A stretch of 64,000 nt of DNA. It comes from Opitutia bacterium (GTDB taxonomy: Bacteria; Verrucomicrobiota; Verrucomicrobiia; Opitutales; T3Sed10-336). The notes below the pieces were generated by a model, which was given only the letters and a program-made list of their open reading frames with translations, did not search any database and was not told where the DNA came from. Below, piece after piece: positions 1 through 64,000 of the stretch; positions within the stretch are counted from its first letter, which is position 1, and every line of letters starts with the position of its first letter. Where the stretch lies: the NCBI GenBank assembly GCA_050506795.1, contig JBJHCF010000003.1, positions 64,001 to 128,000 of the forward strand, given 5' to 3'. The position numbers were made by a program, and so were the translations under genes.

Positions 1-1
1 G

Positions 2-2293
2 CGGCTGGCCACCGGAGGGGCGGACGGTTCGATCCGGCTTTGGGATGCGGAATCCGGTGAGGTTGTGCGAATCTTTTCGGCGCCCTGGGGAGCCGTGACC
101 GCGTTGGCGTTCTCGCCGGGTGGCGAAGGGCTGGCGAGCGGGAGTTCCACTGGCGCGACCACGATTTGGAGCGTCTCGAACCAAGAGCCGGTGCGATCGT
201 TTGGCGGGGGCGGAGGCGCGGTGAGTTCATTGGCATTTGCTCCTGACGGAATTCGAGTCCTGGCCGGGGACTGGGAAGGCGGAGTCCGCCTCTGGGATAC
301 GGCGACCGGGGGGCTGATCCGGGAGTTTCGAGGACACACCGGAGCGGTGACGTCGGCGACCTTCTGGCCGAGCGGAGCAAGTGTGTTGACGGGAAGCCTG
401 GACGGCACCGCGCGTTTCTGGCAGGTTGCCACCGGGGAGGAAATCCGGCGATTTCAGGCCGGCGCCCCGGTATCGGCCGCCACCTTGTCGGCGGCGCAAA
501 CGATTGTAGTCACGGCCACCATGGAGGGCTCGGTTCGTATTTGGAATTTGGCGACGGGAGCGGCGATCAACACCTGGCCGGCCCACGACGCGGCAATCGG
601 CTCGGCGGCAATGTCTCCCGACGGCATGCGTCTGTTGACCGGAGGAGGTGAGGGCACGGCCCGTTTATGGCGGACGTTTCCAGTGGGATACGCGGTGCAG
701 GTTCTGGAGACGCCGTCATTTGGTGAGAATATCGTCGGCGAGCAGGAGACCGGGGTTGTGCGTTTGCGCAACGCCCTGACGACGCCGATCGATCTGCGAT
801 GGGGAACGCTTCCGGAAGGCTTCACCATTTCGGGGGATCTGCGCTCCCTGGCGCCGCGTGAGACACGTGAGTTTACGCTCAGGTTTACCCCGCGCAGGGA
901 AGGGTTGCAAACGGGACCCCTGGTTTTGTCGGCTTCCAATCTGTCGGGCTCCAAAACGATTGTTCTTTCCGGTGAAGGTGTATTGTATCGTCCGATACAC
1001 ACGATGGAAACGCAGACCCAACCCGTGCATGCGGCGGATTTATCGGTTGACGGAAAGTTTCTGATCACCGGAGGCGCGGATCGTACCGCGGTTGTGCGCG
1101 AAACGCAAAGCGGCGAAGTCCTGGCCTTGCTTCCCGGCCACGGGGCAACGGTTCAGGCCGCGGCGCTTTCAGCGGACGGCCTTTTCGCCGTCTCCGGTAG
1201 CGGTCAGGGCCGGATTTACCTGTGGGATTTGGAAGACGGGCCGGTGGCAGAGCCGACCAGGAGTTTCAGCGGGCATTTCGGGGCGATTTATACGGTGTCT
1301 ATTTCTCCCGACGGCCGGCGTTTTGTCACCGCGGGCTGGGACAATACCGTCAGACTCTGGTGTCGCGAAAGCGGAGATTTGGTGCATGCGTTTTCGGGGC
1401 ATACCCGTCAGGTGATTTCGTCTGCATTTTCTCCCGACGGGGGCCTGGTGCTCACCGGATCGGCCGATTCCACGGCTCGCTTATGGAACGTGGAATCGGG
1501 CGGATTGGTGCAGGCATTTTCTCCGGGCGTCGGCCGGATCAATGCCGTGGTGTTCTCGCCTTGCGGGCGGCGAATTCTGACCGGAGGGAGTGACGGCGCT
1601 GCGAGGTTGTGGTCGGTGGAAACCGGAGAGTTGCTCTTGAGCTTTGCCTACGGCGAGGGGTGGGTGGTTTCGGCGGCCTTTTCCGACGATGGGAGATGGA
1701 TTCTTACCGGGCATCTGGATGGGCGGGCGCGGTTGGTTGACGCCGTAAACGGAGATCTTCTGCGTACCTTTCCGGCCACCGGAACGGCGGTGCGCCTGGT
1801 CCGTTTTTTTCCGGGGAGTTCGCGGGTTTTTTTCCTGGGCAATGATGGCCGGGCGACGATCTGGTCAACGGTGGTGGATTTCCCGATCACTTTCGGTGAA
1901 TGGGTCGAGGCGTTGCCGCCCGGGAACGATGCGCGCCCTGGAGGCCGACCACCCGGAAGGCGACTGGCGAACCTGGTAAGGTACGCTTTGGGACACCAGG
2001 CCGACCGGGCGGAGGAGGGATTGTTGCCGGAGGTGACCAGGGGTGATGACGGGGCGGTGATTTTTGAATTCGATCGCCTGGCCCGCCGCCCCGATACGTC
2101 GATCAGCCTTGAAGTGTCGAATGATCTGAATACCTGGGAAACTGTCGCGTTGGCGGTGGGACTCGGTCCGTTTCTCCCCACGGGAGAGGGAGGAGTCACT
2201 GTGATTGGAGACCTCCGAGAGAGGAGGGTTCTTGTGGTCGACGAACACCCGTATCGTCGGGCCTTCCGCTTGGTCGTGCGCCTGGAAGAGTAG
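2..2293 (+). CDS. WD40-repeat protein (5'-truncated by window) with central Ig-like (ASH/choice-of-anchor-like) domain and shared C-terminal domain
   Basis: Frame is open from position 2 (RLATGGADGSIRLWDAESG). Many GH...FSPDG...TGS.DGTARLW repeats, Ig-like segment SFGENIVGEQETGVVRLRN...FTLRFTP, and C-terminal W...NLVRYALG...SNDLNTW...FRLVV. Confidence 0.9.
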   Translation, partial: RLATGGADGSIRLWDAESGEVVRIFSAPWGAVTALAFSPGGEGLASGSSTGATTIWSVSNQEPVRSFGGGGGAVSSLAFAPDGIRVLAGDWEGGVRLWDTATGGLIREFRGHTGAVTSATFWPSGASVLTGSLDGTARFWQVATGEEIRRFQAGAPVSAATLSAAQTIVVTATMEGSVRIWNLATGAAINTWPAHDAAIGSAAMSPDGMRLLTGGGEGTARLWRTFPVGYAVQVLETPSFGENIVGEQETGVVRLRNALTTPIDLRWGTLPEGFTISGDLRSLAPRETREFTLRFTPRREGLQTGPLVLSASNLSGSKTIVLSGEGVLYRPIHTMETQTQPVHAADLSVDGKFLITGGADRTAVVRETQSGEVLALLPGHGATVQAAALSADGLFAVSGSGQGRIYLWDLEDGPVAEPTRSFSGHFGAIYTVSISPDGRRFVTAGWDNTVRLWCRESGDLVHAFSGHTRQVISSAFSPDGGLVLTGSADSTARLWNVESGGLVQAFSPGVGRINAVVFSPCGRRILTGGSDGAARLWSVETGELLLSFAYGEGWVVSAAFSDDGRWILTGHLDGRARLVDAVNGDLLRTFPATGTAVRLVRFFPGSSRVFFLGNDGRATIWSTVVDFPITFGEWVEALPPGNDARPGGRPPGRRLANLVRYALGHQADRAEEGLLPEVTRGDDGAVIFEFDRLARRPDTSISLEVSNDLNTWETVALAVGLGPFLPTGEGGVTVIGDLRERRVLVVDEHPYRRAFRLVVRLEE

Positions 2294-2362
2294 GGGGCGT
2301 CCGGCGATGGAGTGGTTCGGGATTCGGGGATCGCGTTGCCCGGTCCGGTCAAAGGGAGGCGG

Positions 2363-5300
2363 TCAATTCTTCTCCAGGCGAAGACGAAGGAAGTAAGGCT
2401 CCGGCGATTGGACCGGATCGGCCAATCGGAAACGGACCGTGCGTACGGTCGGGTTCTCTTGCAGGGTTTCGGTTTGGCCTTCCGCCGGCTCCCAGGACTG
2501 GAGGTCTGTGGAGGCTTCCACGTGAAAAGTAATATCGGTGGCTGCTTTCAGGCGGGTGTAATCGATATAGGGATAGGACTCGCCTTTTTCGACCAGAATG
2601 CCCGCCCGGGGCAGCGAGGCGGACAGCGGCGCCGACGGATCGAGGCCGAGCGCGTATCGCATTAGATTGGGGACTCCCCGGTCGCCTGGGTCGGCCATGG
2701 GCCCGAACTGTTGCGGGTTCTCCATGGCATCCGTTCCGAACGCATTGCGCGCCCAGTCGTCGTAGTGTATTGCATGAATCGATACGTTAGCGGAAATCAG
2801 GTAGTCGATTCGACCCGTGTCCCAGTTATTGACTCCCACCCACCAGACTCCGGGTTCGGGGTGCAAGAACTGGCAGAACTCCTCCTGGACGCCGGCGAGA
2901 AAGGGACGGCAATCAAAGGAATTGAGATCGGGCTTTTCCCCCTTGCGGACGTAGAGGTCGGCGTCACCGCTCAAACCCGCCAGAACAACCTCCAATTGTC
3001 CCGCCTGCATGTGGGGGACCTCGACCCGGTAATACTTCCAGTCGTACTGGCGTTCCCGGCCGGTGATAAAATCCGCACGAACCGATCCCGGAGCGAGGGT
3101 TGTCGGTTCGACACCGGCCTGCTCAACGGTCAGCAGGACACGGCCGCCGGCGCTGATGGTGGCCGTGCGGGGCAGTGCGCTCCCCTGGTGGGCGGCCGCG
3201 CCGTAAATGACGTCGGTGCTGCCGCTTCCGCTGCGCGGGGTGAGGAACAGGAGCCAGTCGGCGCTGCTTTCGAGGCTCCACTGGCAATTGGTCAGCGAGC
3301 TTTCCAGCCGGGCCGTGAAGTAGCCGCCTTGTGAAGGCAGGGTCACCGTGCCCTCGCCCAGGGTGAAGTGGCAAGCCGGTTCGACTTCGAACACCTCCGG
3401 CAATTCGATTGAATCTCCGTCCGGGGAGAACAGTTCCAGATTCCACTGTCCGGCGGGCGCGGCGTAGAGATCGAAGCGGGCGGTGATGACGGACGGGGTG
3501 ACCTGAATGCCGAATCCCTCCGCCGCGCCACCTTGCGGGCCGGTGAGGCGGAGGTTGGTTCCCGGCAGAAATCCGGCGCCATGAATTTCCACCACGGCCA
3601 CTCCGTTGTTGGGTGCGGACTGAGGTTCGATGAAGTCGACCTGGGTGACGGTCGTTTCGGCTGCGTCCACGGAGGCGCCGGTGACGATGAGGGAATAGAT
3701 TTGCTCGGATCCCGGCTGCGCCTCGTCATATTCCACCCGCACGGTATAGGTTCCATTTTGGGGTTCGGGAATGTCGACCCGAAGAGTGTTGTCGACATGG
3801 TTTCTGCCGGTGGTGGCCGGCGCCGCCGGATTGGCGGGGTCGAGGCGAAAGGGGTGATGCCGGAAAGATCCGTCGGGCGAGAGAAGCGACAGGTGAAGAT
3901 TATTCACCAGGGTGGGCGAACGCTGATCCGTTTCGGATACCGGCCCGGTCGGCGGGGGATCCGTCCAGGAGAGGGTTGCCAGGATGGGGGAGTCTTCGTC
4001 CCAGGTTACCCGGTATTCCCGAGCCGGCCGTGAGGAGGTAAGCGAATCTTCGATGAACACCCGGCTTCGGGGAGAAGCGGCGTAGCGACGCACGATGGCG
4101 GCCGCGGCTTCGGTATTGATCAATCCCCATCCGTAACGGTAGTCCGGGCCCGGATTGCCGAGATCGTCGGCGGAGTGGATCAAAAGGGCTTTGAGTGTGC
4201 TCGCTCGGGGGGCATGTCCCGGGAAATACTCCCGGTAGAGCTCGGTTAGCAGCGCGAGTGACCCGGTGGTGGCCGGAGCCGCCATACTGGTACCGGAGGC
4301 CCGACCGTACCAGCCGTCGAGGGCCACCGGAGAAAGCACGCCGACACCGTGAGCGACCAGATCGGGCTTGATGCGGCCGTCGTCGGTGGGTCCCCAGGAA
4401 CTGAACGCCGTCATTCTGGCGTCGAATCGACCGCTCCGCTGGGAGGCGGGGAGAAAGTCGATGGCGCCAACGGTAAGGACGTTCTTGGCGATCTGATAGG
4501 AATTTACGGTGTCGAAACCCCGCTTGTAGACCGCGTCTCCCGGCGGATGCAACTCGGGGTCGTAGGGAACGACTCGATCGTTGATCAGGACCGGATCTCC
4601 TTTTCGAGGATCGCCGGAGCGGTGGTTGCCGGCCGCCCACACGGAGAGCAGGTAGGGCGAAGAATGAGCCAGCACGTCGGTGAGGTAGGCGAACTCGTCA
4701 TAACGGCCGAACCGGTCGTGGCCGGTGAACACGAAGGCGTTGCGTTCGCCGAGGAAAACCCAGCCCGCGACCAGTCCGTAGGAATGATTGGCCAGGGAGA
4801 TGGTGCCGGGTTCTCCGGGGTAAAACGGAGCCCGGCCGGCCATTTCGGCGAGCGCCTGGTTCCAGTCATAACCCTCAATCGTGGCCTGCGGCGCCACTCC
4901 GGTCGCCGGGGCGTGAGTGCCGCGGGCGGCGATGGTGCCGGCAACGTGGGTGGAATGGTGTGAAAAGAAAGGCGCACTGTGGTGATTGATAACGCGTCCG
5001 CGGTCGAATTCGCTATGGCTGGCGAGGATCCTGGCTTCGTCCCAAACGCCGACATGCACCCCTTTGCCGGTGGCTGAAAAACGACCGGGGCCGAGAATCG
5101 GGCGGGATCGGACCGATTGCGCTGCGACGGCGTTGAAGGTGGTTCGGTATAACGGCACACCGTTTTCAAAGGCCACCAGTTCGAGGGTGCGCCCGTCGTT
5201 GTCGACCGTACGGGCGGGGAATCCGCGGCGCCGGGCTTCCTCGCGGGCGGCGGCCTCGCGGTGCAGGCTGTATTCACGCAGGGTTTGCGCGAGGGATTCC

Positions 5301-5650
5301 CGATCCCGGCTGGATTGCCATGCCAAGGCGGCCGGCGCGGGCAAAGGGGGCGGTACATCGAACGAATCCGGAGGCGTGTATTCGTTTTCCTGAAACGGTT
5401 TTCCGGTTTCGGTCCCGGCGGAGGGTAGAAATCGGCCTGGAGGCAACGGCATGACGGGCGGTTGCGCCGCCGTTTCGGAATTCTGCCGGAAGCCGGTCGG
5501 ACTCTCCGATGCCATGGCGCCACCGGTTTCGGCGGCGGGCGGTACGGGCGTGGGATGTTGGATCGTCGTATCGTCGATACGAACCAGCAGGGAAGCGGCC
5601 GCCGCCAGGGCGAGGGTGAGAACCAGGAAGAAATGACGACGACCAAACAT
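2363..5650 (-). CDS. Secreted/anchored S8 subtilisin-like serine peptidase with BACON-like, PPC and shared C-terminal domains
   Basis: Catalytic motifs VGVWD, HSTHVAGTI, GTSMAAP; FSSWGPTDDGRIKPD; PPC motif GDADLYVRKG...DCRP; N-terminal hydrophobic segment. Confidence 0.92.
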   Translation of the reverse strand: MFGRRHFFLVLTLALAAAASLLVRIDDTTIQHPTPVPPAAETGGAMASESPTGFRQNSETAAQPPVMPLPPGRFLPSAGTETGKPFQENEYTPPDSFDVPPPLPAPAALAWQSSRDRESLAQTLREYSLHREAAAREEARRRGFPARTVDNDGRTLELVAFENGVPLYRTTFNAVAAQSVRSRPILGPGRFSATGKGVHVGVWDEARILASHSEFDRGRVINHHSAPFFSHHSTHVAGTIAARGTHAPATGVAPQATIEGYDWNQALAEMAGRAPFYPGEPGTISLANHSYGLVAGWVFLGERNAFVFTGHDRFGRYDEFAYLTDVLAHSSPYLLSVWAAGNHRSGDPRKGDPVLINDRVVPYDPELHPPGDAVYKRGFDTVNSYQIAKNVLTVGAIDFLPASQRSGRFDARMTAFSSWGPTDDGRIKPDLVAHGVGVLSPVALDGWYGRASGTSMAAPATTGSLALLTELYREYFPGHAPRASTLKALLIHSADDLGNPGPDYRYGWGLINTEAAAAIVRRYAASPRSRVFIEDSLTSSRPAREYRVTWDEDSPILATLSWTDPPPTGPVSETDQRSPTLVNNLHLSLLSPDGSFRHHPFRLDPANPAAPATTGRNHVDNTLRVDIPEPQNGTYTVRVEYDEAQPGSEQIYSLIVTGASVDAAETTVTQVDFIEPQSAPNNGVAVVEIHGAGFLPGTNLRLTGPQGGAAEGFGIQVTPSVITARFDLYAAPAGQWNLELFSPDGDSIELPEVFEVEPACHFTLGEGTVTLPSQGGYFTARLESSLTNCQWSLESSADWLLFLTPRSGSGSTDVIYGAAAHQGSALPRTATISAGGRVLLTVEQAGVEPTTLAPGSVRADFITGRERQYDWKYYRVEVPHMQAGQLEVVLAGLSGDADLYVRKGEKPDLNSFDCRPFLAGVQEEFCQFLHPEPGVWWVGVNNWDTGRIDYLISANVSIHAIHYDDWARNAFGTDAMENPQQFGPMADPGDRGVPNLMRYALGLDPSAPLSASLPRAGILVEKGESYPYIDYTRLKAATDITFHVEASTDLQSWEPAEGQTETLQENPTVRTVRFRLADPVQSPEPYFLRLRLEKN

Positions 5651-5832
5651 CAGTGAACTGCGGGAATTCCGGAGTGAATCCGGTGGCGAATGAGGAAAAC
5701 ATAGACCCGCTTTTCCTTCGGTTCAAGCTCCGCGCTTGTTCGGGGTGGGAGGCTTGTTTTTAAGTTGTCACCTCAGATCCCATTTTGGAAAATGAGAGAC
5801 AGGAAAACGGAGTATAAAAACCCCGGATAATT

Positions 5833-6279
5833 ATGGAATCAAAGGTTAAGGAAATTCTGGCCTGCAAAGGCGACACGGTTTACCAGGTTTCTCCCTCCAG
5901 TAGCGTGCTTGAGGCGATTCAGCTCATGAATGATCGCAAAATCGGCGCCCTCCTGGTGACGGAGCAGGGATGTCCGGTAGGAATGTTTACGGAGCGCGAC
6001 GTTCTCACCCGGGTGGTCCCGCCGGGGCTCGACGCGGTGCGGACCAGGGTGGAAGAGGTGATGAGCAAAGATCTGATCGTGATCCGGTCGGACATTTCCA
6101 TTCAGAATGCCATGCGGATCGTCACGGAAAAAAAACGCCGGCATTTGCCGGTGGTCGAAGAGGGACGGTTGCTTGGGTTGATCTCGATCGGGGATCTCAC
6201 CCGGTGGTTGGTGCGCGAACACGAGAACGAGGTTGAAACCCTGCTCGAGTACATCAACGGCCCCCAGGTGAGGGGATGA
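5833..6279 (+). CDS. CBS-domain pair protein
   Basis: Two CBS motifs (IGALLV...GMFTERD; RHLPVVEEGRLLGLISIGDL). Confidence 0.9.
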   Translation: MESKVKEILACKGDTVYQVSPSSSVLEAIQLMNDRKIGALLVTEQGCPVGMFTERDVLTRVVPPGLDAVRTRVEEVMSKDLIVIRSDISIQNAMRIVTEKKRRHLPVVEEGRLLGLISIGDLTRWLVREHENEVETLLEYINGPQVRG

Positions 6280-6336
6280 TTCCGGGCTTTCGATTCCGGC
6301 CCGATGTGCTATTGGTCAGGAGCAGTTCCGCCCCTT

Positions 6337-6368
6337 AACCAAGAACCAAGAACCAGGAACCAAGAACT
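6337..6368. repeat. Heptamer tandem repeat (AACCAAG)x4.5
   Basis: aaccaag aaccaag aaccagg aaccaag aact, lying between convergent genes. Confidence 0.85.
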
Positions 6369-6377
6369 GCGTTCCGA

Positions 6378-7172
6378 TCAAAACATCGGCTCAAGATCGG
6401 CCCGAGACCCTCTGGTGCCGAGAACGTAGGTTTTCCCGTCGCCGGCCCAAGAGGCGAACGCCCAGTTGTCCATTTTATTGAAGCGAGGATTGGCCCGCGG
6501 CAACGCCGGAGGCGTGGCGGTGGGATCCTCGATGACAAAGAGGTGATAGGTCTGATCCCCTTTCCTCATGCAAATGAGGGACACCTTCGATTTTTCCCAA
6601 TCGAACAGGCGGCAGCGAAATCCCTGGAGCTCATCGATGGCTCTTGGAACGTCCGATGCCTCCGGGCCGCCGACCTCCTTCACCCTAAGTCGCAATTCAG
6701 CCATGTTTTCGCTATAGTAGTCGAACTCGGGCACGCGCTGGAAGAGCGAGGTCAGTTCAGCGTAAAAACCGGAGGAGAACTGAGCATAGACCGGTTGGTT
6801 CGCCGCATTGCCGGCGGTGACGGGCTGATCCCGGGAACCCGCGATACCCCACAGGATCAAGCCGCCTGCAACAACGAGCACCGCGGCGTTGCGAAGCAGC
6901 GCCCAGGGAAAGGCGATAACTTGTGGAGCCGCCTCGGGGGGAGTCAGCTTCGCCCGAAGTTCAGCGGGTATGGGCAGGTTTTTCAGCCGCGCTCCGACGA
7001 TGCGATCAAATTCTCGTTCCCGCTCGTGCCAGGCTCGAAGTTCGGGATCGCGTTTGGCTTTGGCGAGCGCCTCGGCCCATTCGACATCATCAGTGGGCTC
7101 CCGATCCGGCGGACAGCACTCGAGGATGCCTTTCAGCCTAAGCTTTTCAGTTTCCGGTATTCTATCGTTCAT
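6378..7172 (-). CDS. Probable membrane-anchored anti-sigma factor
   Basis: Overlaps the 3' end of the ECF sigma gene; N-terminal helical domain, one TM segment (NAAVLVVAGGLILWGI), C-terminal extracytoplasmic domain. Confidence 0.7.
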   Translation of the reverse strand: MNDRIPETEKLRLKGILECCPPDREPTDDVEWAEALAKAKRDPELRAWHEREREFDRIVGARLKNLPIPAELRAKLTPPEAAPQVIAFPWALLRNAAVLVVAGGLILWGIAGSRDQPVTAGNAANQPVYAQFSSGFYAELTSLFQRVPEFDYYSENMAELRLRVKEVGGPEASDVPRAIDELQGFRCRLFDWEKSKVSLICMRKGDQTYHLFVIEDPTATPPALPRANPRFNKMDNWAFASWAGDGKTYVLGTRGSRADLEPMF

Positions 7173-7722
7173 TGCGGGAGGTTTTCGAAGGAGAGGTTTT
7201 CACGTTGCGCGTGGTGGCGTCCGAGGTGAGCAGGCGCCGAAGTTGTTCCTTTCCACGGGAAAGTCGCGACATTACCGTTCCGGTCGGAATATCGAGCAGC
7301 TCCGCGATTTCCCGGTAAGTCAGGTCTTCGAGGTAAAACAGGCTCAAAGGGACGCGGTAAACCTCTTCGATCTCCGCCAGGAGGTCCATCAGGGCTGAGG
7401 CATCGGCCTGGTCGACCACTTCCGGCGGTACCGTTTCGGCCTCGGCCGTTTCGGTGGTGGTTTCGATTGAATAAACTTTCCGGTTGCGTTTGTTCCATTT
7501 AAGGTACTCGCGATAAAGAGTGGTGAATAACCACGATTTTGCTTTGGACGTATCGCGCAGGGTGTGGCCCTTTTCCGCCCAGCGGCTGAATGTCTGTTGT
7601 GTCAAGTCCCATGCATCCGCTTCCTTGCCGCTCAAGCTGTAGGCGAAGCGGTAGAGGGAAGTATAATACTCATCGACCAGTTTTTCAAAATCGATGGATT
7701 GTTTATGGGTGTGAGCGGTCAT
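7162..7722 (-). CDS. ECF-family RNA polymerase sigma factor
   Basis: Region 2 (DAWDLTQQTF...KSWLFTTL) and region 4 (YREIAELLDIPTGTVMSRLSRGK). Confidence 0.95.
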   Translation of the reverse strand: MTAHTHKQSIDFEKLVDEYYTSLYRFAYSLSGKEADAWDLTQQTFSRWAEKGHTLRDTSKAKSWLFTTLYREYLKWNKRNRKVYSIETTTETAEAETVPPEVVDQADASALMDLLAEIEEVYRVPLSLFYLEDLTYREIAELLDIPTGTVMSRLSRGKEQLRRLLTSDATTRNVKTSPSKTSRNER

Positions 7723-7814
7723 CCGAGCGGTTTATTCCAGGCAAATCGAAAATTCTCCGGAAACCCTAGGTTGTTGCCTAAGATTGGCAAAAGCACAAGC
7801 CGAGAGTATCCAGG

Positions 7815-8912
7815 TCAGAGGATAAGCATGGCGTCGCCGTAGCTGTAAAACCGGTATTGTCGCGCCACCGCCTCCCGGTAGATGTCTCGCAGCCATTCGA
7901 TCCCGTCCAGGCGCCCGGGGGCGAGGAAGGCGCTAACCAGACACAGGAGGCTGGACCGGGGCAGGTGGAAATTGGTGATCATCGCGTCGGTGAACGCGAA
8001 TCGGGCCGGCGGGTAAAGAAACAGATCCGCTTCCGCCAGGAAAGGCTTGCGGTCCTCCTTCATCGGAATATCACTTTGTTTGCGTGCGAAATCCTCCAGG
8101 GCTCGGACCGTGGTGGTGCCGACGGCGATGCGCTTGCCGAAGTGCGTGGAGTCCAGGCTGGCCCGGGTTTCCGCAGGAATCTCGTAAATTTCGCGATGAA
8201 TCCGGTGATCGGATACCCGTTCGGTCTTGATTGGCTGAAAGGTTCCCGCTCCGACGTGCAGAGTGACCTCGTGGAAGGAAAATCCCGCCTCCTTTAGACC
8301 GGTGAGCAGTTCCGGAGTGAAATGCAGGCCGGCGGTCGGAGCGGCCGCCGCCACGGGTTTGGATTTGTCCGCATAGACCGTTTCGTAGCGCTCACGGTCC
8401 AGATCTTTTCGGGGATCCTCCTGATCCCGCTGAATGTAGGGGGGCAGGGGGATCTCCCCGACACTCCGGGCCAGGTCGGTTACCGAGTCATCCTGTTGCG
8501 GGAAGAACGCCACCAGGCGCTCGCCGTTTTCCAGCACGCGCACGACCTCTGCCGTGTAGTGCCCTTCGAGACCGAAACGGGAGCCGGGCGGCAGTTTTTT
8601 GCCCGGTTTAACAAAACAGCGCCATTCGTTTGGATCGGCGCCCGGAGAGAGCAACAGACATTCGACGGCGCCCCCGGTGGGGCGAAACCCTCTCAGTCGG
8701 GCCGGCAGAACGCTGGCGTTGTTGCGATAGAACCGGCCATTGGCGGGAAGCAACTCGCCGATCTCGTGAAAATAATGGTGGCTGATGCCGCCGGTGTTGC
8801 GGTCGACGACCAGGAGTTTGGAGCGGTCGCGGCGGGCGGCCGGTTCCTGGGCGATCAGTTCCGGGGGAAGGTGGAAGTCGAAACGGCGGATATCCAGGTG
8901 ATCTTCGCTCAC
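7815..8912 (-). CDS. queA: S-adenosylmethionine:tRNA ribosyltransferase-isomerase
   Basis: FDFHLPPELIAQEP, AAPTAGLHFT, TLHVGAGTF, TNFHLPRSSL, YRFYSYGDAM. Likely GTG start at 8912 overlaps the xerD stop (GTGA). Confidence 0.95.
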   Translation of the reverse strand: MSEDHLDIRRFDFHLPPELIAQEPAARRDRSKLLVVDRNTGGISHHYFHEIGELLPANGRFYRNNASVLPARLRGFRPTGGAVECLLLSPGADPNEWRCFVKPGKKLPPGSRFGLEGHYTAEVVRVLENGERLVAFFPQQDDSVTDLARSVGEIPLPPYIQRDQEDPRKDLDRERYETVYADKSKPVAAAAPTAGLHFTPELLTGLKEAGFSFHEVTLHVGAGTFQPIKTERVSDHRIHREIYEIPAETRASLDSTHFGKRIAVGTTTVRALEDFARKQSDIPMKEDRKPFLAEADLFLYPPARFAFTDAMITNFHLPRSSLLCLVSAFLAPGRLDGIEWLRDIYREAVARQYRFYSYGDAMLIL

Positions 8913-9865
8913 TTCGAGGAACTTTCTGCGGACCGCCCCAGCGCATTGCGGGGGTGAAACTCGCGGTGGCCGGCGAGAATGCGCGCCGAATCCACTGCGG
9001 TGTAGATTTGAGTGGTCCCGATGTCCTGGTGACCGAGGAGTTCCTGGATGGCCCGCAGGTCGGCGCCGCCACTGAGGAGGTGAGTGGCAAAGGAGTGACG
9101 CAGCAGATGCGGTTTGACCGGTTTTTTGATGCCCGCCACCCGGGCGTGGCGGCGAATCAGAACCCAGACGGTTTTGCGGGAAATCGGGGAGCCGCGTTCG
9201 CTCAGGAAGACGCCGGCTCCGGTCCCGGATTTGACAAAAGCGGGCCGGCCGGAGTCGAGATAACGTTCCACGGCTTCGACCGCTTTGCTCCCCACCGGCA
9301 CGACCCGCTCCTTGGAACCCTTGCCGTAAACGCGCAGCCACCCGTTCTCCAAATCCATCTGCTGCAGGGTCAGCGAGCAAAGTTCCGATACCCGCAATCC
9401 ACTGGAGTAAAAAAGCTCCAGAAAAGCCCGGTCGCGCAAGCCGTAGGGTGTGGTCGGATCGGGGGCTTCCAGGAGGGCGTCAACTTCGTCCGGAGTGAGG
9501 GAGCCGGGAAGTTTGCGGGTCAATTTAGGTGACGAAAGCAGTTCGGTCAGGTCGTCCGGACGAACCCTTTCCCGCACCAGGTGCCGGGCAAATACTCGCA
9601 GCGCGGTTAATTTCCTCGCCAGGCTGCTGACCGCGTATCCCTTTTCGTTCAATGAGTAAATCCAGTCGGTCAAGTGGTGCGGGGCCGCCTCCCGCCATCC
9701 GCCGATCCTTTTGGCCTTGAGGAACGTCGCGCATCCGGCCAGATCGTTGCGATAGCTGGAGACCGTGTTTGCAGCCAGTCCTTTCTCCAGTTCCAGGAAG
9801 GCCAGGAAGTTTTCGATCTCTTCGAAGAATTCAGGCGGAATGTTATCCGATAGCGCGGTATCCAC
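8909..9865 (-). CDS. xerD: Tyrosine site-specific recombinase XerD
   Basis: EKGLAANTVSSYRNDL, SGLRVSEL, GKGSKERVVP, PHLLRHSFATHLL, LGHQDIGTTQIYT. GTG start at 9865 inferred. Confidence 0.88.
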   Translation of the reverse strand: MDTALSDNIPPEFFEEIENFLAFLELEKGLAANTVSSYRNDLAGCATFLKAKRIGGWREAAPHHLTDWIYSLNEKGYAVSSLARKLTALRVFARHLVRERVRPDDLTELLSSPKLTRKLPGSLTPDEVDALLEAPDPTTPYGLRDRAFLELFYSSGLRVSELCSLTLQQMDLENGWLRVYGKGSKERVVPVGSKAVEAVERYLDSGRPAFVKSGTGAGVFLSERGSPISRKTVWVLIRRHARVAGIKKPVKPHLLRHSFATHLLSGGADLRAIQELLGHQDIGTTQIYTAVDSARILAGHREFHPRNALGRSAESSSK

Positions 9866-9876
9866 AATGTTGATGC

Positions 9877-11277
9877 TTAGGTTCGCGCGGTTGCGGTCAC
9901 AAGCTTTTCCGCCCGTTCCGCAAGGGAGAATCCGGAACCGATGCAGTCTCCCAGCGACACGCCCTGGCGGACGGTACCGCCGATTAGCAGTCCGGGGTGA
10001 TCGGTTTCGATCTGATCGAACTCCCCCAGCAGGGTGTCGTGATCGAGGGGGTAGTGCGGAATCACGCTTGGCCAGAAGGTATGGCGGAGGGTGCACGGAG
10101 GCCCTTCGACTCCGAGCAATTCGAACAACTCCTTGCGCACCACGTTTTCCAGTTCCACTTCGGGCAGGCGAGCGATGTCCGGTTGCCGGCTCCCGCCCAC
10201 GAACACGGTAAGTGATACATGGTTTTTGGGCGCCCGTCCGGGGAAAAGGGAGGATGAGAAAAGCACCCCCAGGATTTTTCGTTTTTCTTTTTCAGGCACC
10301 AGCATGCCAAAACCGTTCAACGGGTGGCGCACCTGATCCTGGCGGCAGGCGAAAAAAACCACCGCCAGAGGGGGTGCCGGCAGTCGCTTTTCCAGGGAAA
10401 GACGGCTTTCGAAGGATTTGCCGTTCAGCTCGATCCGCTGCAGGGCGCGCGGGGGGAGGGTCAGGACGACGGTGTCGGCGGAAACGGTGTCCGATCGGTC
10501 GCCGGTCTTCACCCGGATCCGCCAATCCTCTCCAGGCCGCGGGTCCAGACCGATGACCCGGGAGTCGGTGCGGATGGCGTTACCCAGGCGTTCCGCGAGC
10601 GCGTCGGGAATCACGCGCAGTCCGTCGGCGAAGGAGAAAATGCCACGCGGTCCTCTGGGTCGATAACGGCGGCCGAATACCCCGGCTCGAATGAGTGACC
10701 CGTGCTCCTGTTCCATGCGGTGCAATCGCGGAAAAGCGTGGCGCAGGGACAGGTCGCCCGGCCGCGCGGCGAAAGTTCCCGCCACGAACGGGTTTACGGC
10801 GTAATCCAGGATCTCGCGTCCGAGGCGACGCTCGACGAATTCGGCCACCGTTTCCCGGGAGTCTCCCGGAGCCTTTCGGATGAACGGTTCGGCCAGCAGG
10901 CGCAGGCGGGCGCGCGGGGAGAAAAACCCGCCGAGGAAAAGGGAGAACGGCGAAAAAGGCAGGGGCCGGGGACGACCGTCCCTCAATATGAAGCGGTTCT
11001 TTGCGGACGTGCCGGCGGCCACCCGCTGGCCGCTCAGGCCCAACGCCTCGATGAGCAGCGCGGTCTCCTCGCGCGTTTCCTGCAAGGTGTTGGGGCCGAG
11101 CTCGGCGAGAAAGCCGTCGATTTCCTCGGTGCGAATGACGCCTCCCGTCTGTGTGTCGGCCTCCAGGAGGGTCACCTCCCGTCCCGCCTCGCGCAACCGC
11201 CAGGCGGCGGTCAGACCGGTGATGCCGCCGCCAACGACCACGACCTTTCCCTTCGATGATTTTATGCCGGTATTCAT
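9877..11277 (-). CDS. hemG: Protoporphyrinogen oxidase (HemG/HemY type)
   Basis: FAD motif VVGGGITGL, ELGPNT, GFGMLVP, LFSSSLFPGRAP, GVSLGDCI. Confidence 0.9.
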   Translation of the reverse strand: MNTGIKSSKGKVVVVGGGITGLTAAWRLREAGREVTLLEADTQTGGVIRTEEIDGFLAELGPNTLQETREETALLIEALGLSGQRVAAGTSAKNRFILRDGRPRPLPFSPFSLFLGGFFSPRARLRLLAEPFIRKAPGDSRETVAEFVERRLGREILDYAVNPFVAGTFAARPGDLSLRHAFPRLHRMEQEHGSLIRAGVFGRRYRPRGPRGIFSFADGLRVIPDALAERLGNAIRTDSRVIGLDPRPGEDWRIRVKTGDRSDTVSADTVVLTLPPRALQRIELNGKSFESRLSLEKRLPAPPLAVVFFACRQDQVRHPLNGFGMLVPEKEKRKILGVLFSSSLFPGRAPKNHVSLTVFVGGSRQPDIARLPEVELENVVRKELFELLGVEGPPCTLRHTFWPSVIPHYPLDHDTLLGEFDQIETDHPGLLIGGTVRQGVSLGDCIGSGFSLAERAEKLVTATART

Positions 11278-11308
11278 GGAAGAATCTTTAACATTTGGGT
11301 TTACCGGT

Positions 11309-13324
<2,016 letters not shown>

Positions 13325-13375
13325 TCGGGCACCCTACGGATTTGCCCGGCGATTGGAAAGACCGGTTTCAGATTC

Positions 13376-15256
13376 CTATTCCACTTCCAGTCGCAGGGCG
13401 TCGTACATGACTCCGGCGTAGGGGAAGTTGTGCGCGATGCCTTCCGGGGGCAGAGAGATGAGTTGCAGGGTGACTGTGTTTTCACCGACCCGGAGTTCGG
13501 AGGCGTCGAAGGGCAGTTCAAAGTGGTAGTAACGGCCGCGAATCGAGCTGCGCGAGGAGCCGCTGTCGTTGGGCATGCGGATTTCTCCCATTGGCGTGCC
13601 GTTGAGCGCGAATTCGACTCCGACCCAGCGCTCCTCGCCGGTGGTCTCCCCGGCGTGCGCGGCGGCGCCGGCTATTGCCACCCGCAGGGTGCCCCGGCCC
13701 TCGAGCGCTTCGTCCAGGTGAAATCGGATTCGCCATTCGGGCAGTCGCCATTCTCCGTGTTCGTCCTGGACCGCGGTGTGCAGGTAATTCCAGTCATAAC
13801 GTTCCTTGTCGCGGCCGATGAGAAAGTCGACGTCGTCGGGGAACTGTTCCGGGTAGCGCAGCCAGAGGCCCCAGTGCCGGTAATCGAAGCCATTGCGAAA
13901 TTCCCGCGCGGTGCGGTCGGGATGACCGATTTGCCACAGGGGCATGCCGTTGAGAGGCGGAGCCCAGGACAGTTCTCCCAGGTCCGTTTCGCGGTCGGCT
14001 TCAACCGTGATTCCGTCATGACGGAACTCGTTGAAAAATCCGTCGGACACCGCCCACAAGGTGTATTCGCCGGGGATGATATTGTGAATGTGAAACGCGC
14101 CGTTGGCGCCCACGCGGGTCCAGAACTGGTAACCGTCCCGGCCCATGGTCTGCCAGTTGGGCTGGCCCTCAGCCGGTGGAGAACTCAGCACCACCAGGGT
14201 GCCCGCCGGAGCGGGGCGACCGTCGATCAATAGGCGTCCGCCCGCTTCGCCGCGGCGGTGCACGAATTCCGGATGTTTGACCCAGGAATAAGGCCACTGG
14301 GCATCGAGTTCCGCCGAGCGGGCATCGGCCTGGGCCTGCATTTCGGCATAGGATGCACCCGTTACCGGGTAAAATGCCCAGGGACCGCCGATCTTGCGCC
14401 AGCCGGCGTCGTCCGGGGTCAGGGTGATCCGTCCGGCGCCGTAGTGTCCGGCCACAAAATGGCGGAGCAGGATGGGAGTCGAAGGGGTCTGATGCACGCT
14501 GAGTTCACGTGCGGAAGGCCCGCCCTGCATGTGCTCGCCGGGATCCTTGAGCACAAAAACCCCGATGTCATCGCCCATCAGGCCGAAGGTCCGCTGTTTA
14601 GACCATTCGTCCATAGTCCAGTCGTATTTGGCGTCCACCGTGCCGTCTGAGATTCGAAAGGTGGCGTCCATCACGACCTCCCCGTCGCGCAGTTCGTGGG
14701 GAGGAGGGAGATAGCCCTGTTTGGCCGGCCCGATCGAGGCGAATCGGAAGATCTCCGGATCCAGACGAAGACCGGTATTGATCTGCTCCAGGACGGCGCC
14801 GTCGCCCTCTCCGCCGTACTCGACGACGAAATAATTGTAGATCGCCGGATCCTCCGCCCGCACCAGCCAGTGGTGGTGAATCAAAATGCCGTTGCTGATT
14901 TCGCGCACGAAGGCGACGTCCACCAGATCATCGGATCGCTGGTGTATGACGCGCTCCACCGGACGAACCATGGCGCTTCCGCCGGGCAGGTGCCGGTTGA
15001 CGTAGACCTGGATAAATCCGACCCCGCCGTTGTCCAGCATCTCCCGGTCTTCGAAGGTCCAGGACACCAGGCGGTGACGTTCAAAATCGAAAACCGCTTC
15101 GATGCGGTCGTTGGCGATCACCCAGCGATCCTCCAGTTCCGTCAGGGTGACCGTATCGGCGGAGGCGTTTGCGCCGAACGAAAGCAGAAGCAACCGGGCG
15201 AGAGCGGCGTAGCCGAAGCTGAACGCCTGCCTTTGAGTGGTGTGGAATACGTTCAT
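13376..15256 (-). CDS. Secreted rhamnogalacturonan lyase, polysaccharide lyase family 4-like
   Basis: Signal peptide; DAKYDW, GHYGAG, YQFWTRVGANGAFHIHNIIPGEYTLWA, LWQIGHPDRTAREF, DWNYLH, VMYDALRLE. Confidence 0.82.
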   Translation of the reverse strand: MNVFHTTQRQAFSFGYAALARLLLLSFGANASADTVTLTELEDRWVIANDRIEAVFDFERHRLVSWTFEDREMLDNGGVGFIQVYVNRHLPGGSAMVRPVERVIHQRSDDLVDVAFVREISNGILIHHHWLVRAEDPAIYNYFVVEYGGEGDGAVLEQINTGLRLDPEIFRFASIGPAKQGYLPPPHELRDGEVVMDATFRISDGTVDAKYDWTMDEWSKQRTFGLMGDDIGVFVLKDPGEHMQGGPSARELSVHQTPSTPILLRHFVAGHYGAGRITLTPDDAGWRKIGGPWAFYPVTGASYAEMQAQADARSAELDAQWPYSWVKHPEFVHRRGEAGGRLLIDGRPAPAGTLVVLSSPPAEGQPNWQTMGRDGYQFWTRVGANGAFHIHNIIPGEYTLWAVSDGFFNEFRHDGITVEADRETDLGELSWAPPLNGMPLWQIGHPDRTAREFRNGFDYRHWGLWLRYPEQFPDDVDFLIGRDKERYDWNYLHTAVQDEHGEWRLPEWRIRFHLDEALEGRGTLRVAIAGAAAHAGETTGEERWVGVEFALNGTPMGEIRMPNDSGSSRSSIRGRYYHFELPFDASELRVGENTVTLQLISLPPEGIAHNFPYAGVMYDALRLEVE

Positions 15257-15501
15257 TGTAGCGTGGACGGCAGATTTGCCTCAACGTACGGACCGACCCG
15301 AATCCCGGGCAAACGAAATCCCGGCAGGAAGGAACGAAATGTTCCGCAAATCTTTGCAGTACGCGCTGGCACCCCGTATCGCGAACAACGGGATCGCAAG
15401 GGGCCGGTCCTGTCAAAGCCGGTGGCACGGGCAGCAACATCCCGAAGAAGATTGCGCCGACGTCATCGGACGTCGGATATCCTGATCCCGGATGGGTCCG
15501 G

Positions 15502-15576
15502 TCAGGCGCCCCACATCATTTGGCAAACAATGGCCAGCACCACAAACAGAAAGAAAATGCGAAGTTCACCTCTCAT
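15502..15576 (-). CDS. Candidate 24-aa hydrophobic small protein MRGELRIFFLFVVLAIVCQMMWGA
   Basis: ATG...TGA ORF read manually, below the ORF-track cutoff; a single TM-like stretch. Confidence 0.35.
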   Translation of the reverse strand: MRGELRIFFLFVVLAIVCQMMWGA

Positions 15577-16159
15577 GGTCTCGGGATCATACCCCGGTCT
15601 CTCAACTTTGCCCATCAGGGTAACCCCAGGCGTCGTTAAGTAAATGGTTGGGGTCCCTGCGTAATGGAAGCCCCGATGGATCTGGCGAAATTTGAGTCCG
15701 TGAGATCCATCGGGTAAAACGACGGATATCGAGAGTGCGGTGAAATCCTGGAATCCTATCCCGATGGATATAGGCGGTTTATATCGGCGAGGTAGAAACC
15801 TATGCGGGGAAATTTACAATGTTTGACATTAACTGGTTTGGATGCAGAAAAACACATAAAATTGTCGTAAAAATACAAGATTTGGTTATAGATTTTGTGT
15901 ATCTTTACCTAAGATATAAAAAATCCCATGTCTCCCATTCCCAATCTGTGGATTTTGGCTGTTTCCGAAACTGACGACCAACTGAAGTCGTCCCCTTTGT
16001 TACACTTTTTAGTCTCTTAATCAGTGTGCCTTGTTGCGTGGTATTCCGCCGTTTCGGCTGCGGGATGCCTTGCGATAGTGAATCCTGATTTCCCGATCTC
16101 TGATGTCCAACTCAGCATCGAAACACAACACCAACAAAAACCTACTACCTGTACCTGAT

Positions 16160-19100
16160 ATGACACCAAAGCTAAGATCGCTTAAAAAAGGTGTGTTGGC
16201 CGGGCTGGTCGCGGCGGTATTTATTCCCGCCGTGTCCCTCTCCGCCAACACCGTTGCCCATTACCGATTTGAAGAGGGCAGTGCCGGCGCCGCGGCGACG
16301 GGCGCCGTGGATTCGTCTGGAAACGGCTACAACCTCGGCGTCCTCGTAGCCGGCGAGAATTCGCCGGTGTACAGCTCCGATGTGCCGGAATCGCCGCTTC
16401 CCCGAACGGGACAGGCCAACACCCTATCGGCGGATGTCTCCACCGGAAACGTGGCCTTCCAGGGAGTCGACGGTGAGGGCCTCAGCAACGTGGTCTTCGA
16501 CGATTTCACCATCGAACTCTACGTCAAGTTCAACGCCGTCGGCGGTTGGCAGACCATCATCGGCCGTGACGACCGGAACAATCAGACCAACGACAACCAC
16601 GCGATATTCTATCTGCAAAGGAGAGATGACTCCGGGAATTTCGGTGTGTCCTGGGTGGACCGCAATGGTGCGGTGGTGGCGCCGGGTCTCCAAGGCGTTA
16701 ACGTTCAACCGAATACCTGGTACCACGTCGCGGTTGTCGCGGATCTCGCGGGCGAAACAATTGCGCTCTATATCGACGGCATTGAAGTGGACCGCAACAA
16801 CAACTTTGCCGGCCTTTTCACTCCCACCGGCGTCAACCCGCACTGGAATATCGGGCGCGGGCAATGGGCAGGCAATCCGGGTGACTGGGTCAACGGGCTG
16901 ATCGACGAAGTGCGATTCAGCAGCGTGGCTTTGTCGCCTTCGGACTTCCTGAATTTCGCCGGTGACCGGATCGAGATTGTCCAGGAGCCATCGGATGTGA
17001 TCGCCTGGGCGGGACAAAATGTCAGCTTCAGCGTGAACGCCCTTTTGATCGGTGACGGCGAGCTCAGTTACCAGTGGCAAGTCTCCAGTGACGATGGAAA
17101 TACATTCGAGCCCGTCGCTGGCGGAACGGCCGCCACCCTGACCTTGAACTCTGTTTCGGCCGCCCTGGATCGCAACCTGTACCGAGTTGAGGTCTCATCC
17201 AGTGAAATTAGTGAGTTCGCCGGACCTGCGCTTCTGCGGGTAGGAGATGCCACGCCGCCGTCGCAGCCTGCGGGGGTGGTGGCGTACTACCGGTTCGAGG
17301 AAGGCGCCAATGGGGCGGTGGCCACCGGGGCACAGGATTCTTCCGGTAATAATCATCATATGACGTCAGTGAACGGCAGCCCGACCTTTACCTCGGACGG
17401 AGCGGTTTCGCCGCTGCCGCAAACGAGGGCGACCAACAATCTGGCCATGGACTTCCGAGGTGGGAACTTCGCGGTGCAGGGTACCGATGGGGACTCTCTG
17501 AGCCAGGTCGTGTTTGACGATTTCACCATCGAAGTATTCGTCAACTTCGCGGCCGTAGGCGGTTGGCAGACCATGGTGGGCCGTGATGACCGCGGCCGGC
17601 AGTGGGATAACAACCAATCGTTGCTGTATTTCTCGAACAGCGGTGGTGGCACTTCGCAGCCTGACGGCACCCCAAGCCCGGCGAACACCTTCCGCATAGA
17701 AGTGTTCACCAACCAGAACCAGATGATCGCGGCGAACAGTGGATTCGTGATTCAGCCGAACACCTGGTATCACGTGGCGGCGATCGGTGATTCCCAGGCC
17801 GGAACCTTGTCCCTGTATGTGGATGGAGCCCTGGTGAGCCAACAAACCGGATTCACCGGACTCTTCCAACCCAACCCGGCCACCCGCTGGAGCATTGGTC
17901 GCGGTCAGTGGGGTGGGAACGACGCGGTCGGTGCTGCCGACACGGATTATGTAAACGGTCGCATCGACGAGGTCCGTTTCAGCAATGTCGCGCTTGCGCC
18001 GACCGAGTTGCTCGGATTCCATACGGCGGTCATCAATTATGCGGTGCAACCGCAGGATGTCACCGCGGCGGTGGGTGACGATGTCACCTTCACCGCGCTG
18101 GCCGGCGGCGGCGGCACCGGTCCATTGACCTACCAGTGGCAAGTCTTGCCCAATGGAGCCTCTAACTGGGAAAATGTTTCCGGGGCCACCGATGCCAGCC
18201 TGACGCTCACTTCGGTGCAAATGGCCGATCACCTTAGTCAGTACCGGGTTGTCGCCTCCCGCGACGGCAATAGCGAGCCCAGTAATGCGGCGCTCCTGAG
18301 TGTTCCCGACTATCCGCCGCCCAATGTGGTGCAAGGGATTAACCCGGCGCCGCTCCTGTTTGCCGGCGACCCGCTTGTCTACTCGGTCGAAGTGACCGGT
18401 TTGGGAAATATCACTTACCAGTGGCAACGGGATGGAGTGGATATCGAGGGCGCCACGTCCAACAGCCTGGATCTTGGGGTTCTCTCGATCGAGGATTCCG
18501 GGATCTATTCGGTGATTATTACGGACGATGCCGCCGCCGGCGAGGGTCTCGATCCGACCACAGTGACGCTGACCTCGCGCCTAATGGTGCTTACCCACTC
18601 CAAGGGAGCCATCAGCCTCAATTTCGTGGGCGCGGCCACGGATACGACCTGGAATGTGGATATCGGCCCGCTAAACCCGAATCATGTGGCCGGGGTGGTT
18701 CCGGTGGCCAACTGGAACAATTCCTCGACGGTTCATGGGGTGGCCAATCAGACCACACCGTTTCCGCTGGTGAATGATGTCGGCGACAGCACCACGGCCA
18801 CCGCGACCTGGGCTTCCGGCAACACTTGGGCATCCCGCGTTAATGCGGGGGGAGTGCTCGCCGCCAAGGATCCGAATCAGCGGATTTTCCACGGCTATAT
18901 CGAAGGCCGTGGTGGTTCTTCGGTCACAGTCCAGAACATTCCGTACGCCACCTACGACGTCTACGTCTACCCGATGGGGGTGGAAGGCCCGGTGGACGGG
19001 GGCTTCGTGCGCAGCGTGACGCTCCAGGGCGGCAACGGTGATCAGCAACTGTTCGGGCGGAATCTTTCGGGGAATCCCACCCTGGCGGAGATACCGTTCG

Positions 19101-20653
19101 TCCTGGCCCATGCCGCTTCGATCGAAGAGGCCCAGGCCAGCGCCGCTCCGACGGTGTTTCGCTTCTCCAACGTGAGCGGTTCCTCGTTCACGGTGGATCA
19201 CCAGGACGAAATCGACTGGAACCTCGGAGGGATTGCCGGTATCTCGATCGTCAATACGACCCCTGCGGCTCCGGTTCGTCCGTTGTTGACCTCGCGTCCT
19301 TCCGGCCGTTTCGTGCCGGCGGGTACCGATGTTCAGCTCTCGGTGACCGCCCGGGCGATGAACAATGGTTCCCTGTCCTATCAGTGGCAGAGAAACGGCG
19401 CCAACATCGGCGGGGCGACCGGGGCTTCCTTGACCCTGTCGAACGTGACCTCGGCGGATACCGGTAATTACACGGTGATCGTCACGGAAGGCTCGATCAA
19501 TAATAAGGCCACGGTTCCGGTCGTGGTGGTCGATGACAACCGGCGGGCCCTGCTGAGTGTGGATGTCAATGTGGGCACCCACCCCTGGATGCAGGGTCAC
19601 GGGCGTCTGCGGACCACCGGCCTGGTGCCCTTCGTTTATCCGGCGAATGAAACGGACAACCCGATGGAAATCGGACGGGGCGACACCATCTGGAATCGCT
19701 TCTGGGGCCGCAGCGGCACCTTCACCTATGGCGACTTCGTGGACTCGGAAGGCCGGCCGCTGCAGGGAGTGACCTTCACGGTGGCCGGCGCCAATGGCGC
19801 GGGTAACGTGGCCAGCGGAGGGGGACTGGAATCGTTGGCGGAAACGGCGCCCGAGTTCTACTCGGCTCCGTTGCTGCGAGATTACGTCTTCGCCAACGAC
19901 GCCAATACCATGACGCTGACCCTGGGTGGCTTGCAGGCCTTTGCCGGGCGTGATCTCGATCTGGTGGTTTATGCGCTCGGCCCATTGAGCAACTTCGATT
20001 TCGCCCACGATGCGGACGATATCGCAACCGTGACTCTGGCCGAGGTGAATAACCACTTGGTGCTCGCGCCGGTGGTTACGGAAACCGCGGACGAAGGTCG
20101 CGAACTGCGGTGGAACGATGAAGCCATCGCTTCCTTCCAGGCTCGGGTGGCCGCCAACGGCACTGTATCCTGGACCGTTGGTCAGGTGCCGGACAGGCCG
20201 GGAATCAACGCGATGAACGGCTTCCAGGTCCTCTTCTCCGACCAGGGTGAGCCGATCGACCCGCCGGAATCCGGAATCGCGGATTGGCGTCAGGAAAACT
20301 TCGGTTCGCCGGAAAACTCCGGTCCGGGGGCCAATGATGCCGAGTTCACCGGTGACGGATTCAAGAACCTGGTGAAATACGCACTGGGCGCGGATCCCAC
20401 GGTTGCCGGCTCGGCTCACGGCTTGATCGACGTTGGACAGCAAGGGGACTTCCTGACCCTGACCTTCAGCCACATCGATGATCCCAACCTGGTGTTCTTC
20501 ATCCTGGCCACCAATAATCTGAACGACGGCTTCCAGGTGGTGCACACCTTCCCGCCGTTCAACTCGGTCGGTGAAGCAACCTACACGGACACTGTGCCGA
20601 TCAGTTCGGGTGCCCAACGGTTTATTCGTCTGGGTGTCAGCATCAACGAGTAG
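16160..20653 (+). CDS. Giant secreted protein: 2x LamG-like jellyroll, ~4 Ig-like domains, shared C-terminal domain
   Basis: Signal peptide from ATG 16160 (MTPKLRSLKKGVLAGLVAAVFIPAVSLSA); duplicated VAHYRFEEG...FTIE...IDEVRFS modules; repeated LSYQWQ...GAT...LTL Ig motifs. Confidence 0.88.
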   Translation: MTPKLRSLKKGVLAGLVAAVFIPAVSLSANTVAHYRFEEGSAGAAATGAVDSSGNGYNLGVLVAGENSPVYSSDVPESPLPRTGQANTLSADVSTGNVAFQGVDGEGLSNVVFDDFTIELYVKFNAVGGWQTIIGRDDRNNQTNDNHAIFYLQRRDDSGNFGVSWVDRNGAVVAPGLQGVNVQPNTWYHVAVVADLAGETIALYIDGIEVDRNNNFAGLFTPTGVNPHWNIGRGQWAGNPGDWVNGLIDEVRFSSVALSPSDFLNFAGDRIEIVQEPSDVIAWAGQNVSFSVNALLIGDGELSYQWQVSSDDGNTFEPVAGGTAATLTLNSVSAALDRNLYRVEVSSSEISEFAGPALLRVGDATPPSQPAGVVAYYRFEEGANGAVATGAQDSSGNNHHMTSVNGSPTFTSDGAVSPLPQTRATNNLAMDFRGGNFAVQGTDGDSLSQVVFDDFTIEVFVNFAAVGGWQTMVGRDDRGRQWDNNQSLLYFSNSGGGTSQPDGTPSPANTFRIEVFTNQNQMIAANSGFVIQPNTWYHVAAIGDSQAGTLSLYVDGALVSQQTGFTGLFQPNPATRWSIGRGQWGGNDAVGAADTDYVNGRIDEVRFSNVALAPTELLGFHTAVINYAVQPQDVTAAVGDDVTFTALAGGGGTGPLTYQWQVLPNGASNWENVSGATDASLTLTSVQMADHLSQYRVVASRDGNSEPSNAALLSVPDYPPPNVVQGINPAPLLFAGDPLVYSVEVTGLGNITYQWQRDGVDIEGATSNSLDLGVLSIEDSGIYSVIITDDAAAGEGLDPTTVTLTSRLMVLTHSKGAISLNFVGAATDTTWNVDIGPLNPNHVAGVVPVANWNNSSTVHGVANQTTPFPLVNDVGDSTTATATWASGNTWASRVNAGGVLAAKDPNQRIFHGYIEGRGGSSVTVQNIPYATYDVYVYPMGVEGPVDGGFVRSVTLQGGNGDQQLFGRNLSGNPTLAEIPFVLAHAASIEEAQASAAPTVFRFSNVSGSSFTVDHQDEIDWNLGGIAGISIVNTTPAAPVRPLLTSRPSGRFVPAGTDVQLSVTARAMNNGSLSYQWQRNGANIGGATGASLTLSNVTSADTGNYTVIVTEGSINNKATVPVVVVDDNRRALLSVDVNVGTHPWMQGHGRLRTTGLVPFVYPANETDNPMEIGRGDTIWNRFWGRSGTFTYGDFVDSEGRPLQGVTFTVAGANGAGNVASGGGLESLAETAPEFYSAPLLRDYVFANDANTMTLTLGGLQAFAGRDLDLVVYALGPLSNFDFAHDADDIATVTLAEVNNHLVLAPVVTETADEGRELRWNDEAIASFQARVAANGTVSWTVGQVPDRPGINAMNGFQVLFSDQGEPIDPPESGIADWRQENFGSPENSGPGANDAEFTGDGFKNLVKYALGADPTVAGSAHGLIDVGQQGDFLTLTFSHIDDPNLVFFILATNNLNDGFQVVHTFPPFNSVGEATYTDTVPISSGAQRFIRLGVSINE

Positions 20654-20689
20654 CCTGAAATCGGGCTGCCGTTAGCCTGAAAAGTTAAC

Positions 20690-20726
20690 AGCCGCCGGCT
20701 CGGATCTCCGGGTCGGCGGCTTTTTT
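20690..20726 (+). terminator. Rho-independent terminator
   Basis: agccgccggctcgga-tc-tccgggtcggcggct followed by a T-run. Confidence 0.85.
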
Positions 20727-20808
20727 GTGCGCTGCCGGATGGGGGTGGGACAAGGCTTTCTTAATATGCGTTTGCCTTTTTCCTCAGGTCACTGAGTGTT
20801 GAAAGTGT

Positions 20809-21294
20809 ATGAGTGTTTCCTCTCCCGAGCCAATTGAGATTAACGGTGAGAAGCTGCGATTTGCCATCGTGGCTGCCCGCTACAACCAGGACCTGGTGGA
20901 TCACCTGCTGGAAAAGGTGGTTTCGGCGCTGTCCGCCGCGGGAGTTCCCGAAGCTGGAATCGAGGTTCTAAGGGTGCCGGGATCGAACGAAGTGCCCTAT
21001 GCCCTTCAACTGCAGGCGGAAACCGGCCGTTTTGATTGCTGTGTGGCGCTGGGAGTGTTGATCAAAGGGGCGACGGCGCACTACCACCTGGTAGGTCAAA
21101 GCGTCAGCGACGCTCTCCAGATGGTGTCATTGAACACCGGCATACCCGCGATTAATGGAGTCGTAGTGGCCGACAGCCGGGTGCAGGCGGAGGAGCGTAT
21201 CCGCGGGACTTTCGACCGGGGGGCTGAATTCGCTCAGGCCGCCCTGGAGATGGCCGAGCTCAAGAAGAGCCGGGAGGTCGAGGATCATGAGTAG
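20809..21294 (+). CDS. ribH: 6,7-dimethyl-8-ribityllumazine synthase
   Basis: IVAARYN, VPGSNEVP, ALGVLIKGATAHY; adjacent to nusB. Confidence 0.93.
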   Translation: MSVSSPEPIEINGEKLRFAIVAARYNQDLVDHLLEKVVSALSAAGVPEAGIEVLRVPGSNEVPYALQLQAETGRFDCCVALGVLIKGATAHYHLVGQSVSDALQMVSLNTGIPAINGVVVADSRVQAEERIRGTFDRGAEFAQAALEMAELKKSREVEDHE

Positions 21295-21730
21295 CCGCTC
21301 TCGCCGAAGGGAAAACCGTATCGCTGCGGTGCAGTACCTTTACTCCTGGGACATTAACCGGCCGGAGGATTTGCATGAGAGTGTGCGGGGTTTTTTCGCC
21401 AACAAGGAAGAGCCGCGCGACTATTACAGTTTCGGCGAGGAATTGCTCTACGGGGTTCTCGAGAACCGCGAAGACGTGGATTCCGAAATCCGGGGCCTGG
21501 CCAAAAACTGGGATTTCAATCGCATCGCAAAAATCGATCTGGCGATTCTTCGCCTGGCGATTTACGAGCTGCTTTTTCGGCGGGATATTCCCCCGGTCGT
21601 GTCGATCAACGAGGCGATTGAAATCGGAAAGCTCTTCTCCAACGAGGATGCCAAACGTTTTATCAACGGCATCCTGGACAAAATGAAGGATAAGCTGAAT
21701 CGTCCGCTGCGGGAGGCGGCGCTGGACTGA
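21287..21730 (+). CDS. nusB: Transcription antitermination factor NusB
   Basis: RRRENRIAAVQYLY, IDLAILRLAIYEL, VSINEAIEIGK, FINGILD. Confidence 0.95.
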   Translation: MSSRSRRRENRIAAVQYLYSWDINRPEDLHESVRGFFANKEEPRDYYSFGEELLYGVLENREDVDSEIRGLAKNWDFNRIAKIDLAILRLAIYELLFRRDIPPVVSINEAIEIGKLFSNEDAKRFINGILDKMKDKLNRPLREAALD

Positions 21731-21774
21731 TTCCAGGGTTGCCTGGCGGGGGTTGATTTCGGCAGAGGTTTTTC

Positions 21775-22716
21775 ATGTTTGGATTCTACAAAAAGTTCAA
21801 GGAAGGTCTGTCCAAGACCACTCGTCAGTTGTTCGGTTCGGTGGGCGGGCTGTTCGGTTCGCGTAAACTGGACGCCGATTCCATCGACTCCCTGGAGGAG
21901 GCCCTCTACGGCGCCGATTTCGGAGTGGAGACCACCGAGGAAATCGTCGAAGAGATCCAATCCGCTTTCCGCCGGGAAAAGGAACTCCGCACCCGCGACG
22001 CCTCGTCGATCGGCGCCACCGTTTTGCGCCGTGTCCTGCAGGGTTCGGAGGTGGATTTGGGTTTGGCGTCGGCCGTGCCTACGGTGGTCATTCTGTTAGG
22101 AGTCAACGGCAGCGGGAAAACCACCACCACCGCGAAGATCGGGCACAAACTGAAGGAGGACGGCAAGAGTGTGCTCATTGCCGCCTGCGATACCTTCCGC
22201 GCCGCCGCCAACGAACAGCTCAAGTCCTGGTGTGATCGGCTGGGGTTGGACCTGGTGACCAGTCAGCACGGGGCCGACGCCGCGGCAGTGGCCTTCGACG
22301 CCTGGCAGGCGGCCAAGAGCCGGGGCAAGGATTTTCTGCTCATCGACACCGCCGGAAGGCTCCACAACAAGGCCAACCTCATGGCCGAGTTGGCGAAGAT
22401 TCGACGGGTGTTGCAGCGACACGACCCGGAGGCGCCGCACCATTCCATTCTGGTCGCCGACGGCAGCCTGGGTTCCAATTCCATCGAGCAGGCGAGGGTG
22501 TTCCACAAGGAGTTTGGTCTGACCGGTCTGGTGGTGACCAAACTGGACGGCACCAGCCGCGGCGGTGCTTTGGTCGGGATTTTCCGTGAACTTCGCCTCC
22601 CCGTTTATTTTCTGGGTCTCGGTGAACGGGAGGAGGATCTCCAGCCGTTCACCGTGAATAATTACGTCGACGCCATTTTTCCAGTCGAAACCGCCGAAGT
22701 GGAAGGCCGGGAGTAG
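21775..22716 (+). CDS. ftsY: SRP receptor FtsY
   Basis: GVNGSGKTTT, DTFRAAANEQL, DTAGRLH, TKLDGTSRGG. Confidence 0.96.
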   Translation: MFGFYKKFKEGLSKTTRQLFGSVGGLFGSRKLDADSIDSLEEALYGADFGVETTEEIVEEIQSAFRREKELRTRDASSIGATVLRRVLQGSEVDLGLASAVPTVVILLGVNGSGKTTTTAKIGHKLKEDGKSVLIAACDTFRAAANEQLKSWCDRLGLDLVTSQHGADAAAVAFDAWQAAKSRGKDFLLIDTAGRLHNKANLMAELAKIRRVLQRHDPEAPHHSILVADGSLGSNSIEQARVFHKEFGLTGLVVTKLDGTSRGGALVGIFRELRLPVYFLGLGEREEDLQPFTVNNYVDAIFPVETAEVEGRE

Positions 22717-22719
22717 GCC

Positions 22720-22931
22720 GAATGGCGCCCGGTTAAGGCGGTGGATCGAAGGAGCTTGGCTCAATCGGATCGGCCGTTCCCGTGGAGGGCCATGCTCCCG
22801 CATGGCCGTCGTTTTGGGAGCGCGGGCATCCTGCCCGCACCGGCTGGGCGGGAGCGCCGCCCTCCAGGAAACAGAAGCGCGATTTCGATTCGGTTTATCA
22901 ATCGAAAAACGGTCTTTTATGAGTGCCATTC
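22720..22931. mobile_element. MITE-like element with degenerate IS4-like ends carrying REP-like palindromes
   Basis: Ends gaatggcgcccggttaagg ... gagtgccattc; flanks ggagtaggcc / ggaataggtc (8/10 direct repeat); first 24 nt are 21/24 identical to the element at 41034. Confidence 0.65.
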
Positions 22932-22941
22932 GGAATAGGTC

Positions 22942-23451
22942 TCAATCCATGAACGCCCAGAGGATCCGCCGGCTTTTCTGATCGAGGCCTTCCGGGTCCG
23001 CGACTCGGTAGAGGTCGCCGGCGATGTCGCGGATCAGCAGGCTTCCATCGGGCAGAGGGCGCGGCCAGTCGTCGAGTTTGGTTTGAAACCGGCGCTTGCC
23101 TTCCCGAGTGGTCACCTTCCATACCCGCAACTCGAAATCGGGATCGGCTGATTCGATTTCGGTTATGGTAAAAACAAAACGGGTGTCGTCCGCCAGGGCT
23201 TGCAGGGCCGCGCGGGAGGCGCCGTCCAACTCTGCCGGGTCTTCGATCAGGACGAGCTCGTTTTTTTTCTCGTCCCGCAACGACAGGTAGCGCCCGGGCG
23301 CGCTCCAGGGGAAACAGAGGTGCAGGTTGACCCGAATTTCCTTTTCGTCGCCGCGTCGGAACCAGACGGTGCCATCGTCGTCCCGGCGGAGCCGGAACGC
23401 GCTTTCACCGGTGGGTTCGTTCACTTGTGTTGATTCGTTTGTGTCGTTCAT
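22942..23451 (-). CDS. DUF1854-like protein
   Basis: CFPWSAPGRYLSL, WKVTTREGKRRF, LIRDIAGDLYRV; translationally coupled to the upstream ABC gene. Confidence 0.75.
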   Translation of the reverse strand: MNDTNESTQVNEPTGESAFRLRRDDDGTVWFRRGDEKEIRVNLHLCFPWSAPGRYLSLRDEKKNELVLIEDPAELDGASRAALQALADDTRFVFTITEIESADPDFELRVWKVTTREGKRRFQTKLDDWPRPLPDGSLLIRDIAGDLYRVADPEGLDQKSRRILWAFMD

Positions 23452-25730
23452 ACCGCGTACATTTCGTGCAGTTCGCGCTGCATGTCGTGCAGTTTCCGAT
23501 ACACGCCGTCGGGGTTGGCCAGCAGCGCTTCGTGGGTTCCCTGCTCGACGAGTTGTCCGTCCTTGATGACAAAAAGGCGGGAGGCCCGGGTCAGGGTGGA
23601 GAGGCGGTGGGCGATGGCGAACACCGTCCGTCCAGCCACCAAACGGTCCAGGGCTTCCTGGATTTTGCGTTCGGTCTCGGTGTCGACGCTGCTGGTGGCT
23701 TCGTCGAGAATGAGGATTCTCGGGTTGTGCAGAATGGCCCGGGCGATGGAGATCCGCTGGCGCTCGCCGCCGGAAAGGGTGTGACCGCGTTCGCCGACGA
23801 TGGTGTCGTACCCGTGCGCCAGTTTGCAGATGAAGTCGTGGGCGTTGGCCGCCCGCGCCGCCGCCACCACCTGATCGATGGAGGCGCCGTGCAAGCCGTA
23901 GCGGATGTTGTCCAGGATGCTCCCGTGAAACAGATAAGGGTCCTGCAGGACCATGCCGATGCGTTCGCGGTAGCGGCCGGAATCGACCTCGCGGAGATCG
24001 TGCCCGTCGATGGTGATGCGTCCGCCGGTGGGATCGTAGAAGCGGGCCACCAGGTTGATGATGGTGGTTTTGCCGGAGCCGGAAGGCCCCACCAGACCGA
24101 TCATCTCGCCGGGACGGACGTCGAACGAAATCCCCTTGAGCACCGGGCGCACCGGGTCATAGGCGAAGGACACGTTTTCAAAAGTCACCTCGCCGCGAAT
24201 CTCTTCCAGAGGGACCGGTTCCGGCTGGTCGGTCAGGTCCGGCTCGGTGTCGAGGACTTCAAAAATCCGGTGGGCCGAGCTGACCGAACGGTTGATCATG
24301 CGCGACATCTGGCCGAACACTTCGATCGGCTGAAAGAACATGCCCAGGTAGAGCAGGAACGACACGAAGGTTCCGGCGGTGAGGGTCGGTTCGTCGCCGA
24401 GGATGCGGGGCAGGGCAAAAAACCACACCGCCACCGTCATGGCGTGGACCAGCAGCAGCAGGAAAGGCCAGAACGCCGTCCAATGGTGGTGGATACGGAA
24501 AAACTCGTCGGTGACCGTGCGGTTGCGCTCTCCGAAACGCCCTTTTTCGTAGGTGCTCTGATTGAACGCCTTGACCACCCGGATGCCTGGAATGGTATCG
24601 GAAAGGACATCGGTCAGGTTGGACCACTTCCGCCAGGCTCGCAAAAACATGCGCTGCATGCCGCGTCCGTTGCGGTAGATGAGGTAGAGCATCAAAGGCA
24701 CCGGCAACGCCATGAGCAGCCCGAGTTGCCAGTCGAGGAAGATGAGCACTCCGCCCAGTCCGATCAGCATGAGGAGCGACAGGGAAACCTCCACCACGCC
24801 GAAAGCGATGAAGTCCCAGATCCGGTCGGTGTCGGAGCTCACCCGGCTGATGATGCTCCCGGTCTGTTTGGAGGAGAAATAACTGACGCTCAGCTTGTGC
24901 AGGTGTTCGTAGAGGTCGTTGCGCAGGTCGCGGGCCACGTGTTCCCCCAAAACCGCCATTTTGCGCAAGCGTATCCAGGTCATGGTTTCGCGGGTGATAA
25001 AGACCGCGGCCAGGCCGGCGATGGTGACCAGCGCCATGCGGGCGGCATCCGACTGCGAGAGCGAGCCGTCCTGGAACGGACGGATTACGTTGTCGATGAT
25101 GTAACCCGTCAGGTAGGGCGGCACCAGCCCGACCAGGGTCATCGCGGAGGCGGCCAGCATGCCGATGACCACCTGTTTGCGGTACGGTCTCAGGTAGCCG
25201 AGCAGGCGCCAGACGATGGCGGCGCGATTGGAGGCCACGCTGGCCTGGGCTTCGCGGATCGGCTGGGCGATGCCTTCGGCGTACACGGCGTCGGCGGCCT
25301 CATGCTCGGGGGTTTTCCCCTCGACTCGTTGTCGCAGCACATAGAGCAGGGCGCCCATGGCCCGCCGCTGGCGCTGGGAGTAGCGAAACTCGGCCAATGC
25401 GGGTTCGTCGGGCGCAGTGATCAAGGTGACCTTGGTGCAGGTCAATCCGGGCGATTCCTTGACCTCCCGGATTCGGGAGATGTCGATCAACCGGAGGTCG
25501 ATCGTTTCTCCGGACCCGTTTTCCCGGCGCAGGGCCAGTTGGTCCGGACCGAGGGCGACCCAGTCGGTGCGCAGGCGCAGCGCCGGGTCCAGGTCCGCGA
25601 GAGCGTAAAGCTGGACCGGGCCGTTTCCCCAGGCCGATTCGATTTCGCGGCGGATTTCCGGCGGCAGCGTGTCCGGTTGGCCGGTGTAGCGATTGATGAT
25701 CTGGCGGTTGCGTTCGGTTCGTGCGGTCAC
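23448..25730 (-). CDS. ABC exporter, fused TMD + ATPase with N-terminal extension (DUF1854-associated type)
   Basis: GPSGSGKTT, LSGGERQR, ILDEATSS; ~6 TM helices; GTG start at 25730 inferred. Confidence 0.9.
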   Translation of the reverse strand: MTARTERNRQIINRYTGQPDTLPPEIRREIESAWGNGPVQLYALADLDPALRLRTDWVALGPDQLALRRENGSGETIDLRLIDISRIREVKESPGLTCTKVTLITAPDEPALAEFRYSQRQRRAMGALLYVLRQRVEGKTPEHEAADAVYAEGIAQPIREAQASVASNRAAIVWRLLGYLRPYRKQVVIGMLAASAMTLVGLVPPYLTGYIIDNVIRPFQDGSLSQSDAARMALVTIAGLAAVFITRETMTWIRLRKMAVLGEHVARDLRNDLYEHLHKLSVSYFSSKQTGSIISRVSSDTDRIWDFIAFGVVEVSLSLLMLIGLGGVLIFLDWQLGLLMALPVPLMLYLIYRNGRGMQRMFLRAWRKWSNLTDVLSDTIPGIRVVKAFNQSTYEKGRFGERNRTVTDEFFRIHHHWTAFWPFLLLLVHAMTVAVWFFALPRILGDEPTLTAGTFVSFLLYLGMFFQPIEVFGQMSRMINRSVSSAHRIFEVLDTEPDLTDQPEPVPLEEIRGEVTFENVSFAYDPVRPVLKGISFDVRPGEMIGLVGPSGSGKTTIINLVARFYDPTGGRITIDGHDLREVDSGRYRERIGMVLQDPYLFHGSILDNIRYGLHGASIDQVVAAARAANAHDFICKLAHGYDTIVGERGHTLSGGERQRISIARAILHNPRILILDEATSSVDTETERKIQEALDRLVAGRTVFAIAHRLSTLTRASRLFVIKDGQLVEQGTHEALLANPDGVYRKLHDMQRELHEMYAV

Positions 25731-26205
25731 GGGATTTTTGGAGAAAAGTGAGACGGGAAAAGGGGAAAAATACGGAAACGGCCAAAGCCTCCAAAGGGAG
25801 ATGCCTGCCGCCGGACGCAAGAAAGGGCGCGGCGGTCGTCTGACGTCGCCGGCCTCGGATGGGTGTGGGTGGGAGAGGGGTTAGGGAGTCAGAATCGTCG
25901 TTCTGAAAAAAAGGATACCCACGCCATCGGAAGCCGTTTCGCAAGGCGAATGAAATTGTGCGAATGATTGTTGATCATGTTACGGCCTCCTGATTCTTCG
26001 GGGGTAGGCGTAAGATGGCAGCACAACTCCGTCCCGTTGGCAAGAGGGAATTTTAATCGCTTTGCGGAAGTTATATGGGAGCAATCCGAAGTTGATGGGA
26101 GACGGCAGATTGAAGGGGTCTCCTGCTTGGGGAAAGGCGGGGTTTTAAGGGTCCCCTTTGTGCAATACTCCGGGGACCCGTGCTGAAAAAATCAACACCT
26201 TTGAG

Positions 26206-27366
26206 TTATTTCACAGGCGTCCACTTTTGATCGCTTTTAGCGGATGCAATGACCGTTTCGATGAATTGCATGCCCCGAAGCCCGTCTTTTGCCGTCGGGA
26301 AATCGAGCACTTCGGATGACGGTTTCTCACCCTGCATTCGACTGCCCAGCGTGTGTGCGAAGTTCCGGTATATGTTGGCAAACGCCTCGATATAGCCTTC
26401 CGGATGGCCGCCCGGCACCCGCGTGTTGTGCATGGCGGCGTCACATAGATAGCCGCCGTGATCGACGCCGGTCCGGTAGACTTCCGCGGGACGATCCAGG
26501 TGCTTTACCAGAAGGGTGTTGGGATCGTGCTGATGCCACTCGATGCCTCCCTTTTCTCCGTAGATGAAGATCCTGAGAGCGTTTTCTTCGCCCGCGCTTA
26601 TCTGGGAGGCATGCATTACACCGCGGGCGCCGTTTTCAAAACGTAGCAGGACGTTGACATCGTCGTCCAGCGCCCGGCCTGCGACATGAGTTGTCAGATC
26701 GGCGCAGATTTCGGAAATGCGCAATCCTGTTATGTATTCGGCGAGGTTTTCGGCATGAGAACCGATATCGCCCATTGCCCCCGCCGGTCCGGCTTTCTTG
26801 GGATCCGTGCGCCAGGTTGCCTGCTGGACGGTCCCTTCAAGTTTAGTCGAGAGCCATCCCTGCGGATATTCGACAACCACCTTGCGGATCTTACCCAGAT
26901 CTCCGTTGCGGACCATATGGCGAGCCTGCTTGACCATGGGATATCCGGTATAAGTATGCGTTACGGCAAACTCAAGGCCGGTCTTTTCGGCCAAAGCAAC
27001 CAGTTCGGCGGCCTCTTCACTGGTGACTGTCATCGGTTTTTCACTGACGACGTGAAAGCCGTTTTCAAGGGCGGCCTTGGCGACTGGAAAATGAACATGG
27101 TTTGGTGTGACGATTGACACGAAATCCATACGTTCGCCTTCGGGCAGCTTCTTCTCCGCCGCGAACAGCTCCTGGTAGGTTCCGTAAACCCGGTCGTCCG
27201 GCAGGAAAAACAGTTTTCCGGCTTCTTTGGATTTCTCCGGATCAATGTCGAACGCCCCGCAGACCAGTTCAATCTGGCCGTCCATGGCAGCTGCCTTGCG
27301 ATGTACTTCTCCGATGAAAGCTCCAATGCCTCCACCGACCATTCCCATTTTGATTTTTCGTTTCAT
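26206..27366 (-). CDS. Gfo/Idh/MocA family oxidoreductase
   Basis: GMVGGGIGAFIG, VTPNHVH, SEKPM, GDIGSH, PGGHPEGYIEAFANIY. Confidence 0.92.
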   Translation of the reverse strand: MKRKIKMGMVGGGIGAFIGEVHRKAAAMDGQIELVCGAFDIDPEKSKEAGKLFFLPDDRVYGTYQELFAAEKKLPEGERMDFVSIVTPNHVHFPVAKAALENGFHVVSEKPMTVTSEEAAELVALAEKTGLEFAVTHTYTGYPMVKQARHMVRNGDLGKIRKVVVEYPQGWLSTKLEGTVQQATWRTDPKKAGPAGAMGDIGSHAENLAEYITGLRISEICADLTTHVAGRALDDDVNVLLRFENGARGVMHASQISAGEENALRIFIYGEKGGIEWHQHDPNTLLVKHLDRPAEVYRTGVDHGGYLCDAAMHNTRVPGGHPEGYIEAFANIYRNFAHTLGSRMQGEKPSSEVLDFPTAKDGLRGMQFIETVIASAKSDQKWTPVK

Positions 27367-27886
27367 GATTTCAATATTTCTATCGGTTAATGTTATTCTA
27401 ATGAATGCAAATCTATTCGATGTGCAGGTTGAAATGATTCTCTTCTTCCGGTGAATGCGGCATTCTTTGGGTTAGGCCCGTCAACGCCAATAGACCGGAT
27501 GTAAAGGCCTTTCTGTCATTCCCCGAGTTGAATAGGGGTTGTCGGATTCCGGGCCTTCGCGTTTGATTCTGGCAACACCGTGAAAACATTCGGTTATGCT
27601 CGTAATCACGAGAATTAATTGTTATGTTGATTGAGTATTTTCGATGCGGCGCGAATACATCATGGTATTCCAGTGCCTGTCAATCCTTCAACGCCGCGAA
27701 GACGTTTACGACCGGGGTTTGCGGCTTATCTGGTAAGAAACCTCAGTGTGTGGGGGAAGTCCGGAAGTCGCGGGTTTGTGTTCGTTTTTTCGTGACGTTT
27801 TCCACTGGATTGGCAAGATGGGCGAAATTCGATCGCCTCATGCCGAGGCGCCTTTCTTTCACCGAATACCTGAAACCCGAAGAATC

Positions 27887-28930
27887 ATGAAACGACCTGT
27901 CACACTCTTCACCGGCCAATGGGCTGATCTTTCGCTTAAGGAACTGGCGCCGCTCGCCGCGAAAATGGGTTACGACGGCCTGGAACTCGCCTGCTGGGGC
28001 GACCACTTCGATGTCGAGGAAGCCGCCGGCAGCGACCAATACTGTCAGGAGAAGTGGCAGCTTCTGAGCGATAACGGCCTCACGTGTTATTCCATTTCCA
28101 ACCACCTGGTGGGGCAGGCCGTTTGCGACAACATCGATGAACGGCACCAGGCCATTCTTCCCGAATCGGTGTGGGGCGATGGCGATCCCGAGGGCGTCCG
28201 CTCCCGGGCGGCCGAAACAATGATCACCACCGGACGAGCGTGCCGGAAGTTTTTCGACGCCAAGCCGGGCCGCCAGGGCAAGGATGATTTTCCGGCGGTG
28301 GTTAACGGGTTTACCGGATCCAGCATCTGGCACGCGCTTTACGCTTTTCCGCCGACCAACCAGGAATATCTTGAGAAAGGTTTCCAGGATTTCGCCAAGC
28401 GTTGGACCCCGATCCTTGAGGCGTACGACAAGGTGAATGTCAATTTCGCCCTGGAGGCGCATCCGACCGAAATCGCCTTCGATATCGCTTCGGCGCGTCG
28501 GGCGGTTGACGCCGTGAATGGGCACAAGCGTTTTGGGTTCAACTACGATCCTTCCCACCTCGGATACCAGGGTGTGGACTACGTCCGGTTCATTCGTGAA
28601 TTCGCGGATCGGATCTACCACGTTCACATGAAGGACGCCTGGTGGGGGCACGGCGACGGCGCGGTGGGGGTTTTCGGCGGGCACACCGATTTCGGCGATC
28701 CCCGGCGGTATTGGGATTTTCGGTCCGTGGGGCGCGGCGACATCAATTTCGAAGAGGTGATTGTGGCGCTCAACGACATCGGTTACTCGGGCCCGCTTTC
28801 CGTCGAATGGGAGGACATACGCATGGACCGGGTGCATGGCGCCACCGAAGCGGCGGAACACGTGCGGCAAATCGATTTTCCCCGGAGCGATATCGCGTTC
28901 GACGCCGCCTTCGACAAGTCCGCGCAATAA
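27887..28930 (+). CDS. Sugar phosphate isomerase/epimerase (xylose-isomerase-like TIM barrel)
   Basis: [41 protein letters not shown]; start at ATG 27887. Confidence 0.9.
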
Positions 28931-28981
28931 GAAGAGTCGAGAACGATACCAATACTGCGGGTACGGAATTGGAATTCCTCT

Positions 28982-31900
28982 TTATTCCGGCAAGGTAACC
29001 TGAATTCTCAGGAATGCCCGGGGTGTTCCGCCCAGTTCAATCTCTACGGTGACCCACTCGAATTCGTTGTCACCGGCTGGAATTCTGGGCGGAACCTCCC
29101 GGATGCCGTTCGTGTTCCAGCCGTCGGTGAGCCGTGAACTCGTTTGTGGCGTATACAGTAAGTCATCAGCATCGATTCGTTCCGGATAGGTGAGCCGGAG
29201 GGTGTCGCCGGTTACGACCGGGCGGGGGAGATTGTGGCCGCCGGCGGGGAGGGCGGGGTCTAGGCCGAAGGCGTATTTGATCAGGTTGGACACGCCGTCG
29301 CCCAGCGGAGCCGCCCGGGGGCCGGAAACGGCGGGGTCGTTTCGCAGGTCGCCGGAAAAGTTGTGATTCCGCCAATCGTTGAACGTTCGGATCTCCGGTC
29401 CAACTTCCGGGCGGGCGGGAAGCGGGATGACCGGAGTCAGGGTGTGACGGGCGGTTGGCATTGGATAATCAGGGGTCATGTTTTCTATCAACACCCAGGC
29501 CTCATCCTCCGAGTTTCGGCCATACAGGCGCCACCGAACCGGATCCCTTCCCGCGGCGTCGTTGGCGGTGCCGAGTTGATAGGAATCGATTTCCACCACG
29601 GTCCCGAAATCGAAAAGGAGATGACTTCCTTCTTCATGGGCGCCGTGGAAGTCGAGCCATTTGGCGTCCTGGTCTCCCAGCAGGTTGGCCGGGCCCTCCG
29701 CCGATGGGTTGTTCCCCTTGGGATTTGTCACTTCGACCGCCTCCACCGGCTGTCCTTCGCGGTAGAAGAAGAACCGGGACAATTGCACCATGCCGGCGCC
29801 AGAATCGCGCAGGGCCGAATAATCGGGGAGGTCGAAGCGGAGGAACCGGTACGCGTGGGGATGCGGCTCACGGGAGCGCACCTTGACGGTGGCCGTGCGG
29901 GGTTCGTCATCGATTCCGACGGCCACCAGGGTGAAATCGGTGTCGGCGTTTTCCGCCGGAGTGATTTCCAGGGATCCCGAGGTGGCGACTTCTCCCAGGT
30001 CCGGATGCAGGCTGACGGTGGCGGCAAAGGCGGCTTCCCATTCCAGGGTGACGGACTCTCCGTTGCGAATGACGGTGAACTCGTGTCCCGGGGCCTGACC
30101 GATATGAAATCGGCTCACGATGGCGCCGGTGGGCAGATTGAAGGCGTCTGTTTCCAGGAAACGGGTGAACCGCGTTGTCGGGGTGGGAAACTCCTGAACC
30201 CGATCGAGCAGGATCCATTCGTTTTCATCGTTGCTGCCCTCCAGGGTCCAGGAAACCGGGTCTCGGTCGATCGCGTCGTTGGCGGTCCACATCATGTAGG
30301 CGTCCATGGGGGTCGTTTCGCCGAAATCGAAAATGAGCGGCGCCGGATTGCTGCCACCGAACCATTTTGTGTCCAGGTCGCCGTCGACCAGATTGGCGGG
30401 AGATTCATTACTGACTGGAGCGGGGCCGAGGACGTCCGGCAGATCCTTGAGTTGGTCGGCGCGGCGGCTTTCGAGGATGTCTTCGCCGTCGTGATAAAAG
30501 GTGAACTCCGAAAGTTGTACGCTCGAACTGCCCCGGGTGGCCAGCGGGGTCCAGCGGTAATAGCGGAAAGCCGGGGTCGAGGGATCCACCGCCGGGCGCT
30601 CCCGGGAGGTGACTCTGATGTCATCGAGACGCAGTTCGGCACGGGGTCCCGAGCCGGATAGGAAGTAATAGCGCCATTTGAGCTGTACCAGGGGCTGGTT
30701 CTCCAGAAGGCGGGGGAGGCGAATTGGTCCGAAGTGCTCGGTATGTCCTGCCTCGGCCTGTCGCCGGTATTCCAGCGGGCGTCCATCCTGGAAGAGATCG
30801 GACCATTTGCCCGCGGCGCCGATCCGGTAGCGCAGGCGCAGCGCGTACTCTCGCTCGTTGGGTTGGATGGTTGCGGCCAGCCAGCTGACGTCTATATCGG
30901 CGGCGTCGCGGGTGTCGAGTGCCAGCAGGGCGCCTCCCAGGTCGCGTCCCCGGCCGGTGTTTATAAAACTGATACCATCGGACCCGAGGGCGTTTATCCG
31001 GGTGCGCGAGAAGGCCGCGTAGGGGTAAATGACGTCCACCGGCTGCGCGGCGTCGCTTTCCGGAATGGCGTAGGCGTATTCAAGAACGTCGTCCAGCAGG
31101 GGATCGTTGCGATCGCTTTGCAGGAACAACATGTGCGCCGGATACTCTCCCGCCTGCATCGATGGCGACCAGAAATCAAACTCGTAATCCCCGGCGGCCA
31201 GGCGGTGGGGGGCCGGATACACCAGGACGCGGATTACCTGGGACACCGCGATGCCGTCTTCGTTGGCGGCTGTGATTACGAGATTCGTGCTGCCGCTACT
31301 CCGGCCCTCGACCCGGAGGTTGTGGCCCGCGATTTCGGCTGTGGCCACGCTTTCATCGCCGGAGGCGGCGGAAAACGAAAGTTGACCCGAATGGGAAAAG
31401 TGCTGGTGGAGGTCGATGGACGGAGCGGAATCGCCGGCGATGATTTCCTGGTTCGGGAGGATTGCGACCAGGACCGGTGGTGGGTTGGTTCCGGGCAGGG
31501 GCAATCCTTCCACGGTGAAATTGTCGAAACGATTATTGCCGGCGGTCCCGCCATCACCCGGTTCGAAGGTGATTCTCAATCCGAAGTTCGGGTTGTCTCC
31601 GGCGCCGGGACGGTCGCTGAAATCAAAGGTGTGGCGTGCTGGAACTCCGTTTTCGACTTCGATGACACGGAAGGTTTGAAACGTTTCGCCATCAAGGGTG
31701 TATTCCACCGTTTGGCGTCCGGCGCCTTGACCGGACCGGCGGGCTTCATAGCGAACGACGATGTTCTGGTAACCGGAGGTCGGGACTTCGACGGTGATGG
31801 CAGCCCCCACCGGATTGTTGACCCGCAGATGTTCGCCGACCTGAAATCCCAGTCGGGAGTTTTCTCCGGTGAAGTCCTGTCCGGTTCCGAAAACGAATTC

Positions 31901-34441
31901 GGTCGCCGCCCCCGGTTCAAGCTGCAGGGTGGCCGATCCGAGGGCGAAATCCGGATCGATTGTCTCCCCGTTGAAACTCCAGTAGGCCATCAGGCTCAGT
32001 AGCGATGCGGTTTCGATCAGGGACGGAGTGCTCCAGTGCTCGCCGTCGAACCTGCGGGCGACGAGAACAGCGCCGGGAGCGACGGCCAACGGCGACGAGT
32101 AGGCCGGCACTGACGGCTGCCCTCCGGGGCCCCTGGGATCGCTGCCGTCCGAAGTGACATGGATTGTGTCCGCTTCGTCGGAAGAAAAGGCGACGGAGAC
32201 CTTGCCGGCTTCGCGATCGATTTCGAGGGAGGCGACCGGTGGTGAGGGCAGGAGGCCGCCGTCGAGGCGGCGGCGCTCCATCCAGGCGGCCCGGCGGGTG
32301 GTCCAGTCAATAATATGGGCGATTTCAGCACGGAAGGTTCCGCCCCAGGGAGGATTCTCGCTCCAGCGGGCGAAGTTTCGCCGGGCGGCGGAGCCGATTC
32401 CCCGGATGTCGCGGTCGATCTCGTCGGCCATTCCTTGAATCATCGCCGACAGGGACTCATCCGAGTAGACGGTGACCCGCATTTCCGCCCAACGGTCGTA
32501 AAAGGCCTGCTCGAAGTCGGGATCCTCGATCAGGATTTCCCACCAGTGGGGCGCGTGTTCCGGACGGTAGTCGAAATAGCGGGTGGCGTCACCGGTTCCG
32601 TGCCAGGTGTTCCATTCGTTGTCGCGGCTGTCGAACGATCCCATGGATCGGTCGAAATCCCAGACCGGACCGGCGGCCAGAGGGCGGTCCTGGGGTTTGT
32701 GGAAAAAGGCGCTGAGACGAAGGGCGTCGACGTTTTTGGTGAAGGCGTTGATGATCAAATGATCGACAAATGAATCCCGGTCGATGTAGCGGAGGTATTC
32801 CCGAGTGTCGAAACCCGACGCGTGATCTGTGTACAAGGCGTCTTCCATAGCCTGGACGTAGCGGGTGAGGTAATCGACCTGGAGCGAAGCGTTGGCTGCG
32901 GACGCGCTGTCGGAGTACGGCCCGCCATCCAGACTGTGCAGCTTGGGGCGGGAAAGCGTCAAGTGATGGTAGCCCGGCACTCCGCGATCGGTATTCCAGC
33001 GGTATTCGTCGGCCGCCGACCGGTCCGCCTTGAAGATGTAGCCCCCGGTGCAGGGACCTTCGCTCAGGGGCTCAATGGGTCCGTCCGGGGGCAGGACGTG
33101 GGAATCGACAACGTCCATTCCCAAACGATGGTCGCCTTGTTTGATGCGCTCGACCACGGCGTAATACCCCATGTAGTCGTCGGGGCTGCTGCCCAGGACT
33201 CCGCCATCGTGGTTGACATAGACCTCGGCGAAACGCGTTTCCGGCGCCCAGCGTCCCATGGCGCGCGACAGGTCGAATGCCAGTGAATTGCGGATACCGG
33301 CACGGTCGTACTGGTAGCCGTTATAAAGAATCCAGTCGGAATCCGCAGCCATACCCAGAAGAGGGAGTGACCGATCGTGGTCGGATTCGTCCCAGAGTTC
33401 GACCGAGTAGTGGCGTTTTGGCCAGCTGCGCGAGCTCGATCCGCGAAAGCGTAACCCCTGTCGGGTGGCCAGATCGGGAACGGACGACAGGTCGCTGATC
33501 CCGGAGCCGTCGCGGTCGAACAGCAGCAGGTAGCCGGCCACCCGCGGCGTGCCCAGCGGAGTGGTCTGGGTGTTCAATTCCTGGTTGCTGGCGCCATGGG
33601 CATCCATGACGATTATGGGGAGGTTGGACCGCTTGGCGGCCAGGGAAGGGGAGACCTGGATGAAGTGGCGGGTCTCGACCTCTCCGGTTGCACCGTGGGC
33701 GTCCGACACCCGGGCGCGCAGGGTCGTGGTCCTGTCGATAAGGAGCGGCGCCTCATAACGGAGACTGTTGATGTCCGGACGGGTGTTGTCGGTGGTGTAA
33801 TAGATTTCCTGGTCCGGAGCGGCTCCCGAGAGCGCGACGGTCAGGGATTCGGAAAAAAGCCGGGATTCGGAGGAAAAGGTTACGGTCTCCGGCAGGTGGT
33901 GGGTGCCGGGACCGCCGTTGGGCTTACCCGGGGTGGGCAGGGCAAAGAATACCCAGCTTTCGGTATCCGCGGCGGACCGGCCGAAGGAGACATCCCGGGG
34001 AATGGAGGTGGGAGGAATCTCGTCGACCCGAAGGCCGTCCGGCCGAGTCAGCAGGATCTCTTCCCCGTCGGAATCGATGCGGAAATTGGTGTGTGGGTGT
34101 CCTCCGGGCGAATCCGAGGCAGGGCGATCTTTGCCGGAGGCCCAGACCAGGAGAAATTCGCCGGGTTTCAAGGTGACTCCCGGGGAGAAGGTCCAGCGGA
34201 AAGGACGGTTGAAATCATCGGAAAGGCCCCAGCCGGAAAGATCGACCGGTGCGGAGCCGGGGTTGTGAAGCTCGATCCAATCCTCGTAATCTCCGTCCTC
34301 GTCAGCCAGGGTGGTGCCGTTGGAGGCCATGATCTCGTTGATCCAAACCCGCCCCTCGAGCGGAACACAGAGCACCAACAGGAGCGCGGCTATCGAAATG
34401 TGAAGAAAAGGGGACAAATTGGCTGCTGGCGACGGGATCAT
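28982..34441 (-). CDS. Secreted CotH-family kinase with lamin-tail domain, Fn3-associated domain, discoidin-like modules and shared C-terminal domain
   Basis: Signal peptide; LTD (INEIMASN...DWIELHN); CotH motifs RGSSSR, DSDWIL, RNSLAF, NVDALRLSAF, GPVWDFD; TANDA..RDP modules. Confidence 0.88.
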   Translation of the reverse strand: MIPSPAANLSPFLHISIAALLLVLCVPLEGRVWINEIMASNGTTLADEDGDYEDWIELHNPGSAPVDLSGWGLSDDFNRPFRWTFSPGVTLKPGEFLLVWASGKDRPASDSPGGHPHTNFRIDSDGEEILLTRPDGLRVDEIPPTSIPRDVSFGRSAADTESWVFFALPTPGKPNGGPGTHHLPETVTFSSESRLFSESLTVALSGAAPDQEIYYTTDNTRPDINSLRYEAPLLIDRTTTLRARVSDAHGATGEVETRHFIQVSPSLAAKRSNLPIIVMDAHGASNQELNTQTTPLGTPRVAGYLLLFDRDGSGISDLSSVPDLATRQGLRFRGSSSRSWPKRHYSVELWDESDHDRSLPLLGMAADSDWILYNGYQYDRAGIRNSLAFDLSRAMGRWAPETRFAEVYVNHDGGVLGSSPDDYMGYYAVVERIKQGDHRLGMDVVDSHVLPPDGPIEPLSEGPCTGGYIFKADRSAADEYRWNTDRGVPGYHHLTLSRPKLHSLDGGPYSDSASAANASLQVDYLTRYVQAMEDALYTDHASGFDTREYLRYIDRDSFVDHLIINAFTKNVDALRLSAFFHKPQDRPLAAGPVWDFDRSMGSFDSRDNEWNTWHGTGDATRYFDYRPEHAPHWWEILIEDPDFEQAFYDRWAEMRVTVYSDESLSAMIQGMADEIDRDIRGIGSAARRNFARWSENPPWGGTFRAEIAHIIDWTTRRAAWMERRRLDGGLLPSPPVASLEIDREAGKVSVAFSSDEADTIHVTSDGSDPRGPGGQPSVPAYSSPLAVAPGAVLVARRFDGEHWSTPSLIETASLLSLMAYWSFNGETIDPDFALGSATLQLEPGAATEFVFGTGQDFTGENSRLGFQVGEHLRVNNPVGAAITVEVPTSGYQNIVVRYEARRSGQGAGRQTVEYTLDGETFQTFRVIEVENGVPARHTFDFSDRPGAGDNPNFGLRITFEPGDGGTAGNNRFDNFTVEGLPLPGTNPPPVLVAILPNQEIIAGDSAPSIDLHQHFSHSGQLSFSAASGDESVATAEIAGHNLRVEGRSSGSTNLVITAANEDGIAVSQVIRVLVYPAPHRLAAGDYEFDFWSPSMQAGEYPAHMLFLQSDRNDPLLDDVLEYAYAIPESDAAQPVDVIYPYAAFSRTRINALGSDGISFINTGRGRDLGGALLALDTRDAADIDVSWLAATIQPNEREYALRLRYRIGAAGKWSDLFQDGRPLEYRRQAEAGHTEHFGPIRLPRLLENQPLVQLKWRYYFLSGSGPRAELRLDDIRVTSRERPAVDPSTPAFRYYRWTPLATRGSSSVQLSEFTFYHDGEDILESRRADQLKDLPDVLGPAPVSNESPANLVDGDLDTKWFGGSNPAPLIFDFGETTPMDAYMMWTANDAIDRDPVSWTLEGSNDENEWILLDRVQEFPTPTTRFTRFLETDAFNLPTGAIVSRFHIGQAPGHEFTVIRNGESVTLEWEAAFAATVSLHPDLGEVATSGSLEITPAENADTDFTLVAVGIDDEPRTATVKVRSREPHPHAYRFLRFDLPDYSALRDSGAGMVQLSRFFFYREGQPVEAVEVTNPKGNNPSAEGPANLLGDQDAKWLDFHGAHEEGSHLLFDFGTVVEIDSYQLGTANDAAGRDPVRWRLYGRNSEDEAWVLIENMTPDYPMPTARHTLTPVIPLPARPEVGPEIRTFNDWRNHNFSGDLRNDPAVSGPRAAPLGDGVSNLIKYAFGLDPALPAGGHNLPRPVVTGDTLRLTYPERIDADDLLYTPQTSSRLTDGWNTNGIREVPPRIPAGDNEFEWVTVEIELGGTPRAFLRIQVTLPE

Positions 34442-34966
34442 AGCCTCACGGGTCGGTGCTTTCGGCTCCGCGCAACGGCGGAAACGGATTCTTTGTATAC
34501 CTTTGCGGACGAATATTCGCTTCGTAACGACCGGTCACCGTAAAATTCATTCATCTAACTATAGCGCTTGGCAAGCCTGTGTTCGGTCGAAATATATAAA
34601 ACATATCGGAGCGAAAATAGGGTGCCGAGGATTCAGAGCATACAGGGAAACATCACTAAGGCAAACATTCAAGCTGCTGATTTATAAATATTAAAACCGT
34701 CGACCCCATTTAATTGTTAATTTCGTTCGTTGATTTTTCTTTGCGTCGCGAGTCTTTTTTGTTGCGTGACGATCCTGTATATATCAAAAGTAATTTCCAT
34801 TCAGTCGGTCCAGGGGTTCGGCGTGCCCCTCAACAGAACCATGACCTTACATACAGGATCTTTTTTTCTCCGTACTGCGCACCGGAAGGTGCAGTTGAAA
34901 GAGGTATTTTTCCTGTCGAATTCGGGCGGGCGTCACAGTCCGTCGTTACGTCGGGTAGGACGCGGC

Positions 34967-34998
34967 ATACCGGTTTTGGGACCGGTATTTTTTGTTTT
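34967..34998 (+). terminator. Terminator-like hairpin in the leader of the prepilin gene
   Basis: ataccggt-tttggg-accggtat followed by tttttgtttt, ~90 nt before ATG 35087. Confidence 0.45.
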
Positions 34999-35086
34999 GG
35001 GCGGTGGTAATCGGTCGACTCTTCGATTCGAAGGTCTTCGCGCAAACGAGCTGAAAGTATAATCGAGCAACCGTAGTTGATCCAGC

Positions 35087-35803
35087 ATGACAAATCGAGC
35101 GAGTAATTATTCCCCGGCGATCAAGCGGGGTTTCACTTTAATCGAACTCCTCACGGTGATAGCCATTATCGGCATCCTGGCGGCGATTCTCATTCCGGTC
35201 GTAAATCAGGTAAGGGACACGGCCCGCCGGGCGGTGTGTTCCTCGAATCTACGGCAGATTTCCCTGGCCATGATCATGTATGCCGATGATCACAATGGAA
35301 TTCTTCCCACCTCGGGGGACATGGACGCCCGTCCAACCGATTGGATTCAGTGGCGTGATGACGGGGAGTTTCACCGGTTGAGTGAAAGCGTCATTGTTCC
35401 CTATTTGGGCGGTCGGCTGGGAACGATGTTTTCCCCGGATATTTTCCGTTGTCCGTCTGACGAAAACATCGCCGAGAATCTCGGGAATCCCATCGGGGGA
35501 TGGGCGGCGTATTCCTACAGTTATACCATGAACATGGGGATCTCCGAGCGCAGTCAGTTGAACGGACGTTTGTACAACGTCAAGGATCCCACTCATATCA
35601 TCATGTTGGTGGAAGAAGGACGACCGAACGACAGCGGAGCCTATTTGAACAGCGATCTCGACTTCCTGACCGAGCGTCACGGGGGGAAGGGGCACGTTTC
35701 CTTCCTGGATGCCCATGTACGGCTGGTTTACCCGGAATTCGCCAAACACCCGTCAAACTGGGATCCGTTCTACACCGGCCGCCCGTACACGGGGCCGCGG
35801 TAA
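35087..35803 (+). CDS. Prepilin-type N-terminal cleavage/methylation protein with H-X9-DG-like C-terminal motif
   Basis: [60 protein letters not shown]. Confidence 0.93.
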
Positions 35804-35898
35804 CCTTGGTTCGTTCTCACGACCGGGTGGCAACGTTCCCCCCGGCCGCGGAGTCCGGCTTTTTTTTAAGTTCACACGATTCACCCAAAAACAGACCA

Positions 35899-38800
35899 AT
35901 GAAAAATAGATTCGAACCCAGTTCCCGAGCATGGGGCCTTATGGCGGCCGGAGCCGTCGCGGCTTCGACCCTGTGCGCACCTCTCTTCGCATCCGAAGCC
36001 GAACCGATACTCAACTTCGACGGAATCGAGAGTATTATTCAGACCGATCTGCATCCCGAAGACCTTGGCATCCAGGGAAACAATCCCAAAACGTTCGAAG
36101 CCTGGGCTTACACCCGGGCTTTCACCGAGGGAGGGGTTTTTCATGTCGGCACCTCGAACGCCGGTGAGGAATTCGCCCTGCGCACCCACGGGCTCAACGA
36201 CCGTTGGATGGCGCAGTTCTGGGGAAGCCCGGACCAGGTGTTTTCCGTGATCGGATCGAGCAACAACTGGACCCACTTCGCTTTTGTTTACGACGGGACC
36301 ACTCTGCGGGTTTACGCCAACGGCGAGGTTGTGGTTGACGAGGAAGTGGTGCTGGACACCCAGGGGGATGAATGGCCCCTTCGAATCGGCGCGTGGCGGG
36401 AACAGCATTTCAACGGTGCCATCCGTGATGTTCGGGTTTGGAACGTGGCTCGTACCCAGGCGCAGATCCAGGCGAACATGTCCGACACCTCTTCGCTGCC
36501 GCAGGCCAATCTGGTGGCCTGGTGGCCCTTGGATGAAGGGGAGGGGCGCGTTGCCAACGATGCTTCGGGCAACGGACGTCACGCCGATATTTTTGCCGCC
36601 CAATGGGAAGGGCATCAACTTGCCTACGACCCGGAGATCGAGGCCGACTTTGTCCTGGATTTTGGCGTCGGAGCCGGCCAGGCGAACGAGTCCGGACTGC
36701 TGCGCAATCGTGCGGATCATTTCTCTCTTGAGGACGATTCCCTCCGCATGACCAACACCACGGGCAACTTCATTTCCAGCGGCGCGGTGGCGTCCGTGAG
36801 CAACTACCAATCCGGACAGAGTTTTGTCCTGGAATCCGAGATCACCCTGACCGCTTTTCCGGATGTGCGCGCTTCCCGGCCGGGACTGATTGTACTGGGT
36901 GGGCCTCATGTTCCCCTGGAGCAGCCGTTTAATACCGGGGCGGACCAGAACTTTTACAGTGTATCCTTTTTTCCGGCTCTGCCTCCCGGAACAGTGACTT
37001 CGCTATTTCCTGCGATTGCGCCGGCCGGTGACTCGACCGCGGTGATCGCCATTTCCAACGGATTCAATGGTCCGTTCCTGGCGGCCCAACGTTGGGACGG
37101 TCGCCGTCCCGGGCCGGAGGCTTTGTTCGCCGACGATTTCGAAACTCCGGCCAACGATTCCCAATGGCAACGCGGCGGGCCGCAGGACAGCTGGGAGATC
37201 GGGAGCTTGGGATACCCGTCGGAAACCGTATTGCCGCCGGTGGAAGGCAGCACGCGGGTCGCCGCGACCAACCTGAACAGCCGCGTTTCCGAGAACTCGG
37301 AAGATTGGCTCCGTTCACCCGTGATCGACCTGACCGGGGTGGCGGCCGCGGAGGTCAGTTATCGCGAGGCCTTGTGGATTGATGATCACGTGGAAGACGG
37401 AGTGCAAGTTCACACCGCGACCGTTTCGGTAGTGGATGCCGACGGCAACTTTATCGCCCAACTGGCCCAGGACTGGGGCAACAGTGACGGCTGGCGGAAC
37501 CGATCGTTGAGCCTGCCGCCGGAAGCACTCGGTCAGCCGGTGCGGGTGGAGTTCCTGATGGTGACGGATAACTTCGCCATGAACGACCATTACGGCTGGA
37601 TCATCGACGACTTCGAGGTGAGCGCATTCTCTATGGAGCCGGGTGCGTTCGCCATGCGCGCCGAGGGCGCCTACGGGTTCGGCGGGGAGCTCACTCTTAC
37701 CATGACGCTTACCGATCTGGCCGATGCGGCGGAATACAGCCAATCCGTTTCGACCCATATCCTGAATCCGCGTGAAGGGAACCTTTTCGGGCTGGGAGGT
37801 CGCTTGCAGACCACCCCTTCGGGTGATCCGCAAATCGATTTCGCGAACCTCTCCATGACCCTGGTGGAGTCGCCGGAGTTGGTGCCGACAACGCCTGCGT
37901 CGGCGTTCTATTATCCGTTCGGCTCGGCGGGCACCCGGGTGAGTCCCGGAAATTTCGCCCTATATGCTGCGGAGGACTGGTCTCTGCAGTCCAATTCGCT
38001 GCAATTGACAGCAAGTCCGGCGGCGGAAAATTCACTGGCGGTTACCCGCGTCCGTGAATTCAGGCCGGGCAATGCGATTCACGTGGAATCCGACATCGTG
38101 CTGTCGAGCCTGAATGCCGGCGCCGCGGGCAATATTGGACTGGTCCTTTTCGGGCAGGAGGATTCGGCCGCATTCGATCCAAATGACAGCGGAACGTATT
38201 ACACGTTTCAATACATGGCCGACGCCAACGGCGGCAGCCGAATCGCGCTGAGGGAAGGGACTTCAGGCCCGATTCTTTATGAGTCTCCTTTTGCCGCGCC
38301 GGTCGAAGGAGCGACCTATCGCTTTGAGTTCACGGGAACTCCAAACGGGGACGGGGTTATCGACTTCACGGCCATCCTCTCCGCCGGCAACGGAGCCAAC
38401 GGAACGCTAAGTGGAGAGATACACGCTTCCATGGAAGGGCGCAACCGGTTCGGTTTCGGTTCCTCCCAGGGCGGCGGCGATGTCTGGGACGTCGTAAATT
38501 TCGGCGGCTACACCACGGTGGAGCAGGATGCGGAGTTCCAACTTTATCGTTGGACCCCCCTGCAGGTCAGAGGCGCCAGCAGCATCCAGATGTCCGAATT
38601 CACCTTCTTCTACCAGGGGACCGATATCCTGGAGGCCCGACGGGCGGCGGAACAACCGATGCCGACGGTGACGGGTTCTCACCCCATCGGTCACGAGGGT
38701 CCGCCCCAATTGGTGGACGGTGATACCGGGACGAAATGGTTCGGTAATGACACCTCGCAACCGGTGCTCTTCACCTTTGACGAGCCGGTGCAAATCGACG

Positions 38801-40872
38801 CCTACATGATGTGGACGGCCAACGACGCTCCTGATCGGGATCCGTTGAGCTGGCGTCTGGAAGGCAGTAACGACGGGTTTGACTGGGTGCTCCTTGATAC
38901 GGTCATGAATTTCCCGACACCGACAGACCGGTTTACTCGATTCATGGAAAGCGGCGAATTCGATCTGCCCACGGGAGCGTTGCTGAATGAATTCAATATC
39001 GGAGGCCTCCAGGGAGCCACCTTCCGGGTGGTCCGCAACGGTGAACCCTTTACCCTTGCATGGGATACGACCTTTGCCACGAGCGTCAGCATTCAGCCCG
39101 ATATCGGCCAGGTATCGGCGGCCGGAACGGTCGAGGTGACCGCTCCGGAGGATGATGAAACCGTCTACACGTTGACCGCTGTCGGCGCTGATGGCGCACC
39201 GCAGGTGGCGTCGGTAACGGTCCGTTCGGTGGCGGCTTCGGCACACACTTACCAGTATGTGCGTTTTGACCTGCCGGATGCCACTTCCCGCCGCGGCGCC
39301 GGAAACAGTATCCAATTGGCGCAGTTCCAATTCTATCTCGAGGGCGAGGAAGTTGTTCCGGTCGGGGTAAGCAACCCTGGGGGCAATACTCCGGCCAACG
39401 AACCGGTTTCAAACCTGTTGGTACCAAGCGGGAAATGGCTCGATTTCAACGGTGCAACCCGCATGCCGGGAGCCATTCAAGGCAGTCGCGTGGTCTTCGA
39501 TTTCGGTGAAACCGTATCCATCGACGGGTATCGTTTCGTGACCGCCAACGACGCTCCCGAACGCGATCCCGTGCGGTGGCGGCTTTGGGGGCGGAATGTG
39601 GAGACCGAGGATTGGACACTGATTGAGCACATGGCCGAGGCCTACCCGGTTCCGACGGCGCGAAACACGCCGACCCAGACGTTCCCGCTGGTTTCGGATC
39701 CGGTGCCAACCACCGGAGTGATCGATCGATTCAGCGTGGACCGGATTGGCGGCGAGGAAGTCAACAGCACCTTGTTCGCCATCGTATACGATGGAACCAC
39801 CGTGGGGCTCACCTGGGAAACGATCGGCACGACCAATGCCAGCATCAACCCGACTCCCGGAGCTGTCGATCCGAGTGGAACCAGCGATGTGCTGCCGCCG
39901 CAAAGCGCCAGCACCAACATCACGATTTCCGCTCCGCGCGACGGCGGTACGGATACGGCGACAGCCTGGGTTCGGTCGGTGCCGGAGGATCATTTCGAAT
40001 CGGTGCGTTATGTCCGTTTCGACATTCCGGGGAATGCGGCGCTGCGTAATCCGAACGAGAACAGTATTCAACTCTCGCGTTTCTTCTTCTATCGCAACGG
40101 AACCCGGGTGGATGCGATCAGTGTGAGTAATCCCGGGGGCGATACGCCCTCGGCCGAACCGGCCGGGAACCTGCTGGGCGACAGCGACTCCAAATGGCTT
40201 GATTTCAATCGAGCCAATGTGAACGACAGCCACCTGGTTTTCGACTTCGGCCAGGTGGTCGAAATCGATTCCTATCAGTTTGGGACGGCCAACGATTCCA
40301 ACGGACGCGACCCGTTGCGCTGGCGGCTGTATGGACGGGTCTCGGAGGAGGACGAATGGGAATTGATCGAGAATATGCCGGTGAATTATCCGGTTCCGAC
40401 CGCGAGATTGACCCTCACCAATATTATTCCACTCCCGGGTGCCGCTCTGGCGGTTCCCTCGGGCGCGTCGTTCGCCGACTGGCGTGAGACCTTCTTCGAA
40501 GGCGGCGATCAGACTGACGATACCGTTTCCGGTCCGCTGGCGACTCCGGCGGGCGACGGCGTCGCCAATCTGCTCAAATACGCATTCGGTCTGGATCCCT
40601 GGACTCCGGTAAGCGCGGCGGATATGCCGCAGCCGGAGGTGGACGGCGCGACCTTGCGTCTGACCTACCTCGAACGGGTCGGAGCAACCGATATCCTCTA
40701 CACGCCGCAGAGGTCCTACACCCTGGGCAATGACTGGGATACGCAGGGAATCCAGGAGGTGCCTCCGAGAGTTCCGGTCATGGAAGGCGAGTTCGAATGG
40801 GTCACCGTCGAACTGCCGTTGAACGGGGAAAGCAAAGCCTTCCTGCGGGTTCAAGTGCGGGCGCTGGATTAA
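35899..40872 (+). CDS. Giant secreted lectin-like protein: LamG, duplicated beta-sandwich with MAM-like insert, three discoidin-like modules, shared C-terminal domain
   Basis: Signal peptide from ATG 35899; LamG (TFEAW...WTHFAFVYDG...FNGAIRDVRVWN); three TAND..RDP..W.L.G modules. Confidence 0.87.
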   Translation: MKNRFEPSSRAWGLMAAGAVAASTLCAPLFASEAEPILNFDGIESIIQTDLHPEDLGIQGNNPKTFEAWAYTRAFTEGGVFHVGTSNAGEEFALRTHGLNDRWMAQFWGSPDQVFSVIGSSNNWTHFAFVYDGTTLRVYANGEVVVDEEVVLDTQGDEWPLRIGAWREQHFNGAIRDVRVWNVARTQAQIQANMSDTSSLPQANLVAWWPLDEGEGRVANDASGNGRHADIFAAQWEGHQLAYDPEIEADFVLDFGVGAGQANESGLLRNRADHFSLEDDSLRMTNTTGNFISSGAVASVSNYQSGQSFVLESEITLTAFPDVRASRPGLIVLGGPHVPLEQPFNTGADQNFYSVSFFPALPPGTVTSLFPAIAPAGDSTAVIAISNGFNGPFLAAQRWDGRRPGPEALFADDFETPANDSQWQRGGPQDSWEIGSLGYPSETVLPPVEGSTRVAATNLNSRVSENSEDWLRSPVIDLTGVAAAEVSYREALWIDDHVEDGVQVHTATVSVVDADGNFIAQLAQDWGNSDGWRNRSLSLPPEALGQPVRVEFLMVTDNFAMNDHYGWIIDDFEVSAFSMEPGAFAMRAEGAYGFGGELTLTMTLTDLADAAEYSQSVSTHILNPREGNLFGLGGRLQTTPSGDPQIDFANLSMTLVESPELVPTTPASAFYYPFGSAGTRVSPGNFALYAAEDWSLQSNSLQLTASPAAENSLAVTRVREFRPGNAIHVESDIVLSSLNAGAAGNIGLVLFGQEDSAAFDPNDSGTYYTFQYMADANGGSRIALREGTSGPILYESPFAAPVEGATYRFEFTGTPNGDGVIDFTAILSAGNGANGTLSGEIHASMEGRNRFGFGSSQGGGDVWDVVNFGGYTTVEQDAEFQLYRWTPLQVRGASSIQMSEFTFFYQGTDILEARRAAEQPMPTVTGSHPIGHEGPPQLVDGDTGTKWFGNDTSQPVLFTFDEPVQIDAYMMWTANDAPDRDPLSWRLEGSNDGFDWVLLDTVMNFPTPTDRFTRFMESGEFDLPTGALLNEFNIGGLQGATFRVVRNGEPFTLAWDTTFATSVSIQPDIGQVSAAGTVEVTAPEDDETVYTLTAVGADGAPQVASVTVRSVAASAHTYQYVRFDLPDATSRRGAGNSIQLAQFQFYLEGEEVVPVGVSNPGGNTPANEPVSNLLVPSGKWLDFNGATRMPGAIQGSRVVFDFGETVSIDGYRFVTANDAPERDPVRWRLWGRNVETEDWTLIEHMAEAYPVPTARNTPTQTFPLVSDPVPTTGVIDRFSVDRIGGEEVNSTLFAIVYDGTTVGLTWETIGTTNASINPTPGAVDPSGTSDVLPPQSASTNITISAPRDGGTDTATAWVRSVPEDHFESVRYVRFDIPGNAALRNPNENSIQLSRFFFYRNGTRVDAISVSNPGGDTPSAEPAGNLLGDSDSKWLDFNRANVNDSHLVFDFGQVVEIDSYQFGTANDSNGRDPLRWRLYGRVSEEDEWELIENMPVNYPVPTARLTLTNIIPLPGAALAVPSGASFADWRETFFEGGDQTDDTVSGPLATPAGDGVANLLKYAFGLDPWTPVSAADMPQPEVDGATLRLTYLERVGATDILYTPQRSYTLGNDWDTQGIQEVPPRVPVMEGEFEWVTVELPLNGESKAFLRVQVRALD

Positions 40873-40903
40873 GGTAGGTCAGCGGCACAGGCAATTCAAT
40901 CAG

Positions 40904-40940
40904 AGGCCCCCGGCGTAGATCGCCGGGGGCCTTTTTTATT
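40904..40940 (+). terminator. Rho-independent terminator
   Basis: aggcccccggcg-tagat-cgccgggggcct followed by tttttatt. Confidence 0.9.
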
Positions 40941-41033
40941 GCCTATGCGGAATCGAAAGGCTTCTTAATCCGGCCTCTGGAGGCCTCGTGAAAAAGGATA
41001 TCCGATCGACGATCTGAAATTTGAGACTATTCG

Positions 41034-41223
41034 GAATGCCACTCGGTTAAGGCGGTGTATAGTTCGACGAAGCGAAAAATAAAGCGGAAATTTGACTCAC
41101 ACGGAGCCACAAAGTCACGGAGATTTTTACAGGACCCACCTCCGTGAGCTCCGTGGCTCCGTGTGAGAACCTTCACCGTTCAGCAACGCTCATTCGGTCA
41201 ATGACCTTAACCGAGTGCCATTC
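41034..41223. mobile_element. MITE with 19-bp terminal inverted repeats and a perfect 10-bp target-site duplication
   Basis: TIRs gaatgccactcggttaagg (41034-41052) / ccttaaccgagtgccattc (41205-41223), 1 mismatch; agactattcg at both 41024-41033 and 41224-41233; no transposase. Confidence 0.85.
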
Positions 41224-41376
41224 AGACTATTCGCTAAGAAATAGAGAGATCATAGCTCGGGTCTGGAGGACAGACCGCTACTCGTTTAAGGCGCCCGATC
41301 GTAGCATCCCGCCTTGCCGGAATGAACCCCCGGAACAGGAACCTTCAGCCACAGATCTCGAGCCGTCGGTCTTACA

Positions 41377-41517
41377 ACTAATCTTCACTAATCAGCACTA
41401 ATAAATGCATTACAGACAGCCACAGCTATCGATTTCATTCACCCGGGGCTAAACCACGGCAAGCATCATTTTTGTACCAGGTTTTTGATTAGTGTGAATT
41501 AGTGTCAATCAGTGGTT
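41377..41517. repeat. Inverted pair of short-period (C)ACTAAT repeats
   Basis: actaatcttcactaatcagcactaat ... gattagtgtgaattagtgtcaatcagtgg. Confidence 0.65.
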
Positions 41518-41706
41518 CTCAAAACTCTCGGGAAGGATCTAACGCATTCCGCATCGGACAGTATTCTTAACCTCGCGCCATTCGAATCAGCTCCACGTTT
41601 TCGACACCGAATGGGGTCGGGCCCTGTCTTGGCTTCATTCTTCAGGCCGGCGAGGGAATCATCCGGGCTTTCGACCGCGAGAAGATACCCTTCGTTCTCT
41701 GGAAAC

Positions 41707-41745
41707 AAAAGGGGCGTCACCAATGACCGGCGACGCCCCTTTCTT
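41707..41745 (-). terminator. Terminator (possibly bidirectional) downstream of the MFS gene
   Basis: aaaa-ggggcgtcacc...ggcgacgcccc-tttctt. Confidence 0.7.
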
Positions 41746-41773
41746 CAACTATGAACGGTTTTATTCGTGCAAA

Positions 41774-43492
41774 TCAGTCACCGACCTTTTCCAGATGAAC
41801 CGCCTTGTAACCGCCTTTGCGACGATCACTCAGGAACATCAAGCCGAAGAATACCACCATGATAAGCGGAACCCAGGCGAGCTGTTTGATCGCTCGTTGA
41901 CCGGCATAACCTTCGGCCGGTCCCATGATGGTGTTGGACAGGTAAGCGGCGTGGAAGATGCTTTGTCCGGCAAAGGCGGCCACATCGGAGGGATCGCCTT
42001 CCGCCGCGGCTCGAACCCGTTCCCCGAAAGCTTCACGTGCGGCCGCCAATTCGGCGGTGGCGAGCACCGCGGTGTCGTGCCCCTCGGCGACGAGAATTCG
42101 ATCGCCTAAACCGAGCACGGTTCCGCCCACGGCACGCAGAGCCTGTGGAGCCGCAGTGCCGGCGATTTCGCCGTCGGCTTCAATCCCGGCCAAGGCTTCC
42201 GCAGCCATGTTCATGGCGCGTTCAGCGTCCGCCTGGGTGTAACCCAATTCCTCCACCGGGTTTTCCGCTTGTGCCGCCTGTTGAATGTGGGCGGGGAAAG
42301 TCTCGGTGATGGTTTCCAGAAGCGTGACTGTGGTCTCGCGCCGCTCTTCATTGAGGAAGGAAGCGAGCTGTCTGTCCCCCAGGGCGCCAACCCCCATGTT
42401 CCCCAGCGTGCCGGCGGAAAGGAGTCCGATTCCACAGGTCAAAACGATACCAAGCGAACCGGTCTTGGGCAGCCGCTCGGAAACCAGTCCGACAATGGTG
42501 GGGAAGAAGAAGGCAACGCCGGCGCCGAAGAAGGTGGCGGAAAGGAAGCCAACGGCCGTGCTTTCAGCGATGCCGAACAGGAAAATGCCGATGCAGGTGG
42601 AGAGCGCCGCAAGGGAAAGCAACGCGGGAGGGGAGATGCGGGCCAGGATGGGACCAGACATGAAACGAAGGACCATCATGATGCCCGAGACCCAGGCGAG
42701 CATCAGCAAGCCGGGGAGTTCGACGGCGCTGTAGATCGCGGGAATCCAACGGCCAATTCCCAACTCCAGACCGATGGCGATCGCCATCACGATCAAAAAC
42801 GCGTACATCAGCGGGCTGGTAAAGGTGAAGCGGAACATTTCCTTTACCGGCAACCCGGCTTCGGCGTTCTCCGTCTTGGGGAACTTTTGCGGCAGCACCA
42901 TGACGCCGTAGATGATAACCGGGATGTAGATCAGGGCCACATAGAAGGTCCAGTGACCGATGAACGTGCTCGGTTCAAAACGGGCCAGGAAGGTGGCGAT
43001 CAGCGCACCCCCCACGATGCCCAGCGGGAAAAAGGCGTGAAATATATTCAACATGTGCGCCTTCCGCCGCGTATACATGGCGGCTGTCAGCGGGTTGCCC
43101 GAGACCTCGATCATACCGTTGCCGATGGCTAGAAGAGCGGCTCCCAGCATCAAAACCCAGAATGCCATATCCGGCGACTCCCGGAACAATACGGCGCTGA
43201 TCATCACGGTGACTCCGAGCAGGTGTCCCAGAAAGGCCGCCCAGGTGGCCTTTTTCATGCCGAGGCCCTCCAGTAGCGGGCCGATAACCAGCAATGAAAT
43301 CGCCATTCCCCAGATAGCAGCGCCGGCGATGGCACCGACCTGCAGGTTGGTCAGAATGAATTCGACCTTTAATTGGGGGATAATGCTGGCGATCAGCGAG
43401 AAGGATGCCCCCGTTGGAATAAGGGCAAGACAGATACCGGAGAACAAGCGTGTCCGGTGAATACCATTGGATTGGGTCTGAGGTTCGTTCAT
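41774..43492 (-). CDS. MFS sugar transporter with a large soluble insertion before the last TM helix
   Basis: ~12 TM helices, GNGMIEVSGNPL, HAFFPLGIVGG, FFFPTIVGLVSERLPKTG. Confidence 0.85.
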   Translation of the reverse strand: MNEPQTQSNGIHRTRLFSGICLALIPTGASFSLIASIIPQLKVEFILTNLQVGAIAGAAIWGMAISLLVIGPLLEGLGMKKATWAAFLGHLLGVTVMISAVLFRESPDMAFWVLMLGAALLAIGNGMIEVSGNPLTAAMYTRRKAHMLNIFHAFFPLGIVGGALIATFLARFEPSTFIGHWTFYVALIYIPVIIYGVMVLPQKFPKTENAEAGLPVKEMFRFTFTSPLMYAFLIVMAIAIGLELGIGRWIPAIYSAVELPGLLMLAWVSGIMMVLRFMSGPILARISPPALLSLAALSTCIGIFLFGIAESTAVGFLSATFFGAGVAFFFPTIVGLVSERLPKTGSLGIVLTCGIGLLSAGTLGNMGVGALGDRQLASFLNEERRETTVTLLETITETFPAHIQQAAQAENPVEELGYTQADAERAMNMAAEALAGIEADGEIAGTAAPQALRAVGGTVLGLGDRILVAEGHDTAVLATAELAAAREAFGERVRAAAEGDPSDVAAFAGQSIFHAAYLSNTIMGPAEGYAGQRAIKQLAWVPLIMVVFFGLMFLSDRRKGGYKAVHLEKVGD

Positions 43493-43796
43493 ATCGTTTT
43501 GGTTGATGAATTAAGGGTTTCGACGAATCGCGGAATACTTATATAGATTGATTTCTTTTCCAAGAGAAAATTTGAATCAGTGTATTGAACCGCCACAATG
43601 GTGGATTTCCATGCCCTTGTGACCTTTAACGCCTTGATGCTTTACATTTTTCCGGGAACCGGTCGACACTGAACTGGACTAAAAACGCATTGCGGGTTTC
43701 ACTGAAATGATCGACGGATACATCAGCAAGTAAATTTCACCGGATAACGTCAATCCGCGCCAAAGCATTCGCCTGGCGACGACAAACAAGAATCCA

Positions 43797-44591
43797 ATGC
43801 CAGATATGAAAAACAATCACCTCAATCTCCTTAAGGCGGCCTTCCTCGGGGCCATTGCCTGTGCCGCCGGCACTCAGTTTGCCGGCGCCGAAGAATTGCC
43901 GGCGGACTCCACTGAGCCCATGGGGCAGACGTTTTCCGACCCCGCGGAGGCGGATGTGTTGCGCGTCCTGTTGGCCGGAGCGGGTGATCATCACCACTTT
44001 CCACGTTACTTTTTGGGGACGGACTCCGAGACCTTGAATGCGGTCGAAGGGATTGAAACCGCGGCGACTCCCAACCTTCGGGAGACGCTGGAATTATTGC
44101 CTCAGGCCGATGTTGTCGTTTTCAGCGGAAATCACCGGATGTACGGCCGAGGGGCTTTCCAGGATGCGTTGCGCGCTCATGCCGACGCGGGGAAAGGGAT
44201 CGTGCTCGTACACGCGGCGGTATGGGTGCACGACTGGGACGGATACAATGAACGGTTCGTGCAGGGCGGTTCCCGCAGCCACGGTTTTGGTGAAATCGAG
44301 GCGACGGTCCTGAAATCCGACCACCCGGTGACGGCAGGAGTCCCGGAAACGTTCACCATCGTGGACGAGAGTTACCACCATTACTTTCAGGAGGGCGCTG
44401 ATGTCGAGGTTCTCGTCGAGAACGCTCCGGACGGTCAAACCGACCGCCCGCACGCCAGCGTTTGGGTGGTAAACGATTCCGAGGCGCGAATTGTTTGCAT
44501 CACCTTCGGACACGATGGACGGGCTCATGACAATCCCGCGTATCAGACCTTGTTGACGAATGCCGTCAAATGGGTCGCCGGTAAAGAATGA
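43797..44591 (+). CDS. Secreted ThuA-like domain protein
   Basis: Signal peptide; GKGIVLVHAA, HPVTAGVPETFTIVDESY, RIVCITFGHD. Confidence 0.85.
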   Translation: MPDMKNNHLNLLKAAFLGAIACAAGTQFAGAEELPADSTEPMGQTFSDPAEADVLRVLLAGAGDHHHFPRYFLGTDSETLNAVEGIETAATPNLRETLELLPQADVVVFSGNHRMYGRGAFQDALRAHADAGKGIVLVHAAVWVHDWDGYNERFVQGGSRSHGFGEIEATVLKSDHPVTAGVPETFTIVDESYHHYFQEGADVEVLVENAPDGQTDRPHASVWVVNDSEARIVCITFGHDGRAHDNPAYQTLLTNAVKWVAGKE

Positions 44592-44826
44592 GGCGGTGCG
44601 TTTTGGTTTGCGCTGACGTGATTCCCCGTCACGCGGCCCGCAGCGCCATTTTTCCTTTTTTCAGCGAATCTTCTGAGCGTCGCAAAAATACAAGAATCAG
44701 TCGGAAATTTACAAGCTATATCCCGTTTCCATAGGGTAGGCTCTTCTTTTGTTCTTAATTTCTTCTTAAGTCGCCCGGTTTGTGTTGTTTCATCCGGGTT
44801 TTCACCCTCAATCAAAGCATACCGAT

Positions 44827-45684
44827 ATGTCTTCCCTCACTTTTGGCGCCAGCACCTGGCTATGGACTTCGCCGTTTAAAACCGCCGCCGCGGAAGAGCT
44901 CTTTCCCCGGATTCGGGAAATGGGTTTCGGCTTGGTGGAATTGCCGATCGAGGATCCCGGCTTGATCGATGTCGATCGTGTGCGATCTCTTTTGGATGAG
45001 AATGGCTTGAAAGCAGTGGTCTGCGGCGCTTTCGGGCCCGGCCGCGATCTCACCCATCCCGAGGCGGCCGTCCGGCAGGAGTCACTGGGCTACATCGAGC
45101 GCTGCCTGGATATCTGCTCCGGGGTGGGCGCGGCTTTTTTCGCCGGTCCGATGTACTCCCAGGTCGGAAAAGTGCGCCAACTTTCTCCCGAGGACCGGCA
45201 AAAGGATTGGGATATGGCGGTGGATGGGATTCGTCAGGCGGCGGAAATGGCCGCGGCACGCGACCTTTCCCTGGCGATCGAGCCGCTCAATCGCTTTGAA
45301 AGCGACCTGGTGAACACGGCGGCGGACGCGGTCCGCATGGTGAACGATATTGGGCATCCGGCGGCGCGGGTGATGCTGGACAGTTTTCACATGACGATTG
45401 AAGAGGAGGACCTGGAGGCGGCCATCCTTCATGCCGGCGATCAGCTGTTGCACGTGCAGGTTTCGGAGAATCACCGCGGGATTCCGGGAACCGGTCTCAC
45501 CGATTGGGCGGCGTTCGCCCGCGGTCTGAAAGGCGCCAATTACCGCGGTGCGGTCGTGATCGAAAGCTTTACACCGGAAAACCGGGATCTCGCGGCTGCC
45601 GTTTGTATTTGGAAGCGCCGGTGCGATGATCAGAACGTGTTTGCCCGTCAGGGGCTGGACTTTCTGAAAAAGGCCCTGGCTTGA
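44827..45684 (+). CDS. Ketose 3-epimerase-like (D-tagatose/D-psicose 3-epimerase family) TIM barrel
   Basis: IEPLNRFE, LDSFHMTIEE, HVQVSENHRGIPGTG, VIESF; start at ATG 44827. Confidence 0.85.
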   Translation: MSSLTFGASTWLWTSPFKTAAAEELFPRIREMGFGLVELPIEDPGLIDVDRVRSLLDENGLKAVVCGAFGPGRDLTHPEAAVRQESLGYIERCLDICSGVGAAFFAGPMYSQVGKVRQLSPEDRQKDWDMAVDGIRQAAEMAAARDLSLAIEPLNRFESDLVNTAADAVRMVNDIGHPAARVMLDSFHMTIEEEDLEAAILHAGDQLLHVQVSENHRGIPGTGLTDWAAFARGLKGANYRGAVVIESFTPENRDLAAAVCIWKRRCDDQNVFARQGLDFLKKALA

Positions 45685-45724
45685 GTCATAACCTTAACCC
45701 TACACGAAGAAAATAAGGAACCGT

Positions 45725-46855
45725 ATGAGCGATAAGAAATTCAATGTAGCCATTGTGGGTCTCGGCTTTGGCGCCGAGTTTATCCCCATCTATCAGAAGC
45801 ATCCGAATGCCAATATGTACGCCATTTCTCAGCGTACCAAAGAGAAGCTCGACGCGGTAGGCGACCAGTTCGGAGTGGAAAAGCGCTACACCGACTACGC
45901 GGAACTGCTGCAGGATCCGAATGTGGACTATGTTCACATCAACAGCCCGATCGGCGATCACGGGCGGATGAGCATTGAGGCTCTGAAGGCCGGCAAGCAT
46001 GTGGCGTGCACGGTGCCGATGGCCACGACGATCGAGGAGTGCGAGCAGATCGTGGACCTGGTTAACCAGACGGGCCTGAAGTACATGATGATGGAGACGG
46101 TGGTCTACAGCCGTGAGTACCTCTTTGTGAAGGAGCTTTACGACAAGGGCGAACTCGGCCGTATCCAGTGGCTGCAGGCATCGCACCCCCAGGACATGGA
46201 GGGCTGGCCCAGTTACTGGGAATCGATGATCCCGATGCACTACGCGACGCACGTGGTGAGTCCGATGCTGGGACTGACCAAGGGCGATGCGGAGTTCGTC
46301 TCATGTTTCGGTTCAGGAAGAATCGAGGAGCGGCTGGCCAAAAAGTCCGGCTGTCCGTACGCGGTGGAGTCGTGCCACATCCAGCTCAAGGACTCGGACG
46401 TTTCGGCGCATATCTACCGGTCGCTTTTTGACACGGCGAGGCAGTATCGCGAGTCGATCAATGTGTACGGCACGAAGAAGAGCTTCGAGTGGCCGCTGAT
46501 CGAGGGAGAGGACCCGGTGATCCACACCGCGAAGAAACCCGAGCCGGAGATTCCCGAGCGGGTGAAGGTCCCCGATTACGGTCATTTGCTGCCGGATGAG
46601 ATCGCACCGTTCACCCAGGCGGGGGTGTACGACGCGGAGGACCACGCCCACCTGTCGTTTGTGCAGGGTGGCGGACACGGCGGGTCGCACCCGCACATGT
46701 GCCACGAGTTTCTGATGGCGCTGTTGGAGGATCGCGATCCGTTCCCCAACGCGCGGCAATCGGCGAACTGGACTTGCACCGGGCTGTGTGCGCACGAGTC
46801 GGCAATGAAAGGCGGGCAGATCGTGAAACTGCCGGCATTCACCCTGTCGAAGTAA
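45725..46855 (+). CDS. Gfo/Idh/MocA family oxidoreductase
   Basis: VAIVGLGFG, ALKAGKHVAC, PMHYATH, GGHGGSHPH. Confidence 0.88.
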   Translation: MSDKKFNVAIVGLGFGAEFIPIYQKHPNANMYAISQRTKEKLDAVGDQFGVEKRYTDYAELLQDPNVDYVHINSPIGDHGRMSIEALKAGKHVACTVPMATTIEECEQIVDLVNQTGLKYMMMETVVYSREYLFVKELYDKGELGRIQWLQASHPQDMEGWPSYWESMIPMHYATHVVSPMLGLTKGDAEFVSCFGSGRIEERLAKKSGCPYAVESCHIQLKDSDVSAHIYRSLFDTARQYRESINVYGTKKSFEWPLIEGEDPVIHTAKKPEPEIPERVKVPDYGHLLPDEIAPFTQAGVYDAEDHAHLSFVQGGGHGGSHPHMCHEFLMALLEDRDPFPNARQSANWTCTGLCAHESAMKGGQIVKLPAFTLSK

Positions 46856-46888
46856 ACCGGACCGCGTCCGCGAGTTACCGGGAAAGTG

Positions 46889-46928
46889 AAAAGAATGCCG
46901 CCGCTTGTCGAAGCGGCGGCATTCTTTT
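46889..46928. terminator. Bidirectional terminator
   Basis: Perfect inverted repeat aaaagaatgccgccgctt-gtcg-aagcggcggcattctttt between convergent genes. Confidence 0.9.
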
Positions 46929-47008
46929 GTTTCCCGCCCAGGGTGCGAAGGGGGGATTTGTCGGCGCCTCCGGCCGGGGAAGGTCATGCGCGTTGCGATT
47001 TCGGCCGG

Positions 47009-48214
47009 TTAGCCGCCGCGTTGTCGAAAGGTGCTGGGTGCGGTTCCGTTCAATCGTTTGAAGGCGCGGGAAAAGGAAAAAGCGTCCGAATACCCGGTCA
47101 TTTCGGCGATCCGTTCGAGCCGGTAGTCCGAATTGAGCAGCAGTTCGCGGGCCTGACGGATTCGGATTTCCTCGATGAGGCCGCCCGGGGATTTGCCGAA
47201 CAGCCTTTCACTCTCCCGGTAAAGGCGGGAAGTTGATATTCCCGCCAGGCGAGCCAGATCGTTCACGGACGGGCGTGAGGTAAGGTTTTCCTCAAGCTCG
47301 CGGAGAGCGGCGTTCAGACGCTCGCGGGAGGCGTTGAGCTTTCGGGGCATCCCAAGCGCGCTGACACGGCGCTCGATGCACAGTGCGATGAGTTCCGCCA
47401 AATGAGTGAGGGCGGCATCGCCATACGCTCCCGGTTGGCGAACTTCGGCGCGGAAGTACTGGCAGTAATCGACCAGGTCCTGAAGGGGGAACAGGTTGCT
47501 GTGCCTTAATTCCCCGATGATGTCCTGCCCAAAGCTCATGGCATCGATATGAAGCCAGAGAAATTCGGTCGCGTCCTCCGCGCGATACGATCCGATCGTT
47601 CCCGAAGGAATGAGGAAGGTGCAACCTTCGTCCAAAGTGCGGTGGGCGGATGGGTCCGTGGTAAAAACCAGGCTTCCGCGGATAACCATGCTCAGAAAGT
47701 GAAATCTGGCCGGATGGCGCTCCACGCTGTAGCCTTTATGGGTGTGGGTGAATCCGCCCAACAGGATACCCTTGGCCCGCAATTGAGCCAGGCCACGGGT
47801 TCCGGAATGGAGAAATCGTTCGTTGCTGCCGCGGGGGATGGAAATCTTTTCCTGGACCGATTGATTGCGGTAACGGATATGGGTCACTTCGACCGAACCG
47901 GTGCCGCGGATGAGCGTCAGGTGTCCTTCAAACTGAATTTCCGTCGCTTCGCTCAGGTGGGGCAGGACCCACTTGGAGAATCCGGCGGCGGTCCGGGTGG
48001 CGGCGTCCAGGGCGATTATGCCATGGACGCTTTCCGGCTGCGGAGCCTGTGCCGCGATTCGTCTGTTTTCGATCAGGAGAATTCGCCGCTCCCTTTCGGA
48101 AGTGCGAAAGAGTGCTTCGAGAGACGTTTCGCCGGTGAGAGCAATGTCGAATTTCATCGTCCGCAGGGAGCGGACGATGTGACCGGGCAGGCTCTCGGGC
48201 AGGAGCATTCTCAT
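47009..48214 (-). CDS. AraC-family transcriptional regulator with an extra N-terminal region
   Basis: C-terminal SVNDLARLAGIS...IAEMTGYSDAFSFSRAFKR HTH; cupin-like middle region. Confidence 0.88.
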   Translation of the reverse strand: MRMLLPESLPGHIVRSLRTMKFDIALTGETSLEALFRTSERERRILLIENRRIAAQAPQPESVHGIIALDAATRTAAGFSKWVLPHLSEATEIQFEGHLTLIRGTGSVEVTHIRYRNQSVQEKISIPRGSNERFLHSGTRGLAQLRAKGILLGGFTHTHKGYSVERHPARFHFLSMVIRGSLVFTTDPSAHRTLDEGCTFLIPSGTIGSYRAEDATEFLWLHIDAMSFGQDIIGELRHSNLFPLQDLVDYCQYFRAEVRQPGAYGDAALTHLAELIALCIERRVSALGMPRKLNASRERLNAALRELEENLTSRPSVNDLARLAGISTSRLYRESERLFGKSPGGLIEEIRIRQARELLLNSDYRLERIAEMTGYSDAFSFSRAFKRLNGTAPSTFRQRGG

Positions 48215-48496
48215 CGATTACTTGATCGCGTCAGGAAAGATTTTGACATGGAAATGGATTCAATTCAACTAGACGGAAAACGCCGGAATAGCAAGTTTTA
48301 ATGGATACTGCTGATGTTGCGTTGTTTTCGCAACAAACACCGGTGCAATAAATTGACATGCATTCGGGAAATTCAGCCATTCCGGAAAGTGGGAGAAATC
48401 GGTAGGCTGACGGTTATGTTGATTTTCCGTCGTCGATCGACGGCTCGAAGCGGTTCACAGCTCCGAAGCTGGAAATCAACGCTGTTCCTGAAACGA

Positions 48497-50524
48497 ATGA
48501 TCCTGAAAACAGAAAGTCAGTGTGAGGTCGGCGCCGGATCCGGGCGCGTTCGATGCGACCGGAGCCTCTGTGTTTGCGGCGTTGTTTCATGCGTCTTGGC
48601 TACTTGTCTTATCGAGGGATTCGCCGGCACCGCGGCCTATTGGACACTGGAGGAAGGTCCGCCGGCTTACAACGTTCCGGCGGAGGCGGATGCCGTTTGG
48701 GATGTTTCCGGGAACGGAAATCACCTTCGCCCGTTTGCCGATTGGACGTCGCCGGCCTACCTGTCCGACACCCCCTTCAATCCCGTGCCCCAAACTGGGG
48801 AGGCCAATCACCTTTCGGTACATTTCACTCCCAATCGCGATTTGTTCACCGATGGAAAGCCGATCAATTCCAGGACCTTCAGCGCCTGGACCATCGAGGC
48901 CTCCTTTAAACCTCACGCGACGAATCGCTGGCAGGTAGTGGTGGGCAAGGACGGCAATCCCATCGGTACGGCGCCGCCCGTGGCCTTGAAGATCCGGGGC
49001 AGCGACGGCCGCCTGGAAATGGGGGTGGTCGACGGTTCCGCAGTTTCGCGAACGGCTTCCAGCCGCGCTCCATTGCAGTCGGGGGAATGGTACGCCGCTG
49101 CCGGGGTCGCTACGTCTTTGTCCCTGGCGCTCTGGTTAAAGGAACCGGGGGATTCGATGTACGTCTTGCAAGAGACGGTTCCTATAAACGGCGCCTTTTA
49201 CAATGGCTATTCGGGAATCAACCGGACCTGGACTGTCGGGCGCGGGATGTGGGCTGGCTCGCTGGCCGACTGGTTCGACGGGGCGATAGGGCAGGTGAGG
49301 ATTTCAGAAGTCGCCCGTGACCCCGCTGAATTTTTGGGCCATTGGGAGCCCGCGACCGAACCGGATAAGCTCGCACCTGAAGCCGTGGTCGTCCCGGTTA
49401 GGGAGGGGCGAGGTCTGACGCGATATCTGGGCATGGAAACAGGAGTGGCCAAGCCGGGAGAACTGCTTTTACTCGATCGGTCCGCCGACCTCTTAACCTG
49501 GAACCGGGCGTCCGTCGTCTTCGAGGAAGCGAGCGATGACGATCGGGTGCTGTTGGTCAGTAATGTCCGAATCGACGACCATATGCGGCATCATTTACGC
49601 GCCCGGGTGGTGCGGGAGACGCCCGTTATGGATCCGGCGAATCCTTTCCTCCAGGGCGCCGATCCCGATGTGCTCCTCGTGGGAGACACGGTCTGGGTTT
49701 ATCCGACCTATCGCTCGGGCGACCGGCGGTTTTTCGCGTATTCGTCGACGGACCTCGTGCATTGGAACGTCCACGGCCCGGTTCTGGATTACGAGAACGT
49801 CGATTGGATGCCTTCGGACAAACACGCCTGGGCGCCGGGTGTCGCTGAGAAAGACGGCCAGTATTTCCTTTATTTCTCCGGCGGACCAAAACCCTCCTCC
49901 ATCGGGGTCGCGGTGGCGGATTCTCCCGCCGGCCCCTTTATCGACAGCGGACAGCCCCTGTTGCAGGACCGCGGGGACCCCGGATTTGAAGCGATTGACG
50001 CCATGGTATTCACCGATCCCAAGTCGGGTGTATCATATCTTTACGCCGGGGGCAGCGCCGGGGCCACGTTGAGGGTCTTCAGGTTGAGCGACGATAGGGT
50101 TGCCTTGAGCCGCGAACAGTCGGTGGCCACCCCCCAGAATTTCACCGAAGCGCCCTTCATGCATTACCGCGATGGCACGTACTACATTTCCTACAGCCAG
50201 GGTTACTGGAGGGACGCCTCTTACCGGGTCCATTACTCCACTGGTTCGAGCCCTACGGGTCCTTGGACTTACCGGGGAGTGATCCTTGAAAGCGACGATC
50301 AACACAAAGGTCCCGGGCACCATTCCGTTCTGCTCAATCCTCATTCCGACGAGTGGTACATCATCTATCACCGCTGGAACAATCGAACCGGTTCCGGTCC
50401 CTACGACGGCGAGCGAATGGTGGCCATCGATCGTCTGGAGTACGACGAGGAGGGTTTGATTGTTCCGGTGACAATGACCGACACCGGCGTGGGCCCCGTG
50501 TCCCTGGGAACGGAGGAGAATTGA
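48497..50524 (+). CDS. LamG-like domain + glycoside hydrolase family 43
   Basis: GH43 motifs ADPD, AWAP, AIDAMVF, FTEAPF, GPGHHS; N-terminal LamG (WTIEASF...WTVGRG). Start uncertain. Confidence 0.88.
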   Translation: MILKTESQCEVGAGSGRVRCDRSLCVCGVVSCVLATCLIEGFAGTAAYWTLEEGPPAYNVPAEADAVWDVSGNGNHLRPFADWTSPAYLSDTPFNPVPQTGEANHLSVHFTPNRDLFTDGKPINSRTFSAWTIEASFKPHATNRWQVVVGKDGNPIGTAPPVALKIRGSDGRLEMGVVDGSAVSRTASSRAPLQSGEWYAAAGVATSLSLALWLKEPGDSMYVLQETVPINGAFYNGYSGINRTWTVGRGMWAGSLADWFDGAIGQVRISEVARDPAEFLGHWEPATEPDKLAPEAVVVPVREGRGLTRYLGMETGVAKPGELLLLDRSADLLTWNRASVVFEEASDDDRVLLVSNVRIDDHMRHHLRARVVRETPVMDPANPFLQGADPDVLLVGDTVWVYPTYRSGDRRFFAYSSTDLVHWNVHGPVLDYENVDWMPSDKHAWAPGVAEKDGQYFLYFSGGPKPSSIGVAVADSPAGPFIDSGQPLLQDRGDPGFEAIDAMVFTDPKSGVSYLYAGGSAGATLRVFRLSDDRVALSREQSVATPQNFTEAPFMHYRDGTYYISYSQGYWRDASYRVHYSTGSSPTGPWTYRGVILESDDQHKGPGHHSVLLNPHSDEWYIIYHRWNNRTGSGPYDGERMVAIDRLEYDEEGLIVPVTMTDTGVGPVSLGTEEN

Positions 50525-50597
50525 ACAAGTCCGGGTTTGGCTCACAAGGGCCGTTGTATTCGCCCGACCTTTTTTCGAACCAACACAAAGACACCTT

Positions 50598-52355
50598 ATG
50601 ACTATGAATACAATCGATTCCGCTAAGAGCTATGGCTCCCTGAAAACGCCCTGGGCTGACGAGGTCGACCGGAAGCATCCGCTGCCGGAATACCCGCGTC
50701 CACAGATGGTGCGTGAAGACAATTGGATCAACCTGAACGGTGAATGGGACTTTGCCGTGACGGCGTCGGGAGCTTCCCGCCCGATGGGCTGGCAGGGCCG
50801 GATCCTGGTGCCGTTCGCCATCGAATCCCAGTTGTCCGGGGTGCAGCGGGTGGTTGGTCCGAATCAGGAACTCTGGTATCGCCGTGCCTTCACAGCCCCT
50901 AAAGGCGAGCGGGTTCTGCTCCATTTCGGCGCGGTGAACTGGCGCGCCACCGTTTGGGTGAACGGCGTCGAGGTCGGCCGCCACAAAGGCGGTTATACGC
51001 CCTTCAGTTTTGATATCACGGAAGCCCTGACGGTGGCTGATGCGCCGGAACTGGTGGTTCGGGTCTGGAATCCGATCGACAGCGAGCCTCAACCGCGGGG
51101 TAAACAGGTGCGCAAGCCGGAATCGATTTACTACACCGCGGTGACCGGCATCTGGCAGACCGTCTGGCTTGAAGCGGTTCCGGCCGTTTCCATCGATAAC
51201 GTTCAACCGGAGGCCGACCTGACCGGCAACCTGGTACGCGTTTCGGTGGAAGGGCGGGGAGCCGACACCGAAGAACGGGTTCGCGTGCGGGCGTTTGACG
51301 GCGACCGGCTGGTTGGGGAAGGGGAAGGTTTTCTGGGCGACGCCATCGATGTTCCGGTGCCGAACGCCCGGTTGTGGAGTCCGGACGATCCCCACTTGTA
51401 TCAACTGGAGGTTTCTCTGGTCGACGGAGAGGATGTGGTGCGGAGTTATTTCGCCATGCGTGAAATCTCCACCGCCAAGGATGCGCAGGGCGTGCCCCGT
51501 TTGTTTCTCAACGGCAAACCGCTGTTTCAATTTGGTCCGCTGGATCAGGGCTACTGGCCGGACGGCCTTTACACCGCTCCCACCGACGAGGCCTTGCTTT
51601 GGGACATCGAAATGACCCGGAAGATGGGATTCAACCTGATCCGAAAACACGTCAAGGTGGAGCCCGCCCGTTGGTACCATTATGCCGATAAACTTGGGCT
51701 TCTGGTTTGGCAGGACATGCCCAGCGGAGGCAACGATCCCAGCCAGTCCGCCCGCGACGGGTCCGGCAAGGAAGGTAAAATGCCCGCTCTGTGGAGCGAG
51801 AACTTCCGCACCGAGTTGCGGGCGATGATCGATGCTTTGCGATTCTTTCCTTCGGTGGTGCTGTGGATGCCCTTTAACGAAGGCTGGGGGCAGCATGACA
51901 CCAACAATATCCTGCAATGGACGGCTGACTACGATCCGACCCGGTTTGTGGGCGGACCGAGCGGCTGGGAGGATATGGGTTGGGGACATACCCATGACCG
52001 GCATTCCTATCCGGGACCGGACATGTTCCCGGTGAGTCCGGACCGGGTTTCGGTTCTGGGGGAGTTCGGCGGCCTTGGGCTGGTGCTTCCCGGTCACCTC
52101 TGGCAGGAGGACCGCAATTGGGGCTATCAGAGTTTCGCCGATAAAAAGGAGCTGTTGGAGCGTTATCGGCAATTGATGGACGATCTGCGTCCGCTGATTG
52201 AAAAAGGCCTTGCCGCCGCGGTATACACTCAAACCACCGACGTGGAGATCGAGGTTAACGGACTGATCACCTATGATCGGCGTGTGATCAAGATCGATCC
52301 CGAAACCCTGCGCGAACTCCACCGGCCGATGTACGCCGCTTCTCCGCAGGAATAA
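50598..52355 (+). CDS. Glycoside hydrolase family 2 (beta-galactosidase-like)
   Basis: PEYPRPQM, LHFGAV, TGIWQTVWLE, LDQGYWPDG, RKHVKVEP, FNEGWGQ, GEFGG. Confidence 0.92.
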   Translation: MTMNTIDSAKSYGSLKTPWADEVDRKHPLPEYPRPQMVREDNWINLNGEWDFAVTASGASRPMGWQGRILVPFAIESQLSGVQRVVGPNQELWYRRAFTAPKGERVLLHFGAVNWRATVWVNGVEVGRHKGGYTPFSFDITEALTVADAPELVVRVWNPIDSEPQPRGKQVRKPESIYYTAVTGIWQTVWLEAVPAVSIDNVQPEADLTGNLVRVSVEGRGADTEERVRVRAFDGDRLVGEGEGFLGDAIDVPVPNARLWSPDDPHLYQLEVSLVDGEDVVRSYFAMREISTAKDAQGVPRLFLNGKPLFQFGPLDQGYWPDGLYTAPTDEALLWDIEMTRKMGFNLIRKHVKVEPARWYHYADKLGLLVWQDMPSGGNDPSQSARDGSGKEGKMPALWSENFRTELRAMIDALRFFPSVVLWMPFNEGWGQHDTNNILQWTADYDPTRFVGGPSGWEDMGWGHTHDRHSYPGPDMFPVSPDRVSVLGEFGGLGLVLPGHLWQEDRNWGYQSFADKKELLERYRQLMDDLRPLIEKGLAAAVYTQTTDVEIEVNGLITYDRRVIKIDPETLRELHRPMYAASPQE

Positions 52356-52463
52356 CGCGATGCGGCGACACCTTCCTCCCGAATTCCCGCGGTCGAATCC
52401 TTAAAACATGATTCGGCCGCGGGGAACTTCGCGATGGAATCGTCCGATGTCCTGGTCCACCGG

Positions 52464-53414
52464 TTATTCGGCGGACGTCGGCCAGTCGGTGATGCCCTCG
52501 TCGGTCATGGTGATGGGTTTGATGACGCCGTTTTCCCCATGCTCGAGCCTGTCGATGGCCGTCGAGCGGGAGCCGCGGAAGGGTCCGTTGTCCTCCCGAT
52601 CGTTCCAGCGGTGATAAACGATAAACCACTCATCGGAATGCGGGTTCTGGATTATCGAGTGGTGCCCCGGACCTTTGTGACGCTCGTCACTTTGCAGAAT
52701 CACTCCGCGATAGGTCCAGGGGCCGGTGGGTCCGGGCGCGGTGGAGTGGTGGACGTGATAGGTGGCGTCGCGCCAGTATCCACGACTGTAGGTGAAGTGG
52801 TAAAGGCCGTCGTGGTAATGGATGAACGCGCCCTCGGTGAAATATCGGGGGGTCTCTACCTCGATTTCGCGTTTAAAGGATACCAGGTCTTCGTTCAGCT
52901 CGAAAACGCGCAGGGTGGCGCCCGCGCTGCCGCCGGCGTAAAAATACGGTGTGCCGTCGGCCGGATCGATGAACACCATGGCGTCGATGGCTTCGAAGCC
53001 GGGTTCGCCGTGATCGGAAAGCAGCGCCTGGCCGCTGTCGGAAAATGGACCTTCCGGGGAGTCAGCCACCGCCACCCCGATATGGGAGGGCTTCGGGCCG
53101 ACCGAATAGTACAGGTAGTATTTGCCGTCCTTTTCCAGGATGCCCGGCGCCCAGGCGTGTTTGCCTTCGGGGATCCAATCGATGTCGGCGAAATTCAGAA
53201 TGGGACCGTGCTGAGTCCAGTTGACCAGGTCGGGCGAGGAAAAGGCGTAAAAATGTTCGCGATGTCCGTGGGTCGGATACACCCAAACGACGTCATCGAC
53301 GACGATGGCATGGGGATCGGCGCCGTCGAATACCGGATTCTGAGCGGCCAGGAAGCTGGGAAATGATGGCATGGCTAGGATGAGGGTGAGTAAAAGCGGG
53401 CGAAAAGTGTTCAT
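52464..53414 (-). CDS. Secreted glycoside hydrolase family 43
   Basis: Signal peptide; ADPH, AWAP, AIDAMVF, FTEGAF, GPGHHS. Confidence 0.92.
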   Translation of the reverse strand: MNTFRPLLLTLILAMPSFPSFLAAQNPVFDGADPHAIVVDDVVWVYPTHGHREHFYAFSSPDLVNWTQHGPILNFADIDWIPEGKHAWAPGILEKDGKYYLYYSVGPKPSHIGVAVADSPEGPFSDSGQALLSDHGEPGFEAIDAMVFIDPADGTPYFYAGGSAGATLRVFELNEDLVSFKREIEVETPRYFTEGAFIHYHDGLYHFTYSRGYWRDATYHVHHSTAPGPTGPWTYRGVILQSDERHKGPGHHSIIQNPHSDEWFIVYHRWNDREDNGPFRGSRSTAIDRLEHGENGVIKPITMTDEGITDWPTSAE

Positions 53415-53506
53415 GGTCTGTTATATATATCGTTTACCGCGATGTGTAAAGGGGACAATGTTCATTCGAGTCGGTCCGGGGGATTATCAGGCGGAAAAAT
53501 ATTCCG

Positions 53507-54988
53507 TTGCGGTTCGCCGCAAACCGCTTGCTTTGGGATAAGGTTCTGAACACGATCTCCCGCTTGAATTCAGTGGTTAAAACGAATCGGACCGCCGGCC
53601 GGCTAAAAAGGAACCTCCGGATCTGTACCTGGGAAGGGGTCGTCGCGCTTCCCATCGTTTTCCTGTCGTTGCCGGGTAACTTCGTGATTGCCGCCCTTTT
53701 GACCAGGAACTTCGGACTCAGCGAAGGGTGGTTTGGTTTGATCGCATCTCTGCCGGCCTGGTGCAATGTGGTGCAGATCGTTTTGATGCCTGTCCTGGCC
53801 CGGCACTTTAATCCCAAGGCAACCACGATCGCCATGGCCTGGCTGCATCTGGCCTGCTGGACCGCCCTTGCTTTTGTCCTTCCGTTCCTCCCGGTCGACG
53901 ACCCGGGGAAAGCGGCGCTTTTCTTTGTGGTTTTCTTTCTGCTTTCCAGTCTGTTGGCCTCGATGACGGGGGTCAGTTGGACCTCATGGATTCAGGAGTG
54001 GATTCCCGAAAGGGTTCGCGGCAAGTACTTTGGTTATCGCAACCGTTTGATTACCTTCGGATCGGTGTTGTTTCTCCTGGGCGTGGGAAAACTTCTCGGT
54101 TTGCTGGATAACGCTTTGATCGGTTACCAGGTCGTCATTTTGTTCGGAGCGGTTTTGCGCTGTGTTTCGATCGTCGGACAGCACTTTATTCTCTCGGACG
54201 ATGGCATGGGCAAACCGAAGGAAAGGGTGGCGTGGAGCCGTTACCCGGCGATCCTGACCAGCTCGCCCGGGCTCGGTCTTTTTGTGGCATTCGGAGCGGT
54301 ATTCGGTTTCGCCACCGGCGTGGTAGGGCCGTTTTACAACGTGTTCATGTACGAACTGCTTGAGCTGTCGGTCAGCAAGGTGAGTTTTCTGGTGATCCTC
54401 TCCAGCGTGGGTGGCGCGGTGTCCTTTCCCGCATGGGGGGGCATGTTGCACAAGCACGGCAATAAACCGGTCCTGATTTTCTGCCTGGCGGCCTGGCAAT
54501 TGCAGAATTACCTGTGGTGCGTGTTAACGCCGGGCACCGCATGGATCCTTTATTTCATGTGGGCGTGGGGAGGGATCTTCGCGGCGGGCTATTTCATGGC
54601 TTCATTCAATCTCCTGCTGAAACTGGTTCCGGCCAAAACCAAGACCACCGGTATAAGCATTTATGTCGCAATCACTTCGTTTGCGGCGGCGGTCGCCCCG
54701 GTGATCGGCGGCCAGATCTATCGCATCGCTTTTGCGGCCGACCTCGATCCCTTGTTGACCTACCGGGTCACGTTCCTGCTGCAGCCGACCCTCTGCCTGC
54801 TGGGCTGCCTGATTCTGATCCGAATCCATGAACCGAGGTCCGCTTCAGTCCGCACCGTGATCGGCGCCATGCGGTCCATGCGACAGATCGGCACTCTCCT
54901 TGGCCTTTCGTTCCTGGTCAATTATACCTTCCTTCGCCAGCGCGGCGGCAAAAAGGGCGGTGTCGCCGGCCGGAATGGTCACGCTTGA
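53507..54988 (+). CDS. MFS transporter
   Basis: ~12 hydrophobic helices, WTSWIQEWIPERVRGKYFG. Start uncertain. Confidence 0.82.
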   Translation: MRFAANRLLWDKVLNTISRLNSVVKTNRTAGRLKRNLRICTWEGVVALPIVFLSLPGNFVIAALLTRNFGLSEGWFGLIASLPAWCNVVQIVLMPVLARHFNPKATTIAMAWLHLACWTALAFVLPFLPVDDPGKAALFFVVFFLLSSLLASMTGVSWTSWIQEWIPERVRGKYFGYRNRLITFGSVLFLLGVGKLLGLLDNALIGYQVVILFGAVLRCVSIVGQHFILSDDGMGKPKERVAWSRYPAILTSSPGLGLFVAFGAVFGFATGVVGPFYNVFMYELLELSVSKVSFLVILSSVGGAVSFPAWGGMLHKHGNKPVLIFCLAAWQLQNYLWCVLTPGTAWILYFMWAWGGIFAAGYFMASFNLLLKLVPAKTKTTGISIYVAITSFAAAVAPVIGGQIYRIAFAADLDPLLTYRVTFLLQPTLCLLGCLILIRIHEPRSASVRTVIGAMRSMRQIGTLLGLSFLVNYTFLRQRGGKKGGVAGRNGHA

Positions 54989-55015
54989 GCCGACCCAAAG
55001 GTTAAGCGGCCACCG

Positions 55016-56176
55016 TCAGAACCGATCCACAATGCGGAGCATCGCCGCTTCCTGATCCTCGATACTCCTGACCATGGCCAATTGTTTTCGGCAGCGGTCG
55101 AGGTTCTGCCCAGGATAAGCCGTCTTGAAATAGATATCTCCCTCAAGAAAGTCGGTGAGAAATCTCATTCCCGCCTCCAGCGCGATCAGTTTGCCGGAAA
55201 ACACCAGGTGGGCCTTTTCAGCCTCGTTCAGCGATTCGCCGTTGCCGGACAGGTACCCTCGGACCAAGGCCTCGAACAGCGGAATTTCGATCTTGGCGCC
55301 TTCCGGATCGGTGTCGTCTTCGGGGGAGTGGCTGGCGGTGCTGCGCACCAGATCGCCGAAATCGTAAAGCGCAAGCCCCGGCATCACGGTATCCAAATCG
55401 ATCACACAGATCCCTTCGCCGGTGAAATCGTCGATCATGACGTTGTTCAATTTGGTGTCGTTGTGGGTGACCCGTTCGGCAATTTCTCCCCGGGCATGCA
55501 GGTCCAGCAGCACGTCCACCCACGCTTCCCGTTCGCGGATAAAGGCCCACTCGGCGGCGGCGCTTTCGATGAGCGCCCGCGGCTCTTGGCGGGTGGAAAC
55601 GGGCGCCGGATGCGATCCCGGCGGGGTTTCCCGACCCGTGATCGCCGCCACCTCGCGCAGGCGCTCGAAGCGTGATCGGGTGTCGTGGAACCCCGGAATG
55701 GTCACGTGCAACGGGTGTCCGGGAATGCTCCCCATTTGCTCCCGGAAATCACCGAAGGCTCTGGCGGCGGCGAATGCCTGGTCGGGCCCCTGGGTCACAT
55801 TGTAGGTCCGGGCGCGTTCGATAAAGTGGTAACACCGCCAATAATTCCGATCCTCAGTCACCAGGCAGGGGGAGCCGTCGGTGGTGGGGACGAGGTTAAG
55901 AGCCCGCCGGAAAACATCCGGCGAACCGGATTCCGTCAACTTGCGCCGCTGTTCCGCGGTGACCCGCTGGATGTTTTCCATTACGGCGATCGGGTCGGCG
56001 AAGACATGATGATTGATGCGCTGGAAGATGTAGCGGAAACGGCTGCCGTTGGTTTGAAAACAGGCCAGGAAGGTGTCGTTGATGTGTCCGGATCCATAGG
56101 GCCGACTTTCAAACAAGGAACCCTCAAGATCGAACCCCGAAACCACTTCAGGGGGCAAGGTGTTGATGATCATCAT
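55016..56176 (-). CDS. Aminoglycoside-phosphotransferase-like sugar kinase (N-acetylhexosamine 1-kinase-like)
   Basis: GSGHINDT, QRINHHVF, THNDTKLNN, IDLDTVMPG, YDFGD. Confidence 0.85.
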   Translation of the reverse strand: MMIINTLPPEVVSGFDLEGSLFESRPYGSGHINDTFLACFQTNGSRFRYIFQRINHHVFADPIAVMENIQRVTAEQRRKLTESGSPDVFRRALNLVPTTDGSPCLVTEDRNYWRCYHFIERARTYNVTQGPDQAFAAARAFGDFREQMGSIPGHPLHVTIPGFHDTRSRFERLREVAAITGRETPPGSHPAPVSTRQEPRALIESAAAEWAFIREREAWVDVLLDLHARGEIAERVTHNDTKLNNVMIDDFTGEGICVIDLDTVMPGLALYDFGDLVRSTASHSPEDDTDPEGAKIEIPLFEALVRGYLSGNGESLNEAEKAHLVFSGKLIALEAGMRFLTDFLEGDIYFKTAYPGQNLDRCRKQLAMVRSIEDQEAAMLRIVDRF

Positions 56177-56413
56177 TGAATCTCAGCCGGCGTTTTAAAG
56201 GCCTCACGCCGCTCTTCGGTTCGGAAAACAGTTCGAGCCTTGTAGCGTACAAACCTCATGTCGAATCAGTTAACTCTGTGTCCTGCGCAAGACGGAAGAT
56301 GATTCAGATTTGCGATTGCCGTATCAAGATTCTTTTTGGCTGTGGAAAACGAATTCCAGCGGAGTTTTGGGTTGTGTCGGATGGACGAATTGCTTTTATA
56401 CGTGCTTGACGGA

Positions 56414-56427
56414 TTTATATATATAAA
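56414..56427. promoter_or_regulatory. Perfect 14-bp AT palindrome TTTATATATATAAA, candidate operator
   Basis: Lies in a divergent intergenic region, just after TTGACG at 56406. Confidence 0.4.
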
Positions 56428-56599
56428 ATCGAGTTTTTTAGGTATGATAAAACCCGCCTCCATTAAACCATCAAACTGCCCTTTACCGCTTTGAAGACGT
56501 CACGGTTTGTCCCGGGCCGGGGCGTTGTGGCCTCCAACCCCTTGGGTCAAGCACTTCGGTTTCAAGGCCAATGGCTCTTTTCATCTCAATGCTGCATTC

Positions 56600-56848
56600 A
56601 TGAAGAAAACCAAATCGATTCACACAATAACGGCCCTGGCGGCCTTCATGGGAATGATGATGCAGAATGCGACGGGCGCGGAAGGTGACCGGGATCCGAG
56701 AGGTCGGTATCCCCGGCGTTGGGACCGTCCGCAGAACAACCCTCTCCGGCAAATCGAGATTCTCGATATGGCCAGCGCCTCGCGCGGTTTCCTCATGGGC
56801 GCTCTTGCTTTCAAGGCCCCCGGTGACGGTTCGAACGCGGAGGATTGA
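56600..56848 (+). CDS. Small hypothetical protein with a signal-peptide-like N-terminus (possible gene remnant)
   Basis: MKKTKSIHTITALAAFMGMMMQNATG; its stop overlaps the GH4 ATG (TGATG). Confidence 0.35.
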   Translation: MKKTKSIHTITALAAFMGMMMQNATGAEGDRDPRGRYPRRWDRPQNNPLRQIEILDMASASRGFLMGALAFKAPGDGSNAED

Positions 56849-58161
56849 TGAGAAAGATCGCTCTCATCGGCGCCGGCTCGGTCGTTTTCGCCAAGCAGCT
56901 GATTTCCGATATTCTTCGGTTTCCCGAGTTGGCCGATTCGCATATTTGCCTGATGGACATCGACCGGGCTCGCTTGAAGGTTGCCGAGGTCATGACGCGG
57001 AAATTGGTGGATCGGCTCGGCGTGGGCGCCCAGGTCAGCGCGACCGAGGATCGCACCGAAGCGATTCGAGACGCGCGTTACGTCATTTGCACCATTCAGG
57101 TCGGAGGTTACAAACCCGCCACCGTGACCGATTTCGAAATCCCCAAAAAGTACGGTCTGCGTCAGACCATTGCGGATACGCTGGGCATCGGCGGTGTGTT
57201 CCGGGGATTGCGCACGATTCCCGAATTGCTGAAAATCGCCCGCGACATTGAATCCGTGGGCGATCCGCGGTGCCTTTTTCTCAACTACACCAACCCGATG
57301 GCCATGAACTGCATGGCGGTCGACCGGGCGGTCGGCGTGCCCGCCGTCGGGCTCTGTCACAGCGTCCAGGGCACGTCCCGGGAACTGGCGGGTTACCTGG
57401 ACGTCGATCCCAATGAGGTGAACTACCGGGTGGCAGGTATCAATCACATGGCGTTTTTCCTGGAGTTCCAACACCGCGGCCAGGATCTTTACCCCAGGCT
57501 TTTCGAACTTGCCGAGAAGGGCTTCGAGAAGGACAAGGTGCGATTCGAGATGATGCGACGATTGGGATACTTCGTCACCGAGTCGTCGGAACACCAGAGC
57601 GAATACGTTCCTTATTTTATTCATCACGGAGAGGAAATAATCCGGCGGTTTGATATCCCGCTCGACGAATACCTCAGACGTTGCGAGGCGATTATCGAGG
57701 AGTGGGAGAAAACGGAAAAGGACCTGCTCGGCGCTGACGGCGAAATCGAAGTCAAACCGCGTTCGCACGAATACGGGTCCTACATTATCCACTCCCGCGA
57801 AACCAACTCCCCGCGAGTGATCTACGGAAACGTCCCGAATACCGGATTGATCTCCAATCTGCCGGCCGGGTGCTGTGTCGAGGTCCCGGTCCTGGTCGAC
57901 GCCCAGGGAATCCAGCCGACGTGCATCGGCGACCTGCCGCCACAACTGGCGGCCATTTGCCGGACCAATATCAACGTGCAGGAATTGACGGTTGAGGCCG
58001 CGCTTACCGGAAACCGCGAGCACATCTATCACGCCGCCATGCTGGATCCCCATACCGCGGCGACGTTGCCCCTGGATCGGATTTGGGCGCTCTGCGACGA
58101 GTTGATTGCGGCCCATCAGAAAGATGGATTTTTAAAGGAATTCCCGGAATCGACCGGTTGA
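56848..58161 (+). CDS. melA: NAD-dependent alpha-galactosidase/glucosidase, glycoside hydrolase family 4
   Basis: IGAGSVVF, QTIADTLG, LNYTNPM, GLCHSVQ, AGINH, TESSEH; GGAGG RBS. Confidence 0.88.
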   Translation: MRKIALIGAGSVVFAKQLISDILRFPELADSHICLMDIDRARLKVAEVMTRKLVDRLGVGAQVSATEDRTEAIRDARYVICTIQVGGYKPATVTDFEIPKKYGLRQTIADTLGIGGVFRGLRTIPELLKIARDIESVGDPRCLFLNYTNPMAMNCMAVDRAVGVPAVGLCHSVQGTSRELAGYLDVDPNEVNYRVAGINHMAFFLEFQHRGQDLYPRLFELAEKGFEKDKVRFEMMRRLGYFVTESSEHQSEYVPYFIHHGEEIIRRFDIPLDEYLRRCEAIIEEWEKTEKDLLGADGEIEVKPRSHEYGSYIIHSRETNSPRVIYGNVPNTGLISNLPAGCCVEVPVLVDAQGIQPTCIGDLPPQLAAICRTNINVQELTVEAALTGNREHIYHAAMLDPHTAATLPLDRIWALCDELIAAHQKDGFLKEFPESTG

Positions 58162-58211
58162 GCAGCCACCTTGGGAAGCGGCGACCGGTCCGGCGAGATT
58201 TCACAGTTTTT

Positions 58212-61200
58212 ATGGAAAAATTCAGCAGAATTTATGAAAACCGCTACGCTCGTGTTATCGAGCAGATGACGGCTCATATTTACACCGGCCGGGCGGACGT
58301 TTCCGTGGAGGCCTTTCAACCGCGCGGGGAACCGGTGTCTCCGGAAGAGGCGCTAAACGCGACCTATCACCCGTTCTCCGTGGGCGATACCTGGGGCGGC
58401 GCCTGGAATACGGCCTGGTTTCGTATTACCGGCGCCGTGCCGGCGGAGTGGGAGGGGCGACAGGTGGTTGCCCTGATAGCCCTGTCCCCCTGGGAGCACA
58501 TTCCGTTTTCCGGAGAAGGGTTTGCCGGCGAGGGCCTGGTTTGGCAGAACGGCAAGCCGGTGCGGGCCATCAATATCAATCGCCGCGACGTTCCCATCGC
58601 TTCTCCGGCCAAAGGCGGTGAGACGTTCGAGTTCTATGTCGAGGCCGCGGCAAATCCCCAGGCCACCTCAATCGGGGCGAAAATGATGGTCAGTCCGGAG
58701 CCGGACGGCGCCCGGAAATTCACATTGGACAGGGCCGAGCTCACCTGTTTCGACCGCGAGGTCTGGGATCTCTATCGCGATTATCTCGCTTGTTACGAGG
58801 CCATGCGGGCACTGCCGGAACAGACGCCGCGCCGCGGCCAACTGCACTACGCGCTGAACGAGGCTTCAAACCGGTTGGACATCGAGAATTCCGAAACCTA
58901 CGAAGGCGCCCGAGCCGCATTGCGCGAGGTCATGTCCCGCACCAATTCCGCCACCACCCACACCATTTCCGCGGTGGGCCATGCCCACATCGATACCGCC
59001 TGGCTTTGGCCGCTGCGGGAGGCCATTCGGAAGTGCGCCCGCACCTTTTCCACCGCGTTGCGGTACATGGAGGAATACCCGGACTACAAGTTCAGTTGTT
59101 CCCAGGCCCAGCATTATGCGTGGATGAAGCATTATTACCCCTCGATCTACGCCGATATCAAAAAGGCGATAGCGCGAGGCGAGTGGGAGCCGATCGGGTC
59201 GATGTGGATCGAGGTTGATTGCAACATCCCTTCGGGCGAGTCCCTGGTGCGTCAGATCCTCCAGGGAAAACGCTTTTTTGAAAAGGAACTCGGGGTGGAG
59301 ACCACCGATGTCTGGATTCCCGATGTTTTCGGATACAGCGCGTCGATGCCTCAGATCATGAAAAAAGCGGGTATCCGCTACTTCATGACCAGTAAAATCT
59401 CCTGGAACGAGATCAATCGGTTCCCGCATCACACTTTCCTCTGGGAGGGAATCGACGGAACCCGGGTGTTTTCGCACTTCCCCCCCGCCGACACCTACAT
59501 GGGCAAGATGACGGGTCCGGAAATGATTCGTTGCGTTTCCCGCTTCACCGAGAACGATCGGGCGACGCGTTCCCTTTATCCCTACGGTTTCGGCGACGGG
59601 GGCGGTGGTCCAACGCGGGGCATGCTGGAAACCGCGCGGCGCTGGAAGGATTTTGAGGGGATTCCACGGGTGGAGCTCGACCGGGTGCGCGATTTTTTCC
59701 CCAAGGCCGAAGCGGATGCCAAGGACCTCCCGGTCTGGAGCGGCGAACTCTACCTGGAGTTTCACCGCGGCACCTACACCAGTCAGGCCGCGACCAAACG
59801 AGGCAATCGCAAGTGCGAGTTCCTGCTGCGCGAGGCGGAATTCTTCGATGCCGTTTCGCTGGCAATCTCCGGTCGGCGTCCCGAGGCCGGGGAGATGCCG
59901 CCTCACGCGGCCTACGATGTGGTGGCCCGGGACCGGGTCGACGCGGCCGGAGCCCTGGAGCGGGCTTGGAAGCTTTTGCTGCTGAATCAATTTCACGACA
60001 TCATCCCCGGGAGCTCCATCAATTGGGTTTACGAGGACGCGGCCCGGGACTACCAAACGATCGAAGCGTTGGGCGCCCCGATCGTCCGTCACGGGCAGAC
60101 CAGCCTGGAGTCCCGTATCCAAACCGCGGACTTTTCCGAACCGACAGTGATCTTTAATACCCTGGGCTTTGAACGCGCCGAGGTCGTATCCGACTCGTCC
60201 GGACACCCGTTCTGGGCGCAAGCCCCGTCCTGCGGGTACCGTGTGGTGGAAAAACGCGAGGAATTACCGGAGGCAGTGGCGCCGGTGACGGTGAAACAGG
60301 AGGACGGTGAATTCCGACTGGAGAACGGTCTGCTGCGGGTGATGGTGGATGGCGAAGGGCGTCTCTCCAGCGTCTATGACCTTGGTGCGAAACGTGAGGT
60401 GCTGGCGCCGGGGAAGAAGGGAAATCAGTTTCAGTTGTACGGCGACACACCGAGTCAATGGGATGCCTGGGACATCGAGGTTTTTTATGGCGAGGTGGGG
60501 TATGAGCTGCACGAGATGGACGTGGTGGAAATCGTCGAGTCCGGACCGCTGCGGGCCGTCCTGCAAGCCAAGCGTCATTTCCGGAATTCCTGGATCAGCC
60601 AGCGAATCGTCCTGCGGGCCGGATCGGCCCGAATCGATTTCGAGACCGAGGTGGACTGGCAGGAGGAGCGCAAGCTTCTCAAGGTCGCGTTTCCGGTCAA
60701 TGTCCGTTCACCCCGGGCTACCTATGAAATCCAGTTCGGGCACACCGAGAGACCGACTCACCGCAACACGAGTTGGGACGCGGCCAAGTTCGAGGTTTGT
60801 GCGCAGAAGTGGGCCGACCTTTCGGAAGGCGATTACGGGGTCGCCATTCTCAACGACTGCAAGTACGGACACGACATCCTGGACAACGTGATGCGTTTGA
60901 GTCTGCTGCGCGCGCCCAACGCTCCGGATCCTCTGGCCGACCGGGGCAGACATCGCTTTACCTATTCCCTCTTTCCTCACAGCGGAGGGAACCCGCAAAC
61001 CGGCGGGGTGATCGAGGAGGCGTTTGCCCTGAACGTTCCTCTGAGCCTGGTTGAAACCGAACCCCACCCGGGCGAACTGCCGGCGGTGCAAAGCTTCTTC
61101 CAGACGGATCGTCCGGGGCTGATGCTCGACACGGTGAAGGTCGCGGAAGACGCCGATGCCGTTATCCTGCGCGCCTACGAAGCCTACGGGACCCGGGGGC

Positions 61201-61355
61201 CCGCGCGTATCCGCACCGGTCTGCCACTTGAATCGGCGCTGATGGCCGATTTGCTGGAACGCCCGGCGAAATCCCTCGAAATGAATGACGGGGCGGTGGA
61301 AGTCGATGTGTCGCCTTTTGAAATCGTCACTTTGAAGTTTCCGATCACCAACTGA
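58212..61355 (+). CDS. Alpha-mannosidase, glycoside hydrolase family 38
   Basis: GHAHIDTAWLWP, WIPDVFGYS, GFGDGGGGPT, GELYLEFHRG, NQFHDIIPGS; start at ATG 58212. Confidence 0.93.
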   Translation: MEKFSRIYENRYARVIEQMTAHIYTGRADVSVEAFQPRGEPVSPEEALNATYHPFSVGDTWGGAWNTAWFRITGAVPAEWEGRQVVALIALSPWEHIPFSGEGFAGEGLVWQNGKPVRAININRRDVPIASPAKGGETFEFYVEAAANPQATSIGAKMMVSPEPDGARKFTLDRAELTCFDREVWDLYRDYLACYEAMRALPEQTPRRGQLHYALNEASNRLDIENSETYEGARAALREVMSRTNSATTHTISAVGHAHIDTAWLWPLREAIRKCARTFSTALRYMEEYPDYKFSCSQAQHYAWMKHYYPSIYADIKKAIARGEWEPIGSMWIEVDCNIPSGESLVRQILQGKRFFEKELGVETTDVWIPDVFGYSASMPQIMKKAGIRYFMTSKISWNEINRFPHHTFLWEGIDGTRVFSHFPPADTYMGKMTGPEMIRCVSRFTENDRATRSLYPYGFGDGGGGPTRGMLETARRWKDFEGIPRVELDRVRDFFPKAEADAKDLPVWSGELYLEFHRGTYTSQAATKRGNRKCEFLLREAEFFDAVSLAISGRRPEAGEMPPHAAYDVVARDRVDAAGALERAWKLLLLNQFHDIIPGSSINWVYEDAARDYQTIEALGAPIVRHGQTSLESRIQTADFSEPTVIFNTLGFERAEVVSDSSGHPFWAQAPSCGYRVVEKREELPEAVAPVTVKQEDGEFRLENGLLRVMVDGEGRLSSVYDLGAKREVLAPGKKGNQFQLYGDTPSQWDAWDIEVFYGEVGYELHEMDVVEIVESGPLRAVLQAKRHFRNSWISQRIVLRAGSARIDFETEVDWQEERKLLKVAFPVNVRSPRATYEIQFGHTERPTHRNTSWDAAKFEVCAQKWADLSEGDYGVAILNDCKYGHDILDNVMRLSLLRAPNAPDPLADRGRHRFTYSLFPHSGGNPQTGGVIEEAFALNVPLSLVETEPHPGELPAVQSFFQTDRPGLMLDTVKVAEDADAVILRAYEAYGTRGPARIRTGLPLESALMADLLERPAKSLEMNDGAVEVDVSPFEIVTLKFPITN

Positions 61356-61358
61356 GCC

Positions 61359-63713
61359 ATGCCACGCCTGTCCAGCATTCTTATGGGGTTGTTCGTACTG
61401 GTGCTTCTCCTCCCAACAGCGGGAGCGACCACCAGGAAGCTGGATCTTTTCGGGCCGGCGCCATTGACGCAGCCATTGTCCCACCTCCTGGAACGTTTCG
61501 AGCAGGCGAACCCGGGGGTGCGGGTGGTGGTGGCGCAGAACGCCTCGGGCGACCAAACCGCCGACCCGACCCGTTTCCTGGTTTCGGTGGCCGGCGGACA
61601 GCCGCCGGATTTGATCATCTTCGACCGTTACGCGGTCGCGGAATGGGCGGCGCGCAACGCTTTTCTGCCGCTGGACGAGTTTATCGAACGGGAGCGGGAA
61701 AGCGGTGACGGCTGGATTGTTCCGGAGAACTATTTCCTGACCGCCTGGGACGAGGGCACCTGGGAGGACCGGGTATATGGAATTCCCATGACGGTGGACG
61801 TGCGACTGCTGTTTTACAATCGCGACGAACTTGCCGCCGCCGGGTACGTGGACGAACGGGGCGAGGCGCGCCCTCCGGCCACCTGGAGCGAACTGCGCGA
61901 AATGGCGGTCGAGTTGTCGCAGTGGGGACCCCGGGGGAATCTGGTTCGGGCGGGCTTTATCCCCACTGTCGGTGACGCCCACCTTTACCTCTATGGGTGG
62001 CTCAATGGCGCCCGGTTTGTGGACGATTTGGGGCGGCCTTCATTTCAGGATCCAAGGATACTGGAAGCGCTCACCTTCATGACCGACCTCTACGAGGAGC
62101 TCGGGGGGTACCGCGACGTGACGGCGTTCGAACAGACCTTCCGTTTTGGTACCGGGGATCCTTTTGTTAATGAGCAGGTGCTCATGATGATCACCCACAG
62201 CATGTACTTTGAAACCATCTCGGCCTATGCCCCGGATTTCAACTGGGGTGTGGCGCCGCTGCCGCTTTCCGACTCGATGGCGGCCGCGGGAGCCGATCCG
62301 GTCACGTGGTCGGGCGGGTTCTGTTTTGCCATTCCGGTGAACTCCCGCGATCCCGAACTGGCCTGGGAATTGATTCGCTGGCTGACCTCGGAGGAAGCGG
62401 CCCTGCTGCAAGGGGAAATCCAGGTGGAGCATCAGCGGGCGCAAGGTCGCCTGGGGTTGGTGTCGCCAAGCCCCAACATTCATGTGAACCAACTTCTGAT
62501 GGAGCGTTTCACCCGTGACCTGCCGCCGGCGTTCCGGGCCGGTTACGAGCTGTTTGAGGAACTCATCCCGCACAGTCATTTCCGTCCCAAGACTCCCGTG
62601 GGACAGCGCATGTGGCACGAACAGCTCAACGCTACCGACCAGGCCTTGTATGGGAACCTCACTCCGGCGCAGGCATTGCTCCGCGCCCAGGAGAATCTGG
62701 AGGAGGCACAGGAGCAGTTCGCTTTTTTCCAGGAAAGCGGAGCCATCATTCGCTGGGGACTGGTGTTGCCGGTATTTGGAATCCTGATCGTGATTTGTTT
62801 CGCTTCCATTTATCGATTCGGCGGCGGGCAATTGAGCGGAGAACAGTATATGCGCGAGGGTTGGGCCGGGTACCTGTTCGCTTCGCCATGGTTGATCGGT
62901 TTCTTCTTCCTGACCTTCGGAACCATGCTCTTTACCATCCTGATCAGCTTTGGTCGTTACGACCTGATCAACCCCGCCGAATGGATGGGCACCCGCAATT
63001 ACAGTTATCTGATGCAGGACGAGTTGTTCTGGAAATCACTGTGGAATACCACCTTCATGGTGATTGGCGTGCCGCTCGGCATGGCGCTCGGACTGGGATT
63101 CGCATTGCTGGTCGTGCGGGAGATCAAATTCGCTCCCATGTGGACCACCCTGATCTACCTTCCCAGCATTATCCCGATTGTGGCCGCCTCGATCGTGTGG
63201 ATCGAGATTCTGGGCGCCAACACGGGTCTGATCAACCAGATGCTGGCCGCGGTTGGCGTCGACGGCCCCAACTGGCTCGGCGATGCCCGCATGAGCAAAC
63301 CGGCGCTTATCATGATGGGATTGTGGGTGAGCGGCGGAAGTATTGTTATATGGATCGCCGGATTGCGGGAGATTCCGCGCAGTTACTACGAAGCGGCCGA
63401 ACTCGACGGGGCCGGTTACTGGCGGCAACTGTTTGCGGTCACCCTGCCATTGCTGACGCCCTACATTCTTTTCAATTTGATTATGGGTCTGATTGGAACC
63501 TTCCGCATCTTCGACCAGGCTTACATCATGACTTCCGGCGGTCCGGTGAACTCGACGCTGTTCTATGCGTATTACCTGTTCAATCAGGCTTTCCGTTTCT
63601 TGAATATGGGAGTCGCGTCGGCGATGGCGTGGATTCTTTTTATCGTGGTGGTCTCCCTGACCATCTGGCAAATGGTCCTTTCCAGGAGGTGGGTGCACTA
63701 TGAAGGGTCGTAG
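61359..63713 (+). CDS. Fused extracellular sugar-binding protein + carbohydrate ABC permease
   Basis: N-terminal SBP (PDLI, YGIP, LFYNRD, PPATWSEL, WELIRWL); C-terminal permease with EAA motif YEAAELDGAG. Confidence 0.9.
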   Translation: MPRLSSILMGLFVLVLLLPTAGATTRKLDLFGPAPLTQPLSHLLERFEQANPGVRVVVAQNASGDQTADPTRFLVSVAGGQPPDLIIFDRYAVAEWAARNAFLPLDEFIERERESGDGWIVPENYFLTAWDEGTWEDRVYGIPMTVDVRLLFYNRDELAAAGYVDERGEARPPATWSELREMAVELSQWGPRGNLVRAGFIPTVGDAHLYLYGWLNGARFVDDLGRPSFQDPRILEALTFMTDLYEELGGYRDVTAFEQTFRFGTGDPFVNEQVLMMITHSMYFETISAYAPDFNWGVAPLPLSDSMAAAGADPVTWSGGFCFAIPVNSRDPELAWELIRWLTSEEAALLQGEIQVEHQRAQGRLGLVSPSPNIHVNQLLMERFTRDLPPAFRAGYELFEELIPHSHFRPKTPVGQRMWHEQLNATDQALYGNLTPAQALLRAQENLEEAQEQFAFFQESGAIIRWGLVLPVFGILIVICFASIYRFGGGQLSGEQYMREGWAGYLFASPWLIGFFFLTFGTMLFTILISFGRYDLINPAEWMGTRNYSYLMQDELFWKSLWNTTFMVIGVPLGMALGLGFALLVVREIKFAPMWTTLIYLPSIIPIVAASIVWIEILGANTGLINQMLAAVGVDGPNWLGDARMSKPALIMMGLWVSGGSIVIWIAGLREIPRSYYEAAELDGAGYWRQLFAVTLPLLTPYILFNLIMGLIGTFRIFDQAYIMTSGGPVNSTLFYAYYLFNQAFRFLNMGVASAMAWILFIVVVSLTIWQMVLSRRWVHYEGS

Positions 63714-64000
63714 TTGGTTTGTGGAGGCGGTTCTGTACGGACTGCTGATTCTCATCGGGGCCGTGTTTTCGCTGCCTCTGATCTATATGATGCTGATCTC
63801 GGTCAAGGTGGATCGGGAGTTCATGGAGGTGGGACGTGTCTTTCCGGCAATTCCGAATCCGTCAGCGTACTCTCCCTTTCTGGCCGATGAAATTGCGGAC
63901 GCCGAGGAGATGTGGAGAGACCGGTGGTTACGGGAATTGGAGGAGGTGCACGGCGCCGCTATTCCCCGGGACCTTGCGCTGGCGGTGGCCGCGGAGGCGG
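63700..64000 (+). CDS. Second carbohydrate ABC permease (3'-truncated)
   Basis: ATG 63700 MKGRSWFVEAVLYGLLILIGAVFSLPLIYMMLISVK; overlaps the preceding permease. Confidence 0.65.
   Translation, partial: MKGRSWFVEAVLYGLLILIGAVFSLPLIYMMLISVKVDREFMEVGRVFPAIPNPSAYSPFLADEIADAEEMWRDRWLRELEEVHGAAIPRDLALAVAAEA

Follow-up and report, generated by a model that had tools for sequence, protein, structure and literature searches.

Five large proteins encoded in the analysed stretch of Opitutia DNA (64,000 nucleotides, hereafter the window) end in copies of one module of about 130 residues that is predicted to fold independently. A hidden Markov model (HMM) of the five tails matches each of them with E-values from 7.8e-39 to 4.8e-61, and each copy is followed directly by a stop codon. 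The initial annotation had pointed to such a tail from recurring sequence patterns. Its five copies are found within about 12 nucleotides of the positions given there. The helix strings that it quoted (NLVRYALG, NLMRYALG, NLVKYALG, NLIKYAFG and NLLKYAFG) and the terminal strings (RAFRLVV, YFLRLRL, RFIRLGV, AFLRIQV and AFLRVQV) all occur in the translations. The HMM and a search of the whole genome confirm that unrelated proteins with Sec-like N-termini share a domain whose position is locked to the C-terminus.

The first copy (1877..2290, + strand, E 7.8e-39) closes a WD40 beta-propeller protein (2..2293, +) that is open at its 5′ end in the window and has a signal-like start upstream in the contig. 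As claimed, this copy lacks the DP that follows the YALG helix elsewhere, and its loop is degenerate. The second copy (2366..2779, − strand, E 1.1e-49) sits on a protease of 1095 residues with Peptidase_S8 and PPC domains and a signal-like N-terminus (2363..5650, −). The third (20261..20650, +, E 1.8e-45) ends a giant protein with Laminin_G_3 and Ig domains (16103..20653, +) that comprises 1516 residues from the first ATG and has a signal-like start near 16160. The fourth (28985..29398, −, E 6.2e-61), whose sequence was used for folding, belongs to a protein of 1819 residues with LTD, CotH and F5/8-type-C domains (28982..34441, −). The fifth (40456..40869, +, E 4.8e-61) terminates a lectin giant with Laminin_G_3 and F5/8-type-C domains (35500..40872, +); the first ATG of this gene is at 35500, but the signal-like start is found at about 35899. 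These cargo assignments agree with the initial annotation, and all five carriers, including the WD40 protein that starts upstream of the window, have a signal-peptide-like N-terminus. The W, P, N-L, Y-A, G, G, L and R positions are invariant in the five-tail alignment, in which pairwise identity to copy 1 is 23–25%. In a 45-row alignment, the CotH copy shares 55% identity with the lectin copy.

An iterated HMM search of the 4.9-Mb genome found 106 copies of the tail in 102 open reading frames (ORFs). These carriers make up about 2.8% of the gene-like ORFs (102/3654) and 30% of the ORFs of at least 1000 residues (57/192). As the initial annotation had anticipated, the domain is terminal: in 90 of the 106 copies, no more than 10 residues lie between its end and the stop, and three copies called internal still finish with an F-x-R-[LI] strand. 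All but one of the carriers (101/102) contain a single copy, and the remaining one contains a tandem pair. The ORFs of the genome contain 36 occurrences of the motif NL..[YF]A[LF]G and the reversed sequences none; 35 of these occurrences belong to the HMM set, and 34 lie 80–115 residues before a stop. The full pattern of the initial annotation, anchored at the C-terminus, matches 28 ORFs and no reversed sequence. Since both motif and pattern are absent from reversed sequences, and given the HMM E-values, chance does not account for the shared tail. The last strand is followed by 3–5 residues in 68 of 91 terminal copies, and the final residue is E or D in 45 of 91. The copies are deeply diverged, with a median identity of 26% between cargo clusters. 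The nearest relative of a tail belongs to the same cargo cluster in 35 of 48 cases, so the tails have mostly diverged together with their cargo. Copies split by an inserted domain also occur.

The carriers, with a median length of 1127 residues, sort into 59 cargo clusters. Pfam families were found on 24 of 35 cluster representatives, and all of them are of extracellular type (LamG, LRR_5, CotH, propellers, serpin, S8, GH43, BNR, sulfatase, PATR and others). By a heuristic that is loose, a signal-like N-terminus is present in 79 of 91 carriers of at least 400 residues, compared with 632 of 1421 other ORFs of this size, which agrees with the proposed co-occurrence of tail and signal peptide.

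AlphaFold models the CotH copy with a pLDDT of 95.7. In the predicted structure, about 55 residues form a helical lid, which packs onto a sandwich of Ig/FN3-like type with about 75 residues and 6–7 strands. The lid would comprise a helix with the invariant Trp and a TSP3/EF-hand-type loop from which the helix NLxxYA[LF]G-x-DP exits. The sandwich carries Y-x-V-E-x-S-x-D-L-x-x-W, and its last strand, F-x-R-L-x-V, ends 3–5 residues from the free C-terminus. Most of the conserved positions are core residues. Fold searches returned generic Ig-like matches only (Foldseek TM ≤ 0.38). Structurally, the sandwich comes closest to FN3 domains of cytokine receptors and to constant domains of Ig (Z 8.2–5.3); the best match (Z 8.2, rmsd 2.7, 82 aligned residues) is within the range that the tool calls common. 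The loop has the consensus D-x-D-x-D-G-x-x-N-x-x-E, from which many copies in this genome deviate: the six positions are all retained in 17 of 77 copies here and in 127 of 262 database copies. This part of the module resembles the bacterial TSP3 repeat (PF18884), D-x-D-x-D-G-x-x-N-L-L-E-Y...DP, but TSP3 repeats form tandem arrays, whereas the tail has a single loop fused to the Trp helix and the sandwich. TSP3_bac matches one of 35 representatives (L122, 31.8 bits at a cut-off of 25) and, in hmmscan against Pfam-A, none of the five window tails; the ESM Atlas lists it on 10% of one near cluster. The initial annotation had named a match to a characterised domain as grounds against its reading. 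This applies in part, in that NLxxYAxG-DP is the exit of a TSP3/EF-hand-type calcium loop, but this covers about 22 of the 130 residues and has no assigned function, and the domain as a whole is uncatalogued.

Indeed, no existing family model of the whole domain was found in Pfam-A, NCBIfam or PDB sequences. In hmmscan at E ≤ 1, the five 200-residue tails gave no Por_Secre_tail match against Pfam-A and NCBIfam and no dockerin match against Pfam-A, and a PDB sequence search returned nothing under E 0.5. No description of the domain was found in literature searched for the motif strings, for Verrucomicrobia (Verrucomicrobiota) with C-terminal sorting, CTD, beta-sandwich, T9SS or PEP-CTERM, for DUF1559 or pseudopilins, and for dockerin or TSP3; a passage of the Haft preprint (10.1101/2023.06.07.544157) deals with PEP-CTERM only. 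A word-index protein search with the tail yielded just three proteins. In contrast, a profile search without word index matched 40,716 cluster representatives in public data, mainly from Verrucomicrobiota. Of 121 genomes sampled from the phylum, 51 carry the tail, and its distribution is patchy within families; for example, two of seven genomes in family f22 carry it, with no known correlate. In 80 loci from other named genomes we counted 83 copies. After setting aside six partial copies and one that runs off its locus, 73 of 76 end within 12 residues of the stop. The last copy is equally close to the end in 195 of 218 database proteins. Tandem tails occur in 41 of these 218, a list biased to multi-copy proteins by its score-ranked top-150 part. 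Among S8 homologues, all 87 that bear the CTD have just one copy. Elsewhere the lid half is found as a tandem repeat, with 15 stretches in P0054.

The PEP-CTERM/exosortase system (PF07589, PF09721) invites comparison, as it also places a C-terminal tag on exported proteins, in the same genome and on the same cargo domains. PEP-CTERM is a 24-residue motif followed by a transmembrane helix and basic residues, whereas the tail is a 130-residue soluble fold with neither PEP motif nor helix anchor and ends in a beta strand plus 3–5 residues. None of the 19 PF07589-positive ORFs in this genome carries the tail, yet eight of them share cargo homology with carriers, and three of these eight are adjacent gene pairs with 81%, 56% and 45% identity. 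Tail and PEP-CTERM are therefore exclusive on one protein and interchangeable between paralogues. PEP-CTERM ORFs are shorter, with a median of 296 residues. Ten of the 19 genes lie within three genes of a tail gene; these neighbours are not one family but truncated paralogues of the cargo itself. Exosortase is present in all 51 tail-bearing genomes of the phylum sample, but clade confounds this nesting, as almost every genome in the tail-bearing families has an exosortase. One exosortase gene lies five genes from a tail gene, a distance expected by chance given that about 19% of genes are as near. A loose PEP-type regular expression picked out two S8 homologues, whose ends do not resemble those of true PEP-CTERM proteins.

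How might the tail work? Our leading reading, which we hold tentatively and a little short of even confidence, is that it serves large exoproteins as a module for retention at the surface or as an address. Sec would export the cargo, and the folded tail would then present a common handle by which the envelope could keep or place diverse proteins at the cell surface. Within this genome, large proteins would owe to the tail what small ones owe to PEP-CTERM. The analysis establishes the family, its fold class and position, the range of cargo, and the exclusivity and interchange with PEP-CTERM, while surface localisation, any binding partner and the route across the outer membrane are inferred. 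The initial annotation had proposed a sorting or anchoring tag, and the evidence in favour is circumstantial, namely terminal position, single copy, extracytoplasmic-type cargo, and the exclusivity and interchange with PEP-CTERM; no machinery, binding partner or cleavage came to light. We also counted against an address that the tail is predicted to fold stably and has a calcium-loop motif, like ordinary extracellular binding or spacer domains, and that lid-half repeats, tandem tails, patchy spread and the lack of dedicated machinery in our searches accompany it.

An alternative is an ordinary accessory domain, a calcium-stabilised Ig/FN3-like unit that binds ligands or caps its protein, has no part in sorting and is terminal by architectural habit. 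A sandwich in the common-fold range, like that of terminal Ig/FN3-like domains, a TSP3/EF-hand-type loop in the lid, deep divergence alongside the cargo and conservation centred on core residues are all consistent with this explanation. We consider it rather unlikely, though a serious contender. The tail has no sequence relationship to Ig/FN3 domains, and its lid, motifs and terminal lock are its own. Against the accessory-domain explanation, it would be unusual for a binding or spacer domain to be locked to the last 10 residues in 85–96% of thousands of architectures or to be restricted to one copy, and the exclusivity and interchange with PEP-CTERM would be unexpected for a spacer. A docking function, with the tail binding cargo by protein-protein contact to a cohesin-like receptor or scaffold, possibly PEP-CTERM-anchored, in multi-enzyme surface complexes, seems to us very unlikely. 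Type I dockerins of cellulosomes are likewise C-terminal on unrelated enzymes and contain a D-x-D-x-D-G loop followed by a helix, so that the lid looks like half a dockerin, and the proximity of PEP-CTERM genes and the nesting within exosortase-positive genomes fit such a scheme. However, dockerins pack two loop-helix repeats into about 70 residues and have no sandwich; the tail combines one loop, mostly incomplete in this genome, with a sandwich, and its five window copies lack a Dockerin_1 match. In addition, the adjacent PEP-CTERM proteins are truncated cargo paralogues, and no repeated receptor protein was identified.

A close architectural precedent is the C-terminal domain of type IX secretion (T9SS) cargo in Bacteroidota (Por_Secre_tail, PF18962/TIGR04183), which is removed after export by a PorU-type sortase. 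This system also combines a Sec signal with one small beta-sandwich at the extreme C-terminus, on dozens to about 100 diverse and often giant proteins per genome, and this architecture is found in the tail carriers as well. By analogy, the folded tail may be an outer-membrane export signal that is recognised in the periplasm by a type II or an undescribed translocon and perhaps then removed. The constrained distance to the free C-terminus and the five secretin genes in the genome favour such a role; a T9SS-type tail was not detected on any of the five. On the other hand, the tail differs from the T9SS domain by its helical lid with a calcium-type loop, by phylum and by the absence of any sequence match. 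A six-frame search of the genome with PF18962 gave no matches, and neither did one with SprA_N (PF14349); control genomes likewise gave none with either model. No translocon or processing enzyme was found to co-occur or co-localise with the tail in neighbourhoods and genome comparisons, and a pure signal would not normally come in tandem or be interrupted by an inserted domain. We judge an export signal to be distinctly unlikely. A further reading, in which Verrucomicrobiota have an undescribed pathway for outer-membrane sorting and attachment, specialised for very large exoproteins and with the tail as its cargo signal, strikes us as unlikely too; in function it would correspond to the T9SS domain or to PEP-CTERM/exosortase.

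Verrucomicrobiota are major polysaccharide degraders in soils, waters and guts. To our knowledge, it is not known how they place huge enzymes and adhesins outside the cell. A profile finds the tail in tens of thousands of public proteins, and a family model would immediately improve annotation. If the tail is indeed an address, it would also give direct access to a new route of sorting or anchoring and a surface-display tool for Verrucomicrobiota.

The neighbours of the tail genes in the window are housekeeping genes with no dedicated machinery among them. DUF1559 pseudopilins, LacI regulators and sulfatases are enriched near tail genes. Pseudopilins had been suggested as a possible partner, but as a general partner we reject them, because pilin-like counts do not track tail counts across genomes (tails/pilin-like genes: 124/6 in G016, 37/7 in G023, 7/33 in G022 and 88/62 in G007) and because pilin-like genes also stand ahead of genes without a tail. 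What holds is synteny in this family of genomes: DUF1559/N_methyl pilin-like genes adjoin 12 of 38 tail genes against a background of 4.8%, and about nine of them lie directly upstream on the same strand.

Translation of the five window ORFs that carry the tail (a WD40 protein, an S8 protease, a LamG/Ig giant, a CotH protein and a lectin giant) reproduced the C-terminal strings read in the initial annotation, and the cargo domains outside the tail agreed with its assignments. Signal-like N-termini, claimed there for the four complete genes, were present in all five. The aligned tails share invariant W, N-L, Y-A, G, L and late R residues. An HMM built from them was run on the source genome (4.94 Mb, 82 contigs, 97.8% complete), taking every stop-to-stop ORF of 80 aa or more, and recovered each of the five at E values of 7.8e-39 to 4.8e-61, which bears out the proposed common pattern. 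These ORFs contain the motif NL..[YF]A[LF]G 36 times and their reversed sequences not once; 34 of the 36 occurrences sit 80–115 residues ahead of the stop.

Over three rounds of iteration, the HMM enlarged the family in this genome from 83 through 99 to 102 ORFs, which hold 106 tail domains at i-E < 1e-3. The tail is locked to the extreme C-terminus, as had been surmised, and is present in one copy per protein. The distance to the stop is at most 10 residues for 90 domains, 11–30 for 4, 31–100 for 4 and above 100 for the other 8. Among the non-terminal calls, several match the TSP3-like lid alone, and others are diverged tails whose last strand is still F-x-R-[LI]. A single carrier holds a tandem pair. 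Carriers are large (median ORF 1127 aa), and of the 192 ORFs that reach 1000 aa, 57 have the tail. A nested variant occurs in two carriers, on contigs C43 (37410-42149, -) and C40 (47867-50917, +), where an insert of ∼235 residues splits the two halves of the tail and the beta half stays C-terminal. The two inserts are homologous (60% identical), and the same domain occupies residues 78–299 of a 2888-aa carrier on contig C24.

The tail rides on Sec-exported extracytoplasmic cargo. Clustering the 102 carriers with their tails masked out gave 59 cargo clusters, including 45 singletons. For the Pfam search, each of the 36 smallest clusters outside the window was represented by its shortest member; one of these was dropped for overlapping the window, and 14 larger representatives were left out. 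Of these 35 representatives, 24 contain Pfam families, every one extracytoplasmic in type, and 11 contain none. Carrier N-termini look like classic Sec signals. By a deliberately loose heuristic, a signal peptide is called in 79 of the 91 carriers that reach 400 aa and in 632 of the 1421 other ORFs in that size range; a stricter threshold gives 65 and 458, respectively. Tails mostly co-diverge with their cargo: in 35 of 48 cases the closest tail belongs to the same cargo cluster, and median identity between tails is 40% inside a cluster and 26% across clusters.

The genome also encodes 19 PEP-CTERM ORFs, 2 exosortases and 5 secretins. Tail and PEP-CTERM are mutually exclusive and interchangeable endings. 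None of the 19 PEP-CTERM ORFs carries the tail, and 10 have a tail gene within three genes. The cargo of eight is homologous to that of carriers; either ending thus occurs with the same cargo domains. PEP-CTERM is found on small proteins, the tail on large ones. In three adjacent pairs, on C34 (43662-48590, +), C17 (11321-16222, +) and C22 (73423-77794, +), the short PEP-CTERM protein contains a duplicate of the cargo domain found at the N-terminus of its large tail-bearing neighbor (81% identity across 230 aa, 56% across 186 aa and 45% across 298 aa, respectively). PEP-CTERM matches occur in 20 of 20 tail-positive relatives versus 4 of 11 tail-negative ones, and exosortase in 51 of 51 tail-positive versus 33 of 70 tail-negative genomes of the phylum sample, a nesting confounded by clade and genome size. 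Searches for the T9SS families Por_Secre_tail and SprA_N gave no match in the source genome, and the controls of both searches were likewise without match.

The tail is a real, very large and uncatalogued domain family with a confident fold. No Pfam-A or NCBIfam family fell on the five tails at E ≤ 1; the sole hits at these ORF ends were to PPC, upstream of the tail, and, weakly, to DUF3999. Nor did any Pfam family cover the tail in the twelve top database hits or in six more proteins, S8 homologues and top hits, of which four have a named source. A PDB sequence search gave no match below E 0.5, and a full-text literature search found no description of the domain. Foldseek and VIA-align found nothing more specific than generic Ig/FN3-like folds (best Z 8.2, rmsd 2.7, 82 residues aligned, a value the tool calls common), and in the ESM Atlas the tail falls among Verrucomicrobiota clusters labeled "hypothetical protein".

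Among 1.84 billion cluster representatives, a profile search found 40,716 proteins at E ≤ 1e-3, of which 17,481 reach 1e-10 and 181 reach 1e-30. Within the order, 20 of 31 genomes have the tail at E ≤ 1e-5, including 11 of 11 other genomes of the window's family, and it occurs in 8 of 19 other families. Across the phylum (an even sample of 121 genomes from 68 genera, each genome at least 90% complete), 51 genomes and 35 genera have it at E ≤ 1e-8. With a profile trained on a single genome, whole families show no tail at this cut-off (f29, 0/20; f36, 0/11; f35, 0/7), and others, such as f22 (2/7), are split. A pattern scan of named genomes gave 319 matches, 281 of them confirmed. The best 80 of these are nearly all from Verrucomicrobiota (Opitutales, Chthoniobacterales, Verrucomicrobiales/Akkermansiaceae, Pedosphaerales/Limisphaerales); the rest are two Kiritimatiellae, one Lentisphaerae and one record labeled Binatia. 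These 80 loci hold 83 copies, six partial and one running off its locus; 73 of the remaining 76 end within 12 residues of the stop.

Among 119 homologues of the window S8 protease, the tail is terminal in 81, scored internal in 6 and missing from 30, some of which are truncated; a loose PEP regex matched 2 of the 119. Other tail-less homologues, of about 890–910 aa, have another short conserved ending, PP-x4-6-G-T-[VL]-[FLI]-x-[VL]-[RFH] (database proteins P0231-P0233, P0244-P0246, P0251, P0265 and P0272). Those with named sources, P0231, P0232 and P0233, are called Kiritimatiellia. This ending may be another lineage-specific C-terminal tag.

The tail consensus reads W...(G/A)P.AD-P-D-G-D-G-V-P-N-L-L-E-Y-A-L-G-L-D-P...L-P...F...Y-x-V-E-x-S-x-D-L-x-x-W...R-F-L-R-L-x-V. 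AlphaFold2, given a 45-paralogue alignment, predicted four short helices (6–43), an extended linker and six strands (60–135) at pLDDT 95.7 and pTM 0.87. A 12-residue EF-hand/TSP3 loop fits HMM positions 25–36 (loop positions 1, 3, 5, G6, 9 and 12), and Pfam TSP3_bac matches it in one canonical copy, that of carrier L122. All six positions are complete in 17 of 77 full-length copies from the source genome versus 127 of 262 from database proteins. Position 12 is Arg/Lys in 46 and Glu in 17 of the 77, and Arg/Lys in 108 and Glu in 139 of the 262. The basic residue stands where a calcium-ligand Glu is expected; one may speculate from these residues that the charge swap dispenses with scarce Ca2+.

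We tentatively infer that the tail addresses or anchors proteins at the cell surface. We regard an ordinary calcium-stabilized accessory or binding domain as somewhat unlikely, an outer-membrane export signal as unlikely and a dockerin-like assembly module as improbable. No mechanism step was observed for any of the four readings. Beyond the last strand, 68 of 91 terminal copies have 3–5 residues, and 45 of the 91 finish with E or D; the 30 residues upstream showed no special composition. The 102 carriers as a whole contain only 1.0% lysine and 0.2% cysteine.

Genes within three of a tail gene are enriched in DUF1559/N_methyl pseudopilin-like genes (20/36, p 6e-10), LacI-type regulators (7/10) and sulfatases (10/21). 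By motif count, 12 of 38 pilin-like genes directly adjoin a tail gene; for genes overall the share is 4.8%. About nine are co-directional with the tail gene and just upstream of it, ahead of cargo from 8 different clusters; examples with DUF1559 and N_methyl (H-X9-DG) are C10:17684-18442 (-), C22:27237-27968 (+) and C6:45995-46753 (+). The arrangement recurs in G007, a genome of the same family, and is absent from the window. Pseudopilins were rejected as the general partner of the tail: they also precede tail-less genes, including other exoenzyme genes, and pilin-like numbers do not track tail numbers in other families. We read the adjacency as operon organization of exoenzyme loci.

Next to the S8 protease gene, window positions 6378-7722 (-) encode an ECF-type sigma factor (Sigma70_r2/r4) followed by a 264-aa ORF without a Pfam family, possibly a sigma/anti-sigma pair controlling the protease. 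The ORF at 8909-10096 (-) encodes a XerC/D-type tyrosine recombinase (Phage_integrase and SAM-like domains) and overlaps two stop-to-stop frames, those of queA and of an amine oxidase gene.
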